Source of the DNA: Deinococcales bacterium
GTDB lineage: Bacteria > Deinococcota > Deinococci > Deinococcales > JAAFIG01
Length of the DNA stretch: 51,935 bases
Reading direction: 5' to 3'
Assembly (NCBI GenBank): GCA_031414595.1
Contig: JANNVX010000095.1
Coordinates: forward strand, 1 to 51,935
Positions 1-51,935 of this stretch are shown here, one piece after another. The translations under genes were made by a program, and so were the position numbers. The notes beneath the pieces are model-generated. The model was not told the origin of the DNA. It did no database searches and was given only the letters and a program-made list of their open reading frames with translations. How positions within the stretch are numbered: the stretch's first letter is position 1; the number at the start of each line of letters is the position of its first letter.

Positions 1-1
1 G

Positions 2-1462
2 AGCTTTGGCAAGTCTCGAGCTAAACAAGTCGAAAAACCAAGCACCACCTTCAAAGAAGTCGCGGGTTGCGATGAAGCCAAAGAAGAATTATCCGAAGTC
101 GTGGATTTCTTAAAAAACCCAACCAAGTACCACGACATCGGTGCAAGAATTCCCAAAGGGGTTCTCTTAATTGGTCCTCCCGGCAGTGGTAAGACACTCC
201 TAGCTCGAGCCGTTGCTGGTGAAGCTCGAGTACCATTTTTTACCATTAGCGGCTCAGACTTCGTAGAAATGTTCGTTGGTGTCGGCGCAGCCAGAGTCAG
301 AGACCTCTTCGAGCAAGCCCGTAAAACCGCACCGTGCATTATCTTTATTGATGAAATAGATGCCGTTGGTCGTAAACGTGGTTCTGGAATGGGTGGCGGT
401 AACGATGAACGCGAACAAACCCTCAACCAACTGCTTGTCGAAATGGATGGTTTTGAAACCAAACACGATATTATTATCCTTGCAGCCACCAATCGCCCAG
501 ATGTGCTGGATTCTGCCTTACTTCGCCCAGGTCGCTTTGATCGGCAAGTGACGGTAGATGCCCCAGATGTCAAAGGCAGAGAAGAAATCCTAAGAGTTCA
601 CTCGAGAAAAAAACCACTCGATGAAAGTGTTGACCTAAAAACCGTTGCCAAACGCACACCTGGTTTTGTTGGAGCAGACTTGGAGAACCTCTTAAATGAA
701 TCAGCCTTACTCGCGGCTCGAGGAGGCAGACGTAAAATCACGATGCGTGATATTGATGAAGCCGCAGACCGGGTGGTGATGGGAGCAGCTAGAAAGTCTC
801 GAGTGATACTGCTCGAGGATAAGTTGATTACGGCGTATCATGAAGTTGGACATGCGATTGCAGCACATTTACTGCCACTTTCGGATAGGGTACATAAACT
901 GACCATCGTGCCGCGTGGTGGAGCGGCTGGCTACATGATGCCATTACCTTCAGAAACCCAGCATTATGGCAAGAATCGGCTTTTAGATAGAATCGGTGTG
1001 GCATTGGCAGGACGAGCAGCCGAAGAACTGCAATTTGCTGAAATCACCACAGGGGCGCAAAATGATTTTCAGCAAGCCACACGAATTGCACGGCGGATGG
1101 CAGCCGAATGGGGCATGTCTGACCAACTTGGACATGTGGCACTGATTGAAGTCACCCAGAATTTCTTGGGCAATGCCAGTGAAAGCCGCTCCTACAGCGA
1201 AGAAACTGCCCAAGCCATAGATGCCGAAGTCAAAAGCATCATCGAAGTGCAGTATGTGCGGGTTAAGAATCTACTCGAGCAGAACCGCAACGCCATGGAC
1301 AGGGTAGTTGGTGTCTTACTCGAGCGTGAAACCTTAAACGGCGAGGAGTTCGCCACCGTTTTTGATGGTGGTTTGCTGCCCGAAGAACCACAAGACCCGA
1401 AGCCGAACCTCGAGCCGGGGTTTTCACCAGCCAATTTACTGCCTAAAATTGGTGGGGCTTAA
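2..1462 (+). CDS. ftsH: ATP-dependent zinc metalloprotease FtsH (5'-truncated by window edge)
   Basis: Walker A GPPGSGKT, Walker [37 protein letters not shown] zinc motif. The frame is open to the window start (SFGKSRAK...[11 protein letters not shown]). Confidence 0.97.
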
Positions 1463-1509
1463 GCAATTTGGCGCTGGTTGTTTTATGCTTCCAATCAGAT
1501 AATAAAGCC

Positions 1510-2238
1510 ATGAAATTCGAGTTTGTGCCGACTTTAGAAAAACTTCTCGAGGTCTACCGTGTACCCATCGGGCAGGCGCGTTTCGATGCCTATATTGCCG
1601 CTACGGTCGGCGGAGCGCAAAGCCGTGCAGACTTGGCATTGTTGCCGCTTGTCAGCGCCAACCCAATGGCAAAAGCACATCTCAATACTACCCTCGAGAC
1701 TTGGTTGGAACTTGGGGTAGACACGGCAACCCAAAAGATTGTGCAGTCACTCGAGCCAGTTTGGTCTTTGGATGTTGCTTACAAGGTTGGCTTGACACTA
1801 CTCGATAACCAAAAAGGCGGTTGGACAAATCGGTTTTTGAATGATTGGGAGTTTCGTTTTCCGTCTAAAATAAATCCCGATTGGATTGTTGTGCCGCTCT
1901 GGGTTTCTGAAGCCCCAAGTTTTGAAATTTTAGAAGTGGCAATTCGTGCAGCAGTGGCTCGAGTGGTTTGGCAATGGCAACATGGCGTGCCTCAAACCCT
2001 GCTCGAGATGCTGCACCAAGAAGGGTTTGCCCAGTCTTTTGCAGGGCTAAAACCAACTTTAGAGACCGATGACCTCGAGTACAGCCGTGTGGTGCTTGCC
2101 CCGTTTTTGCAGTCTGTCGAAAAACCTGTACAGTTTGCCTGTTTATTTGGCGATGCAGCGGCTCGAGAAGTGGGTTATGTGGCGCTAGGCTTATCGGCTT
2201 TTGCAGGGTTTGAAGTAGCACTTGTCGACTATAATTAA
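1510..2238 (+). CDS. Hypothetical protein, weak resemblance to DUF2268-type zincin C-terminal motif
   Basis: Long ORF. ATG 1510 lies 6 nt after GATAAT. Contains TLLEMLHQEGFAQSFA but no HExxH. Confidence 0.6.
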   Translation: MKFEFVPTLEKLLEVYRVPIGQARFDAYIAATVGGAQSRADLALLPLVSANPMAKAHLNTTLETWLELGVDTATQKIVQSLEPVWSLDVAYKVGLTLLDNQKGGWTNRFLNDWEFRFPSKINPDWIVVPLWVSEAPSFEILEVAIRAAVARVVWQWQHGVPQTLLEMLHQEGFAQSFAGLKPTLETDDLEYSRVVLAPFLQSVEKPVQFACLFGDAAAREVGYVALGLSAFAGFEVALVDYN

Positions 2239-2274
2239 GTCACCTCTCATCTGACAAAACGTTAAAATATCAGG

Positions 2275-4089
2275 GTGCAAAAACAGCAATTGCAACAGCT
2301 TTTTTCTATTTTACTAACGCTCAGCCTGATTCCTGCGCTGATTCTGGCTTGGCAACGGATTGCCTTTGAACGCAATTACAACATCGTCGGGCTAACCATA
2401 GATTACGGTGATGTGGTGCAACAAGCCCGAGAAAATGGTCTCGAGACCAATGACCTCTTAAAGCGCTATAAAGCCTTGGGGGTCAATGGTGTTTCGGTCT
2501 ATGAACCAAGTCTTGGGCGTTTGGTGCAAAACGACCTAGTGTTGTACCGAGAAGGAGCAGAATGGCGCAATCAACGTCTTAGTCTGCGTTTGGATGTCTC
2601 CGAGATTCGTTCCAGAGAATTTTATTTGCGCTCCTTAAAAGCGGGTGTAGCCGAGCGTTTTATGACCAAATATCAGTATCCAACCCGCCAAGTACAAATA
2701 GATGGACAGTTCTGGACAGCTTTCCCCCTAAATATTTTGGCTTTACCCGCCGGACCTGACTTAGAATTACATAGCGACCTCGAGGCACTAGGGTTTTATG
2801 TGGTTTATCGCCCATTTGAATCTGGGGCGCTGCGAGACCCCGGGGCGGATTTCCCCAAAGTACCTTTTGTGGTCTACGCTGGCGACGAAATTACAGGTAA
2901 TAGCACCGATCAAAAACGCCAAAAAATCATTGAACGCACCAAAAACACCATTACTGGCATGGTTGAAAGTGTCAAACAAGACGGACTCGAGGACATTATA
3001 AAACTCAATCCAACCGTGCGGGTTTTTGCAATTCCAACCGCTTGGCAAAAACGACTTGTGCCAGAAGAAGCGGCTAGTAAATTTATTTTAGCCGCAAGGG
3101 AACGCAATCATCGTCTGCTTTACTTGCGTCCCTATGAACGCATAGATGACAGCGAAACATTTTTTAAGGCTGTCTTGGCGGGTTTAGAACGAGCCGACCT
3201 AAAAGTTGGGCAACCCGTCGCCCTCGAGTTTACCCAAAATAGCCTACTGAAGAACCTGTCTTTTTTTGGAGCGTTGTTTGGCTTAGCGCTGTTTGCGACG
3301 CTTTTTCCGTGGTGGTGGCTTGGGGTCGCCACCACCCTTGGGGTGCTGGGCATTTCGGTATTCTTTGCTGGTTTTGGCGCAAAAGGCTTAGCTTTAAGTG
3401 CCGCATTGGTTTTTTCGGTGCTTGGTTTTGCTTTGGCTCGAGCCAAATTGCTTGACTGGGCAAGAGCCACTGGGATTACCGTCATGGGAGCGTTTTTTGT
3501 GTCTGCCCTTGGGGTTAGCCGCAACGAAGTATTGGCGATTGAACCTTTTGCAGGCGTGGGTTTGTTGTTGGTATTGCCGCCTGTATTGCTTGGTTTAACC
3601 ATGATTCCCAAGCAAGATATTCGTAAAACTATTCAAAATTTATGGAACACCCCAGTCAGCCTAGGTTTGATTGCTTTAATGGCGTTTGCAGCAGGCGCAT
3701 TAGCTATTATTGTCTTGCGGCGTGGCAATGATACTGGGGCTGGGATTTCAGAAGCCGAAGCCAAGGCTCGAGTTGCCGTTCAAGACAGTATTATCCGTCC
3801 GCGCAGCAAAGAACTGGCACTTCATGCCCCCGGGCTGGTTGGCTTAAGCGGCTTATTTCCAAGTTGGTTAAATAATTTGTTGCTGATGGCAAGTTCAATT
3901 GGGCAAGCCAGTATTATCGGCAGCTTCACCCATTTTCACACCCCGCTTTTAATTAGTTTATTGCGTACCATTAACGGTATTGCCATCGGCGGCGCAATTG
4001 GTTTTGCGGTGCTGGGCGTGGTCTGGTTTGGCAACACATTTTTTAGAAAGTGGCTCGAGGAGCAGAACAAAAGGTTGGAAAACTCATGA
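2275..4089 (+). CDS. DUF5693-like membrane protein (extracytoplasmic domain plus C-terminal multi-TM region)
   Basis: N-terminal TM helix, LAARERNHRLLYLRP, RPRSKE and SFTHFHTPLLISLLRT motifs, hydrophobic C-terminal half. Confidence 0.75.
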   Translation: MQKQQLQQLFSILLTLSLIPALILAWQRIAFERNYNIVGLTIDYGDVVQQARENGLETNDLLKRYKALGVNGVSVYEPSLGRLVQNDLVLYREGAEWRNQRLSLRLDVSEIRSREFYLRSLKAGVAERFMTKYQYPTRQVQIDGQFWTAFPLNILALPAGPDLELHSDLEALGFYVVYRPFESGALRDPGADFPKVPFVVYAGDEITGNSTDQKRQKIIERTKNTITGMVESVKQDGLEDIIKLNPTVRVFAIPTAWQKRLVPEEAASKFILAARERNHRLLYLRPYERIDDSETFFKAVLAGLERADLKVGQPVALEFTQNSLLKNLSFFGALFGLALFATLFPWWWLGVATTLGVLGISVFFAGFGAKGLALSAALVFSVLGFALARAKLLDWARATGITVMGAFFVSALGVSRNEVLAIEPFAGVGLLLVLPPVLLGLTMIPKQDIRKTIQNLWNTPVSLGLIALMAFAAGALAIIVLRRGNDTGAGISEAEAKARVAVQDSIIRPRSKELALHAPGLVGLSGLFPSWLNNLLLMASSIGQASIIGSFTHFHTPLLISLLRTINGIAIGGAIGFAVLGVVWFGNTFFRKWLEEQNKRLENS

Positions 4090-4721
4090 CCCAAGAAAGA
4101 CAAACCCGTATCCGAGCCGTTCTCGAGAAACGCCAACCCGATTTAACGGTGCTGCTTGAACATGTCCATAAACCCCATAATCTTAGTGCCATCCTACGTT
4201 CTTGTGACGCGGTTGGTTTACTCGAGGCGAACATTGTGGCACTCGAGGGTCGTCCACCAACCTTTAATGAAACCAGTGCTGGTTCGGATAAGTGGTTGCC
4301 GCTTGTGACCCACCAGAACACCGCCACCGCCTTCTCGAGCTTGAAAGAACGTGGCTTTAAGGTGATTGCCGCCCACCTCTCCTCTACTGCCCTAGATTAC
4401 CGAGCATGGGATTACACCCAGCCAACCGCGATTTTACTGGGCGCAGAAAAATGGGGGGTCTCGAGTCTGGCAGCCGACCTTTGCGATGCCCATATTATTA
4501 TTCCAATGCACGGTATGGTGCAGAGCCTAAATGTCAGCGTAGCAGCTGCGGTGGTACTTTTTGAGGCGCAACGTCAGAGGCTCGAAGCGGGAATGTATCA
4601 GACCTCAAGAATCAGCCCTGAAGAATTTGCACGTCTCGAGTATGAATGGCTCTACCCGCGTGAAGCTGAGATTTTTCGGGCAAAAGGCGAAGCCTACCCA
4701 AGACTTGAAGTACAGCAGTAA
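4086..4721 (+). CDS. trmH: tRNA (guanosine(18)-2'-O)-methyltransferase TrmH
   Basis: SPOUT motifs HKPHNLSAILRSCDAVG, GAEKWG, IPMHGMVQSLNVSVA. ATGA overlap with the upstream gene. Confidence 0.93.
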   Translation: MTQERQTRIRAVLEKRQPDLTVLLEHVHKPHNLSAILRSCDAVGLLEANIVALEGRPPTFNETSAGSDKWLPLVTHQNTATAFSSLKERGFKVIAAHLSSTALDYRAWDYTQPTAILLGAEKWGVSSLAADLCDAHIIIPMHGMVQSLNVSVAAAVVLFEAQRQRLEAGMYQTSRISPEEFARLEYEWLYPREAEIFRAKGEAYPRLEVQQ

Positions 4722-4780
4722 AAAGCCTTGGGGTATTAAAAGGCTACCTTGTCGCAATAACATCACCAGCGCTTTAACCT

Positions 4781-5905
4781 TTAATCCCCTCGTATGACCT
4801 TGCCAATTTTACTCAAGAACCCTTCTGGTGGGACGATACTCTCACCTGTTTCTTTGGCGTACTCCTCAAGAAGTTCCTTAGCCCGCTTAGAGAGTTTTTT
4901 CGGCACACTAACCGCCACTGTGACAATTAAATCACCTTCACCTCTGGCTTGTAAACGCGGCATTCCTTTGCCTCGTAAATGCAGCGTATCGTTGGGTTGT
5001 GAACCATGTGGAATCTCGAGGGCGTGTGTGCCATCGAGGGTTGGAATCTCGAGTTTTGTACCTAGGCTGGCTTGGGCAAGTCCAATATGGGCAGTGTAAT
5101 GCAGATTATCGCCGTCGCGGGTTAAGTGGACGTGCGGTTTTAATTCTAGAAATACGTATAAATCGCCAGCCGGACCACCGAACATTCCAGCATTGCCCTG
5201 ACCCGCGACACGCAAACGATAGCCGCCATCAATACCTTTAGGCAATGTAACCGTGACTTTTTCGGGTTTGATGGTACGCCCACGCCCGTGGCACTTGCTG
5301 CATGGTTCGGGGTTAATTTCGCCTGTACCTTTGCAAGTCTGGCAAGGCGCAGCCGTCATAAAATTACCCAGAATGGTGCGTTGCTGTTGCCGCACTTGCC
5401 CAGCCCCACCACAAGTACCACAGGTTTGTAAGCCCTTGCCACCCGGTTCGGCTCTCGAGCCATGACAACGGTCACAACCAATCAGCTTATCAATTTCAAC
5501 TTCGATGTCCGCCCCAATTCGGGCTTGCTCGAGCGTAATGCTGACTTCAACTTGTAAATCCTCGCCTCGAGCCGCCCGTTTGCCACCTCGAGCCGCGCCG
5601 CGTTGCTGCCCAAAAATATCACCACCGAAGACACTGTTGAATAAATCAAATAAGTCCCCGCCAGCCCCACCAAAATTCGAGTCAAAGCCAGCCCCGCCGA
5701 CCTTGCCAAATTGGTCATACTGGGCGCGTTTTTCGGGGTCAGATAAAGCACCATAAGCCTCATTGATGGTCTTGAATTTCTCTTCGGCTTCTTTGTTGCC
5801 GGGGTTCTTATCGGGATGGTATTTTAGTGCCAAAGCCCGATAGGCACGTTTAATTTCGTCGCTGTCAGCAGTTCTCGAGACTCCAAGTAAATCGTAATAA
5901 TCCAT
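4781..5905 (-). CDS. dnaJ: Chaperone DnaJ
   Basis: J-domain with HPD, G/F-rich region, four CxxCxG zinc motifs. Start 5905 (MDYY) is preferred because ATG 5920 overlaps a TATAAT box. Confidence 0.96.
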
Positions 5906-5992
5906 AAAATCGAGTGGCATTATACAACCAGACTCAAGGTTTCATAGTGCCGAATAGTCATGTGTGTTTGTGCGAATGTGCTATTGTGCATT

Positions 5993-6301
5993 ATGCCAAA
6001 GACCAATTCCAATGTAAAAACCATCAGCCTCGGCGGACAAATCTCACTCGGTAAAAAATATGCTGGGCAGCAAGTGTTGGTTGAAAAAATCGAAGAAGGA
6101 TACTGGACAATCAAAACTTCGATTACCATTCCAACCAACGAAAAATGGCTCTGGGAAGAACCGTTTAAAAGTCAATTGGACACTTCGTTGCGTGAAACTG
6201 CCAAACGTTACGCCAATGGTCGGCAACCAAAACTTATCACACTCGAGGAATTAGAAACAAAATACCTTGGCACTCAAGAAAAGGTCAGTAATGCCGATTG
6301 A
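5993..6301 (+). CDS. Putative antitoxin, AbrB/MazE-like N-terminus
   Basis: GQISLGKKYAGQQVLVE pattern. Small gene overlapping a RelE-like gene. Confidence 0.65.
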   Translation: MPKTNSNVKTISLGGQISLGKKYAGQQVLVEKIEEGYWTIKTSITIPTNEKWLWEEPFKSQLDTSLRETAKRYANGRQPKLITLEELETKYLGTQEKVSNAD

Positions 6302-6584
6302 ACTTGATCTAAACGACACTGGTTTTCAACGCCAAATGGTGAGTCTCGAGAAAAACGAAAGCCTTGCCTTCTTCAAAACCCTCCGAAAACTGCTTCAACT
6401 CGAGTGGGAAACTGTCTACCGCGACAGGGGGTTAAACTGGGAGGCTATTCAATCCAAAACCGACGATGATGGCGAACGGCTCTACAGTCTTCGAGTCACC
6501 GAAAAATGTCGTGCTGTGGTACAAAGACGCGGCAATCGAATGGTTTTTCAAGGACTCTACCCAGACCACGACAGCGCCTACTAA
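6291..6584 (+). CDS. Putative RelE/ParE-superfamily toxin
   Basis: 97 aa, LYSLRVTEKCRAVV and C-terminal DHDSAY, overlapping the upstream small gene. Confidence 0.65.
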   Translation: MPIELDLNDTGFQRQMVSLEKNESLAFFKTLRKLLQLEWETVYRDRGLNWEAIQSKTDDDGERLYSLRVTEKCRAVVQRRGNRMVFQGLYPDHDSAY

Positions 6585-7330
6585 ACCGCCCTCGTTGGCA
6601 ATGGCACAATCGCCCCTGAACTCGGGTCAAGCCCAATCCACACTTCAACCCCGTACAATTCGCGCAGCAAAGACTGATTCAGCACCTCGAGCGGTGTGCC
6701 ATCTGCCACAATTTGGGAATTCCCAAGCGCAATGACACGGTTTGCCCGAGCAGCATAGGGAATATCATGGGCAATAAAAACCACACATGCCCCAGCCGAG
6801 GCACGAATTTGTAGCGTCTCGAGCAAGCGCATTTGATAACGTGGGTCAAGCCCAGCCAGAGGTTCATCCAAAAGTAAAATCGGGGTAACTCGAGATAAAG
6901 TCATGGCGAGCCAAGCGCGTTTGGCTTCGCCAGTCGATAATTGCGTAATTGGCTGCTCGAGTAAATCCTCGAGTTCCATTGCCGCAATTGATTCAAAAAA
7001 ACCAGTTTCAGAAGGCTCAGCCAGTAAAATCAGTTCGCGCACCGATAAGGGAAACGGAACACTTGAGTAGGCGGGTAAAAAAGCCAGTTTTGAGGACACC
7101 AAACCTTTAGTCAGTCCGCGAATATCTGTCCCTTCGAGCAGTACAGACCCGTCTGAATGCCCAAGTTCTCGCAAGCCCGCCAAGGCTGCCAGCAAGGTGC
7201 TTTTACCTGCCCCGTTCGCACCAATAATCGCCGTCACTTCGCCAGTTCTAAACTCGAGATTGACGTTTTTTATAATCACTCGGGAAGTACGGCGGATGGT
7301 TAGGTTTTGGGCAGTTAGAGGATAGGTCAT
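6581..7330 (-). CDS. Iron-complex/cobalamin ABC transporter ATP-binding protein
   Basis: GANGAGKS, LSTGE signature, LLLDEP, H-loop. AAGGA upstream of ATG 7330. Confidence 0.9.
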   Translation of the reverse strand: MTYPLTAQNLTIRRTSRVIIKNVNLEFRTGEVTAIIGANGAGKSTLLAALAGLRELGHSDGSVLLEGTDIRGLTKGLVSSKLAFLPAYSSVPFPLSVRELILLAEPSETGFFESIAAMELEDLLEQPITQLSTGEAKRAWLAMTLSRVTPILLLDEPLAGLDPRYQMRLLETLQIRASAGACVVFIAHDIPYAARANRVIALGNSQIVADGTPLEVLNQSLLRELYGVEVWIGLDPSSGAIVPLPTRAV

Positions 7331-7362
7331 ATTTTCCTTGTGGAGCATACCTTGAAAAATTG

Positions 7363-7380
7363 GACATTTTGTCCTAAAAT
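7363..7380 (+). promoter_or_regulatory. Palindrome GGACA-TTT-TGTCC next to a TAAAAT -10 box; probable HigA operator/promoter
   Basis: Seen directly upstream of higB. Confidence 0.5.
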
Positions 7381-7383
7381 GAA

Positions 7384-7698
7384 ATGGTGAATATCATCGC
7401 TCCAAAAGCCATTCGGGATTTTGTTCAGCGATACCCAGAATCGGATCAAGTCCTGCGTGATTGGTACAACACCCTAAGAAAATCCGAATTCCAAAACTGG
7501 GCAGAACTTAAAGCCACCTTCTCGAGCCTTGACCTTATCCCAAATCAACAAAATGGGTTACTGGTGGTTTTTGACATTGGTGGAAATAAATACCGTGTGG
7601 TGGTCAAAATGGATTTACAAAGCAATTTCGCCATGATTCGCCATATTTTTACGCACAACGAATACATGATTTGGAATAAAAAAGGAAAACCATCATGA
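7384..7698 (+). CDS. higB: HigB-family toxin
   Basis: W..FAELKATF-like segment and VFDIGGNKYRVV...IFTHNEY motifs. Toxin-first gene order. Confidence 0.88.
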   Translation: MVNIIAPKAIRDFVQRYPESDQVLRDWYNTLRKSEFQNWAELKATFSSLDLIPNQQNGLLVVFDIGGNKYRVVVKMDLQSNFAMIRHIFTHNEYMIWNKKGKPS

Positions 7699-8099
7699 AC
7701 ATTTCTACTCAAAAAGCCATTGAATCTTGGACAGGACTCTACAGTGCTAACATTCGCAAACCCGAAAGCGAGGAAGAATACCTCGAATTACTCGAATTTA
7801 TGAATCACTTAACCGACCATTATAACACTGACCTCGAGCCACACAAAGGACTATGGAATTTGGTAGCGCAATTTATGTTTGAATGGGAACAAGCCAATGA
7901 ACCAAAAATTCCTGAATCTGAACCACATCAAATTCTGCTTTTTTTGATGCAGCAACATCACCTGAAAGCAAAGGATTTCAAAGACAAAATAGACCAGAGT
8001 TTACTATCAAAAATCCTATCTGGTAAACGAAAAATTAGTAAGCAAGTGGCACGAATATTAGCAGAACGCTTTCAAACAACCCCAGCTTTGTTTCTATGA
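7695..8099 (+). CDS. higA: HigA-family antitoxin (C-terminal HTH)
   Basis: SEEEY motif, LLSKILSGKRKISKQVARILAERF, ATGA overlap with higB. Confidence 0.88.
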   Translation: MNISTQKAIESWTGLYSANIRKPESEEEYLELLEFMNHLTDHYNTDLEPHKGLWNLVAQFMFEWEQANEPKIPESEPHQILLFLMQQHHLKAKDFKDKIDQSLLSKILSGKRKISKQVARILAERFQTTPALFL

Positions 8100-8115
8100 A
8101 GCCAGCATCAAAACA

Positions 8116-8158
8116 ATTACGAAGCCCGTCTCGAGGCGATTACGAAGCCTGTCTCGAG
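8116..8158. repeat. 20-bp near-perfect tandem duplication ATTACGAAGCC(C/T)GTCTCGAG
   Basis: Copies at 8116-8135 and 8139-8158. The second copy covers the permease stop codon. Confidence 0.9.
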
Positions 8159-9153
8159 AGAACCATCAACCAAATCCCGCCCAGCACTGTGGTAAATGCC
8201 CCAGCTGGAATTTCATTAGGGGCTAGTAAAGTACGCCCAAGCACATCGGCTAGGCTAACCGCAATCCCGCCAATTAAGGCACTGGCTGGAAGTAATTTTT
8301 TGTAATCTGTACCAAATAATGCTCGAGCTAAACTGACCGATAATAAGCCGACAAAGCCCATTAAGCCACTTGTTCCGACCGCCACACCCGTTAAAAGCGC
8401 TGCCAGCATCAGCACCAGATTTCTCGAGACTTTGGCATTTAAGCCTAGGTTCTCGGAGACATCATCGCCAAGTTGCAATAAATTTGCAGTACGCCCAAGC
8501 AGCATTGCCAGACCGATGCCAAAAGCCGCAAATGGCAGCATCAGCCAGAGTTGACTTAAACCAAGCGCATAGAACCCACCGACCACCCAGCCCAGTACAT
8601 TGGCACTCGAGGGGCTTTGTGACAATGCCAGCATCAAGGCTAACCCCGCGAGGCTGATGGCAGCCAGTGCCACACCGATTAAAGCCCGCCGCTCCGAGGA
8701 GCGTTCCGAAGAAAGCTGTGTCAGTAACCAAACCGCAAAGCCAGCCCCCATACTGGCAAGCACTGGCGTTCCAAACCCCGCCATGCCAATTTGTTGCAAT
8801 AAAACTGCGCCCAGCGCCGCAAAGCCCGCCAAGCCTAGCAAGTACGAATCCGCCAAACTGGTTCTAAAACCCGCCTGTAAGAGTGGTCCTGTCATCCCTA
8901 GGCTTGCGCCAACCAAGAGTGCCAGAAAAACCCTTGGCGCTCGAACCTCGGATAAAATTTGGGCGGCGGTTGTATCAGCTTGACCAACCACCCAAGCCAG
9001 TAAAGTCTGCCCCGAAATCGGATACGAACCAAGCGCCAAGGAAACACCCAACGTAGCCAGTAAAACCAGACCCAGCGTCACAAACCATAAGACACTCGAG
9101 CCATGTTGATGACTCGAGACTCGAGAAAAAAGAATTGGTTTAGGAGTAGTCAC
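8140..9153 (-). CDS. FecCD/BtuC-family ABC permease
   Basis: RAPRVFLALLVGASL, LGDDVSENLG, GLMGFVGL, ADVLGR, EIPAG motifs. Confidence 0.92.
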   Translation of the reverse strand: MTTPKPILFSRVSSHQHGSSVLWFVTLGLVLLATLGVSLALGSYPISGQTLLAWVVGQADTTAAQILSEVRAPRVFLALLVGASLGMTGPLLQAGFRTSLADSYLLGLAGFAALGAVLLQQIGMAGFGTPVLASMGAGFAVWLLTQLSSERSSERRALIGVALAAISLAGLALMLALSQSPSSANVLGWVVGGFYALGLSQLWLMLPFAAFGIGLAMLLGRTANLLQLGDDVSENLGLNAKVSRNLVLMLAALLTGVAVGTSGLMGFVGLLSVSLARALFGTDYKKLLPASALIGGIAVSLADVLGRTLLAPNEIPAGAFTTVLGGIWLMVLSRQAS

Positions 9154-9177
9154 AATAATAAACTGTCATGCAGGCTA

Positions 9178-9202
9178 AGGAGACCACAAGGGTCTCCCCT
9201 AC
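9178..9202 (-). repeat. GTAG-type REP palindrome GTAGGGGAGACC-CTTGT-GGTCTCCT
   Basis: GTAG tetranucleotide followed by a hairpin, intergenic between the binding-protein and permease genes. Confidence 0.7.
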
Positions 9203-9210
9203 TTTTTAAC

Positions 9211-10113
9211 TTATTTTCTAGGGTAAAGAAGCGGGATTAAAATGTCCAGTGTTTCTACCGCCCTTGGTCCTGGAGCGGTCACAAACGGGTCGGAACTGAG
9301 GATATGGACACGGTTATTTTTAACAGCATTGAGGTTTTTCCAAGCAGCACTCTGCTCTAAACGCTCGACTGGGCTTGGCGCAATAGCCCCAGTCGCGGTG
9401 ACTGCCCTGAACGCCACAATTACATCGGGATTGGCTGCTACAATCTGCTCTAAACTTAAAACCACAAAACCGGGTTGACGTGGGTCAGCACTTGGCGTGC
9501 CTTTGGCGACATTGTTTGCCCCAGCCTTCTCGAGCAGGTCGCCAATATAGGTTTCGTCGGTGGTGCTAAAAACTTGTCCACCCGCCGCTAGCAGCGCCAA
9601 GACTTTGGGTTTTACAGCTTTTGGAACTTTAGCAAGACTGCGTTTGATTTTAGATTTTAGGAAATCCAAACGGGCTTGGGCGTAGGCTTCGCGGCTGGTC
9701 AGTTTCCCAAAAAGTGTGTAGGTGTCGTAAACATCTTTGAGGCTCGAGTCTGGGGTAACGATTAGCGGCATCGGTAATGCCCCAAGTTGACGCGCCGAAG
9801 CAGCCGTTGTGCCAACAGAACCAATCAGTAAGTCTGGGCGTAAACCAAGAATTTTTTCTAAATCTGGACGGTAAGCACTGCCGACTTCCGGAATCCGCAG
9901 GGCGGTATCTGGATGGGTGGCACTGCTGGGGCGACCAATTGGATTAGCACCAATATCTATTAGAATTTCGGTGGCGGTTAAAGACAACGCCACAATCCGT
10001 TTGGCGGGTGCATTGATGGTCAAGCTACGACCAAGACCATCACGAATTTGAATAGGAGCGGCAAGGGCAAGTCCTGCCAGCAAAGCAGAACCAAGAAACA
10101 TCATTTTTTTCAT
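9211..10113 (-). CDS. BtuF/FhuD-like ABC substrate-binding protein
   Basis: Signal peptide, DGLGRSLTI..PAKRIVAL, PDLEKILGLRPDL, AVKNNRVH, PGPR. GAGG upstream of ATG 10113. Confidence 0.9.
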   Translation of the reverse strand: MKKMMFLGSALLAGLALAAPIQIRDGLGRSLTINAPAKRIVALSLTATEILIDIGANPIGRPSSATHPDTALRIPEVGSAYRPDLEKILGLRPDLLIGSVGTTAASARQLGALPMPLIVTPDSSLKDVYDTYTLFGKLTSREAYAQARLDFLKSKIKRSLAKVPKAVKPKVLALLAAGGQVFSTTDETYIGDLLEKAGANNVAKGTPSADPRQPGFVVLSLEQIVAANPDVIVAFRAVTATGAIAPSPVERLEQSAAWKNLNAVKNNRVHILSSDPFVTAPGPRAVETLDILIPLLYPRK

Positions 10114-10293
10114 ACAAACCTCGAGAAGAATAAGAACCGAAAAGCAATACAACCCAGCATTCAGGTTTTTAATCGCCTGAATGTCCCATTAAAACGCTAG
10201 ATTTAAGCAAAAGTGTCACAAAAGTGTTGACTCTCTACACTACTTGTCTCGAGTCATTGTTCTGTCACTTTTCTGATTTAATTTGTCAGTAAC

Positions 10294-11796
10294 ATGAGAT
10301 TTTGGGTTGTAGTTTTTTGCTGTATTGGTTTTTGTTACGCTTCCTTGGCATTTGCCCAACTCGGCACAGCGTACAAAGCCCAGCATGGTTGGGGTTTACC
10401 GCGTAGCATTGCTACCTCGAGCATCACCCAAGGTGTGGTGGTAGATTCAAAACGCCTGATTGTGGCAGAAGCAATTGGTTTAGAGCAACGGGATTTATCT
10501 GGGCAAAATCCTAAGTTGCTGTTCACTCAATCTGGAATTCGTGATTTACAAGGGGCTGGTACGTCCACTAATTTGGCGCTGGCTTGGTATCGGCGCGACA
10601 CCCTTAACCCCAACGGTTTGTGGTGGTGGTTCAAAGGACAGGCTACTCTTGCGCTCGAGACTCCTTACACCGATTTCGCCTTGCTCGAGATGGCAAATAA
10701 ACCCGTGCTGATTGGTGTTGCCCAACAAGGTGAATTGACTGGGGTGGTAATCCAGTTTTGGAATGAAAAACCAAAAACCATTTTTCAAACCAAACTGAAC
10801 GTTGGGGCATTGGCAGCAAATAGTGTGGCGGGGCGAATCGGGATTGTGTTTGCTGAAGGTTTTCGCAATGGTCAGGACGAAAAGTACGACCTGCGTTTTT
10901 TGCAAGTATCCAACATAGAAAAGAATTTACCTGATGTGCAGTCTGCGCTACTTGCACCAGCCGTCTATCTTGGGCGCGGTCAGCGTTTTGGGGTGGCAAG
11001 CAAAGAAAATCAGTTCTTGCCGATTTGGTGGTACGAAACCCCTGAAGAACAACGCTTAGGTGCATTTACCAAACAACACAATCCGCGTTTGGCTTTGTTT
11101 GAGGCTGGCAAAATCATTGAATTTGCCCCGCCTACACCCTACCTTGGTCAAATTGGCAAGGCGCTGTATTACACCATCAAGGATCAAATCATCAGCTATA
11201 ACCTTGAAACCAAGCTGACTCGAGTAGAAATTACTGCTCCTGCTGGTTTTTCCAGTGCTAACCTCTCGAGCCAAGGTCTTCTGGCTTGGCAAAGTGTAGA
11301 ACGCGATGGGTTTAGCAGCCAGTTATGGTTGGTGGATTCAAATCAGCCGTTTAGCCCAAGTTTGATTGACCAAATTTCTAAGGTTTTGGGTTGGAATCCT
11401 TGGTTTCCTGCACAGAACTTTTTTGGGCAAACTGCCCTGTCGCTGATGTTAGCAGCCTTGGCAGTCTTGCTGGTTGCCCCGTTTGTCTGGTTGCTCCGAG
11501 GGCGTTTTGACTTTGGACAAGGCACTTGGTTTGGGATGGTTTGTGCTTGGGTGGTACTGCTTGGTGGGCGGATAGCAGGTAGTAGTTTTAATGCTAGTAA
11601 TTGGATTTTTGCGCCGCTCCTGAATGCCTCTTGGCTGATTGTGCTGCTTGGTGTGGCTGTGGGTAGTGGTTTGGTGTTCTGGCAACGCAAGCGCTTAAAT
11701 GGAACAGAACTTGGGGCGACCATTGCTGCAAGTTTGGTAGTGCTGGTGGGAACATTTATAACAGTTTTCTCGAGAATTGGGTTTTTACGATTCTAA
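10294..11796 (+). CDS. Hypothetical protein: signal peptide, beta-rich extracytoplasmic domain, ~4 C-terminal TM helices
   Basis: 500-aa ORF and its hydropathy pattern. Confidence 0.7.
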   Translation: MRFWVVVFCCIGFCYASLAFAQLGTAYKAQHGWGLPRSIATSSITQGVVVDSKRLIVAEAIGLEQRDLSGQNPKLLFTQSGIRDLQGAGTSTNLALAWYRRDTLNPNGLWWWFKGQATLALETPYTDFALLEMANKPVLIGVAQQGELTGVVIQFWNEKPKTIFQTKLNVGALAANSVAGRIGIVFAEGFRNGQDEKYDLRFLQVSNIEKNLPDVQSALLAPAVYLGRGQRFGVASKENQFLPIWWYETPEEQRLGAFTKQHNPRLALFEAGKIIEFAPPTPYLGQIGKALYYTIKDQIISYNLETKLTRVEITAPAGFSSANLSSQGLLAWQSVERDGFSSQLWLVDSNQPFSPSLIDQISKVLGWNPWFPAQNFFGQTALSLMLAALAVLLVAPFVWLLRGRFDFGQGTWFGMVCAWVVLLGGRIAGSSFNASNWIFAPLLNASWLIVLLGVAVGSGLVFWQRKRLNGTELGATIAASLVVLVGTFITVFSRIGFLRF

Positions 11797-11856
11797 GTGC
11801 TTTTTAAGCTGGTTTTGCAAGTAGGTACGCTATTAGACTCATGTTTTGGAGGGCAA

Positions 11857-12840
11857 ATGTTGTTGTTTATTGCCAAGCGCTTACTGAACATCCCAATTAT
11901 GTTTGTGTTGTCCACCTTGCTTGCCTTTATGATTATTCAAGCCGGACCTGGCGACCCTGCTCAACTTCAAGCCTTTGGTGCAGACCGTTATGGGCAACGC
12001 GAAGTTGACCGCTTCATTGTCGAATTTGGTTTGGATCAACCTGTTATGGTGCAGTATTTTCAGTGGCTTGGGCGGGCAGCTACGGGTAATCTTGGGCGCA
12101 GTCTCGAATCTGGGCATGAGGTTAGCCAGACCATGCGTGTTCCCGTTACCAATTCCTTAATTTTGGCTGGCTCGAGTTTAATTCTGGTGTTTATCATTGC
12201 GACTTTTGTTGGGGTTTACAGTGCGGTCTTTGAAAATAGTCCTTTTGATCGGTTGGTGAGTGCGGGGTCGTATGTGTTTTTGGGTTTACCCAGTTTTTTC
12301 CTTGCGATTTTATTTGTTGCCCTGATTCTCGAGCTTGGTTGGCGAGGCATTAGAATTTTTCCAATTGGCGGCATGACTTCCAATAACTTCGATGATTTAA
12401 GCTCTATTGCCCAAGTTGCCGATATTGCTTGGCATTTAATTGCCCCAGTGCTGTGTGTGGCTTTGTCACAAGTGGCACTCTATGCGCGTTTGCTGCGTTC
12501 TCAAATGATTGAATTTCTAGCCGATGATTTTGTGCGAACCGCTAAAGCTAAAGGCTTGTCGTCTCGAGTCGTTTATTTTAAGCACGCCTTACGAAATGCC
12601 TTAATTCCTTTTGTGGCGGGAATTGGTGGTTTGTTGCCTGCTTTAATTGGTGGGGCTGGGTTGGTTGAAGTGGTTTTTAATTATCCTGGAATTACTGGGG
12701 TGATGCTAAGTGCTTTGCAAGTCAAAGATTTTTTCTTATTTACAGGTTTGGTTTCGGTCAGTATTCTGATTTTAATTGTTGGCAATGTGATTGCTGATGT
12801 TTTACTCGCCATTGTTGACCCTAGAATTCGTTACCAATAA
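11857..12840 (+). CDS. Peptide/nickel ABC permease (OppB/DppB-like)
   Basis: PGDPA, FGLDQP..VQYFQWL, DFVRTAKAKGL..HALRNAL. GGAGG ribosome-binding site (RBS). Confidence 0.92.
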   Translation: MLLFIAKRLLNIPIMFVLSTLLAFMIIQAGPGDPAQLQAFGADRYGQREVDRFIVEFGLDQPVMVQYFQWLGRAATGNLGRSLESGHEVSQTMRVPVTNSLILAGSSLILVFIIATFVGVYSAVFENSPFDRLVSAGSYVFLGLPSFFLAILFVALILELGWRGIRIFPIGGMTSNNFDDLSSIAQVADIAWHLIAPVLCVALSQVALYARLLRSQMIEFLADDFVRTAKAKGLSSRVVYFKHALRNALIPFVAGIGGLLPALIGGAGLVEVVFNYPGITGVMLSALQVKDFFLFTGLVSVSILILIVGNVIADVLLAIVDPRIRYQ

Positions 12841-12849
12841 GGAGCTTTT

Positions 12850-13974
12850 GTGACTGCGATTGCCTTACCTCTGGTGCAGAAAACCCAATCGAAAAGCCAA
12901 TGGCAAGTAATTTGGGAACAATTTAAGAAACAACCCCAAGCTATTTTTGCCTTGTTTGTGCTGCTGGCATTGTACCTAGCGGCTTTTTTTGCTCCGTTTT
13001 TAACACCTTATGACCGCCAAGAAACTTGGGTTCTCGAGGGGGTGCGTTACCAAGCGCCTACTAAAGTACATTTTTGGGGAAATGGTCGTTTACAAGCTCC
13101 TTTTGTGTATGCCACAACCCGTAAAGTGGACGTAGAGAACTTTGAAACCAAGTTTATTGAGGACACCACTCAGAAGTTTCCGATTCGTTTTTTTGCTTCG
13201 CGTGGCGAACCTTATCGGCTCTTTGGGATTCTCGAGACTCGAGTTCGTTTAATCAGTGTGGAAAATCCAGCTCGGCTTTTGATCTTGGGTTCGGATGGAA
13301 CTGGGCGTGATATTTTCTCGAGGGTTTTACTCGGCGCACAGATTAGTTTAACAATTGGGTTTGTAGCGGTTGGCATCAGTTTTTTGATTGGTGCGGTACT
13401 AGGTGGTTTAGCTGGGTACTATGGTGGTTTCTTAGATTCGCTGTTAATGCGTTTTGCTGAAGTGATTCAAGCCATTCCGCCGTTTTTCTTGCTGATTGCA
13501 TTATCGGCACTTATTCCGTCTTTGTTGCCGCCAGAACAGTATTTTTTTGGTGTGATTATCATGCTGGGTTTGACTTCTTGGATGGATTTAGCCAAAGCCA
13601 TTCGCGGACTTGTGCTGTCTATTAGAGACCAAGAATTTATTGTTTCGGCAAGGGCTTTGGGCATTCCCGAAGGACGAATTATTCTGCGCCATATTTTGCC
13701 CAATACCTCCAGTTACCTTGTGGTACTGGGGTCTATTACCATTCCAGGAGCAATTCTTGCCGAGACTGGTTTATCGTTTATTGGTCGTGGGGTGCGAGAA
13801 CCGGGGGTCAGTTGGGGTTTGATGCTGGCAGATATTACCCAAAATGGTGTTTCTGGCTTAAATTTGCATCCATGGGCATTAGCTCCAGGTTGGTACATCT
13901 TGGTCACGATTGTGGCTTGGAATGTTTTAGGTGATGGTTTACGCGCTGCTTTTGACCCAAAGAAACGGCGTTAG
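12850..13974 (+). CDS. Peptide/nickel ABC permease (OppC/DppC-like)
   Basis: LGSDGTGRDIFSRV, EFIVSARALG..RHILPN, GDGLRAAFDPK. Confidence 0.92.
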   Translation: MTAIALPLVQKTQSKSQWQVIWEQFKKQPQAIFALFVLLALYLAAFFAPFLTPYDRQETWVLEGVRYQAPTKVHFWGNGRLQAPFVYATTRKVDVENFETKFIEDTTQKFPIRFFASRGEPYRLFGILETRVRLISVENPARLLILGSDGTGRDIFSRVLLGAQISLTIGFVAVGISFLIGAVLGGLAGYYGGFLDSLLMRFAEVIQAIPPFFLLIALSALIPSLLPPEQYFFGVIIMLGLTSWMDLAKAIRGLVLSIRDQEFIVSARALGIPEGRIILRHILPNTSSYLVVLGSITIPGAILAETGLSFIGRGVREPGVSWGLMLADITQNGVSGLNLHPWALAPGWYILVTIVAWNVLGDGLRAAFDPKKRR

Positions 13975-13983
13975 GAGGATTCT

Positions 13984-14514
13984 ATGAAAAGATTGGTGTT
14001 GGTTGGCATTATTGCTTTGGCTTCAACGGCTTTTGCCAGTGCCGTCACGATTCAATTCAAAACCAATAAACGCAATGCTGACACGATTACCAAGAATGGT
14101 AAGTTACTGGTTGAAGTCAGCGAATTGTCTTTTGCTTTGGGTGTGCAGTACGCTACCAATGCTAACTCAGTTACGTTTATGCTTGGTCGTAAAGCCAAAA
14201 CCACTGTACCGAGTTTCAAAGGTGGCACACTCGATTGGGATTATGTAGACCTGTTTGAAGTAGCCAAGAACCTAGCCTACACCGCTAAACTCGAGAAGCT
14301 CACGGATGCGAAAACCAAGGCGGTTTCTGAGGTTTTAATGGTTGATTATCCACAAAAAATTTTGTGTACCGATTTTATTTACTGGGACGATGCACAAAAA
14401 TTTTTTAATGCCAGTGCTGATAATTTAGCCAGAGATTTTGATCAACGCGACCCGTATAACCTTGACCGTGGTAAAGATGGTTTGGCTTGCGAATTTTTGC
14501 CCCGTGCGCGGTAA
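13984..14514 (+). CDS. Secreted protein with C-terminal Excalibur-like calcium-binding motif
   Basis: Signal peptide; C-terminal CTDF..WDDAQKFF...DPYNLDRGKDGLACEFLP. Confidence 0.65.
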   Translation: MKRLVLVGIIALASTAFASAVTIQFKTNKRNADTITKNGKLLVEVSELSFALGVQYATNANSVTFMLGRKAKTTVPSFKGGTLDWDYVDLFEVAKNLAYTAKLEKLTDAKTKAVSEVLMVDYPQKILCTDFIYWDDAQKFFNASADNLARDFDQRDPYNLDRGKDGLACEFLPRAR

Positions 14515-14540
14515 TTGGCTTTGACGTTAAAATATAACCT

Positions 14541-15683
14541 ATGTCATTACCATTAGGCTTTCGCGCAGGAGCAACCAAGGCTGGGATTAAACCATCTGGC
14601 AAAACAGATTTGGCACTGCTGGTCAGTAATTCAGCCTGTACATGGGCGTACTCGGGGACAACCAACCGTGCGGCTGCGCCGTGTGTGACCCGTAACCGCC
14701 ATTTACTCGAGTCCGAACTGCCTGTGCAAGCGATTGTCGTCAATGCGGGCAACGCCAATTGTGCTACTGGTCAAGTGGGTATCGAAACCAACCAGCGCAT
14801 GGCAGAAGTCACGGCTTTACAAATCGGTCTTCCAGCCTCGAGTGTGATTACCGCCAGCACAGGGGTAATTGGTGTACCGTTACCCGTCGAAAAAATCGAA
14901 TTGGGTTTACCCAAGATTACTTTGGCGCTTGACCTCGAGCCGTTTGCGCTTGGCATCATGACCACCGATTTAGTGCCGAAAACCGCGTCTGTGGTTCTGT
15001 CCAATGGGGCAAAAATCGTAGGGGTTTGCAAGGGCAGTGGCATGATTGCACCAAACATGGCAACGATGTTGGCGTACATTGTCTCAGATGCGGCTGTCTC
15101 TCAACTCGAGTTACGACAGTCTTTTCAGGGGATTGTTGAAGGCAGTTTTAACCAAGTCACGGTGGACACCGATACCAGCACCAACGACATGGCATTGCTG
15201 CTTTGCAACGGAGCGGCGGGAGCAGTGGATTTAACTGAATTCTGGCAGGGTGTGGAAACTGTGGCGGTCTCGCTGGCAAAACAACTGGCAAGGGACGGCG
15301 AAGGGGCAACCAAACTCTTGACGGTGCAGGTTATTGGCGCTCGCAACGACTTCGAGGCTCGAGAAGCCGCCCTAAGTGTGGCTGCCAGTCCACTCTGGAA
15401 AAGCGCAGTCTATGGCAACGACCCAAATTGGGGTCGAATCATGATGGCAATTGGCAAGTCTAGGGCTTTTTTTGAAACCACCACAGTACAAATTGCTTTG
15501 CAAAAGACGGTTTTGTTTAACGGTGCAGTTCTCGAGTTTGACCGCACTGCGGTGAGTGCTGCCATGAAAGCCGAAGAGGTTGTGGCGGCAATTGATTTAC
15601 GTCAAGGCACTGGAACGGGTACGGCTTGGGGTTGTGACCTGACCGAAGAATATGTGAAAATCAATGCCGAGTACACCACCTAA
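14541..15683 (+). CDS. argJ: Bifunctional glutamate N-acetyltransferase/amino-acid acetyltransferase ArgJ
   Basis: [46 protein letters not shown]-terminal INAEYTT. Confidence 0.96.
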
Positions 15684-15741
15684 GTTGTTTTGTGCATTTC
15701 GCACAGCTTTTTTATAAAACTCGGGTAGGATGGGCTTTAGC

Positions 15742-17691
15742 ATGACCAACCCCGCCTCCCCGAGTGCCGCCGCAATTTTCGAGCAACAATTGCTTGAAGC
15801 TCGGATTTTGCGCCGAGTCAATGCGGCTGCCGCCAAACTCGAGCCGCTTCATGTGTTGAATGTGCTTTGTGCCGAAATCTGCAAAGCCTTGAGTGCTGAT
15901 TCGGCAGCCTTTGGGAATCTTAATTCGGCTCGGGATGCGATTGAAATTATTGCTGAGTACCGTACCAGTGGCTTAAGCGCCATTGGTGTGGTTTTACCGT
16001 TGTCGGGCAATGACATCACGCCACGGGTATTCGAGGAACGCCGTCCGATTGTGATTGCTGATGTAGAGAACGAAGTTCATTTTGGAGCAAATCGTGAAGC
16101 TGCGGGGCGTTTTGGAATTCGCAGTATGATGATTGTGCCAGTCTTGGCTGGCTCGGATGTGGTTGGCACACTGGGTATAGATTCATTAACCCTGCGTTCT
16201 TTTACGCCAGCCGACCAGAACTTAGCCATGAGCGTGGTTCAAGCCGCCATTCCAGCCTTAAAACAAACCCATATGATCGAGGCATTGCGGAACGAACTAA
16301 TCGAACGCCATGCAGTCGAAAATGCTTTACGCAGCAGTCAGAACCGTTTTATAGAGTTGGTCAATAATCTTGAAGGGATTGTGTTTGAAGGTGAAATTGT
16401 GAATCAAGTCTCACAACTCACCTTTGTTTCCAAACGCGCCGAACATATTCTAGGGTATCCGATTGATTGGTGGTTTGCTGAGCCGAATCGGCATACCAAT
16501 CCAATTTTTGCCGAAGACCGAGCTTTGGTGATCAAAAACATGATTCGCAGTTCTCGAGAACAAATTGCCGTGGATTTAGAGTACCGCATGATTAAAGCCG
16601 ACCAGAGTATTATCTGGGTGCGTACTCTGGCTAAAGTCGAGTCATTGGGGACAAGGGTTTTTTGGCGTGGTTTAACCACCGACATCACAGCGCTTAAAAA
16701 ACAACAGCTACTTGAGCATGACCGTAATCTTGCCCTCGAGTTAATTGCCCAAGGTGCGGATTTACCACGTATTTTGAGTGCCATTGCCGATTTGTTGTAC
16801 AGGCAATTTCAGCTGCCTTGTGGTGTTACCGTCTATCAAAATGATCAGGTTTTTTTACTTGCCAATGTGGCTATTCCCGAAATTGCCTTGCCAATGTTGA
16901 AACAAGTTAAATTGGGTGCAGAATTCCTCGAGATGCGTCTGGCTTTGCGTCAAGGTAAACCCTATTCTTTTTCGCTGGATAAAAACTTTTTATTTGAACC
17001 TGAGTTGCGTCTGGTTTTACAAGCCCAAGAACTGCACCATGCGGTGCTGTTCCCGATGCGACTCGCCACTGGTCAGGTACGTGGTGGAATGGTCTTTTTT
17101 TCAAAAACAGCCTTTGAATTTACCCTCGACCCGCGTGTCATCTCGAGTTGTGATTTAGCCGCGATTGCGATTGAACGCCAGCGTTTACTGGCTTCTTTGG
17201 AGCATCAGGCATTGCATGATATTTTGACAGGCTTACCAAACCGTGCTTTGTACAATGCCCATCTCGAGCAAGTGATTGCCCAAGCCACCCGCAATGGCTC
17301 GCGTTTTGCGCTGTTGCACATTGACTTAAACCGCTTTAAGCAAATCAACGACACCCACGGTCATTTGGTCGGTGATGCGGTGCTGGTGGCGGTGGCAAGG
17401 GCGCTTGAAAATACGGTTCGGGCTTCGGATACGGTGGCGCGGCTTGGCGGCGACGAATTCTGCATTATTGCCCCCGACATCAGCACCAGTGAGGATGCCG
17501 ATGTACTGCGAGAAAAAATACGAATTGCGATTGCCCAGATGGAACTCGAGCCAAATATCAAAATCGAAGCCGCGATTGGTTTTGCGATTTTTCCAATCGA
17601 TGCCAGCACCGCCGATACGCTCTACACGGTGGCAGACCGAGCCATGTATCAGCAAAAACATGCCTACTCGGGCAGTAGCGCACTTGGGTAA
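15742..17691 (+). CDS. Diguanylate cyclase (GAF-PAS-GAF-like-GGDEF)
   Basis: [33 protein letters not shown]-site, intact GGDEF. Start could be 15730. Confidence 0.9.
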
Positions 17692-18482
17692 GAACCGATT
17701 ACTTTAACAAAACTGGCTTTTTGAAGCATCCCCAGCATCGCACTCGAGACCGCTTCTTGGTGTAAGCCGCCTTCGATGTCAACATAAATCAGGTACGAAA
17801 AAGCCCTGTCGCGCCGTGGACGAGATTCGATTCGGGTTAAATTTAAGCCCTTTAATTGGTTTAAGGTCTCGAGTAAAAACCCCGGGGTATGCCGCACCGC
17901 AAAGACCAGACTGGTTTTATAAGGCACATCTTGAATTGGCGCTTCGGCACGGGACAAAACCAAAAAGCGGGTGTAATTAAAATTTTCATCTTCGATGTTG
18001 GCGGCAATCACTTCTAGTCCGTAGAGTTGCCCCGCCCGCTCAGAGGCAATCACAGCTTCATCTTTTGCGCCTCGAGCCAGCAGTTCTTGGGCTGCGCCTG
18101 CGGTATCAAAGGCATTGACAGGGGTTAAATGATGTTCTGCCAAAAAACCATCACACTGGGCTAAGGCTTGTGGATGCGAGTGTACTTTTTTGATGTCGCC
18201 GAGTTTAACTCCGGGTAACGCCAGTAATTGGTGTTTAACTCGCACAATCACTTCACCAATAATATGCAAATCGGTATCTGGCAATAAATCCATGGCTTGT
18301 TGCACCATGCCAGCCAAGCTGTTCTCGACAGGCACAACCCCAAGTTCGGCTGCCCCGCTCGAGACCGCCCCAAAAACCTCATGAAAAGTTGGATAGCCGA
18401 CGGGCAGAGCCTTGGCACTGATTTCTAGTGCCGCTATCTCGCCATATGCACCCGCAACACCCTGAAAAGCAACTCGTGACAT
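17664..18482 (-). CDS. pheA: Prephenate dehydratase
   Basis: [32 protein letters not shown] domain with IESRP. Confidence 0.95.
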
Positions 18483-18524
18483 GCTGTGCAGTGTACCGTT
18501 GTTGTGGCATTTTTTGCCAATCGC

Positions 18525-18533
18525 TGCTATACT
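18525..18533 (+). promoter_or_regulatory. Extended -10 promoter TGcTATACT
   Basis: Lies 6 nt before ATG-ACC-TGT-TAA at 18540. Confidence 0.55.
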
Positions 18534-18573
18534 CTTCCTATGACCTGTTAAGGGTTACTCGATTTCACATCAC

Positions 18574-18609
18574 ACCCCTTGGTGCTAATTTAAGCACGAG
18601 GGGTTTTTT
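18574..18609 (+). terminator. Intrinsic terminator-like hairpin upstream of the DUF4258-like gene
   Basis: ACCCCTTGGTGCT...AGCACGAGGGGT followed by a T run. Confidence 0.7.
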
Positions 18610-18651
18610 CTTAAAAATAGAAGAAAAAGTGAAATCGTAGGAGGATTAACC

Positions 18652-19056
18652 ATAAGACCAGCCAGCCTCATAGACCTTCAAGAACTTCTTTGGCATGGAC
18701 GTTATGCCGTGAAATGCCATGCGGCTCGTCATGCTCGAGCCGAAGGGTTCACCGAAACCGATATGGTTCATGTCCTCGAGAACGGACGCGAACTGGCGGT
18801 TTACCCAGAAGACAACCGAATGTTGGTGCTTGGGTATATTACCTTTAGCCCTCAATTACGAATTCCACTGCATGTTGTGGTGGATTACTCAGGCTACAGA
18901 TGGCTCGATATTGTCACCGCCTATATTCCAGACCAACCGTACCGTGTCGTCTCGAGGGAACGGGTTGCCATTCTGGTTTCCGAAAACCGCGAACGTACCA
19001 TTCGCCCAAGAGAACCACGCAGTCGCCCGAGGGGTTTGCGTTTCAACCAAATCTGA
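18652..19056 (+). CDS. DUF4258-like protein (probable AUA start; first canonical start is GTG 18709)
   Basis: GRYAVKCHAARHARAEGFTETDMVHVLENG...YPED.RMLVLG...PLHVVV...IVTAYIPD. AGGAGG lies 7 nt before ATA. Confidence 0.7.
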   Translation: MRPASLIDLQELLWHGRYAVKCHAARHARAEGFTETDMVHVLENGRELAVYPEDNRMLVLGYITFSPQLRIPLHVVVDYSGYRWLDIVTAYIPDQPYRVVSRERVAILVSENRERTIRPREPRSRPRGLRFNQI

Positions 19057-19099
19057 AGGCTTGTCCCTGCTTGGTTTCGAGTATTCTTAGGCTATTCCC

Positions 19100-19663
19100 A
19101 TGACCGAAACCGAATTGCTGCGCCCTAAAACCCCTCTGCCAAATTCACCGCGTAATTTTGCCGAACTCGAACGGTACTCAAGCATTAAACGCTTTTGGGA
19201 TTTACTCGAAGGGTGTCATCACAACGGGTTTACGGTGCTTGTGCCAAAGCGAAGCGAACCCCATTTGTGCCGTCGTGAAATTACGGGCATTACCCGACAA
19301 AAAGCCGGTGGTTTGCACAACGATGCAGCCCTTAAAGCGTCCTTTGAAGAAGATGAAGAACTGGCACTCGAGGCGTTTAACCTAATTCCCGAGGCAATGG
19401 AGGCAGTCCAAAAACTGCTCGAGGGTTACAGAGCGCCTTTTATTGAAATTCTCAGTGCTGCCTACCAACTCGAGTTTAGTATTCAATTGGCTTTTACAGC
19501 ACGGCGCGAATTACTCCTGAAAGCCAGTGCTGAATTTGTGCCATTGCCGTACTTAGAGCCGCCATTTCCGATTTCTTGGACACTCGAACCAATTCGTTGG
19601 CGGCGCGATGATTATAAAGTGCTGCTTGAACGAGCCGCATCAGGGTTGTTGCAAAAATCTTGA
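19100..19663 (+). CDS. Hypothetical protein
   Basis: 187-aa ORF with TAGGCT 6 nt before ATG. No family recognised. Confidence 0.65.
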   Translation: MTETELLRPKTPLPNSPRNFAELERYSSIKRFWDLLEGCHHNGFTVLVPKRSEPHLCRREITGITRQKAGGLHNDAALKASFEEDEELALEAFNLIPEAMEAVQKLLEGYRAPFIEILSAAYQLEFSIQLAFTARRELLLKASAEFVPLPYLEPPFPISWTLEPIRWRRDDYKVLLERAASGLLQKS

Positions 19664-19818
19664 GGCTTAAAAGAACAGACTGAGCGCCGATTTTTCGAGA
19701 ATGGGGCAAGTAAATGACTCCAAAAATGACAGTTAAAGTCGGCTGTCCAGTCTTCTCCAAAGCTCAACTCGAGGCAATGCGTTCAGGTGGGGTGCGTTGC
19801 CCAGCCATGATTCAGGGG

Positions 19819-22800
19819 CTAATTGCCCGTATTACGGACGGACATTGAATTAGTGCGTGGTAAGAAAACCGATTCGATGTGGGTATACGACAAACTTGCC
19901 AGTGTATAACTCGAGATGGTCACAAAGAGACTTAAAAAAAACCAGTACCAAGGGTTTTCAATCCCTCCGTATTTGAATTCGGAGTTGTGCAGTAAGCGCA
20001 CCAACTCGAGAATTAAGTAATGCCAGATGTAAATACCAAAGGATAGTTTGGCGGTGTAACGACTAAAGCGGTTATCGAGAATTTTTGGTAATCGGACACT
20101 AAAAGCTGCACTGAATAACAAGAGGGCAATTAAGCTGGGGAAAATGGGGAAGGCATAGGGCTGCATTCCGATACTAAAAGCAAATTCTGGAGCGTAACGC
20201 ACCAGCCAAACCCAAAGCGGAATCAGGATAATGGCAATTGTGGCAATCGTATCAAAGATTTTAGCTTTGCCGTTCTGCTCGAATTTTTGCTGTTGCCGCC
20301 AAGCAATTGCCCCAGCGCAAAGCACACCGAGGATGTAATGACTAAACCAGCCCAACGGGTTGTAATTGGGCATCCAGAATTTTGCGCCGCCAATCAGACC
20401 GTATTGCCAACCGCGTTCTTGTTCGTCCGGCACAAGAAAGTTAAGAATTAAAAAATGAAGTCCTAAAGTCAGCAGCAACACCGCCAGCCAGTAGCCAAAA
20501 GCAAGGTTTGGACTGGTGTTAATAGCAGCCATATCAAAAGACTTGGTGATGATTTTAGTGGTACTACTGCTGGTTATTTGTGTTTCACCTCGGGTTAGGG
20601 TGCGGGTGTTTTGCTTAATAACTCGAGTAGTTTGCTTAACAGGTCGGAGGCGGGCAATGGCAAATAAACCAAGCATAAAAAGTGGCATCAGGGCATAACA
20701 AACCACTTCAAAACCAATGCTCCAAAGTGGACCGTTCAGTTCTGTCGGAAAAAAAGTGGTGTAATGAAAAGCACTGCTAAAGCTCAGTCCAGAAAACAAA
20801 CGCAACCACATCTGCTCACCCGGCTCGAGGCTACGAGCCACGATAAAAGTAACGATCAGCGCCACATAAAACCCCGGGGCAATACGGACAAAACGGCGTT
20901 TGGCATACTCGAGTAAATTCGGCATGGCTTTGGCGGCAAAATAGCTTTTCCAGAAAGGGAGGGCTAAAAGCATTCCAGACAAAACAAAAAAAGCACTGAC
21001 CCCATAACCACCGACCATCAAAAAAGATTTTAATTCTAACAACCACTTAGGAATGTTCTCTGGGCTGAGGCGCTGCCCAAGGTGACTCCAAACCACAGCC
21101 AGACACGCCACAGCCCGAACAAAATCTGCACCATCTAAAACATTTTTTGACACAGATTCAGGGACTGATTGCCGCGCCAAGACTCGAGACCACCAATTTC
21201 TTTGGCTTACTTTGGTTAAACCAAAACCTTGTGCCAATTGTGGCGCACAAAAAATTAGTAAAAGCAAACCGGGGATAGAACCAATCGCACTGGCAAGTAA
21301 AAATCCGTTGCTGTTGGCAAGAAAACCCAGAACTTGGGGGATGACTCGAGTCATTTCGCTTCGCAGCATCAGTGTGGCAATATCGAGTTGATTCCATGTG
21401 CCAATAAAGGTCAGGACTGCAATCGTGATTAAAACAGGGGTTAATAGTGGCAGGGCAATTCGGCGATAAATTAAGAAATTGCTTGCCCCATCCACTCGAG
21501 CCGCCTCGACTAAGGATTTAGGAACGGCATGTAAACAAAACTGCCTGACCAAAAAAACCCCAATCGCACTGTAGGTTGCGGGTAGCCAAAGGGTTCTTGG
21601 AGTGTCTATCCAATCCAAAAGTCGCATTTGCATCAGGTGCGGAATGGCACTGGACAGGGCTGGAAAAACCATGGCAATTAAAACCACTAAAAATAACTGG
21701 CGTTTATAGGCAAACTCGAGGACAGCAAAAGCAAATCCAGCTAAACTACTGGTCAGGGCAGCCCCAAAAGCCGCCAGACTCGAGATATAAATGCTATTCC
21801 AGAGGTTGCGCCAGAACATTGGCATGTCGCGTTGTAAGGCATTGTAATTATTACTCAAATCCGAACCAAGGTTAAAGCCAAATCCCGAGCTATTCTGGCT
21901 TGTGCTGGTCAGGTTGCCCCAGAAATCACGCCAGAAGCCACCAACTCCATCACGCTGAGCGCCAAGGCTTAGGTCAAAGTCTTGGCTGGCTTGTGGGTCA
22001 AAACTCGAGTTCCCTTGGGTGGTCTGAAAAAAAAGCGTCAGCAAAGGTAATACACTGAGTAAAACCATAAAAACCATCGCCAGTTTAATCAAAATCACTT
22101 GAACACGCCCTAAATTGAGCGGTGCATGGTCAGACTCGAGACCAGCAGGGCTTTCTAAACCCGTAAAGTTTCGTCCAAAAGCAAGATAGGCAATGCCCAC
22201 CAAGAGCATTAAAACCAATAAGAAGACCCATGTCTGGGCGGCTGCCATCGAAAAATTGCTGTAATGAAAAGCTGTGCCGAAAATAAAACCGGGAACTTTA
22301 CTGTTTTCAAAATCCGAGTAATCGCCGCGCCAAGCGTTCGCCTGTAAACGCTGGACAATACTGATGCTGATTGCTACAAATGCCATTGGGCGCATCATTG
22401 GAAAAGCAATGCTTTTGAGTTGCCGCCAGAAACCCGCCCCATCAAGTTGGGCTGCCTCGAGCATACTGCGTGGTACGCTAGACAACGCCATTAAGTAAAG
22501 CAAGACATTCCAACCAAAACCATTCCAAATTGCCGAAAAAATATCCAAGCCAAAATCTGGAATCTCTATACCAACCAAACCAAGCACATCGTTAAGCGGG
22601 TTTTTGAACAACTCAAAAAAGAAACTCAGACCACTGCTAAGTGCAATTGGCGCAACCAACATTGGCACAAGCAACAATGCCCCAAGCGAACCCAATGCCC
22701 GCCGTAAGACCAAATGCAACCCAAAAGCGGCTGGAATCGCCAAGGCATGTTGCAACACTAGGGCGGGCAGACCCTCGAGCAGAGAGCGCAGCAGCGCTCT

Positions 22801-23031
22801 CCAAAAAGCAGGGTCGGTAAACACAAAACCATAAAAACGCAAGCCCCGAAAGTAAAATTCACCAGTCCCCTGAATCGGGTCCCATAAAAAAACCGAGATG
22901 AAAAAAGTAAAGGCTAAGCTAAAAATGCCAAAGCCAATAAACAAAACAAAAAAAGGCAACACAAACCATGTGCCACTCGAGATACTGACTCGGGCGGCGG
23001 TTTTCTTGGGTTTTGCCAAAGACCCAATCAT
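19819..23031 (-). CDS. Fusion: carbohydrate ABC permease (MalF-like) + permease (MalG-like) + acyltransferase-3 (OafA-like) domain
   Basis: Two EAA loops (MLEAAQLDGAG, LVEAARVDGAS), then LDGADFVRAVACLAVVWSH, GVSAFFVLSG, KRRFVRIAP, GPLWSIGFEVVCY and SFGIYIWHY. TGATG coupling to the upstream esterase. Confidence 0.85.
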   Translation of the reverse strand: MIGSLAKPKKTAARVSISSGTWFVLPFFVLFIGFGIFSLAFTFFISVFLWDPIQGTGEFYFRGLRFYGFVFTDPAFWRALLRSLLEGLPALVLQHALAIPAAFGLHLVLRRALGSLGALLLVPMLVAPIALSSGLSFFFELFKNPLNDVLGLVGIEIPDFGLDIFSAIWNGFGWNVLLYLMALSSVPRSMLEAAQLDGAGFWRQLKSIAFPMMRPMAFVAISISIVQRLQANAWRGDYSDFENSKVPGFIFGTAFHYSNFSMAAAQTWVFLLVLMLLVGIAYLAFGRNFTGLESPAGLESDHAPLNLGRVQVILIKLAMVFMVLLSVLPLLTLFFQTTQGNSSFDPQASQDFDLSLGAQRDGVGGFWRDFWGNLTSTSQNSSGFGFNLGSDLSNNYNALQRDMPMFWRNLWNSIYISSLAAFGAALTSSLAGFAFAVLEFAYKRQLFLVVLIAMVFPALSSAIPHLMQMRLLDWIDTPRTLWLPATYSAIGVFLVRQFCLHAVPKSLVEAARVDGASNFLIYRRIALPLLTPVLITIAVLTFIGTWNQLDIATLMLRSEMTRVIPQVLGFLANSNGFLLASAIGSIPGLLLLIFCAPQLAQGFGLTKVSQRNWWSRVLARQSVPESVSKNVLDGADFVRAVACLAVVWSHLGQRLSPENIPKWLLELKSFLMVGGYGVSAFFVLSGMLLALPFWKSYFAAKAMPNLLEYAKRRFVRIAPGFYVALIVTFIVARSLEPGEQMWLRLFSGLSFSSAFHYTTFFPTELNGPLWSIGFEVVCYALMPLFMLGLFAIARLRPVKQTTRVIKQNTRTLTRGETQITSSSTTKIITKSFDMAAINTSPNLAFGYWLAVLLLTLGLHFLILNFLVPDEQERGWQYGLIGGAKFWMPNYNPLGWFSHYILGVLCAGAIAWRQQQKFEQNGKAKIFDTIATIAIILIPLWVWLVRYAPEFAFSIGMQPYAFPIFPSLIALLLFSAAFSVRLPKILDNRFSRYTAKLSFGIYIWHYLILELVRLLHNSEFKYGGIENPWYWFFLSLFVTISSYTLASLSYTHIESVFLPRTNSMSVRNTGN

Positions 23032-24005
23032 CAGCCAAGCCAACGCGCAAAGAAACGCAATTTCTCGAGTCCTTGAACGCTCTGACCACCTTCATGGTTA
23101 TTGTATGGATAAACCCGAATCTCTTTTTGTCCAGCGTGATGATTGTAAGCGGCGTAAACTGTACTGGGTGGGCAGATGTCGTCCATTAAGCCAACACTGT
23201 AAAGCGCGGGGCTGCTGGTGCGCTTGGCAAAGTTGATGCCATCAAAATAAGACAGGGTTGTAAAAACCTGCTCGAGTTGGTTACGGTGCATTTTTAGATA
23301 CTGGGTGATTTCGCCGTAAGGGTGGGTCGCCACGATTTCGGTGGCTCGGCGGTAATGGCACAAAAATGGGACATCGGGCGCAAGTGCCGCCACTGGCTCG
23401 AGGGCGGCGGCGGCTATCGCAATCCCTCCACCTTGACTACCGCCAGTCACGGCAATGCGTTTTGGGTCTATCATGCTTAGGTTTTTAGCCGTTTCGATGG
23501 CGCGAACCGCATCGCTAAAAACACGGCGGTAATAATAGCGGTCTTGATGGGTGATGCCTTTGGTCATAAAGCCGGGGATATGTCCGTTGCCGGGGTTATC
23601 GTCTATGTCTGGGGTACTGCCTTTACTCCAAACACTGCCTTGCCCTCGAGTGTCCATAATGATATGGGCATAGCCAGCACTGGCATAAAAAAGTGCATCG
23701 TGAGATTCGCCGCGCCCACCGCCATAACCAACAAATTCAACGATAGCTGCGATTTTTTCGGCTCGAATTTTAGGTAAGGTCAGCCATGCTTTAATCGGTT
23801 GCCCATTGTACCCCGAGAAAGTCAAATCAAAACTTTCAACAGTCTGAAATGGGGAATTTATAGGGGCAAGTTCGATGTTCAGGGCATGAATTCGAGTGGC
23901 TGCGAGTGTCTGTTGCCAAAAGACATCAAAATCAGATGGCTCAAGGACTTCTGGGCGGTAGGTCTGTAATTGCTCGAGCGGCAAGTCAAAGAGTGGCATG
24001 GTCAA
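23031..24005 (-). CDS. Acetylxylan esterase / cephalosporin-C deacetylase family (CE7)
   Basis: EPSDFDVFW, RGQ motif, GGSQGG nucleophile elbow, DDICPPST, HEGG. Start may be 23999. Confidence 0.93.
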   Translation of the reverse strand: MTMPLFDLPLEQLQTYRPEVLEPSDFDVFWQQTLAATRIHALNIELAPINSPFQTVESFDLTFSGYNGQPIKAWLTLPKIRAEKIAAIVEFVGYGGGRGESHDALFYASAGYAHIIMDTRGQGSVWSKGSTPDIDDNPGNGHIPGFMTKGITHQDRYYYRRVFSDAVRAIETAKNLSMIDPKRIAVTGGSQGGGIAIAAAALEPVAALAPDVPFLCHYRRATEIVATHPYGEITQYLKMHRNQLEQVFTTLSYFDGINFAKRTSSPALYSVGLMDDICPPSTVYAAYNHHAGQKEIRVYPYNNHEGGQSVQGLEKLRFFARWLG

Positions 24006-26479
24006 TCATCTCCTATAACCAGTTGGGCTTGCAAGTTAAAGACCTTCTGACCGCCTAAAAAACGAAGTTCAAGTTGCTCGGGGATACTTGCTAATTCGAG
24101 GATTTGCGGGTCGTTGGGCATCAAGTCAAGCATGTTGTCCGAAATTTCGTTGGTCTCGAGCCAAACGGCTTTGACGGGTTTATCGGTGCTGATTTTAAGT
24201 TGGTGCTTTCCAATTTGTTCGACTTGAATGTTGGCTTTCGGTAATTCAAATTGTACATAAGGTTCAGGGAAAATACTGTCTCTGGCAATCACTTGATTAT
24301 TTTGCAGTAAGCGCACCGCATAAATCGCTTGTCCTTGGGGCATTGTACCAAGTTCGGTGCTGGCGTTAGCAGCTAAATTCACAGCTCGAGTTTCAAAATG
24401 GATTACTTGCCCCTGCAAGTCAAAAATGTAAATTTCCAAGTCGCACTGCCATGTTTCTAAGTGGTGGTTGCTTGCCCAAATTGCCCCATCTGTCCAAAGG
24501 TTAATGGTGATGGCTTGCAAGGCGCGTTTAACTGTGTAATAAGCCGGTTTATAGCGGTGGCTCGAGTCTATGATTGCCCAACTGCTGACTTGCCAGCAGT
24601 CGTTGAGTTGCCAAACCAATGCACCACCACAAGCTCGATGATGCGGTCTCCCCCATGCCCGTCGCCAAATTCGGTAAGCCGCATTTAAGGCTTCGGACTG
24701 CACAATTTGGGTGGCAAAAACAAAATCTTCTAGTGTTTCTAGGTTTTTCGCAATATCGGCGGCGTATTTATGGAGGCGCATCATCCCTTGGTCGGCTTTC
24801 ATGTGGTGTTCAAAACTGGGGCTGCTTGGACTCCATTGGTTGGCTGGAATCACTTCACGCAGGGTCTCGAGCCGTGGGGCAGCACACATCCCAAATTCAG
24901 ATACAAAACGTCCACCTAAATGCTGATACTCTCGGTATGGGACGGCTGCACTTCCCCAAACATCCCAAGTGTGCCTGTCGCCGATGGTTTGGTCATCTGG
25001 AAACGCCCCAAAAAAAGGGCTGCCCGCTTGGTAATAGGCATCTGGAGCAAATTCCTGCATACAATTTGGCAAAACCTGTTCGTAAATCACTCGAGCGCCA
25101 AAGGTCGCAGTCGCATCTGGGGCAACACTGGCATCGTATAAGCCTTGTCCAAATGCCAAAGGGTAATCTTCGTTATTGCCTGTCCAAATCACAATACTTG
25201 GATGATTCCGCAGGCGCTTAATTTGGTAGCTGGCTTCTTGTTTTACATTCTCTAAAAAAGCTGGATAGGACGGGTAAATCGCGCAACCAAACATAAAATC
25301 TTGCCAGACTAAAATACCCATTTGGTCACAAAGTTGGTAAAAGATTTTATCCTCGTAAATCCCACCGCCCCAAATTCGCAGCATTGTCATATTGGCATTT
25401 TTAGCCGCCTCAATACGGGCGCGGTAACGTTCTGGGGTGACTCGAGCCAGCATCAGGTCGTCTGGAATCCAATTCGCGCCGCTTGTAAACATGGCAATAC
25501 CATTGATTTCAAAGTAAAAACTCGAGCCGCTCTGGTTGGCAATCGGTTCTTGGACGACCCGCACTTGTCGAATCCCAAAGGATTGCTCAGATTGGTCTAC
25601 AATAACCCCATCTTGGAGTAGCACAACCTTGAGGCAGTACAAGGGCTGAGAACCAAGGGTGTGTGGATACCAAAGTTTGGGTTGCAAAACCATAAATTGG
25701 TGTTTAAGTGCGGTTGTGGCTGGCAACCGCGTTTTCTCGAGGGTTATGCCGTTGGGGTCACAAAGGGTCAAGACCACTTCGGCTGTTTCAAATTGCCCGT
25801 TCAATTGCAACAAAATATCCAAGCTACTAATTTCAAAATTTGGCTCAAGGTTGGTTTGCAAAGTCAGATCGGCAATTCGGGTATTGAACTGCTCGAGCCG
25901 AATTTCTTGCCAAATGCCACTGTCGAGCAGTTTTGGACCCCAATCCCAACTGTAATGGTACTGGGCTTTGCGAACATGGACACGGCTGGCATCGCCGTTC
26001 CACAAGGGTTTTGCCCCACCGTTTGCTTCCATTCGCTTTAAGCCTTCAAACCAGGCGCTCTTAAAATGAATCTCGAGGGTATTTTTGGCTTGTAACTGTA
26101 CAGGTATGCGCTGCCCAAGGAACATATTTTGGTTTTCTAAAATCAATTGCCCATTTAGGTAAACACTGGCAAAGGTATCTAAGCCATCAAAACAGAGTTC
26201 TGAATACGTGTAGTTCTGGTTGGCATTAAACTCGAGACGGTATAACCAATCGCGCTCACCCACCCACTGCACCAAATGTTCGTTCTGGTCGTAGTACGGG
26301 TCTGGAATAAGCTGCTGCTCGAGTAAATTCTGGTAAGTGCTACTGGGTACGCGGCAACTGTACCAGCCTTCTGGTGTGGCAAAATCTGCCTCGAGACTAA
26401 GTTTTATTTGACGTTCTTTGAAAAACCAACCATGATTAAGAATCTGTTGTTGACGCAATTTTAGTTGCGGTATGGACAT
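24002..26479 (-). CDS. GH2 beta-mannosidase
   Basis: FDGLDTFA, RKAQYHYSWDWGP, GANWIP, RIWGGGIYE, WTGNNE, RFVSEFG, WQLNDCW. Confidence 0.93.
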   Translation of the reverse strand: MSIPQLKLRQQQILNHGWFFKERQIKLSLEADFATPEGWYSCRVPSSTYQNLLEQQLIPDPYYDQNEHLVQWVGERDWLYRLEFNANQNYTYSELCFDGLDTFASVYLNGQLILENQNMFLGQRIPVQLQAKNTLEIHFKSAWFEGLKRMEANGGAKPLWNGDASRVHVRKAQYHYSWDWGPKLLDSGIWQEIRLEQFNTRIADLTLQTNLEPNFEISSLDILLQLNGQFETAEVVLTLCDPNGITLEKTRLPATTALKHQFMVLQPKLWYPHTLGSQPLYCLKVVLLQDGVIVDQSEQSFGIRQVRVVQEPIANQSGSSFYFEINGIAMFTSGANWIPDDLMLARVTPERYRARIEAAKNANMTMLRIWGGGIYEDKIFYQLCDQMGILVWQDFMFGCAIYPSYPAFLENVKQEASYQIKRLRNHPSIVIWTGNNEDYPLAFGQGLYDASVAPDATATFGARVIYEQVLPNCMQEFAPDAYYQAGSPFFGAFPDDQTIGDRHTWDVWGSAAVPYREYQHLGGRFVSEFGMCAAPRLETLREVIPANQWSPSSPSFEHHMKADQGMMRLHKYAADIAKNLETLEDFVFATQIVQSEALNAAYRIWRRAWGRPHHRACGGALVWQLNDCWQVSSWAIIDSSHRYKPAYYTVKRALQAITINLWTDGAIWASNHHLETWQCDLEIYIFDLQGQVIHFETRAVNLAANASTELGTMPQGQAIYAVRLLQNNQVIARDSIFPEPYVQFELPKANIQVEQIGKHQLKISTDKPVKAVWLETNEISDNMLDLMPNDPQILELASIPEQLELRFLGGQKVFNLQAQLVIGDD

Positions 26480-26490
26480 AACAACCCCTT

Positions 26491-26503
26491 TGTTTAGTAA
26501 AAA
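26491..26503. promoter_or_regulatory. Candidate LacI-family operator TGTTTAGTAAAAA
   Basis: Related copies at 27626-27639 and, inverted, at 27733-27746. Confidence 0.5.
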
Positions 26504-26594
26504 TGTTTGCTCAAATTAGCATGGTTGTGTTATATTTGCAAACCAAGTAGCACTATCAGGCATAAAGACTTGCTGTATCATCTAAAAGGTAGCC

Positions 26595-27611
26595 ATGACT
26601 CAATCGGTATTTTCTCAAACACATCTCACACGCGCCAAAGTCACCATTCGGGAAGTCGCCAGCGCTTCAGGGGTTTCTATCGGGACAGTCTCGAGGGCGC
26701 TTAAAAATCAGGATGGTTTATCCGAAGAAACCCGTCAACAAGTCTTATCGGCTGCTAAAAAACTCGGCTATGACACTGGAAATTTGCGCCAAGCCAAAAT
26801 TCGGCGCATCACTTTTATCACCACCCGCCTGACCGAATTACCTGCCAACCCGTTTTATGGCGTGGTGCTGCACGGGGCAGAAGATGCTTGTCGTGAACAA
26901 GAAATTGCTTTGTCTTACGCGACCCTAAGACCCCATGACCGGGCTTTGGATATTATTCGCCGCCATGAATCAGATGGCTTAATTCTGGCAAATTTTATCG
27001 AAGCCAAACTGCTCGAAAAGATTGCCCACTTAAACCTCCCAATGGTCTTGGTAGACCATTTGGTGGCTGGTTTTGCTTCGGTCAATATGGACAACCAAGA
27101 CGGCGCAAAACAAGCGGTCAGGCACTTACTCGAGCAGGGACGCAAACGGATTGCTTTTTTAGATGGTCCACCACACCACTCAATCGTTCAGCGTGCCAGA
27201 GGTTTTCGCCAAGCCTTATTCGAGGCGCAAGTTCCCGCCGACCCAGACCTCGAGGCGCGTTGTGACTATTTGTCCGAACCTTACGGTGTTCGTACTGCAA
27301 TGAAGCAGTTACTAAGCCTAAATCAGCCTGTAGATGCGGTTTTTTGTTGGAACGACCTCTGTGCTTTGGATGTTTTGCGCTACTGTCAAGAAATCGGGCT
27401 GCGTGTTCCTGAAGACTTGGCAATCGTTGGCTTTGATGACATTGACCTCGCTCAGCACTCGAGTCCTGCCTTATCCACAATTCATGTGGATAAAGAAGCC
27501 TTGGGGCGTAAAGCTGTGGAAATGCTGCTCGAGAAAGACGAAAGTCAGGTGGTCAATCCTGTGCGCTTGGTGGTCCGAGAAAGCAGTCAGACCCTAAAAA
27601 ATGAATTGTAA
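26595..27611 (+). CDS. LacI-family transcriptional regulator
   Basis: TIREVASASGVSIGTVSRAL HTH; VPEDLAIVGFDDI. Confidence 0.95.
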   Translation: MTQSVFSQTHLTRAKVTIREVASASGVSIGTVSRALKNQDGLSEETRQQVLSAAKKLGYDTGNLRQAKIRRITFITTRLTELPANPFYGVVLHGAEDACREQEIALSYATLRPHDRALDIIRRHESDGLILANFIEAKLLEKIAHLNLPMVLVDHLVAGFASVNMDNQDGAKQAVRHLLEQGRKRIAFLDGPPHHSIVQRARGFRQALFEAQVPADPDLEARCDYLSEPYGVRTAMKQLLSLNQPVDAVFCWNDLCALDVLRYCQEIGLRVPEDLAIVGFDDIDLAQHSSPALSTIHVDKEALGRKAVEMLLEKDESQVVNPVRLVVRESSQTLKNEL

Positions 27612-27694
27612 AAGTCGCTTTAGTATGTTTATTAAAATCTAATTTTTGTTAAAACACTGCCTCCAACAGTGTTTTTTTAATTCTATAGCCCCTC

Positions 27695-27746
27695 TTGACA
27701 TCACTCAAAGTCTGCGCTACTATCTGTTTACCGATTTTAGTAAACA
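27695..27746 (+). promoter_or_regulatory. Sigma-70 promoter TTGACA-17-TACTAT with downstream operator-like palindrome
   Basis: -35 at 27695-27700, -10 at 27718-27723, followed by GTTTAC-N8-GTAAAC. Confidence 0.75.
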
Positions 27747-27820
27747 AAGAAATAAACGGTGTAGAGAAATCAAGCATCTCGAGCAACGAGTCTTGCTTTC
27801 TTGAAAAACGAGGAGCATAT

Positions 27821-29170
27821 ATGAACAAGAAGCTGTTGACGGCATTCGGTTTAGGTGCATTGGCGCTCGGAGCAATGTTTGCTTCGGCACAAAGTAGTCG
27901 CACCAAAGTCACTTGGTTCGTGGGGGTGGGAACGGGTGGACAACCCGACCAGATCGAAGCCGAGAAAGCGGCTGTAGCACGCTACAATAAGGGTCAAGAT
28001 AAAATCGAATTGATTCTCGAGATTGTCGAATACAACTCGGCTCGAGATAACCTCTCGGCTCGAATTGCAGCTGGTAATGCGCCAGACATCGTAGGTCCTG
28101 TCGGGACACAAGGCGCAAACTGGTTCAAAGGTCAATTTATTGACATGGATCCTTTGATTGCTAAGTTCAAACCAGACCTTAAGGGTATTGATGACGGACT
28201 CTTAAAGTTCTACAAGGAATCACAAGGCGGCGAAGGTTTGCCTTACGCTGTTTACCCGAGCTTCTTCTTTTACAACAAAGCACTGTTCAAGGAATCTAAG
28301 TTGCCAGACTTGCCAAGCAAAGTTGGCGAGAAATACCGTGGTCGGACTTGGGATTGGAACGAAGTTCGTCGTTTAGGTATGGAACTGACCTTTGATAACA
28401 AAGGCAACAATGCCGCTTCTGCGAATTTTGACTCCAAGAACATCGAAACATATGGTTTTATCAATCAATGGAACTTGGGAATTACCTCGATGGGTACGGC
28501 ATTTAAGCCAGCTAATGTTTTTCAAAATGGCAAAGCCGTAATAGACCCAGAATGGGTTAATGCGATTCGTTACTACCACAATGGCATTTGGAAAGATAAA
28601 TTTATGCCAAGCCAAGCCGCCATGGACACCGATTTGCTCGGACGTGGAAACGCCTTTAACTCTGGCAATGTAGCAATGGCATGGACACACTTGTGGTACA
28701 CCTGCTGCTTAGACCCTGCCGGAACTGGCAAAGTCAAGGATTGGGGCGTGGCGGTCATGCCAAGCTACAAAGGCAAGACTGTTGCTAAACTGCACGCCGA
28801 TACCTTCCGCATCATGAAAGGCAGTAAAGTCAAAGAGGAAGCCTTCCAAGCGATGTGGTGGATTATGAACCAAAAAGACCTTTTGGTTACTTACGGCGCT
28901 TTCCCAGCTGACGAGGACTTGCAAGACGATTACATTGCTGCCGTCAACAAAAAATATGCACCCGTTAAAATCAATTGGAGTGTTGTTAAAGAAATGCTCA
29001 AATACACCGACACCCCAAGCCACGAACAATACTACCCAAACTTTACCAAAGTGGATGACATCTTCGCAAAACTTGCCACCAAAGTCCTGACCCAACCAAC
29101 CCTAAACATCAGCCAAGAAGTCAGCAATACCCAAAAAGAAATCCAACGCGCTTTTGACGAAAAGAAATAA
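27821..29170 (+). CDS. Carbohydrate ABC transporter substrate-binding protein
   Basis: AGGAG RBS, signal peptide, IAAGNAPDIV, LPYAVYPSFFFYNKALF, FNSGNVAM. Confidence 0.92.
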   Translation: MNKKLLTAFGLGALALGAMFASAQSSRTKVTWFVGVGTGGQPDQIEAEKAAVARYNKGQDKIELILEIVEYNSARDNLSARIAAGNAPDIVGPVGTQGANWFKGQFIDMDPLIAKFKPDLKGIDDGLLKFYKESQGGEGLPYAVYPSFFFYNKALFKESKLPDLPSKVGEKYRGRTWDWNEVRRLGMELTFDNKGNNAASANFDSKNIETYGFINQWNLGITSMGTAFKPANVFQNGKAVIDPEWVNAIRYYHNGIWKDKFMPSQAAMDTDLLGRGNAFNSGNVAMAWTHLWYTCCLDPAGTGKVKDWGVAVMPSYKGKTVAKLHADTFRIMKGSKVKEEAFQAMWWIMNQKDLLVTYGAFPADEDLQDDYIAAVNKKYAPVKINWSVVKEMLKYTDTPSHEQYYPNFTKVDDIFAKLATKVLTQPTLNISQEVSNTQKEIQRAFDEKK

Positions 29171-29192
29171 GACCTTCTTCGCTCCTCCTCCG

Positions 29193-29217
29193 CCTCCGCG
29201 CCCTTAAAGCGCGGAGG
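29193..29217 (+). terminator. GC-rich intercistronic hairpin after the binding-protein gene
   Basis: CCTCCGCGC-N7-GCGCGGAGG with no T tract, so more likely mRNA-stabilising than terminating. Confidence 0.55.
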
Positions 29218-29239
29218 TCAGTTCAAAAATAGGATGTGT

Positions 29240-30166
29240 ATGCTTTTAGACGATAAAAAGAAATTCTTAAGTTTAGAGCGGGTCGAACAGCGTTGGGGTT
29301 GGTTTTTTTTAGCACCTTGGCTGCTTGGCTTATTATTATTTACGGCTTTCCCAATGCTTGTATCTTTGGTTTTGGCATTCACCAATTATAATTTGGTGAC
29401 CGATGAACCAACACGATTTGTTGGTCTTAAAAACTGGGTTTCGATGGTTCAAGACCCTCAAACGCAAAGTGCGTTTATGAACACCCTAAGATATATTTTG
29501 ATTGTTGTGCCACTTTTAATTCTTAGCCCACTGGTTTTAGCGCTGTTCTTAAATGCCAAACCACTTTGGCTTAAAGGCTTTTTTATCACTTTGTTTTTTT
29601 TGCCAAACCTGATACCGGGCGTGGTGACTGGTTTAATTTGGGCTGGAACGCTTTCGCCCACGGGGACAGTCAATCGTTTTTTACAAGGCTTTGGAATTAC
29701 CCCGCCAGCTTGGTTGACCGAAGCCGCTTGGGTCATGCCAGCCATTGCCATTATTGGTTTATGGAGCATTGGCAATACCATTTTACAATTGATTGCCGCC
29801 CTAAAAAATGCTCCCAAAGAATTATATGAAGCCGCCACGATAGACGGTGCAAGTTCAATCACGATGTTTTTTAGAATCACTATTCCCTTGATGTCATCGG
29901 TTTTGTTTTTTAATGTAATCACTTCGATTATTGGTGGATTTCAGTATTTTGTGGTCAGTTTTTTACTTTTTAATGGACAAGGCGGACCAAACGACGCGGG
30001 AATGTTCCTGATGTTGAAAATTTTTAAGGAAGCCATCACCTACCGCAACATGGGTTATGCCTCGGCAATGTCATGGGCAATGTTACTGATTACACTGCTG
30101 ATTACCCAAGTCTTGTTTGCTTTGGGTAAACGATTTGTGTTTTACGCCGGAGAGGAACGAAAATGA
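29240..30166 (+). CDS. Carbohydrate ABC permease (MalF-like)
   Basis: FVGLKNW, ELYEAATIDGAS..FFRITIPL, MGYASA. Start is 29234 or 29240. Confidence 0.93.
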   Translation: MLLDDKKKFLSLERVEQRWGWFFLAPWLLGLLLFTAFPMLVSLVLAFTNYNLVTDEPTRFVGLKNWVSMVQDPQTQSAFMNTLRYILIVVPLLILSPLVLALFLNAKPLWLKGFFITLFFLPNLIPGVVTGLIWAGTLSPTGTVNRFLQGFGITPPAWLTEAAWVMPAIAIIGLWSIGNTILQLIAALKNAPKELYEAATIDGASSITMFFRITIPLMSSVLFFNVITSIIGGFQYFVVSFLLFNGQGGPNDAGMFLMLKIFKEAITYRNMGYASAMSWAMLLITLLITQVLFALGKRFVFYAGEERK

Positions 30167-31242
30167 GCTTAGTTATCCCAAAAGTGAGAACCCAAACGGT
30201 ACAACGTCAAAATCAACGGATATGGCGCTCGAGAATTGTTTCGATTCTGGTAACCGCCCTGATTGCTTGGACGGCTTGGGTTTTTTTAACCCCATTTTAT
30301 GAACAACTGAATGCCAGTCTAGGTGCAGCTTCTCGAGAACCCGGGCAGCCATTTGGTCCGTATGTCGGACAGATTTTTAACTATCAGAACCAAGAATTAA
30401 AAATCTATAACGTGCCAATCAATGGCTCAACCCAGCAACTTGCGCTGCTCGAGCCGGGTCGTACCAGCAGTGTTTTTATTGACCCTAAAAATCCAAATAC
30501 CCCTATTACTTACGAAGGCTCTTACCGTGCTTTAGAGCGGCTCTGGACTTTTAGCCCTCGTTTTTCTAATTATGTGGAAGCCTGGGATCGTTTGCCCGGT
30601 GGTTTTGTGCGTGGTTTAAGCAACACTTTTATTATTGCGGGCTTAAGTACCCTGGGGGTTTTGATTAGTTCTACTTTTACGGCGTATGGTTTGGCACGTT
30701 TTAATATGCCCTATAAAGACTTTTTACTTGGTCTAGTGACAGTTACTTTAATGCTACCGACAGTGGTTTTGTTTGTGCCGCAATATATTCTTTTTTTTAA
30801 GATAGGTTGGGTCGGGACATGGTTACCTTTGATTGTGCCATCGTTTTTTGGCAGTGCTTATAGTATTTTCTTATTGCGCCAATTCTTCTTAGCCATTCCT
30901 AAAGAGTTTGATGAAGCTGCCAAAGTAGACGGTGCAAACCCATTGCAAATTCTTTGGTTTATTTTACTGCCTTTAATCCGCCCAGCTTTAATTGCTGTGG
31001 CAATACTACATTTTATCTTTGTCTGGAACGATTTTTTCTACCCGACCTTGTACTTGGCTGGTAAAACCGATTTGATGCCTGTATCGGTCTTGATGCGGAT
31101 GTTTAGCTCGAGTTACGGCAGCAGTACCCCACATCTGATTTCGGCAGCTGCCGTGATTGCTACAGTTGTACCAATGGTTTTATTTTTAATCGCCCAGCGT
31201 CCTTTTATTCGAGCCATCACCATGCCGGGGTTAGACAAATGA
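30163..31242 (+). CDS. Carbohydrate ABC permease (MalG-like)
   Basis: AYGLARF, FLLRQFF, EFDEAAKVDGA, WNDFF. Confidence 0.93.
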   Translation: MSLVIPKVRTQTVQRQNQRIWRSRIVSILVTALIAWTAWVFLTPFYEQLNASLGAASREPGQPFGPYVGQIFNYQNQELKIYNVPINGSTQQLALLEPGRTSSVFIDPKNPNTPITYEGSYRALERLWTFSPRFSNYVEAWDRLPGGFVRGLSNTFIIAGLSTLGVLISSTFTAYGLARFNMPYKDFLLGLVTVTLMLPTVVLFVPQYILFFKIGWVGTWLPLIVPSFFGSAYSIFLLRQFFLAIPKEFDEAAKVDGANPLQILWFILLPLIRPALIAVAILHFIFVWNDFFYPTLYLAGKTDLMPVSVLMRMFSSSYGSSTPHLISAAAVIATVVPMVLFLIAQRPFIRAITMPGLDK

Positions 31243-32237
31243 AATACATTATTGGAGTGCTAGTTGCACTGATAGGAATAACCATGACCCAAGCCCAAAA
31301 CAGCCCTCGAGATATTTTTGCGGTCAATAAAACCTTAGCCCGCACCATGAATTTCGGTAATGCCCTAGAAGCCCCGTCCGAGGGCGCATGGGGTGTAAAA
31401 CTCGAGGAACGGTTTTTTGATTTGGTTAAACAGGGTGGCTTTACCGCCATTCGTTTACCAGTTAAATTTAGTGCCTATGCCGCCGAAGCTGCACCGTACA
31501 CACTCAAGCGTGAATTACTACTGCGGGTTGACTGGGCGATTCAAAATGCCAAGAAGCGTGGTTTAAGTATTATTTTAGACTTACACCATTACGACGACCT
31601 GATGCAAAAACCAACTGAGCATTTGGAGCGCTGGCTTGGCATTTGGCAACAACTTGCGATGCGTTACAAAAATCAACCAGACACGGTTATCTTTGAGCCT
31701 TGTAACGAACCACACGAGAAAATCGAGCCGTACTGGAATGATTATTTTGCCAAAGTATTGGCGGTTATTCGCCAAACCAATCCAACTCGAGCCGTGATTG
31801 TTGGCGGTAATGGTTGGAATAACGCTGACCGCTTAAAAGAATTGGTGTTGCCCGAAGACTCAAATCTGATTGTCACTTTTCATAATTACAATCCGTTTCC
31901 ATTTACCCACCAAGGGGCAGAATGGTGGGCAGACGGCTATAAACACCTTGGAACACTCTGGAAAGGTACACCTGACGAGCAAGCCAATGTGATTCAGCAC
32001 ATTAAACTTGGGGTGGATTATGCCCAAAGCCTTGGCAAACCACTTTTTATGGGTGAATTTGGCGCATACAACAAAGCCGACTCTGCCTCACGACTGCGTT
32101 GGACCAAGTTTACTCGAGAAACCATCGAAGCCTCTGGTGCAAGTTGGGGTTACTGGGAATTTGCTTCTGGTTTTGGAGTTTACGACAATTTAATGAAACG
32201 CTGGCGTAAAGACTTACTTGATGCGCTGACTAAATAA
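31239..32237 (+). CDS. Secreted GH5 endoglucanase/mannanase
   Basis: Signal peptide, MNFGNALEAP.EGAWG, catalytic NEP and MGEFG, WGYWEF. Confidence 0.92.
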   Translation: MKYIIGVLVALIGITMTQAQNSPRDIFAVNKTLARTMNFGNALEAPSEGAWGVKLEERFFDLVKQGGFTAIRLPVKFSAYAAEAAPYTLKRELLLRVDWAIQNAKKRGLSIILDLHHYDDLMQKPTEHLERWLGIWQQLAMRYKNQPDTVIFEPCNEPHEKIEPYWNDYFAKVLAVIRQTNPTRAVIVGGNGWNNADRLKELVLPEDSNLIVTFHNYNPFPFTHQGAEWWADGYKHLGTLWKGTPDEQANVIQHIKLGVDYAQSLGKPLFMGEFGAYNKADSASRLRWTKFTRETIEASGASWGYWEFASGFGVYDNLMKRWRKDLLDALTK

Positions 32238-32251
32238 GAAAAGGAATAATC

Positions 32252-33589
32252 ATGGGTTTACATCGTTCACAATTTCCAAATCATTTTTTGTTTGGCGCAG
32301 CCACCTCGAGTTACCAAATCGAAGGCGCAGCCAATCTTGACGGACGCAGCCCAAGCATCTGGGATACCTTTGCCCACTCAGCAGGTCGTACCAAAAATGG
32401 CGACACTGGCGATGTGGCTTGCGACCATTATCACCGCTATCTTGAAGACACCGACCTGATGCAGCAACTTAATTTTAATGCTTACAGGTTCAGTACCAGT
32501 TGGTCTAGGGTACTGCCCGAAGGCAGAGGGCGAATCAATCAAGCAGGGATAGATTTTTACTCGAGACTGGTGGATTCTTTGCTTGAACGTGGGATTGAGC
32601 CGTGGCTAACCTTGTACCACTGGGATTTACCGCAAGCCTTAGAGGACAAAGGCGGTTGGGGCGCTCGAGACACTGCTTTTGCCTTTGCCGAGTATGCCCA
32701 AACGATGGCAACCCATTTAGGAGACCGAGTTAAAAACTGGTTTACCCATAACGAACCTTGGTGTACGGCTTTTTTAGGGCATCAAATCGGTATGTTTGCG
32801 CCTGGCAAAAAAGACCCAGCTTTAGCGCTACAAGTGGCGCATCATTTGTTGTTGTCGCATGGACTGGCAATTCCAGCCATTCGCAGCGCCTCGAGCCAAG
32901 CCAAAGTCGGGGCTGCCTTAAACCTCTGGACGGTGCATCCAGCTTCCGAATCTGAGGCTGATATTCTGGCGGCTAAACGCTACGATGGTTTTTCCAATCG
33001 CTGGTTTTTAGACCCGCTTTATCGGCAAAGCTACCCCGCCGATATGCTCGAGTTATATGCTGGTCATGCACCAAAAATCGAGGCTGGCGATATGGGAATC
33101 ATTGCTACCCCAACCGATTTTTTGGGGGTCAATTACTATATTCGGATGGTTGTGGCAAATGATTCAAGCAACCCGTACCTTGGCACAAAAACTGTTTTAC
33201 CCCCAGACAGCCAGTACACCGATTTTAATTGGGAAGTCTATCCTGATGGCTTACGTGAATGTCTCGAGCGAGTCCAAAGCGAATACAACCCCAAGGCATT
33301 GTACATCACCGAAAATGGGGCGTGCTATGACGATGACATCAATGCCGAAGGTGTGGTGGCTGACCATAAACGCCAAAAATACCTCGAACAGCACTTAGAA
33401 GCCGCCCATCAAGCCCGCAGCAATGGCGCAAAACTCGAGGGGTATTTTGCTTGGAGTTTAATGGATAATTTTGAATGGGCAGAAGGCTACAGCCGACGTT
33501 TTGGTTTGGTGCATGTGGATTTTAAGACCCAAAAACGCACCCCTAAATTATCGGCACATTGGTATAAAAACTTTTTAGGAAACCCATGA
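32252..33589 (+). CDS. GH1 beta-glucosidase
   Basis: FLFGAATSSYQIEGA, THNEP, ITENG, WSLMDNFEWAEG. Confidence 0.96.
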   Translation: MGLHRSQFPNHFLFGAATSSYQIEGAANLDGRSPSIWDTFAHSAGRTKNGDTGDVACDHYHRYLEDTDLMQQLNFNAYRFSTSWSRVLPEGRGRINQAGIDFYSRLVDSLLERGIEPWLTLYHWDLPQALEDKGGWGARDTAFAFAEYAQTMATHLGDRVKNWFTHNEPWCTAFLGHQIGMFAPGKKDPALALQVAHHLLLSHGLAIPAIRSASSQAKVGAALNLWTVHPASESEADILAAKRYDGFSNRWFLDPLYRQSYPADMLELYAGHAPKIEAGDMGIIATPTDFLGVNYYIRMVVANDSSNPYLGTKTVLPPDSQYTDFNWEVYPDGLRECLERVQSEYNPKALYITENGACYDDDINAEGVVADHKRQKYLEQHLEAAHQARSNGAKLEGYFAWSLMDNFEWAEGYSRRFGLVHVDFKTQKRTPKLSAHWYKNFLGNP

Positions 33590-34389
33590 ACCCGATTTCT
33601 TTTATCAGTGCCAATTTTGTGGCTCGAGAACTTGATTACAACATGACCGAAGGCTGGATGCAGGGCGACACCGCCACCCAAGAATTCTTTAAGCCATTGA
33701 AAACCTTTGAAGCAAGGTTTATTGCAATGCTGGCAGAAATTAAAAGCATGGGGTTTAACCATCTCGACTTATGGGGGGCGCATCTTCATCCAAATTGGGC
33801 AACCCCCGAACACTTAGGAATAGCAAAAAACGCCCTTCGAGAACAAGGTTTAACCGTCACTAGCCTTGCGGCTTGGTGTGGCGACCTTGAAGCCCTAGAA
33901 GGTTTTACTCGAGTTGCCAATGCACTTGACACAACCATTATCGCTGGCGGTGCGCCAGTCCTGACTCAGGCTCGAGCCGAAACACTGCATATTTTGCGCC
34001 AGACTGGGGTTAAAATTGCTATCGAAAACCACCCCGAAAAAAATGCTTTGGAGGTTCTAGCCCAAATTGGTTCAGACCACGATTTCATCGGCGCAGCCCC
34101 CGATACAGGTTGGTGGGGAACACAAAATATGGACAGCCCAACTGCTCTGCGTGAATTGGGGCAGCATATTTTGATTGTCCATTTTAAGGATGTCAAAGAG
34201 GCTGGAACGCACCAAACCTGCCGTTTTGGGGATGGAATCGTCAACCTTAAAGGCAGCTTAGAAGCCCTGCAAGAAATCGGTTACACGGGTGTTCTTGGTA
34301 TCGAACACGAACCCGAAGAACACAATCCAAGGGCTGATATTGTCTACAGCAAAACCTTGCTCGAGACTTGGTTAGGGGGCAAGCGATGA
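33586..34389 (+). CDS. Sugar phosphate isomerase/epimerase-family (xylose-isomerase-like TIM barrel) protein
   Basis: AIENH, DTGW, HFKD and IEHE metal-ligand pattern. Confidence 0.85.
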   Translation: MNPISFISANFVARELDYNMTEGWMQGDTATQEFFKPLKTFEARFIAMLAEIKSMGFNHLDLWGAHLHPNWATPEHLGIAKNALREQGLTVTSLAAWCGDLEALEGFTRVANALDTTIIAGGAPVLTQARAETLHILRQTGVKIAIENHPEKNALEVLAQIGSDHDFIGAAPDTGWWGTQNMDSPTALRELGQHILIVHFKDVKEAGTHQTCRFGDGIVNLKGSLEALQEIGYTGVLGIEHEPEEHNPRADIVYSKTLLETWLGGKR

Positions 34390-35450
34390 AACTGGCAATC
34401 ATTGGTTGTGGCAACATTGCTGGACCGTATTCCAAAGACCTGCAACAACATCCAGACCTCGAGATTATAGGATTCTATGACCTTGACCCACAAAAAGCAC
34501 AGTTATTGGCTGACAAATACGGCGGTCTTGTCTATCCAACCCTAGAAGCAGCCCTGCAAGACCCGACGGTTGAAATGATTGTCAATCTAACCATTTTTAA
34601 CGCCCATTATGAGGTGGTGAAAGCCGGTTTATTGGCAGGAAAACATGTCTACAGCGAAAAACCTCTGGCACTCGAGGCAGCCCAAGCCTTTGAATTGGTA
34701 CAACTGGCAGAGCAAGTTGGTAAGCGCCTTGCTTGCGCTCCAATTACTTTTTTAGGCGAAGCCCAACAAACAGCCTTGCAAACCATTCGCCAAGGAAAAA
34801 TAGGGCAATTGCGGGTTATTTATGCTGAAGTCAACCACGGACGAATCGAATCTTGGCATCCAAACCCAGCCCCATTTTACGCGGTTGGTCCGATGCTTGA
34901 TGTCGGGGTTTACCCATTAACACTGGTCACGGCATTGCTTGGTGCTGCGATTCGCTTAAGCAGTTTTGCCACCACTTTGCATCCCAACCGTATCAGCCAA
35001 GATGGTACAGCCTTTAAGGTGGACAACCCAGATTTTTATGTGGTCAATCTTGAATTCCCCAACAACATCATCATGCGTTTAACCTGTAATTTTTATGTTT
35101 CAGGTAAAAGTAAACAAGCCGAAAGCATCGAATTTCATGGCGACCAAAGCTCCTTGTACCTCGAGTCTTGGTTTGGGGCAGATTGCCGTTTAGAACAAGC
35201 TGATTTTGGACAAAGCGAGTATCAAAGCCTGCCTTTAGCGCAAGAACCGACCAGCCATATAGACTGGTCTCGAGGGATAAAAGATTTTGTGGCTGCCATC
35301 CAAGAAAACCGTGTTTCTCGAGTAACTGGAGCGCAAGCAGCACACATTGTCGAGATTCTTGAAGCGGCAAATATCAGTGCCAAAAGTGGTCGTCCAATAG
35401 ATTTACATTCTACTTTTGAACCACCCGCCCCGATGGACTGGGCAAAATAG
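34386..35450 (+). CDS. Gfo/Idh/MocA-family oxidoreductase
   Basis: IIGCGNIA, GKHVYSEKP, GPMLDVGVY. ATGA overlap. Confidence 0.92.
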   Translation: MKLAIIGCGNIAGPYSKDLQQHPDLEIIGFYDLDPQKAQLLADKYGGLVYPTLEAALQDPTVEMIVNLTIFNAHYEVVKAGLLAGKHVYSEKPLALEAAQAFELVQLAEQVGKRLACAPITFLGEAQQTALQTIRQGKIGQLRVIYAEVNHGRIESWHPNPAPFYAVGPMLDVGVYPLTLVTALLGAAIRLSSFATTLHPNRISQDGTAFKVDNPDFYVVNLEFPNNIIMRLTCNFYVSGKSKQAESIEFHGDQSSLYLESWFGADCRLEQADFGQSEYQSLPLAQEPTSHIDWSRGIKDFVAAIQENRVSRVTGAQAAHIVEILEAANISAKSGRPIDLHSTFEPPAPMDWAK

Positions 35451-35497
35451 ATTTATTGGGCGTTCAAAAGTTGTAAACTAAGTCATGGAGTTGTTTT

Positions 35498-36529
35498 TTG
35501 ACCCAATCGGCTGAACAACTGGCTTTGCGTGAGCGTTTAGAGCGTGGGCAAACCTTGCTTTTTGCGGCAAGAAATAGCTTGGAGCGTTTACAAGCCCATC
35601 TGCTGATTGGTGATGCCCAACATGACCTAGCCGAGTATCAAGCAGCCCAAGAAACCTTTCTGAAAGCCGAAGCCTTGGCGCGGTTACTCGAAAACCCACA
35701 ATGGATTGCTGAAGCACTGGTCGGTCGGGTACGGGTGGCAGGTGGTCAATCGCAATATGCCGAAGTTATTAAAGCCGCCAGAGAAGCTGTCGCACTGGCG
35801 CGTCAGGCAGGTGACTCGAGTACACTGGCTAAAACCTTGTACTGGTTAGGCAATACCGAATTTTACTTAGGGAGCTTATCTACTGCTCGGGGTCATCTCG
35901 AGGAATCGCTAAAAGTCGTGGCTTTAACAGGCGACCCATTGCGTCTTGCCAGCACCATGACCTTACTTGGGCGACTCGAGGGGCAAGCTGGGCGTTTAAG
36001 GCAGCGCATTGAACTCCTGCAAGAAGCTCTGAAAATCAATTTAGAATTTGGTTATCAAAAAGGCATTGCCATGTGCTTAACGGGTTTAAGTTGGAGTACC
36101 TTATTGGATGGGCAGTACAGCGAATCGGAGCGTTTGTCGCAGCAAAGTCTGACATTGTTTCGGCAACAAGGCTCAAAATGGGCAATTGCCAATGCCTTAC
36201 TGAATTTAAGCCATGCCCAAACTGCCCAAGGAAACACAAGTGCCGCCAAAATCAATTTATTAGAAGCCCTCGAGATTGCCACCCAAATCAATTCGGCGAA
36301 TTTACTGCTCGAGTTACTGGTTGCGGCGGCTCGAACCCAAACCAATGTGTTACTGGCACGGCAATGGGTGCGGATTGCGGTCATGCACCCCAACAGCACC
36401 GCCGAGCTTCGCAGTTTTGCTGCCCCAGACATCGAACGTTTAGAGGTTGCCTTAAAACCAGTGGATGAAGCCTCCTTAAAAAACAGTTTATCTGAGGTTA
36501 AAAAGCAGCTACTAGCGACTAGCCACTAG
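35498..36529 (+). CDS. Tetratricopeptide-repeat (TPR) protein
   Basis: Repeated A..L..LG.......G....A...L.E.L pattern. GGAG precedes the TTG start. Confidence 0.8.
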   Translation: MTQSAEQLALRERLERGQTLLFAARNSLERLQAHLLIGDAQHDLAEYQAAQETFLKAEALARLLENPQWIAEALVGRVRVAGGQSQYAEVIKAAREAVALARQAGDSSTLAKTLYWLGNTEFYLGSLSTARGHLEESLKVVALTGDPLRLASTMTLLGRLEGQAGRLRQRIELLQEALKINLEFGYQKGIAMCLTGLSWSTLLDGQYSESERLSQQSLTLFRQQGSKWAIANALLNLSHAQTAQGNTSAAKINLLEALEIATQINSANLLLELLVAAARTQTNVLLARQWVRIAVMHPNSTAELRSFAAPDIERLEVALKPVDEASLKNSLSEVKKQLLATSH

Positions 36530-36606
36530 CCAGTATCCTAAACCTATTCCTCGAGAAAACTGTGTGGCACATTTTCTTTTGCCTTTCGCCCTTTGCCTTT
36601 CGCCTC

Positions 36607-37137
36607 TCACCCACAACGATTAAACCGACTTAAGGCACTGCGCCCTTCGCTTGTTCCGCCAGCAATTTCTGACCCACCGAGTGATAAAAAATACCAGCCT
36701 TTGGATTGTCCGTGGTCAACCACCAAATAATACTGACCAGCGTCTAAGCGTTTTTCTAAAGTTGGGGATTTTCTTGCGACCACACCATGCCCAGCATAAT
36801 CTGACCACGTGTTTGCGACTGCCAGCCCGCCCATATTTTCTGGGATAGCAAATGACACAGGGTCTTTGAGGTTTCGTCCAATTAAGTATAAGCGCGGCTG
36901 GAAGGCTTTTGGACAATTTGCACCAACAAAAAGCGCCACATCCAAGCTAAAATTCTGCTTGACTTCAAAGGCGTACCAGTTGCGGCTGCCTGTGCGTGAC
37001 TCGGCGGTAATCACTTTAGAAACTTCGGGATTGGCAATCACAAAGGCGGTTTCTCGAGTCGGCGAACCTGAATTAAAAAAAGGCTGATGCGCCAAGGCAA
37101 CACCTAAAAACATCAGTACCACAAGAAACTTTTTCAT
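36607..37137 (-). CDS. Hypothetical secreted protein
   Basis: Signal peptide MKKFLVVLMFLGVALA followed by HQP. Confidence 0.7.
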   Translation of the reverse strand: MKKFLVVLMFLGVALAHQPFFNSGSPTRETAFVIANPEVSKVITAESRTGSRNWYAFEVKQNFSLDVALFVGANCPKAFQPRLYLIGRNLKDPVSFAIPENMGGLAVANTWSDYAGHGVVARKSPTLEKRLDAGQYYLVVDHGQSKGWYFLSLGGSEIAGGTSEGRSALSRFNRCG

Positions 37138-37186
37138 GAATTCTAGTGTGGCAGATTTTATAACAGGTTGGTATGACCCACGTTAC

Positions 37187-38674
37187 TTATTCGGCGGTAA
37201 CGGCTCGAATAAACGCCCCTTGGCGCAACGCCATTAAAAGCGCCCCAGCCCCCCAAGCGCCAGCCAATAACCATAAAGTGACGGCAAGGGCGGGAAGTAG
37301 CATGGCAAGCGCAAATAGCCCTAAGCCCGGCAGCAACAACAGCGCACTGTTAGGAATTATTTTTTGCCCCAGCATGACAATCGCAATGGCTGCTCCGCTC
37401 GAGAATGCAATAACCGTAAAAATTCCCAGTACCAAAGCAAATGGTGTGCCAAGGACACTCAGACCCCCCAATGCCACAACTGGCACAGTTAAAAAAAGCA
37501 GCAGTAAACCCAATCCAAGTGAACGCCCAGCGTCTTTATGAAAAGCGGGTTGTAGACTTTGTTGGACTCGAGGCAGCAACACCAAAACAGCCGCCAGCAC
37601 ACTCAGTAAGCCAAAGTACCACCATTGCCAACTGCCCGCCGTAATCAGGTTGCGAAGCGGACGAAAGGCACTAGCAGCACTTAAACCCGGTAAGGCAAAA
37701 CTTTTTTGATTGATATTTTGAGAACCAGAACTTAACTGCCCTAGCACCGCACTGGCAGCCTGAACACTTGTGCCTTCAGGTAAATTGACATCGCCTAAAA
37801 AGGTCAGCACCCGCCCTGAAACCCTTGCACCACGCTCGAGACGAACACTGCCACCTATCGCAATCACATTGCCGCGCACTTCGGAAGCGACAGTAATATC
37901 GCCAGCAAAACGCACCACAGTCGCAAGTTGCACCGCGCCATCAATTCGGGTGTTGCCAAACCAACCCGAAAGTTGTGGCACGACAAAGGCAGCCGCCACG
38001 CCAAACGCTGCAATTGCGGCAGGAAAACGTGCCACACGCTGCGCCAAGGTTGCCACCACCGCAAACAATGCCACCAGCGCCACGGGCAGCACCAAGGATT
38101 CTGGCAAGGAACGCAGCACTTCAAACAATGCCACCCCAGCCGCTTGAGCGTCCCGCCAAGTCAATGCCCCAAAAGCCAAGGCAACCCCTGCCAGTAATGT
38201 TCCTAAAAAGTACAATGGAGTACGGTCATGCTCGGCGTTGATGGCGGCTTCTTTAGCAATGTTTTTGGCAACTCGAGCCGCAAAAAAAGGCGGGGCTTGA
38301 ACCGAGGGCAATACTGCCAAAGGATTGACTTGACTCGAGATTCGACTGGCGATCTGAAGAGCAAATTCGGGTGGGGCTTTGACTGGCTCGAGCGCCACCA
38401 ACGGGTTAGCAGCAGCAGCAATTTTGGTCGAAAGCATTTTTGCAAAAGACACTGGTGCTTCCACGGCTTGGTAATTGAGCAACGGATTTTCTTGGGCTTG
38501 TAACGCAATTTTTTTGGCTAAATTGGCAGCAAAATTGGGTGGCGGATGGGCATTGCTAAGCGTCGCCATTTGTGCCGAGAGCGCAATTCGTGCGGCTACA
38601 GAACGGGCAAAACTTTCTGGGATTTGAGGAGTCTCGAGTTTGGTCAATAACAATTCTAATCGGTCTTGGGTCAT
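37187..38674 (-). CDS. Putative anti-sigma factor: N-terminal repeats, TM helices, bactofilin-like beta-helix, TM C-terminus
   Basis: ATGA overlap with the ECF sigma gene; VRGNVIAIGGSVRLERGARVSGRVLTFLG. Confidence 0.7.
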   Translation of the reverse strand: MTQDRLELLLTKLETPQIPESFARSVAARIALSAQMATLSNAHPPPNFAANLAKKIALQAQENPLLNYQAVEAPVSFAKMLSTKIAAAANPLVALEPVKAPPEFALQIASRISSQVNPLAVLPSVQAPPFFAARVAKNIAKEAAINAEHDRTPLYFLGTLLAGVALAFGALTWRDAQAAGVALFEVLRSLPESLVLPVALVALFAVVATLAQRVARFPAAIAAFGVAAAFVVPQLSGWFGNTRIDGAVQLATVVRFAGDITVASEVRGNVIAIGGSVRLERGARVSGRVLTFLGDVNLPEGTSVQAASAVLGQLSSGSQNINQKSFALPGLSAASAFRPLRNLITAGSWQWWYFGLLSVLAAVLVLLPRVQQSLQPAFHKDAGRSLGLGLLLLFLTVPVVALGGLSVLGTPFALVLGIFTVIAFSSGAAIAIVMLGQKIIPNSALLLLPGLGLFALAMLLPALAVTLWLLAGAWGAGALLMALRQGAFIRAVTAE

Positions 38675-39273
38675 TCGAGCATCACCCGCCCAGTCAAGGC
38701 TTTTTCAAGCATTTCTTTACCGCGAAAAACACGGCTTTTGGCTGTGCCAATAGCACAATTTTGTACTTGGGCAATTTCTTCGTAAGATTGATCCTGCATA
38801 AAACGGAGTAACACCGCACTGCGGTACTCCTCGGGTAACTCAAGCAATGCCGCCCGAACCCGTTCGGCATTTTGGGCAACTTCGGCGTTTTTGACTGCCG
38901 AGGTGGTGTTGGCGACAGGTTCATAGCCATGTTCTTCAAAGGCTTCCTCGAGCGAGAACTGCCCATGGCTTTTACGGCGGTGTTTTTCGATTTGCACATT
39001 GCGGGCAATGGTGTACAACCACGGTAAAAGCGGCTCACCAGCCCTGAATGTTCCAATGCCTTTCCAAGCCCTAAAAAACGTTTCTTGACATAAATCCAGT
39101 GCCTCTTCGTAATTGCCTTCCAAATGAAATAAATAATTCAGCATTCGGTCTTGGTGTAATCGAATTAAGCCTTCCCAAGCGGCTTGATCGCCAAGGCGCA
39201 ACTCGTTGAGCAATGAAAACTCGAGGCTATGGGATTCAGGGCGGGGCATGGTTTGAGCGGCAAAGTCCGACAC
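38671..39273 (-). CDS. ECF RNA polymerase sigma factor
   Basis: GDQAAWEGL, DLCQETFFRAW, WLYTIARN, SYEEIA...GTAKSRVFRG. Confidence 0.93.
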   Translation of the reverse strand: MSDFAAQTMPRPESHSLEFSLLNELRLGDQAAWEGLIRLHQDRMLNYLFHLEGNYEEALDLCQETFFRAWKGIGTFRAGEPLLPWLYTIARNVQIEKHRRKSHGQFSLEEAFEEHGYEPVANTTSAVKNAEVAQNAERVRAALLELPEEYRSAVLLRFMQDQSYEEIAQVQNCAIGTAKSRVFRGKEMLEKALTGRVMLE

Positions 39274-39317
39274 GATGACTATTCTACGCGCTTAAAGGAA
39301 AAAAAGTTCCCTTATCC

Positions 39318-39517
39318 TAGAGCCTCCGAAAAGTCCAAAATCCTAGAACCGAATATCAGAAAAGCAGGGCGAACACGGGGGTTCGCCCCTACAAAATACA
39401 TTTTTATGCCCTTTTTGTAGGGACAGGCGACCATGCCCGAAGGTGCGCGTTTATGGTCAAGACACCCCTGTGTCTGTCCTGTGCTAACGATAATTTTCCA
39501 TTCTTTCGGAGGCTCTA
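39318..39517. mobile_element. 200-bp MITE-like element with 14-bp TIRs and 9-bp target-site duplication
   Basis: TAGAGCCTCCGAAA at 39318-39331, its exact reverse complement at 39504-39517, and CCCTTATCC on both sides (39309-39317, 39518-39526). Confidence 0.85.
39366..39480. repeat. Pair of GTAG-type REP palindromes inside the MITE
   Basis: Minus strand GTAGGGGCGAAC-CCCCGT-GTTCGCCCT (39366-39392); plus strand GTAGGGACAGGC...GTCTGTCCT (39417-39480). Confidence 0.7.
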
Positions 39518-39520
39518 CCC

Positions 39521-39946
39521 TTATCCTTCCTGCCAAGCTGGTAATAATTCCTGCATGGCTGGTTCAAGCAGTGCATAGACTGCTTCGTAATCGGCAAAAG
39601 TGCCATACCACGGGTCTGGTACATCCATATGCTCGAGCATCGGTTTGATCGTGGCATTGGGAAAGCGCTGCTTTAACTGCCTTGCAATGATTTTGGTGGC
39701 GGCAAAAATTAGGTCAAAATCGGCATCAGAAGGCTGAACTTGCCGAGCGCTGTGCTTAAAGCCAGCGCTGTGCCGCTCGAGAATTCGGCGGGTGTTGGGG
39801 TGCATGTCCTGACCCGTGTGTTCAGCAGAAATACCAGCCGAATCTATTTCCCAATCCAAATGTTGTTCGGCAACCATGCGCCGTAAAATTCCTTCTGCCA
39901 TTGGGCTACGACAGATATTGCCATAACAGACAAACAAAACCCTCAT
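39521..39946 (-). CDS. Low-molecular-weight protein-tyrosine phosphatase
   Basis: VLFVCYGNICRSP P-loop, DSAG, DVPDPWYG. ATGA overlap with ilvA. Confidence 0.93.
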   Translation of the reverse strand: MRVLFVCYGNICRSPMAEGILRRMVAEQHLDWEIDSAGISAEHTGQDMHPNTRRILERHSAGFKHSARQVQPSDADFDLIFAATKIIARQLKQRFPNATIKPMLEHMDVPDPWYGTFADYEAVYALLEPAMQELLPAWQEG

Positions 39947-41172
39947 TCGAGCCAATCCCCTTGGACTTCGCGTGCCACATGATAGCCGTGCTGCTCGAGA
40001 TAGGTTTGGACATCCTGCCCGTGTTGAGTGTCACGGACTTCTAAGACCAACTCCACCCCAACTTTACCAAGCGGCGCAAGCCATAATGCCCGCCGATGGA
40101 AAATATCAATGATGTTTGCTCCAGCCTCGGCAACGCGGTCGGTAATCTGTGCCAATGCACCCGGGCGGTCAATCACCGCCACCTTAAACAGCACATAACG
40201 CCCTTGGCGCACCATCACCTGCTCGAGAACCCGCGCCAGTAGGTTTGGATCTATGTTACCACCACACAAAAGCGCACAGATGGTTTGACCAGTCTTAAAC
40301 TCGATTTTGCCAGATAAAAGTGCGGCTAAGCCAGCCGCACCCGCCCCTTCGACCACCAATCTGGCACTGGAAACACTGTGGGCAATGGCTCTGGCAATCT
40401 CGTCGTCTGTGACCTCGAGAACATCGTCTACCAAATTTTTAATAATTGGTAAGGTCAATTCACCGGGGCGTTTGACGGCAATGCCGTCAGCAATGGTTTG
40501 AGCTGCCATGACTGCTATCGGCGAACCAGCCGCTAAACTTGGTTTAATCGAAGCGCACCCCGAAGCCTGCACCCCAATAATCTGGGTGCTTGGTCTAAGC
40601 GCCTTAATTGCCGTGGCAATCCCAGCAATTAAACCGCCGCCGCCAATTGGCACAAGTACAATATCCAAATTGGGCAGTGCTTCGAGTATTTCTAAACCCA
40701 GTGTGCCTTGCCCAGCCATAATCAGGGGGTCGTTAAAGGCATGAACAAAAGTAAACCCATGCTCAGATGCTAAGTTGAGAGCATGTTGTGCCGCATCATC
40801 AAAACTTGCTCCCTCGAGAATCACGGTCGCGCCGTAACTGCGGGTGGCTTGGATTTTGGTTAGGGGCGCAAAAGTTGGCATCACAATTGTGGCTTCTACC
40901 CCATGCAGTGCCGCCGCCATTGCCACACCTTGGGCATGATTGCCCGCCGATGGTGCAATCACCCCTTTTTTTCGTTCGGCTTCGGTCAGGCAAGAAATTT
41001 TATTAAACGCTCCGCGCACCTTAAAACTACCGCTTTTTTGTAAGCACTCGGCTTTTAAGAAGACAGGTGTTCCCAAAGTCTTAGAAAGCTGGTCATCACG
41101 CAGCATCGGCGTTAAATTGATACTATTTTTTACCCGCTCACGGGCTGCAAGAATATCTTCGAGTTGAATCAT
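39943..41172 (-). CDS. ilvA: Threonine ammonia-lyase (with C-terminal ACT domain)
   Basis: GSFKVRGA PLP lysine, SAGNHAQGVA, PIGGGGLIAG, DRPGAL. Confidence 0.92.
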   Translation of the reverse strand: MIQLEDILAARERVKNSINLTPMLRDDQLSKTLGTPVFLKAECLQKSGSFKVRGAFNKISCLTEAERKKGVIAPSAGNHAQGVAMAAALHGVEATIVMPTFAPLTKIQATRSYGATVILEGASFDDAAQHALNLASEHGFTFVHAFNDPLIMAGQGTLGLEILEALPNLDIVLVPIGGGGLIAGIATAIKALRPSTQIIGVQASGCASIKPSLAAGSPIAVMAAQTIADGIAVKRPGELTLPIIKNLVDDVLEVTDDEIARAIAHSVSSARLVVEGAGAAGLAALLSGKIEFKTGQTICALLCGGNIDPNLLARVLEQVMVRQGRYVLFKVAVIDRPGALAQITDRVAEAGANIIDIFHRRALWLAPLGKVGVELVLEVRDTQHGQDVQTYLEQHGYHVAREVQGDWLE

Positions 41173-41309
41173 GGCGACAGTCTAAAACGTCACAACCCCT
41201 AAGAGCAACAATAAGCAATCGCGTTTTATAAACCAAGAGCGACCTGTGCATGGTCGCAGAGTTGCTGGTTAAAGACCCGATTGTGGGGCTTTAATGCTGA
41301 TTGTTCCCT

Positions 41310-41732
41310 TTATCTTTTTTTGGCAATCACTGGTTCTTCTTTCTGGTTTGTGGCTTGTTCGGTGGGTTTTAGTAGCTTGGTCTCGAGTTTCGGGCTTGAT
41401 TTTTGAATCACTTGAACACTCCCAGAGCCAAAATACGCCCCTAAAGCATCTGCTACCCAATCCCAAAAGCTGGCATCACGCATTGGCACAAAACTTTGAT
41501 GGATTTCATCGGTGATGCCGTACAGGGCGGCAATTAAAAACCCAATCCGAGGATGATTAAAGGCTTTGGCAAATAAAAACCCAAGCAGTGCAAAACTAAA
41601 AAAATGAGCTGCTTTATCATATGGGGCTGGTAGCCCAACTTCTGCCCCAGATCGACTCGAGAAAGCCCAGATTAACCCGACATGTAAAAACGCCAGAAAC
41701 CACCATCCGAGCTTAAAGTAATTGCGTATCAC
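41310..41732 (-). CDS. VanZ-family membrane protein
   Basis: DKAAHF, YGITDEIHQSFVPMRDAS..DWVADALG. GTG start inferred. Confidence 0.85.
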   Translation of the reverse strand: MIRNYFKLGWWFLAFLHVGLIWAFSSRSGAEVGLPAPYDKAAHFFSFALLGFLFAKAFNHPRIGFLIAALYGITDEIHQSFVPMRDASFWDWVADALGAYFGSGSVQVIQKSSPKLETKLLKPTEQATNQKEEPVIAKKR

Positions 41733-41812
41733 CTTGGATGTATTGTAACCCAGAAAAGAGGAAAAGAGCTTCTGGTACAACTTTCTGGCGCACACATGGG
41801 CATATCACCAGT

Positions 41813-42223
41813 TCACACATGGGCGTGTTCCACCAATTCAATCAATGTTCCAGCACTCCACTTGGGATGTAAAAACACCACCCTTGTGCCAGCCCGTCCT
41901 GCTCGAGGTTCTTGATTGATAAAAACTGCACCCTCTGTCTCGAGCCGCAGAATTTCTGTCTCGAGGTTATCTACCCGCAAGGCAATGTGGTGTATTCCCG
42001 CGCCACGTTTCTCGAGAAAGACTGCTATCGGGCTGCTTGGGTCTGTTGGGGCAAGCAATTCAATTAGGCTATCACCAGCCAAAAATGCCCGAACCAAAAC
42101 TTTTTGGCTAGGCACTTCTTCGTCTGGCAGTGCGGTTAAACCAATCGCTAAATAAGGAACACTAGCAAGCTCCAAGTTCGGCGTGGCAATACCAATATGA
42201 TCTATCGGATAAGGAAGCGGCAT
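41813..42223 (-). CDS. mce: Methylmalonyl-CoA epimerase
   Basis: IDHIGIA, IELLAP, FLEKRGAGIHHIAL, FLHPK..GTLIELVE. Confidence 0.9.
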   Translation of the reverse strand: MPLPYPIDHIGIATPNLELASVPYLAIGLTALPDEEVPSQKVLVRAFLAGDSLIELLAPTDPSSPIAVFLEKRGAGIHHIALRVDNLETEILRLETEGAVFINQEPRAGRAGTRVVFLHPKWSAGTLIELVEHAHV

Positions 42224-42265
42224 CAGAAAAAGGGAAAAAGTACGAAACCTTTTTCCCTACACTCC

Positions 42266-42721
42266 TTATGCTTGGGCTTGAGCGGCTGGGCTTGGAACGC
42301 CTTCAAGGGTGGCGTAATCGTCTTGGAAGTGAACCAGTGCGCCACCAAAAATGGTTTCAAAGAGTTCTTCTGGAAACGGCATAAACGACGGGTAGAAACC
42401 GATGTACTCGAGGAACATATTGCCGTCCTCGTCCATGCTGCGGGTAAAAGCCCGTTCACGGTTACGGACAGTCAGCATTTCGACAACTTGCGCCCGACGA
42501 CCACGGTACTGGTTATGGGTTACACAAGTAATCTCGAGGCGACTTGTGCCACCTTGGGCATCGTTGAGGCTAAGAATTACGCCAGCGTCGCCCATTTCAA
42601 ACTTCCAGTTCATGCGAATAAAGCGGTTCTGCTCTTGCTGTTCGATTTCGTGGTTGACATCGCGTTTTTTGAGGTACGCCGAGAGGGTTTCAAGGGTCAG
42701 TAATGGGGTTATGTCTGCCAT
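42266..42721 (-). CDS. YbjN-like hypothetical protein
   Basis: 151-aa ORF with a -10 box (TACACT) upstream; the fold guess is by eye. Confidence 0.55.
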   Translation of the reverse strand: MADITPLLTLETLSAYLKKRDVNHEIEQQEQNRFIRMNWKFEMGDAGVILSLNDAQGGTSRLEITCVTHNQYRGRRAQVVEMLTVRNRERAFTRSMDEDGNMFLEYIGFYPSFMPFPEELFETIFGGALVHFQDDYATLEGVPSPAAQAQA

Positions 42722-42778
42722 AGCTTGCAGAGTGTACCAGTTTGAGGGCAGGGTTAAAAGGTCAAAAGGTTTGCGCCT

Positions 42779-43138
42779 TTACCTTTTGACCTTAATCTGG
42801 GCTAAGGCTTCATGAAAACTCAGTTCACCGCGTTCAAGTTGGGTCAGGACATCATCTGAGGTTTGTGGGTCGGCTTCGCCTAGGGCTTCGACAATCGCAT
42901 CTAGTCTGGCTCTGGCAGTGTTGTAACTGACACCGAGGGCTTCGGCGAGGCGTTGGACGTTGCCACGAAAACGCAGCAGTAAGCCAGCAAACTCGAGTTG
43001 TTCAAAGGTCAGTTTACCAACCCATCCCAAGGCAAATTCGCCTTCTAGCACAAGCCCACGTTGTTTATTCTCGAGCCTTGTTACAATCAGTTCTTCGCCT
43101 GTTATTGGGTCTTTGGTGATGAGTGGATACTTATTCAT
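42779..43138 (-). CDS. DUF2089-family protein (HTH plus SHOCT-like tail)
   Basis: EGEF, LTFEQLEF, RGNV..LAEALGVSYNTARARLD, VLTQLERGELSFHEAL. Confidence 0.85.
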   Translation of the reverse strand: MNKYPLITKDPITGEELIVTRLENKQRGLVLEGEFALGWVGKLTFEQLEFAGLLLRFRGNVQRLAEALGVSYNTARARLDAIVEALGEADPQTSDDVLTQLERGELSFHEALAQIKVKR

Positions 43139-44466
43139 GGCTCGAGTTTACCGAGTTCGGCTTGCAATTGCGAAATCAGGTCTTGTAAGCCTTGGCGCTC
43201 AGGTTCTTCTTGGGTGACTCCAAGGGCGGCGTTGGTATCTGCAAGGAGTTCTTCAAGGGCGTTCTTCTTTTGGGTTGGCTCGAGGTCAGCAAGTTGTTCT
43301 TGAAAATCATAAGCGCTGTCTATAATTAAGGGTGTTGGACTCGGGTCTGGTTCTGCATATTCAACTCGAGTTTCGGTAGTGACTGAGGTACGGGTTTTTG
43401 TGACAGTTTGTGGTTTATTGACTTGTCCGTATTCGGCTGCAAATTCGGCACGGGCTTCTTCGAGTTCGCTTAGGGCTTCGGCAAGTTCTTCATGGGCTTC
43501 TTCGAGTTCTTCATGGGCTTCGGCTAGGGTTTCATGGGCTTCTTCAAGTTCTTCTAGGATTTCCTCGAGTTGTTCTTCACGGCGTTCTCGTTCTTTATTG
43601 CTTTTGGCTTGTGCCAGTTGTTCAGCAATCACGGCTTGTTTGGCTTGAATACGGGCAATTTCACGTTGCTGGTTGGTAATCTCGCGTTCTTTTTCGGCAA
43701 ATTCGCGGTGTTGTTCGGCAATCTCTCGTTCTTTTTCGCGCAACTCGCGTTCGGCTTCGCGTTGTTCACGCATCTGTTCGCGTTGGTATCTAAATTCTTC
43801 ACGTTGCTGGCGGATTCGGTCTTTGTTGCCTTCAATGCTTAGGCTTTCCATATCGAGCAGTCCAGAGTCGTGCATTTCACGAATGTATTGTGGTTTGACT
43901 CCGTGCTGGGCTAAGCGAGTGACTTGTTCTAAACTGAGCGGCTCGAGACCCAATTCTTGTTTAATCTGTAAAAGTTCCTCAACATAGGCTGGTTTAACTC
44001 CAAATTGGGCAAGCCTGATGATTTCTTGTAAAGTTAAAGGCTGATTTTCGATTTGGCTAAAAATATCTTGTAACTGACGTACATACTCGGGTTTAACGCC
44101 GTGCTGACCAAGGCGCAGGATGTCTTGGAATGCAATATTATCCAGCCCAGCTTCGCGCAGTTTTGTCACATAATCGGGTTTGATGCCAAATTGTCCAAGT
44201 TGAACAATCTGATCGAAACTAAAAACCCCCTGATTGCCACTTAAAGGTCTGCCAGAACGTGAAGCTGTCATGCGCGGCATAGGAGGAACGGGAGGAACAG
44301 GTGGCACGGGTGGAATTGGGGCGACTCGAGGCACGGGCATAACAAATGCTTCTTCGTTTGGCGTGATGTTTTGGCTGGCTTGTAGTGTCTCGAGCAATTC
44401 TTGGGCTTGCTCGGGGGTGATTGCGCCTTTTTCGACCAACTCGAGGATACGGGTTTCTTGTTTCAT
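43135..44466 (-). CDS. Repeat/coiled-coil protein with N-terminal SHOCT-like motif
   Basis: RILELVEKGAITPEQAQELL, PPV repeats, four G(I/V)KPxY repeats, acidic heptads. AAGGAG RBS. Confidence 0.8.
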   Translation of the reverse strand: MKQETRILELVEKGAITPEQAQELLETLQASQNITPNEEAFVMPVPRVAPIPPVPPVPPVPPMPRMTASRSGRPLSGNQGVFSFDQIVQLGQFGIKPDYVTKLREAGLDNIAFQDILRLGQHGVKPEYVRQLQDIFSQIENQPLTLQEIIRLAQFGVKPAYVEELLQIKQELGLEPLSLEQVTRLAQHGVKPQYIREMHDSGLLDMESLSIEGNKDRIRQQREEFRYQREQMREQREAERELREKEREIAEQHREFAEKEREITNQQREIARIQAKQAVIAEQLAQAKSNKERERREEQLEEILEELEEAHETLAEAHEELEEAHEELAEALSELEEARAEFAAEYGQVNKPQTVTKTRTSVTTETRVEYAEPDPSPTPLIIDSAYDFQEQLADLEPTQKKNALEELLADTNAALGVTQEEPERQGLQDLISQLQAELGKLEP

Positions 44467-44758
44467 ACTATTCTCCTTGGCAATAATCTATAAAACTTAT
44501 AGCATATATTTGCTTATGTTTTGAAATTTGTCAAGTCTTATAGAAAAAGAATAACTATCAACTCGAGAAAATTGCCTGCAAATTCAGAATCCATACCGTC
44601 ACAAAAGTAATAAACAGCATTAAGCGTCAATCTATCTGAATTCTCGAGTCAAATTATTTTATCAAATCTTTTGGCACTTATCTGCAAAACTCCGTCTCAA
44701 GCCATACCAACATTTCCAAGATTCACTTCAAAAGCCATAAAATGGTAATCTCTGCCCG

Positions 44759-45628
44759 ATGGCAAGTAAATCAAGTGCATTTAGCACCTTACCGCAACGA
44801 CTTTTTTGGTCACTGATTGCCTTTGGCACAGTCGTGGTCTGTACTTGGGCTGGCTGGATTAGCCTAACCCTAATGATTGCGGTGGCGGTTGGCGTGGGCT
44901 TGTACGAATTTCGCAACATGGCACGCAAGGCTGGTCTGGCAGTTGGTGGGCGTAGTGTCTATGTCTTTGCGATGCTGATGCTGCTTGCCAGTCAACCGTG
45001 GCTGCGCGATGGCATCTGGGTTATTCCAGCCAAAATCCCGTGGCGCGAAATTGTGATGTGGGCATATCTGATGTGGGTGATGATTGTCGAAGTGGTGCGC
45101 CCATCCGAACGCCCATTAGAGCGCATCATGACCAGTTTATTTGGAATGTTGTATATTCCGTTTTTACTCTCGTTTGGTTTGTTACTGCGCTATTATCCAA
45201 ACGGTGTGCTTGGTTTTTGGTACGCGATTATTGCTGCGGTTGGCGCATATGCCTCGGATACGGGCGCGTATATTTTTGGTGGCTTATTTGGCAAACGCAA
45301 ACTTGCCCCCGAAATCAGCCCCAACAAAACCCTCGAGGGTGCAATTGGTGGCATGGCATTTAGCGCCCTGATGGTTTTTGTCTTGCAAGAAGCAATTCGC
45401 AGCTTTATCCCCGAAGTGCGGGTCTGGGAAATTTGGCTTTTTGCAATTTTGGTGTCCTCCGCCGCCCAACTTGGCGACCTCGCCGAAAGCGTGATTAAAC
45501 GCAGTCTAGGTGCAAAAGACAGTGGCACATTTTTGCCCGGACACGGTGGGCTACTTGACCGCATAGACAGTTTGCTGTTTGCCTTACCCGTAGCGTATTA
45601 CTTTTTAAGCGTGGCAGTCTTTAGCTAA
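44759..45628 (+). CDS. cdsA: Phosphatidate cytidylyltransferase
   Basis: SDTGAY, ISPNKTLEG, GDLAESVIKR...KDSG.FLPGHGGLLDRIDS. Confidence 0.95.
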   Translation: MASKSSAFSTLPQRLFWSLIAFGTVVVCTWAGWISLTLMIAVAVGVGLYEFRNMARKAGLAVGGRSVYVFAMLMLLASQPWLRDGIWVIPAKIPWREIVMWAYLMWVMIVEVVRPSERPLERIMTSLFGMLYIPFLLSFGLLLRYYPNGVLGFWYAIIAAVGAYASDTGAYIFGGLFGKRKLAPEISPNKTLEGAIGGMAFSALMVFVLQEAIRSFIPEVRVWEIWLFAILVSSAAQLGDLAESVIKRSLGAKDSGTFLPGHGGLLDRIDSLLFALPVAYYFLSVAVFS

Positions 45629-46137
45629 TGATTTCAATTCGCAACCTCGAGCCAACCGATGCCCAAGCCTTCAAGGACTTGCGAATTTATGCCATGCAGG
45701 AATCCCCCCGTGCTTTTGGCTCAAGTGTACCCGACGAAGAACAACGCAGTTTAGAGAGCATCAAAACGATGTTCTCGAGCCACCCATCATTTGGGCTTGG
45801 GGTGTTTGATTTTGGTACTTTGATTGGGCTTGCCCGTTGTGAATGCTCGGAGCGAATCAAGACCAAGCACAAAGCCGATATTTACAGTGTCTACATTCAC
45901 CCAAATTACCGAGGACAAGGACTGGCTCGGCGTTTACTCGAGCAGTTGATTGCCCAAGCCAAAGCCATAAACGGACTCGAGACGTTGCTATTGGCGGTAT
46001 CCGAACACAATGCCCCAGCCTTAGCCTTGTACCAGTCTTTGGGCTTTGTCACATGGGGAAAAGAACCAGATGCCTTGCGCCACGCAGGGGAAAGCCTAAC
46101 CGAGATTTTTATGCGTCTCGAGTTGCGAAAAAAGTAA
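45628..46137 (+). CDS. GNAT-family N-acetyltransferase
   Basis: VYIHPNYRGQGLA, NAPALALYQSLGF. Confidence 0.92.
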   Translation: MISIRNLEPTDAQAFKDLRIYAMQESPRAFGSSVPDEEQRSLESIKTMFSSHPSFGLGVFDFGTLIGLARCECSERIKTKHKADIYSVYIHPNYRGQGLARRLLEQLIAQAKAINGLETLLLAVSEHNAPALALYQSLGFVTWGKEPDALRHAGESLTEIFMRLELRKK

Positions 46138-46252
46138 GTTGAGAGTATGAAAAAATCTCTTTGATGGATGCAACCCAAACTGTCTGTTGTCATGCTTGGC
46201 ACGTTAGGTTGCTTATTCCCGAGTAATTGCACACCATTTGCCCAGAATGTGA

Positions 46253-46465
46253 TTTGGTATCAAGAATCAGGTATCGAAAACCATTAAATATTTCCAACTC
46301 AAGCGTTTGCACCGCCCGTTTCAACGATGTTTAGGTTTACAAAACATCGAAGGTTTGGGCTTGGCATTGGTGGATAGTATTGTCAAACAGCATTCAGGTA
46401 CACTCGAGTTACATCGTGCCAAACAAGGTGGTTTATTGGTTCGACTGATTTCACCTCTAGCCTAA
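46253..46465 (+). pseudogene. Remnant of a sensor histidine kinase C-terminus (HATPase_c)
   Basis: A frame bounded upstream by a stop reads ..QLKRLHRPFQR..EGLGLALVDSIVKQHSGTLEL..GGLLVRLISPLA*. Confidence 0.7.
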
Positions 46466-46506
46466 AAAAGAACCGCCGAGCGAGGGGTACGCTACAAGCG
46501 GTTCTT
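46464..46506 (-). terminator. Terminator of the small heat-shock gene
   Basis: AAGAACCGC...GCGGTTCTT with a T run on the minus strand. Confidence 0.65.
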
Positions 46507-46518
46507 GTGGTGCTGGTT

Positions 46519-46923
46519 TTAAGATTGAATGCTATTAATCGCAATTCGTTTGGCTTGGCTTTCGGGGGCTTTGGGAATTTTAACCGTTAAAACACCGTTT
46601 TCTAAGTTGGCTTGTATGTTGTCATACAAAATTCGCACTGGGATTTGCACCACCCGCTTTTGTTCGCCACTCCCCCGTTCACGCCACAGCACTTTTGTGC
46701 CTTCTGGGGTGATTTCCTCGAGTTTGGCGCTCAGGGTCAAGACATTGCGCTCGAGTTGGAGTTCAACATTTTCGGGACTGACACCGGGCAGATTGACTTT
46801 AACCAGCACCGCATCAGCAGTTTCAAAAACATCGGTATCAGAATTTCTGGTTTTGCCAGTACGCTCGAAGTCGGCAAGAACGGCATCCATTAACTTCCAA
46901 GGGTTTGTATTGATTCGCATCAT
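46519..46923 (-). CDS. Hsp20/alpha-crystallin small heat-shock protein
   Basis: DVFET, LPGV, ERGSG, ANLENGVLTVKIPK. AAGGAG RBS. Confidence 0.93.
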   Translation of the reverse strand: MMRINTNPWKLMDAVLADFERTGKTRNSDTDVFETADAVLVKVNLPGVSPENVELQLERNVLTLSAKLEEITPEGTKVLWRERGSGEQKRVVQIPVRILYDNIQANLENGVLTVKIPKAPESQAKRIAINSIQS

Positions 46924-46963
46924 AAGTATTTCTCCTTTTGTCGCTGATTTAGGTATCAGCAAA

Positions 46964-47001
46964 CTTGAGTGTATTATGCTCAGATTTTAGGAGTTTGTCA
47001 A
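46964..47001 (-). promoter_or_regulatory. Promoter TTGACA-17-CATAAT overlapped by a HAIR-like (HspR) operator CTTGAGT-N7-GCTCAGA
   Basis: -35 at 46996-47001, -10 at 46973-46978, operator at 46964-46984. Confidence 0.7.
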
Positions 47002-47158
47002 GTCTAATTACTTTAGCTTAGTGGTTCGGAAATTATTTACTGGCTCGAGAAACCCAAGTTTAGGTAGAACGACACGAACTACAAGCTCGAGAAGAAACCA
47101 CGATTACACACTCGGCAGTAATCTTGAGGCTATCGCCAACGAAAAATCAGGGCGACTC

Positions 47159-47217
47159 TTGACTTTTTGAACATGTTCAAGTAAATTATGAACATGTTCA
47201 ATTTGAACGAATTCAAA
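47159..47217 (+). promoter_or_regulatory. Promoter TTGACT-17-TAAATT with three TetR-type palindromes (TGAACATGTTCA x2, TGAACGAATTCA)
   Basis: Palindromes at 47167-47180, 47189-47200 and 47202-47217. Confidence 0.8.
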
Positions 47218-47907
47218 AACTCTAACTCGAGCCAAGCCGCGCAGCCCAAAAGCAAAGCCGAACTCACCCGCGCTCAGATTCTAAGCACCGCCCTTGGTTT
47301 ATTCCGCGAAAAAGGTTTTGACACCACCACCATGCGCGATATTGCCTCGGCTTGCAGTATGGCGGTCGGCACGGCGTACCATCATTTTGATAGCAAAGAA
47401 GCAATTGTGGCAGCCTACTACGAAGCCGTACAACTCGAGCATAGCGTGGCAGTTGCAACCTACAACCAAGAAAAGCACAACTTAAAGCAAAAACTCGAGC
47501 AAGCCTTCTTTTCAAAACTCGAGATTGTGCAGCACGACCAAAAACTTTTGGGAGTGATTATGCGCTATGTCGGTGATGCCGAGCATCCGCTTTCGATTTT
47601 TGGGCAGAGAACCAGCCATTTGCGCCAAGCTGGAACAGCTATTTTTGCAGTGGTTTTAGAGGATGAAAAACTGCCAGAACACTTGGGTGAACTCGCCCCG
47701 ACTGCTTTCTGGGCGCTGCAAATGGGAATGCTGCTCTATTTTTTACATGACCAAAGCGGCGGCGAGCAGACCAAAAAACTGGTTAGCGGCGCTTTGGATT
47801 TAACGCTGCAACTCTTAAAACTAAGCCGTCAGCCACTAATTCAACCACTTGCTCGACCTGTGTTTCAAAAAATCAGTGCATTACTTCGCAACCACGGACT
47901 GATCTAA
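47188..47907 (+). CDS. TetR/AcrR-family transcriptional regulator
   Basis: ILSTALGLFREKGFDTTTMRDIA...GTAYHHFDSKEAI. The true start may be 47194. Confidence 0.93.
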   Translation: MNMFNLNEFKNSNSSQAAQPKSKAELTRAQILSTALGLFREKGFDTTTMRDIASACSMAVGTAYHHFDSKEAIVAAYYEAVQLEHSVAVATYNQEKHNLKQKLEQAFFSKLEIVQHDQKLLGVIMRYVGDAEHPLSIFGQRTSHLRQAGTAIFAVVLEDEKLPEHLGELAPTAFWALQMGMLLYFLHDQSGGEQTKKLVSGALDLTLQLLKLSRQPLIQPLARPVFQKISALLRNHGLI

Positions 47908-47964
47908 ATTTCGGCAATTCAAAATTCTTGTAGCTCGAGTTAAATGCTCGAGAAGGGGTGAATT

Positions 47965-48360
47965 ATGTCAACTTTTATCGCTTACTGTATGTACCTTGTC
48001 ATCAGCCTCAGTCTAACCATTTGGGTAGCAAAAACACTGCACCATAATGGCGAAATTTTCTTGGTGGATGCGTTTCATGGCAATCAGGAGATGGCAAAAG
48101 CAGTGAACCATTTGCTGATGGTGGGTTTTTACTTGGTCAATGTTGGTTTTGTGGCGCTGTTTATGCGTTACGGCGAAACCCCAGAAAATGCTGTGCAGAT
48201 TCTCGAGTACATCAGCACCAAAATCGGTGTGGTTTTACTGGCACTAGGCGGAATGCACTTTTTTAACATGTTCAATTTTGCCAACATGCGAAGTAAAGCC
48301 AAGAAAGAGAGCCGTATTCAGGCGGGACTGGCTGCTGAACGCATTGAGGTGAATTTATGA
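47965..48360 (+). CDS. Hypothetical membrane protein (3 TM)
   Basis: Hydrophobic 131-aa ORF in an operon with the TetR gene. Confidence 0.75.
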   Translation: MSTFIAYCMYLVISLSLTIWVAKTLHHNGEIFLVDAFHGNQEMAKAVNHLLMVGFYLVNVGFVALFMRYGETPENAVQILEYISTKIGVVLLALGGMHFFNMFNFANMRSKAKKESRIQAGLAAERIEVNL

Positions 48361-49295
48361 AAACCATCATTTTGGCAGGCGGTACAGGGCAAGTCGGTCA
48401 AATTCTAGCTCGAGAACTGGCGAGTCAATACAAAGTCATTATCCTCACAAGGGGACAACCACGCACTTTGGGCAATCTCGAGTACATCCATTGGGATGCT
48501 GCCAACCTTGGCGCTTGGGCAACAGCCATAGACGGTGCAGATGCCGTGATTAACCTTGCGGGGCGCACAGTCAATTGCCGTTACAACCAAAAAAATCGCC
48601 GTGAAATTCTCGAGTCTCGCACTTACAGCACTCGCGTGATTGGAGAAGCTATTGCCGCCGCCAAAAACCCTCCCAAGATTTGGCTACAAGCCGTGAGCGG
48701 CACAATTTATACCCATCGTTTCGATGCACCCAACGATGATATTTCTGGGCAGCTTGGCGGGACAGAGGCAATGCCCGACACTTGGCGTTTTTCGGTAGAT
48801 GTGGCGAAAGCATGGGAAGCGACACTCGAGGCTTCGCGTACCCCACAAACCCGCAAAGTTGCCCTGCGTAGCGCCATGGTGATGTCACCTGACCAAGGCG
48901 GGGTATTTTCGGTACTGCACAACTTGGTCAAACGTGGCTTAGGAGGCACAATGGGCGATGGGCGACAGTACATCTCGTGGATTCACGATACCGATTTTAT
49001 AGCCGCAATTCTATTTCTGCTCGAGCAACCCATAGCTGGTGCAGTTAATCTTTGCAGTCCTAACCCACTGCCCAACGCCGAATTTATGCGTTTATTTCGC
49101 TCAGCCAATGGAATTGGTTTTGGTTTGCCCAGCACCAACTGGATGCTCGAGCTAGGGGCTGTTTTTTTACAAACCGAAACCGAGTTGGTCTTAAAAAGCC
49201 GCTTTACTTATCCAAAGCGTCTGCTCGAGGCGGGATTTGTGTTCAAGTTCGCAACTTGGGAATCGGCGGTTCAAGACTTGGTAAAAAGAAGTTAA
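48357..49295 (+). CDS. TIGR01777/YfcH-like NAD-dependent epimerase-family protein
   Basis: GGTGQVG, DAVINLAG, GDGRQYISWIH, PKRLLEAGFVF. Confidence 0.88.
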   Translation: MKTIILAGGTGQVGQILARELASQYKVIILTRGQPRTLGNLEYIHWDAANLGAWATAIDGADAVINLAGRTVNCRYNQKNRREILESRTYSTRVIGEAIAAAKNPPKIWLQAVSGTIYTHRFDAPNDDISGQLGGTEAMPDTWRFSVDVAKAWEATLEASRTPQTRKVALRSAMVMSPDQGGVFSVLHNLVKRGLGGTMGDGRQYISWIHDTDFIAAILFLLEQPIAGAVNLCSPNPLPNAEFMRLFRSANGIGFGLPSTNWMLELGAVFLQTETELVLKSRFTYPKRLLEAGFVFKFATWESAVQDLVKRS

Positions 49296-49318
49296 AGAGA
49301 CTTGGCTACACAGCTTTG

Positions 49319-49464
49319 GCTTGAGCTACACTGATTTTGCCTTGGTGTGTTAAAGACTCGAGAACATGATGTTCAGGGTTTTGGTTTGAGCAGCCTAGCC
49401 TATTGGAGAGGGTAACTCGAGACGCAAAGGGGTTAGTGTAGCACCACAAAAGCCTAAGCTCGAG
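49319..49464. repeat. Diverged direct repeat, copy A (left of vapBC)
   Basis: Blocks ACACTGATTTT, GACTCGAGAACATG..GTTCAGGGT, GGTAACTCGAG and CAAAAGCCTAAGCTCGAG are shared with 50172-50338. Confidence 0.85.
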
Positions 49465-49549
49465 CAAAAAAAATTGTGATAGACGGCTTTATTGTGCAAT
49501 AGCATTGCTCACCTTACTACCGTTGTGCTAGACTATGCAGGGTGATGAA

Positions 49550-49798
49550 ATGCTGCAAACTTATAAAGCCAGATTATATGGGAATTCGCTCGAGTGGCTA
49601 TCTGAGCGTCCCGAAGTAACCGATGCAGAAGTTCACGTTACGGTTTTGGAGACCAAAAAGGTTTCGGATGGTACAGCGATGGCAGCAGCCTTACAGCAAT
49701 TTGCTGACCTCAAACAACCTAGCAGTTTCGGCGATGGGCTGACTTGGCAACAAGAAACCCGTCTTGACCGCGAATTGCCTGAGCGTGAGGCTTTGTGA
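49550..49798 (+). CDS. Putative VapB-type antitoxin
   Basis: Small ORF with GTGA overlap to a PIN toxin gene; C-terminal WQQETRLDRELP. Start could be 49535. Confidence 0.75.
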   Translation: MLQTYKARLYGNSLEWLSERPEVTDAEVHVTVLETKKVSDGTAMAAALQQFADLKQPSSFGDGLTWQQETRLDRELPEREAL

Positions 49799-50163
49799 TG
49801 TTGCTTGACAGCAATATCATCATTTACGCACTTCAAGCAGAATACGCCTTTTTGCGTGCCTTCATTGCCAAACACTCACCTGTTGTTTCGGCTGTGAGCA
49901 TGGTTGAAGTCTTGGGATACCACAAAATAACCCAAAGCGAAAAACAAGCCCTTGAGCAGTTCTTTGCTCATAGTATTGTTTTGCCAATCTCGAGTGCAGT
50001 TGTGCAAAAAGCCATTGAACTGCGCCAATTCCAAAAATTTTCCTTGGGGGATTCACTGATTGCTGCCACTGCTCTTATCTATCAAAAAGTGCTGGTGACA
50101 CGTAATACCTCCGATTTTGTACGAATTTCTGGACTGAATGTAGAGAATCCTTTTGAATCATAA
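49795..50163 (+). CDS. vapC: VapC PIN-domain toxin
   Basis: LLDSNIII, SMVEV, GDSLIAATAL, LVTRNTSDF. Confidence 0.92.
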   Translation: MMLLDSNIIIYALQAEYAFLRAFIAKHSPVVSAVSMVEVLGYHKITQSEKQALEQFFAHSIVLPISSAVVQKAIELRQFQKFSLGDSLIAATALIYQKVLVTRNTSDFVRISGLNVENPFES

Positions 50164-50171
50164 ATCAATAC

Positions 50172-50338
50172 GCTCGAGCCACACTGATTTTATCGAAGCG
50201 AATTAAGCTACAGCAGCACTGACTCGAGAACATGGCGTTCAGGGTCTGGGTGAAACAGCACTGCCAATTGAAGAAGGTAACTCGAGGTGCAGGTTCATAG
50301 GGTTAGTCTAGCACCTTTAGCAAAAGCCTAAGCTCGAG
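50172..50338. repeat. Diverged direct repeat, copy B (right of vapBC)
   Basis: Matches copy A at 49319-49464. Confidence 0.85.
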
Positions 50339-50366
50339 ATTAAAAATAACGTGTTTTCGAGCCAAA

Positions 50367-51062
50367 TTAGTCATAACTAAAACAACCATAGAACCAATCG
50401 TTTTCCAGTTTTTGGAAATAGGAGTATAAGGGCAACGACTTTTCAGAATAGTAAAGTCGGTTTGGTAGATTACCATTCACAGAGAATAAAAACCCACATT
50501 CGCTAAACAAAGTATTTGTTTGAAAGAAAATCCACTCCATTTTTGGTGAAGTCATGAGTGTTTCTCGATTTTTAACCCACCAAAAGCGGTTAGATATTTT
50601 TACTTTATCAAAATTCCACTGTAGAGTACGTTCTCTCTCTGTCAGCTTTTGTTTAGCTTTGACTTCAAGCAAATTTTGTAAACCTAAATTTGCCACAGCT
50701 TGCATTTGACTACGAAACAAGAAAAACTCTAGTCTGGTTCTTTGAGTTTCAAAAAACCAAACAATTACCGCGACAAAACACAGAATCAGAACATTAAGAA
50801 ATTCTTGAGCAAAAGATTTTTTGAAGAAATGAATACTACGAATAATAAAAATGATTATGGTGGTTAAAAAAATTCCATGAACGAAAAGTCCAGTGAAAAA
50901 CCAAAAGAGATTCTCTTGAATTTGAACCATAATAAGTAAGATTTGCAATCCAAGCTCAAGGTTTGCAGCAAACAAAACTGGGATGTAAGGTTTTATTCTC
51001 TCGAGCATCAAAAAAGCATAAATCACAGCCATGAGACTAAACTCATCAAAGACTCGAGACAT
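50367..51062 (-). CDS. Hypothetical AT-rich membrane protein
   Basis: 231-aa ORF with 3-4 N-terminal TM segments, visibly more AT-rich than its neighbours. Confidence 0.6.
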   Translation of the reverse strand: MSRVFDEFSLMAVIYAFLMLERIKPYIPVLFAANLELGLQILLIMVQIQENLFWFFTGLFVHGIFLTTIIIFIIRSIHFFKKSFAQEFLNVLILCFVAVIVWFFETQRTRLEFFLFRSQMQAVANLGLQNLLEVKAKQKLTERERTLQWNFDKVKISNRFWWVKNRETLMTSPKMEWIFFQTNTLFSECGFLFSVNGNLPNRLYYSEKSLPLYSYFQKLENDWFYGCFSYD

Positions 51063-51067
51063 AAAAA

Positions 51068-51139
51068 TGTGCCTCGAGAGTTAATCTCGAGGCACAATAA
51101 TTCAATAATCTAGGTTTATTCCTTGATGTTTGAGTGCAA
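51068..51139 (-). repeat. Direct repeat copy A of the 16S trailer/terminator
   Basis: Perfect hairpin TGTGCCTCGAGA-GTTAA-TCTCGAGGCACA plus a 34-nt block identical to 51728-51761. Confidence 0.9.
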
Positions 51140-51148
51140 CCGTCCGAG

Positions 51149-51421
51149 TCAGTTGTATACATTTTTCCTGTTTCCAATTCGGTCAATCATCAGAACCCGT
51201 TTCTCGAGCGTAAACACAACACGGTACTGACCAACCCGTAAGCGCAAATACCCCGCTAAATTCCCTTTGAGGTAGGCAATGTCGCCTTCTCCTGTATCGC
51301 GTAAACGCATTAAAGCCTCAAGCAGTGCTTGTTTGGTTGCTGCATCCAAACCCAAGAATTGCTGTTCAGCAGCCTTAGACAATTCCACCGTAAAAGGCGG
51401 ATTTGGTAGGCGGGCGCTCAT
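51149..51421 (-). CDS. RelE/ParE-family toxin
   Basis: VELSKAAEQQF, GDIAYLKG, RLRVGQYRVVF, IGNRKNVY. Confidence 0.9.
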   Translation of the reverse strand: MSARLPNPPFTVELSKAAEQQFLGLDAATKQALLEALMRLRDTGEGDIAYLKGNLAGYLRLRVGQYRVVFTLEKRVLMIDRIGNRKNVYN

Positions 51422-51648
51422 GCTTTTGGCAACAGCGTATTAAGTGGAATTGTGGCTTGACCAGCTAAACGGGCTGCTTGGCTTTGTAGTACCTCAGATT
51501 CCTCGAGCGGGTCGTGTGGTTCAGTATCAGCTTGAATACCCAAACGCTCAAAAGCAGTTCGCAGTGCATCGGCTTGACTGACATTAAAAACAGTTCGGTA
51601 TGCCTCGAGTAAATCGTAGACATCATCTGGTATCTCGAGGGTTTTCAT
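51418..51648 (-). CDS. Antitoxin (ribbon-helix-helix-like)
   Basis: MKTLEIPDDVYDLL...SQADALR. TATACT lies 6 nt before ATG; ATGA overlap with the toxin gene. Confidence 0.8.
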   Translation of the reverse strand: MKTLEIPDDVYDLLEAYRTVFNVSQADALRTAFERLGIQADTEPHDPLEESEVLQSQAARLAGQATIPLNTLLPKA

Positions 51649-51678
51649 GGCGCAAGTATACTCGATTTTTGCAGATAC

Positions 51679-51761
51679 AAAAAAGCGCCTCAAGATTAAC
51701 TCTCGAGGCACAATAATTCAAACAATATAATCTAGGTTTATTCCTTGATGTTTGAGTGCAA
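51679..51761 (-). terminator. 16S trailer and terminator (direct repeat copy B)
   Basis: Hairpin GCCTCAAGA-TTAAC-TCTCGAGGC with a T run on the minus strand, ~100 nt after the 16S 3' end. Confidence 0.75.
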
Positions 51762-51810
51762 TAAGCAGTTACCTCGAGCATTAAATCTCGAGCCAACTTT
51801 GAGAACTCCT

Positions 51811-51935
<125 letters not shown>

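Follow-up and report, generated by a model that had tools for sequence, protein, structure and literature searches.

CTCGAG is a hyper-iterated palindrome throughout an uncultured family of Deinococcales and an analogue of cyanobacterial HIP1

The window (the whole 51,935-nucleotide stretch of DNA analysed here) carries, among other genes, argJ, genes for a sugar-binding protein and a permease and, at its very end, a fragment of a 16S rRNA gene (Table 1). It is traversed by the hexamer CTCGAG, of which there are 250 copies against 5.89 expected from 100 dinucleotide-preserving shuffles (sd 2.53, largest value 13). An earlier note on this DNA had counted by hand about 58 copies in the first 10 kb and described the word as frequent through most of the window; our recount gives exactly 58, and the 4-kb bins hold 9-28 copies each, the single exception being one stretch free of the word. 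A tandem occurrence that the same note placed near 9111 is likewise real. The 16S rRNA fragment is unusable for taxonomy because it is too short, and a whole-genome search for 16S rRNA returned nothing, although the end of the window holds this fragment. A search of a plasmid collection with positions 1-20,000 of the window gave no match.

Table 1. Coordinates of the features of the window that are discussed in the text
Feature	Position	Strand	Remarks
CTCGAG sites (250, or 4.8 per kb)	1..51787		the window's portion of the genome-wide word; last site at 51,787
CTCGAG tandem pair, 7 bases apart	9113-9118 and 9120-9125		one of 101 genome-wide pairs
argJ, with six CTCGAG sites (14706, 14837, 14934, 15105, 15358, 15531)	14541..15683	+	test case for residue change
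CTCGAG-free stretch of ~2.2 kb (2,187 bases)	28047..30227		3' part of the sugar-binding protein gene and the permease gene
3' end of 16S rRNA gene, ~125 bases, truncated by the contig end	51814..51935	-	RF00177, 80.9 bits; no CTCGAG

The same abundance is seen in the whole 4.49-Mb genome to which the window belongs (G000; this and the genomes compared with it are metagenome bins, and gene calls are ORF-based). Here CTCGAG occurs 23,235 times, which corresponds to 5,176 copies per Mb and an average spacing of ~190 bases, and its observed/expected ratio of 23.9 places it at rank 1 among the 4,096 hexamers, with its own one-base shifts ranked directly below it. The earlier note had allowed that the word might be no more enriched than other palindromic hexamers; the runner-up among these, CAATTG, reaches a ratio of only 2.15, and 58 of the 64 fall below 1. 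The flanks of the sites carry almost no information and are near background in composition, and the word comprises exactly six bases. As much as 69% of all TCGA in the genome falls within CTCGAG, and the reverse word GAGCTC is present in only 6 copies. Further, the word reaches 4.3-6.8 sites per kb in each of the 19 genomes of the family, which span five genera; since these genomes were binned separately, mis-assembly is very unlikely to be the source of the signal. We are confident, close to certainty, that this uncultured family of Deinococcales has in CTCGAG a genuine hyper-iterated palindrome that extends through the whole lineage. No report of its over-representation in bacteria was found in the literature covered, which comprises sources other than subscription journals, and the sole match to it as an over-represented word concerned the honey bee genome (PMC3903499, as far as the accessible text goes).

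Beyond the family the picture is different. In genus g7 the word is depleted, with 40-942 copies per genome. Genera g6, g13 and g21-g24 take an intermediate position, the g13/g24 type having 2-3 sites per kb. In high-GC relatives CTCGAG and its reverse GAGCTC are frequent alike, the pattern expected from codon usage. Viral contigs with at least 3 CTCGAG in ~100 bases yielded, among the matches listed, 80 scored loci whose GC content is mostly 64-72% and many of which abound in GAGCTC as well; their CTCGAG can be put down to a codon effect because GAGCTC is frequent in the same loci. No host-like viral contig (about 47% GC and devoid of GAGCTC) stood out among these 80 listed matches.

Within genes of G000, the word occurs as CTC-GAG, encoding Leu-Glu, 12,049 times (60% of genic sites), as xCT-CGA-Gxx 3,882 times and as xxC-TCG-AGx 4,172 times, and a further 3,126 copies lie outside the gene calls. 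Coding DNA holds 5.14 copies per kb and non-coding DNA 5.38; the density remains flat across gene starts and gene ends, and the observed/expected ratio in intergenic DNA is 29.5. The 20,138 genic copies exceed about tenfold the 1,973 (sd 34) that remain after shuffling of synonymous codons, while shuffling of codon order predicts 934 and resampling with the codon usage found outside the word predicts 743; 90-96% of genic sites therefore vanish under codon-preserving shuffles. A dicodon-preserving shuffle, also put forward in the earlier note, is not a fair test in frame 0 because it retains the sites of that frame by construction; in the other two frames it predicts 2,247 and 1,968 copies, against 3,892 and 4,182 observed. 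Both the frame counts and the shuffles agree with the earlier claim that the word occupies all three coding frames and does not reflect codon bias alone.

The word arises at the expense of both codon choice and amino-acid sequence. Leu-Glu is the most over-represented dipeptide of the proteome (20,138 against 9,054 expected), and 60% of these pairs are spelled CTCGAG, whereas elsewhere CTC makes up 8% of leucine codons and GAG 21% of glutamate codons. In argJ, at five of the six sites the orthologues of the Thermus-like genus g9 encode YA/HA, PE/VE, AE/AD/AG, EA/GA/ET and LP/LS instead, and at none of the six positions do they carry CTCGAG. At 14934 (ArgJ codon 132) every one of the 10 aligned family orthologues carries CTCGAG, and none of the 20 from other families does. 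The GC content of argJ spans 46% to 67% across the family.

To gauge how the sites are retained we compared orthologous positions, with all counts of conservation, turnover, gain and loss drawn from the one 52-kb window. The sites kept exceed the expectation from frame-matched control hexamers in every comparison: 189 of 211 against 151 in G005, 148 of 165 against 104 in G001, 107 of 128 against 71 in G004, 126 of 170 against 46 in G003 (78% identity) and 72 of 106 against 23 in G007. Between G000 and G003, the base that closes CTC is unchanged in 79 of 86 cases within the word and in 40 of 67 outside it, and the one that closes GAG in 81 of 90 and 46 of 103 cases, respectively, so that synonymous third positions overall are kept at 90-92% inside the word as against 45-60% outside. 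Compared with other hexamers, existing copies disappear two to four times more slowly, synonymous positions included, and the word is held at the level of DNA. When G000, G003 and G007 are considered jointly, 49 sites are common to all three, 14, 31 and 31 are unique to one genome, and 18, 10 and 17 are absent from just one. In the subclade of G000 itself clean losses (28) outnumber clean gains (8), terminal branches show 47 losses but 10 gains, and, reckoned per one-transition precursor, gains arise at 1.8 times the background rate (4 events). The excess of clean losses and the low gain rate imply that the force creating sites is at present weak or absent in this subclade, with retention continuing.

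Neighbouring sites less than 10 bases apart occur at 0.13 of expectation and those 10-20 bases apart at 0.53, whereas spacings of 50-200 bases reach 1.2 times expectation; with long island gaps set aside, the coefficient of variation of spacings is 0.93, a mild under-dispersion, and the spacings display a three-base periodicity. The close pairs, of which there are 101 genome-wide and 79 in genes, are not a repeat family, as the flanks differ in every one of them. The first flanking bases are non-complementary at 79-81% of sites, and flank complementarity does not rise above chance. Gaps of more than 1.6 kb free of the word number 30 against 5 expected, and most of them lie at 32-42% GC; the gene content of the six that were annotated comprises polysaccharide, toxin/immunity, defence and unknown genes. 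Low-GC accessory islands of seemingly recent acquisition are thus poor in CTCGAG. Across the empty stretch of the window, G001, G003 and G004 also lack the word in their aligned DNA.

Several known systems invite comparison. The word is identical to that of XhoI/PaeR7I-type restriction-modification, yet neither the nuclease nor the methylase type linked to it was found in the 19 family genomes, and restriction normally leads to avoidance of a word, as in genus g7, in contrast to the enrichment seen in this family. In E. coli, very-short-patch repair by the Dcm/Vsr system raises CCWGG, a case in which a repair bias over-represents a methylated palindrome. It differs from the present one in that no Vsr was found in G000, the C5 methylase family has no match in G010 and CTTGAG, which deamination would produce, shows no depletion. 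The uptake words known as USS and DUS are asymmetric, 9-12 bases long and present roughly once per kb; DNA uptake by Thermus and Deinococcus in culture is considered non-selective. Like CTCGAG, the USS/DUS of Pasteurellaceae and Neisseriaceae are lineage-specific, are frequent in coding and non-coding DNA and are described as having shaped the proteome (PMC2817400, accessible part), and a drive of their kind, through biased uptake and recombination, would explain why CTCGAG accumulates, turns over and is scarce in foreign DNA. The closest parallel is HIP1 of cyanobacteria, a short palindrome over-represented tens of times, both genic and intergenic, conserved across a large clade and of unsettled function. 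The available portions of the HIP1 literature give a 15- to 300-fold over-representation (PMC5861425), or 300-2,700 copies per Mb at observed/expected ratios of 55-228, in genomes that generally carry GATC and CGATCG methylases (PMC4390886). HIP1 (GCGATCGC) is nonetheless a different word of eight bases in a different phylum, the six-base CTCGAG attains a higher density, and no cognate methylase common to the family was found, where HIP1 genomes generally have such enzymes. Its inner hexamer CGATCG occurs just 3 times in G000. CTCGAG is therefore an analogue of HIP1 and not HIP1 itself, and the part of the earlier interpretation that gave this lineage a HIP of its own stands, since the word is an exact hexamer, genome-wide, family-wide and held at the level of DNA; the part that invoked a CTCGAG/TCGA methylase with biased repair is not supported, as no family-wide methylase was found.

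This latter mechanism follows Elhai's model for HIP1, in which CTCGAG, or the TCGA at its core, is modified by a methylase, and methylation-dependent mismatch repair converts near-matches into the word and protects existing copies. In the accessible text on HIP1, genomes with HIP1 or alternate HIPs usually have a matching methylase, and their one-base deviations favour the outer positions (PMC4390886). In a similar vein, intergenic one-base variants of CTCGAG in G000 occur at 1.79 of expectation for positions 1/6, 0.89 for 2/5 and 1.17 for 3/4, so that the outer positions are the most tolerated, a hint of a TCGA core. G000 is also rich in methylases, with 8 matches of N6_N4 type that pass the cut-off, about 8 of Eco57I type and 5 of C5 type, including two with TaqI-like specificity domains (TaqI_C), neither of them family-wide; and six genomes outside the family that carry the XhoI-linked methylase type hold 0.8-3.1 CTCGAG per kb. 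Against the model stands the failure to find any methylase orthologue common to the 19 genomes. The XhoI nuclease family (PF04555) is found in none of them and in 5 of the 82 genomes outside the family, the carriers belonging to the same order; in G031 the nuclease adjoins a methylase of the Eco57I/TaqI_C type. For the orphan XhoI/TaqI-type methylase anticipated by the earlier note, no family-wide candidate was found: the XhoI-linked type has no match above 27% identity in the 19 genomes, the best family match being 27%, and TaqI_C is present in 6 of the 19. N6_N4 methylases were not found in G013 (closed, in one contig), G002 and G014, and C5 methylases (PF00145) not in G010. Individual candidates were dropped for various reasons: a MerR, N6_Mtase and TaqI_C protein at C4:28798-30789 occurs in just 2 of the 18 other family genomes; C32:33973-35442 is a patchily distributed type I HsdM adjoined by HsdS and HsdR; the Eco57I and TaqI_C protein of C89, a contig of 2 kb, shares 26% identity with the XhoI-linked type; and the D12 groups of G013 and G011 do not extend to G000, where they have a match of only 26%. 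CTCGAG density, tried as a residence clock for methylase genes, did not discriminate between them (1.3-8.8 sites per kb). Additionally, Vsr was not found in G000, and one-transition variants are not drained, as TTCGAG stands at 2.2 times and CTTGAG at 1.51 times expectation in intergenic DNA. Raw genome counts had suggested a depletion of transversion variants, but with an order-3 intergenic background the ratios are 0.7-1.6, with transitions enriched. In cyanobacteria too, methylases failed a phylogenetic correlation test against HIP1 in the accessible text of a study on HIP1 (PMC13756078). A search of public sequencing runs for a methylation signal returned 8, all of them stored as assembled contigs without raw long reads. 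Methylase-directed repair hence strikes us as unlikely, even if a methylase of unrecognised type, or differing methylases of the same specificity in different lineages, could yet be at work.

Just as unlikely, in our estimate, is a function exerted at each site, whereby CTCGAG would be bound by an abundant chromosomal protein in nucleoid organisation, replication, repair or the marking of 'self' in defence, and a dense, even array would be useful. Conservation far past the neutral expectation, synonymous positions included, the avoidance of close neighbours with a mild evenness of spacing, the flat density across gene boundaries and the presence of sites as old as the family, such as that at ArgJ codon 132, are all consistent with such a role, and selection on individual sites for some other function would yield the same conservation, turnover and spacing. 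However, no candidate reader protein is known and none was found, the accessory islands manage without the word, and positions turn over freely between species at similar density, a pattern more in keeping with a pressure on the genome as a whole than with a requirement for individual sites. In comparison, the notion of a passive by-product of codon or dipeptide usage, of a dispersed repeat or mobile element, or of an assembly or library artefact is refuted by the tests and retains a negligible chance. The predominance of the Leu-Glu frame and the joint abundance of CTCGAG and GAGCTC in high-GC relatives and phage contigs would be in its favour, but codon-preserving shuffles strip nearly all genic sites, non-coding DNA is equally dense, GAGCTC is nearly missing from G000 and site positions are common to separately binned genomes. 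A dispersed repeat, MITE or REP element is contradicted by the random flanks, in the close pairs as elsewhere: there is no conserved sequence around the word, no extended palindrome and no longer hairpin.

The explanation we rank first, while holding it tentatively, takes up the recombination signal raised in the earlier note: CTCGAG would serve as a 'self' word for the machinery that deals with DNA entering the cell or undergoing recombination. Something in these cells appears to favour DNA that bears it; were the word recognised as 'self' by the DNA uptake or recombination machinery, natural transformation and homologous recombination could spread CTCGAG-bearing alleles through the population, and the outcome would be a molecular drive, with or without benefit to the cell. 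Such a mechanism would here operate without a dedicated, conserved methylase. A role in uptake or recombination was recently proposed for HIP1, which, in the accessible text, raises transformation efficiency, may act both at uptake and as a Chi-like site, and has an effect on cyanobacterial transformation that depends on methylation (10.1101/2024.09.10.611283); HIP1 abundance is further reported to correlate with pilus and competence proteins (PMC13756078, accessible part). The analogy is incomplete, because no conserved methylase was found in the present family. The ComEC channel domain is present in 18 of the 19 family genomes and in 10 of 14 control genomes, and discriminates nothing because it is nearly universal in bacteria. 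A more specific version of the 'self' word, in which it is clade-wide and read directly by the transformation or recombination machinery without methylation, with net gain in G003 and G007 and net loss in the subclade of G000, appears to us rather doubtful, if somewhat less so than methylase-directed repair or a function at each site. If true, CTCGAG would be the first signal for uptake or recombination that is a palindrome of six bases, and its drive, of a strength that would differ between sister lineages, would have sufficed to add some eleven thousand Leu-Glu pairs to a single proteome.

Whatever maintains it, the word has practical consequences: it affects phylogenetics and composition-based binning because codon use and amino-acid content are biased by it, it marks foreign DNA through the islands that lack it, and it makes XhoI digestion of the family's genomes extreme. 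HIP1 has gone unexplained for thirty years and has been studied in cyanobacteria only. CTCGAG adds a second example, independent and denser, from another phylum, and an isolated curiosity thereby becomes a class open to comparison. That no conserved methylase was found here speaks against methylation as the common core of this class, and the gene families that accompany the word in both phyla become candidates for the mechanism.

By pattern search, the palindrome CTCGAG occurs 250 times in the 51,935 bases of the window, as against 5.89 expected (sd 2.53, maximum 13) from dinucleotide-preserving shuffles. An earlier note had put 58 copies in the first 10 kb by hand, which a recount matched exactly, and had described a tandem pair (present at 9113/9120) and a frequency sustained through most of the window (9-28 sites in every 4-kb bin). 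The window comprises one entire contig (C95) and is an ordinary stretch of chromosome, whose genes include ftsH, dnaJ, argJ, a sigma factor and genes for prephenate dehydratase, ABC transporters and glycoside hydrolases, with the 3' end of a 16S rRNA gene at its edge. The genome itself, a metagenome bin of 4.49 Mb in 120 contigs (47.2% GC, estimated to be ~94% complete), holds 23,235 sites, or one every 193 bases, versus 971 expected from base composition, and this ratio is the highest of all 4,096 hexamers: the runners-up, at ~7, are one-base shifts of CTCGAG, and no unrelated word exceeds ~4. It also stands far above every other palindromic hexamer: of the 64, the second has a ratio of 2.15 and 58 fall below 1. 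All 120 contigs carry it, at 2.3-8.6 per kb. The word is exactly six bases long, with flanking positions close to background; of all TCGA tetramers, 69% lie inside it. Its flanks pair with each other no more often than by chance, so longer hairpins are not built around it; no two of the 101 site pairs at a spacing of 7 bases share their flanking sequence. Other palindromes are shunned by this genome (TGCGCA 2 copies, GGCGCC 3, GAGCTC 6; the tetramers GGCC and GATC at 0.01 and 0.14 of expectation), and such avoidance is typical of genomes with many restriction systems. The RTCGAY words have only 26-89 copies each, and GAGCTC is nearly absent from much of the family, 16 of its 19 genomes having 0-25 copies.

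Scoring ORFs by codon usage, a heuristic, gave 3,776 genes, which cover 87% of the genome. Sites number 5.14 per kb within them and 5.38 outside; in intergenic DNA the ratio to expectation is 29.5. As the earlier note had seen, the word occupies all three coding frames, with 12,049 sites in frame 0 (CTC-GAG, Leu-Glu) and 3,882 and 4,172 in the other two. Only 1,973 (sd 34) of 20,138 sites were left when synonymous codons were shuffled within each gene, 934 when codon order was shuffled, and 743 when codons were redrawn from usage outside the word. A dicodon-preserving shuffle retains frame-0 sites by construction and is informative in the remaining two frames, where the enrichment survives it (2,247 and 1,968 expected, 3,892 and 4,182 observed, respectively). 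Leu-Glu is the most over-represented dipeptide (20,138 versus 9,054 expected), its excess being about the size of the frame-0 count; 60% of these pairs are written CTCGAG, and elsewhere CTC and GAG are minor codons (8% and 21%). Ser-Ser is raised 1.5 times. An alignment of 30 ArgJ orthologues (L194-L223) sampled throughout the order showed that at five of the six argJ sites of the window those of the Thermus-like genus encode YA/HA, PE/VE, AE/AD/AG, EA/GA/ET and LP/LS instead; at the sixth Ala-Arg is retained but the rare CGA codon is used, and that genus lacks the word at all six. At codon 132 CTCGAG is present in 10 of 10 aligned family orthologues and 0 of 20 others, and the gene carries 4-9 copies in family members, at argJ GC from 46% to 67%, and 0-1 in the Thermus-like genus. 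ArgJ of the window's genus is 67-70% identical to that of two genera of another family (g13 and g22) and 57-60% to that of other genera of its own, a sequence pattern that suggests gene transfer or an unusual tree.

The window was aligned to seven same-genus genomes, with the expectation drawn from frame-matched control hexamers, and conservation of sites exceeded it in all seven.

Conservation of CTCGAG sites of the window in same-genus genomes
Genome	Sites conserved	Expected
G005	189/211	151
G001	148/165	104
G004	107/128	71
G003	126/170	46
G007	72/106	23
G006	23/37	7
G002	12/28	4

Synonymous third positions provide the cleanest test of DNA-level constraint. In the comparison with G003, the C of CTC is retained at 79/86 positions inside the word and 40/67 outside, and the G of GAG at 81/90 and 46/103; the other four genomes agree. 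Alignable non-coding sites are few (12/15 kept in G005, 0/3 in G003). Among the coding sites, CTCGAG is held at the DNA level yet is turning over. Close relatives differ at sites mostly by single transitions (TTCGAG, CTTGAG, CCCGAG). This genome, G003 and G007 have 49 sites in common to all three; 14, 31 and 31 sites are confined to one of them, and 18, 10 and 17 are absent from one only. The subclade of this genome shows 28 clean losses versus 8 clean gains (polarised with G003), and the terminal branches 47 losses among 524 ancestral sites (0.47 of the neutral rate) versus 10 gains, all being small counts from one window. The excess of losses fits the lower density of this subclade (4.8-5.2 per kb, as against 5.9-6.4 in G003, G006 and G007).

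The spacing of sites differs from random scatter, with observed/expected values of 0.13 below 10 bases, 0.53 at 10-20, 1.2 at 50-200 and ~0.84 at 400-1,600. Gaps longer than 1.6 kb number 30 versus 5 expected and mostly have a GC of 32-42%. Annotation of six of them showed an island for polysaccharide synthesis, a peptidase resembling clostripain, a polymorphic-toxin/immunity pair, a defence pair of the ABC-3C type, a NOV_C protein and three ORFs that belong to no family; this is typical accessory DNA, probably acquired recently. At the window's own gap three other species (G001, G003, G004) also lack the word in their aligned DNA, and identity to G003 is 84%, above the window average of 78%. 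The tRNA genes contain 7 sites in 5,310 bases versus 27.5 at genome density. A whole-genome search for the 16S family gave no match, despite the fragment at the window's edge. The identical copies of the first 133 bases at ends of other contigs indicate that a repeat breaks the assembly at the window start.

Coordinates of features in the window, in other contigs (C) of this genome and in G031
Feature	Location	Strand	Remarks
CTCGAG-free gap	window 28,047-30,227		sole long gap, 2.2 kb, in sugar ABC-transporter operon
16S rRNA gene 3' end	window 51,814-51,935	-	Rfam 80.9 bits; contig ends within gene
ftsH fragment	window 1-1,416		88%-identical paralogue at start of C57 (1-1,413)
first 133 bases	window 1-133		identical copies at ends of C98 (1-133) and C100 (1-133)
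probable small dispersed repeats	window 39,318-39,517 and 19,715-19,853		intergenic; several copies (81-98% identity) on further contigs, of this genome or close relatives
low-GC CTCGAG-free islet (L178)	C14:37,049-40,257		PT-HINT polymorphic-toxin protein, then SUKH-family immunity-like gene and three small ORFs without family
tRNA cluster	C56:144-2,945		five tRNAs with one CTCGAG each; only two more among the genome's 68 tRNAs
Eco57I/TaqI_C-type methylase beside broken XhoI nuclease gene (L174)	G031:C1:1093829-1096226		methylase of 583 residues, followed by the nuclease gene

All 19 family genomes, from five genera, carry 4.3-6.8 sites per kb. Outside the family abundance across the order is graded: six genera (g6, g13, g21-g24) have 1.4-3.1 per kb and the Thermus-like genus ~0.7-1.1, near its GAGCTC control, and g7, with 21 genomes, is strongly depleted (40-942 sites per genome), these being densities and counts rather than ratios to expectation.

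The earlier note had suggested that a CTCGAG/TCGA methylase with biased repair may maintain the word. DNA methylases are numerous in this genome; none of them matches what would be expected of a CTCGAG enzyme common to the family, and no XhoI- or TaqI-type enzyme was found to be shared by all its members. The XhoI nuclease family occurs in 0/19 family genomes and 5/82 others. The methylase preceding the broken XhoI gene of G031 has relatives of 43-54% identity in six other non-family genomes (G030, G042, G074, G070, G067, G053), and best matches in the family of only 27% (G009) and 26% (C89 of this genome). Six of these seven non-family genomes have 1.7-3.1 sites per kb and G053 0.8, which, as figures unnormalised for GC or phylogeny, hints at an association of this methylase with density outside the family. 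TaqI_C domains occur in 6/19 family genomes and 13/13 of the Thermus-like genus. Among candidates for a family-wide enzyme, the C4 methylase is found in only 2/18 other family genomes, the enzyme on C32 is the HsdM of a type I system, with HsdS and HsdR adjoining, and has its best match outside the family, and the two D12 groups of G013 and G011 gave just one 26% match in this genome. No N6_N4 methylase was found at E <= 1e-8 in G002, G014 or G013, the last of which is closed as a single contig and has 23,515 sites, nor a C5 methylase in G010, nor Vsr in this genome; N6_Mtase and D12 families are in 5/5 sampled genomes, and are heterogeneous. These absences come from genomes that are mostly 57-94% complete, and specificity is not readable from sequence; unrelated methylases could have one specificity in common, as happens for CGATCG in cyanobacteria (Elhai's survey, PMC4390886). 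In the intergenic DNA of this genome one-transition variants of CTCGAG are enriched rather than drained. We consider methylase-directed repair unlikely, and a per-site function in protein binding equally so, placing both after a role as a 'self' word recognised when DNA is taken up or recombines; by-product explanations are highly improbable.

A term search of that survey yielded neither CTCGAG nor Deinococcus, and the full-text literature, subscription journals apart, gave no published report of CTCGAG over-representation in bacteria. For HIP1, the cyanobacterial counterpart, one report states that it raises natural transformation, possibly by acting when DNA is taken up and like a Chi site in recombination (10.1101/2024.09.10.611283), and another finds a correlation of HIP1 abundance with proteins of pili and competence, with methylases failing the test (PMC13756078). 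ComEC is present in 18/19 family genomes, and is non-discriminating, being near-universal in bacteria. Most likely something in these cells favours CTCGAG-bearing DNA, with an effect strong enough to prevail over codon choice and over the residues at many protein positions and to retain existing sites, but one that allows positional turnover and leaves foreign islands bare. As the HIP1 work points the same way, we tentatively rank first the possibility that in this family CTCGAG serves as a 'self' word, read in DNA uptake or recombination.

Follow-up and report, generated by a model that had tools for sequence, protein, structure and literature searches.

An AT3 acyltransferase domain fused to two CUT1-type sugar permease subunits in a Deinococcales bacterium and its relatives

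Binding-protein-dependent transport is not known to alter its cargo. The sugar O-acetyltransferases LacA and Maa are encoded together with sugar uptake systems, and LacA is a soluble cytoplasmic protein folded as a left-handed beta-helix. Among the AT3 proteins, OpgC/MdoC and NodX/NolL acylate soluble oligosaccharides. The AT3 literature consulted describes these enzymes as decorating glycans which the cell itself has made, whereas the AT3 clade studied here is tied by fusion and by operon position to machines which take up glycans as food. The words permease and ABC are absent from two AT3 reviews, and full-text searches of main articles turned up no AT3 protein that is joined to an ABC importer or acts together with one. 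The one article found to name both PF01757 and PF00528 deals with an EPS locus. For the TmAT enzyme HGSNAT, the abstract of PMC11357348 describes acetylation as a step of glycan breakdown.

The window, i.e. the whole stretch of 51,935 nucleotides that was analysed, comes from a Deinococcales bacterium and carries on the minus strand (19819..23031) a gene in which a MalF/SugA-like permease, a MalG/SugB-like permease and an AT3 domain follow each other. Counted from the ATG at 23031, the likely start codon, the protein has about 1070 amino acids; the uninterrupted open frame (19819..23043, minus strand) gives 1074 amino acids counted from TTG 23043, and the residue numbers used here start at this TTG. 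The product is a single polypeptide with about 22 membrane helices, in which two CUT1 type I transmembrane subunits are followed by an AT3/TmAT domain. This triple architecture had been proposed in a first-pass annotation, and it is real and conserved, as indicated by Pfam and PDB matches and by full-length homologues in independent genomes, including a 5.08-Mb chromosome. The motifs EAAQLDGA, EAARVDGA, R-X10-H and RRFVR named there were found again. Over the junctions the single frame is intact and identical in four contigs of per-run assemblies (32-38 kb), which cover positions 19700-24100 with no differences and no gaps; these contigs stem from one study, possibly the source of the assembly.

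The first permease half (22174..22980, minus strand like all parts of the fusion; residues 22-290, six helices in the model) is MalF/UgpA/SugA-like. It matches UgpA, GlcT and MalF models (NCBIfam UgpA, 1.8e-12) and the solved SugA (PDB 7cad_A, 8.7e-13, residues 24-280), and its predicted model aligns with SugA chains in Foldseek with a TMt of 0.64-0.75; against Pfam BPD_transp_1 by itself it reaches 15.8 bits, which is under the cut-off of 26.4. The MalG/UgpE/SugB-like half (21226..22107, residues 313-606) has a long periplasmic loop after helix 1 and matches BPD_transp_1 (PF00528, MalG-type, residues 434-596) with 46.2 bits against the same cut-off, together with UgpE, MalG and GlcU models and SugB of the PDB (1e-14). 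Each half contains an ATPase-coupling EAA loop, EAAQLDGAGFWRQLKSIAFP and EAARVDGASNFLIYRRIALP. Loop 1 (22399..22458) runs from E196 to P215, and E196, A197 and G202 are found in all 44 aligned fusions; the same holds for E513 and G519 in loop 2 (21448..21507, E513 to P532). The linker joining the two halves (22108..22173, residues 291-312) has a length of exactly 22 residues in 44 of 44 sequences. The basic linker between the MalG-like half and the AT3 domain (21130..21225, residues 607-638) is variable, with 23-76 residues over the 44 fusions and a pLDDT below 50 at residues 614-633.

A degeneration of the permease halves can be rejected due to the fixed linker and the similar conservation of all three parts, for which mean identities to the window protein are 44%, 51% and 52%. 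The invariance of the EAA loops argues for fused halves which have kept ATPase coupling and transport. A recent duplication of the neighbouring permeases was also considered and rejected, as these share only 28% and 34% identity with the corresponding halves of the fusion.

The AT3/TmAT domain (19864..21129, residues 639-1060, ten long helices in the model) matches PF01757 over residues 638-1048 with 111.8 bits (cut-off 31; 4.5e-32). The R-X10-H motif of its helix 1 (R643 and H654, 21082..21117) is conserved with the arginine in 44 and the histidine in 43 of the 44 fusions, and RRxxR (20884..20898), which contains the RXXR motif (R717 and R720) where helix 3 ends on the cytoplasmic side, has R716, R717 and R720 in 44, 44 and 43; R-X10-H and RXXR are defined in PMC9833829. 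A clade-wide motif, GGAKxWxPxYN (20359..20391, residues 885-895), is located in the loop which connects helices 5 and 6 of the AT3 domain. This loop probably faces the periplasm and corresponds to the OafB loop with Tyr194 (PMC9833829). G885, G886, K888, W890 and Y894 are invariant among the aligned fusions, and the motif reappears in the consensus of an alignment of 45 rows (the window domain and 44 stand-alone relatives), with the W, P and N positions at 90% or above. A lineage-specific insert rich in K, R and T (20512..20649, residues 799-844) is modelled as a beta-hairpin (strands 802-815 and 822-835) and is presumably cytoplasmic; it comprises 38-59 residues in 12 of the 44 fusions, 22 in one and at most 10 in 31. 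A C-terminal SGNH domain is absent, as judged by the lack of any SGNH/GDSL Pfam match and by the end of the protein about 14 residues past the last AT3 helix. From its sequence the AT3 domain is apparently complete and putatively active as an acyl-CoA-dependent O-acyltransferase.

In the model of the whole protein (pLDDT 81.4, pTM 0.75) both permease halves pack as in a true fused importer, and the best solved Foldseek match is FbpB (PDB 9j4r; 582 columns, TMt 0.67), with SugA/SugB chains reaching a TMt of 0.64-0.75. The matches listed comprise importer subunits and two low-probability calcium-channel rows but no acyltransferase, and therefore the AT3 domain was modelled separately. This model (pLDDT 90, pTM 0.90) shows the ten-helix TmAT core fold, with VIA Z scores of 14.4 (rmsd 5.6, 315 aligned) and 13.6 (rmsd 5.8, 322 aligned) to HGSNAT and 11.1 to GWT1, the next row having 4.3.

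In total 69 of 87 proteins contain PF01757 and PF00528 together (E <=0.001; 823-1188 amino acids), and the 69 protein clusters with both Pfam families show 37-95% identity. The family is conserved among Deinococcus relatives, its proteins come from non-pathogenic bacteria related to Deinococcus and Meiothermus, full-length members occur in nine genera of the phylum, and the EAA loops, R-X10-H and RXXR are kept in 43-44 of the 44 aligned fusions. We conclude that the fusion is real, ancient and selected for in all three parts.

As the first-pass annotation had stated, the fusion is the last gene of an operon on the minus strand, behind a GH2 beta-mannosidase (24002..26479; PDB beta-mannosidase 5n6u, 1e-145) as first gene and a CE7 acetyl esterase (23031..23999; AXE1 6.6e-117, TM0077-type PDB 1vlq 5.4e-127), neither of which has a signal peptide. 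Of the two stop/start overlaps claimed, the one between esterase and fusion stands, with the TGA and the ATG sharing one base (TGATG). The other, between the GH2 and esterase genes, depends on the esterase start: it exists only with TTG 24005, while ATG 23999, where the AXE1 profile begins, leaves a spacer of 2 nt. A scan of 19400-27800 was uninformative: promoter-like sites numbered 6 (9.0 expected) and terminator-like sites 16 (11.1 expected).

A LacI-family regulator (26595..27611, plus strand) is divergent from this operon. It is followed on the same strand by a CUT1 solute-binding protein (SBP; 27821..29170, frame opening at 27695) with a signal peptide and an SBP_bac_1 match (2.4e-19), by the conventional unfused permease pair already annotated there (29234..31242; genes 29234-30166 and 30163-31242), and by a stretch (31239..35450) coding for a secreted GH5 enzyme of endoglucanase/mannanase type, a GH1 enzyme, a sugar-isomerase-like TIM barrel and a GFO/IDH/MocA oxidoreductase. 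In the PDB the SBP matches only UspC (4.5e-6), so that no substrate is assigned to it. Genome-wide there is one OB_MalK-type ATPase, encoded on another contig, and a second copy of the fusion in the source genome heads a GH81 locus.

The coupling to an acetyl esterase, put forward earlier as part of the system, cannot be generalised. A CE7 homologue was found only in the window and in relatives of 78-96% identity (L002, L003, L004), but in none of the other fusion loci searched, and the link is thus no trait of the family. An esterase in the cytoplasm is nothing unusual for a mannan locus: Roseburia intestinalis is reported (PMC6385246) to import acetylated manno-oligosaccharides and to deacetylate them intracellularly.

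Of 19 fusion loci read, 13 have a glycan-utilisation context (beta-mannan, xylan or beta-1,3-glucan), so that the family is mostly found where glycans of plants and algae are digested, and a separate conventional SBP and/or permease gene is found within four genes at 11. The other six lie outside sugar contexts, four of them between shikimate genes and rplM/rpsI. Glycan-synthesis genes are absent beside the fusion at 18 of the 19 loci; at the remaining one (L042) a GT2 gene is located four genes off on the other strand.

Relatives of the AT3 domain which are not part of the triple fusion give a mixed picture. Among 20 metagenome loci that extend 3 kb or more to either side, an unfused AT3 gene lies within three genes of SBP, MalF or MalG genes in nine and fusions occur in three, many of these positive loci being near-copies of one freshwater lineage; eight of the 20 have no adjacent transporter. 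Likewise, no adjacent transporter was found at any of the four scanned stand-alone AT3 loci of the phylum, nor at one Paenibacillus locus. The association of AT3 and transporter therefore has to be regarded as lineage-dependent. In Paenibacillus and Fontibacillus, stand-alone AT3 proteins about 41% identical to the domain of the fusion are present at 15 loci, and the one annotated (L009) has no adjacent sugar genes. Some unfused clade members adjoin SBP-MalF-MalG operons and are predicted to be co-transcribed with GH5 or GH1 genes, and members also occur in GH81 (beta-1,3-glucan), GH51/araBDA and GH42/GH2 loci.

Within the same AT3 clade five further arrangements were identified: MalF-AT3 (Uliginosibacterium MAGs), MalG-AT3 (freshwater metagenomes), AT3-permease, permease-AT3-permease and AT3-MFS. 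They differ from the window protein in order and number of domains. In the AT3 tree, which has Wzy- and VanZ-fused AT3s as outgroups, the differently arranged fusions are placed apart, and the hypothesis that all of them go back to a single fusion is rejected (delta lnL 448, p-AU 0.0007). Members of one AT3 clade were fused to membrane domains of sugar transporters on several separate occasions. Such repeated independent fusions speak for a functional link of acyl transfer with sugar transport.

We tentatively favour, at somewhat less than even confidence, an importer equipped with an AT3 domain which O-acylates its oligosaccharide cargo at the outer membrane face. The AT3 domain would be oriented in the membrane as is usual for these enzymes: acyl-CoA would enter from the cytoplasm, and the catalytic histidine would lie at the outer face. 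The fusion would be paired with a periplasmic SBP, here probably the one at 27821-29170 shared with the ordinary permease pair, and would be driven by the single MsmX/MalK-type ATPase of the genome. An acyl group, probably acetyl, would pass from cytoplasmic acyl-CoA to the oligosaccharide cargo at the periplasmic mouth of the importer, and one and the same glycan would then be served by two importers of the cell, one plain and one acylating. The product may be imported as an ester and then deacylated, or be marked for exclusion or privatisation. Against this reading it has to be said that an ATP-driven importer has no obvious need of such a modification, and that acetylation followed by deacetylation wastes acetyl-CoA. 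Export of acylated glycans, another of the early suggestions, is unlikely, as the fold of the permease halves is that of type I importers.

A bolder version, which we consider improbable though not negligible, is acyl-group translocation, in which an ABC system would parallel the phosphotransferase system. Here cytoplasmic acyl-CoA would be spent through the AT3 pore and the cargo esterified in or at the translocation path, and the AT3 clade, fused or adjacent, would represent an unrecognised accessory subunit of importers in several phyla.

Two further readings are both rather unlikely. In the first, the AT3 domain works in the manner of LacA: at the transporter mouth it acylates glycosides which are in surplus or non-cognate, and this either prevents their uptake or withholds them from competitors; the product stays outside, and the permease halves mainly bring the loaded SBP to the AT3 domain. 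The operon may follow a logic like that of lacZ-lacY-lacA (GH2 enzyme, permease, acetyltransferase), ordinary importer genes are near most fusions (the 11 of 19 loci above), and an association spread over loci for many glycans fits general housekeeping chemistry better than a substrate-specific one. However, LacA is cytoplasmic and has another fold, and the invariance of both EAA loops argues for ATPase coupling and translocation. In the second, put at much the same low level, the acyl group goes not to the cargo but to a glycan of the cell envelope or the periplasm (S-layer glycan, peptidoglycan or periplasmic glucan), and the importer halves only supply or sense sugar or act as a membrane scaffold. 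Characterised bacterial AT3 proteins are reportedly active mainly on envelope or secreted glycans, and both the housekeeping contexts of six fusion loci and the Wzy- and VanZ-fused outgroups agree with such a role. It is opposed by the recurrence of importer fusions in several orders independently, once with an MFS transporter, by the predicted co-transcription of clade members with catabolic GH genes, and by the 18 of 19 fusions without adjoining glycan-synthesis genes.

That the domain is a regulatory module, in which acetyl-CoA bound in the AT3 cavity adjusts the importer to the carbon status (trans-inhibition) and no acyl group passes to cargo, is doubtful to a higher degree. Appended domains do often regulate ABC importers, as in MetNI, ModBC and MalK, and the AT3 cavity faces the cytoplasm and binds acyl-CoA (PMC9833829), but the conservation of the outer-face histidine of helix 1 and of the GGAKxWxPxYN loop is hard to reconcile with a mere cytoplasmic sensor.

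Salvage of acetyl groups, also proposed at first, would be a reverse reaction in which the AT3 domain strips acetyl from acetylated mannan or xylan oligosaccharides and hands it to cytoplasmic CoA, and we regard it as very improbable. Mannan and xylan are the two main O-acetylated hemicelluloses and the commonest contexts of the triple fusion, and in the window the CE7 esterase adjoins it; but transfer from ester to thioester is uphill, fusion loci beyond the near relatives of the window lack CE7, and the clade is also found at the GH81, GH51/araBDA and GH42/GH2 loci, whose beta-1,3-glucan, arabinan and beta-galactosides are not known to be acetylated as a rule. A frameshift, a mis-assembly or a decaying pseudogene merely joining three genes is refuted by the four identical contigs, by full-length homologues in nine genera with complete chromosomes among them, and by the invariant motifs and the fixed inter-permease linker.

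Compared with the CUT1 type I importers (MalFGK2, LpqY-SugABC, UgpAEC), the fusion halves resemble SugA/SugB and MalG in sequence and fold and have both EAA loops, an SBP and a LacI regulator are encoded at the locus, and a single, presumably shared ATPase of the MsmX/MalK type is present in the genome. Different from these systems, one chain holds both halves together with a ten-helix acyltransferase, genes for an SBP or an ATPase are missing from the fusion operon, and a second, ordinary permease pair adjoins. Both membrane halves of an importer in a single chain are known from FbpB of Thermus thermophilus, which however is an iron importer without acyltransferase and only 18% identical, and also from unannotated fused MalFG-like proteins of 593-612 amino acids (P0074-P0090). 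With the AT3 enzymes OafA/OafB, OatA and Oac the fusion shares PF01757, R-X10-H and RXXR, and the ten-helix TmAT fold, but the SGNH domain which follows an extra helix in OafA, OafB, OatA and PglI is missing, the genes lie in catabolic rather than glycan-synthesis loci, and the domain is covalently tied to importer subunits. The lysosomal transmembrane acetyltransferase HGSNAT (PDB 8jkv, 8tu9), the best structural match of the predicted AT3 model, is a eukaryotic glucosamine N-acetylase, 10-12% identical and without transporter.

If the tie is functional, acylation of the cargo at the importer would add a covalent-modification step to binding-protein-dependent transport and, if true, would offer a new handle on bacterial competition for hemicellulose fragments. 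It may also shed light on the old puzzle of acetyltransferases such as LacA and Maa in sugar uptake operons. The likeness to these two enzymes, an acetyl-CoA-dependent sugar acetyltransferase co-expressed with a GH2 enzyme and a sugar permease, would be one of operon logic only. There is no homology, and LacA works at the inner side of the membrane. No hexapeptide-repeat family is among the Pfam matches of the fusion, and its AT3 domain is modelled as an all-helical membrane domain.

The fusion, which joins a MalF-like permease, a MalG-like permease and an AT3 acyltransferase, lies in an open frame on the minus strand (19819..23043) whose product has 1074 aa if translation begins at a TTG; an ATG first occurs at 23031. 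Counted from this TTG, the AT3 domain (PF01757) covers residues 638-1048 with 111.8 bits (Pfam cut-off 31) and a BPD_transp_1 permease domain (PF00528) residues 434-596 with 46.2 bits (cut-off 26.4). The N-terminal third taken alone reaches 15.8 bits, which is under the Pfam cut-off; it matches the MalF-type models UgpA, GlcT and MalF and also the solved SugA (7cad_A, 8.7e-13, residues 24-280). For the middle third the matches are the solved SugB (1e-14) and MalG (1e-11). The first-pass annotation had the coordinates, the motifs and the order of the operon right, as well as the pair of unfused permeases. It also described stop/start overlaps at both operon junctions, which holds for the one-base overlap of the stop of the CE7 acetyl esterase gene with the fusion ATG (TGATG). 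At the other junction two bases, 'cc', separate the GH2 stop from the CE7 ATG, so that an overlap exists only if CE7 starts at a TTG.

Per-run assemblies support the gene across its length, as contigs of 32-38 kb from four Logan runs each contain 19700-24100 in one piece without a differing letter or gap; the four samples belong to one study, from which the window itself may derive. Full-length copies are confirmed for nine genera. A protein search (5.8 billion proteins, 8000 candidates scored) gave 87 matches at E <= 0.001, 69 of which contain both PF01757 and PF00528 (823-1188 aa, 37-95% identity, 63-100% coverage). The remainder comprises one AT3 + MFS protein and 17 fused permease pairs without AT3. 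Named members, from Deinococcus and Meiothermus, are annotated merely as 'acyltransferase family protein'. The scan of GTDB genomes yielded 24 loci, nine from Deinococcales with the fusion and 15 from Paenibacillaceae/Bacillota matching the AT3 part only. Within the phylum the AT3 domain was matched at 1e-40 in 32 of 364 genomes; by family, with the window's own genome excluded, the counts are 15 of 18 (f1), 10 of 125 (f2), 5 of 68 (f4) and 1 of 128 (f5). One fusion, at locus L046 (G114:C1:3427000-3446999), a stretch in which 6999 bases are N, is 41% identical over residues 6-1063.

When 44 full-length copies are aligned, neither permease half nor AT3 looks decayed. The MalF-like half is on average 44% identical to that of the window's fusion, the MalG-like core 51% and AT3 52%. 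The EAA loops retain E196, A197 and G202 as well as E513 and G519 in all 44 fusions. The AT3 motifs R-X10-H and RXXR, which the OafB study (PMC9833829) regards as essential, are conserved likewise: R643, R716 and R717 occur in 44/44, H654 and R720 in 43/44. The linker between the permease halves (window 22108-22173) has exactly 22 residues in every copy and a conserved sequence, and the one from the MalG-like half to AT3 differs in length between copies (23-76 residues). A K/R/T-rich insert in AT3 (window 20512-20649, residues 799-844) forms a long beta-hairpin in the model; only 12 of the 44 aligned fusions have it in a long version, of 38-59 residues.

The AlphaFold2 model of the whole fusion, built from the same 44 copies, has a pLDDT of 81.4 and a pTM of 0.75, with low confidence chiefly for both ends of the chain, for the MalG-AT3 linker and for a single loop of AT3. 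Its top solved Foldseek match is FbpB, a fused iron-importer permease (582 columns, TMt 0.67), followed by SugA/SugB chains (TMt 0.64-0.75) and MalG (0.62-0.72), so that the permease halves of the model pack like those of a true importer. Modelled separately with 44 stand-alone relatives, the AT3 domain (pLDDT 90, pTM 0.90) resembles HGSNAT (Z 14.4 and 13.6) and GWT1 (11.1), the next row having 4.3. The predicted topology of 6 + 6 + 10 helices would place all junctions in the cytoplasm and give AT3 the canonical orientation, its Arg residues lying inside and His654 facing outward. An aromatic motif, GGAKxWxPxYN (885-895), is found throughout the clade, that is in AT3 domains related to the window's, fused or stand-alone; it lies in the loop which corresponds to that of the catalytic Tyr in OafB (PMC9833829).

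The minus-strand operon runs from a GH2 beta-mannosidase (1e-145 to PDB 5n6u) over CE7 (23031..23999; 5e-127 to PDB 1vlq) to the fusion. Divergently, on the plus strand, follow LacI, a solute-binding protein with signal peptide (27821..29170), two ordinary permeases, a secreted GH5, GH1, an isomerase-like TIM barrel and an oxidoreductase. GH2, CE7 and GH1 are without signal peptides. The genome has one ATPase with a MalK-type OB domain, on a different contig. It also harbours a second triple fusion (G000 contig C15, L033:10068-13091, minus strand, 1007 aa, 38-49% identical), heading an operon of fusion, LacI, binding protein, two permeases, GH81 and GH1, which is a beta-1,3-glucan locus. Elsewhere in the window, a 495-aa ORF without Pfam match (37187-38674, minus) directly downstream of and overlapping an ECF-type sigma factor gene (38671-39273, minus) may encode an anti-sigma factor. 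Immediately upstream of Opp/Dpp-type permeases (11797-12840, 12850-13974), a 500-aa ORF (10294-11796, plus; no Pfam match at 1e-4) may encode a divergent binding protein.

We surveyed 19 distinct fusion loci, annotating neighbours within about four genes (71 of 79 ORFs in one batch, with L037 ORFs omitted, and 75 of 80 in another, with five of L045 omitted). A glycan-utilisation setting was found for 13 of them: mannan type with GH2 and/or LacI + binding protein (window, L004, L005, L006, L007, L049), GH81 type (L033, L050, L054), xylan type with GH10/GH43 (L051, L052, L053) and GH39-like/GH1/GH3 type (L042). At 11 of the 19 a separate binding protein and/or permease gene is at most four genes away. 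The six others lie outside glycan settings, L040, L041, L043 and L045 between aroB/aroQ and rplM/rpsI, plus L044 and L048. The proposed coupling to an acetyl esterase did not hold as a general trait, as a CE7 homologue occurs only at the window, L002, L003 and L004, with fusions 78-96% identical to the window's, and was not found at the remaining fusion loci searched. At L007 a GDSL esterase is encoded downstream, on the opposite strand. Near stand-alone clade AT3 genes from two other families of the phylum, no sugar genes were found at the four loci scanned. In unrelated loci a GFO/IDH/MocA oxidoreductase is repeatedly encoded close to AT3 genes of the clade (window 33586-35450, plus; L007:14086-16076; L038:4023-5865; L089:2859-3959). 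It stands alone in L089 and is accompanied by a xylose-isomerase-like TIM barrel in the other three, a hint of an oxidative side route for imported sugars.

With the AT3 domain as query, a full search by HMMER matched 5094 representatives at a threshold of 0.001 and 107 at 1e-30, mostly stand-alone proteins of about 390-440 aa. Pfam analysis of 17 matches, chosen mostly for odd length and including three ordinary stand-alone controls, revealed permease-AT3 (P0109, P0126, P0127), AT3-permease (P0111), permease-AT3-permease (P0121) and AT3-MFS (P0073), besides Wzy-AT3, VanZ-AT3-PHP and AT3-DUF2141; the named sources are Uliginosibacterium, Rhizobacter and a deltaproteobacterial MAG. A 921-aa AT3 + permease cluster, commonest in Bacillota, is a lead from a language-model look-up (score 0.87). 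The metagenome scan gave 80 loci, 20 with at least 3 kb on either side: three fusions, nine unfused AT3 genes within three genes of a binding protein, MalF or MalG, and eight with neither. By 70% clusters the adjacency is 7/7 in one and 1/6 in another, many positive loci being near-copies, and the link is lineage-dependent. Six loci were annotated with Pfam (60 of 84 ORFs). L089 has GH16, oxidoreductase, MalG, MalF and binding protein, divergent from AT3 then GH5, and L069 has GH16, LacI, GH1, MalG, MalF and binding protein, divergent from AT3. L125 reads binding protein, MalF, MalG, GH42, GH2, then GH1 and AT3. L115, an arabinan locus, comprises LacI, MalG-AT3 (L115:6023-8107), binding protein, MalF, MalG, GH51, araB, araD and araA; its one MalF has two MalG-type partners, plain and AT3-carrying, which are 38% identical. 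Two high-GC MalF-AT3 genes have housekeeping settings.

Among 94 AT3 domains picked by hand for a tree, the triple fusions form essentially one clade. MalF-AT3 and the sandwich form fall into a second, and MalG-AT3 into a third alongside stand-alone genes that neighbour transporters. AT3-permease and AT3-MFS take other positions. Constraining all 33 transporter-fused rows to one clade, a group named after the tree was seen, costs 448 log-likelihood units (p-AU 0.0007).

One AT3 clade has thus been joined repeatedly and independently to sugar-importer membrane domains, and this Rosetta-stone argument suggests that the two work together. Further support comes from the catabolic glycoside hydrolases with which they are often co-transcribed. 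The canonical orientation and the conserved outer-face residues point to acyl transfer to an acceptor outside the membrane, the simplest of which would be an oligosaccharide brought by the binding protein. We therefore tentatively favour, at somewhat less than an even chance, an AT3-equipped importer that would operate alongside the ordinary one. CE7 can not be used as evidence for it, because it is confined to near relatives and because a cytoplasmic esterase is an ordinary feature of mannan loci that take up naturally acetylated fragments (PMC6385246). Rival explanations are a LacA-like gatekeeper, the fold of LacA itself being absent from the fusion, an acceptor in the envelope, a regulatory role, and reverse salvage; an artefact is at odds with the intact per-run contigs and the independent full-length copies.

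A full-text literature search found no description of an AT3-importer permease fusion, and the words permease and ABC are absent from the two AT3/TmAT reviews consulted. The fusion does not have the makeup of the AT3-SGNH proteins. By sequence and fold it belongs both to the AT3/TmAT proteins and to the CUT1 importer subunits, its first half being under the Pfam cut-off, and it is a real, conserved and unstudied combination of known kinds, which is readily testable by experiment.
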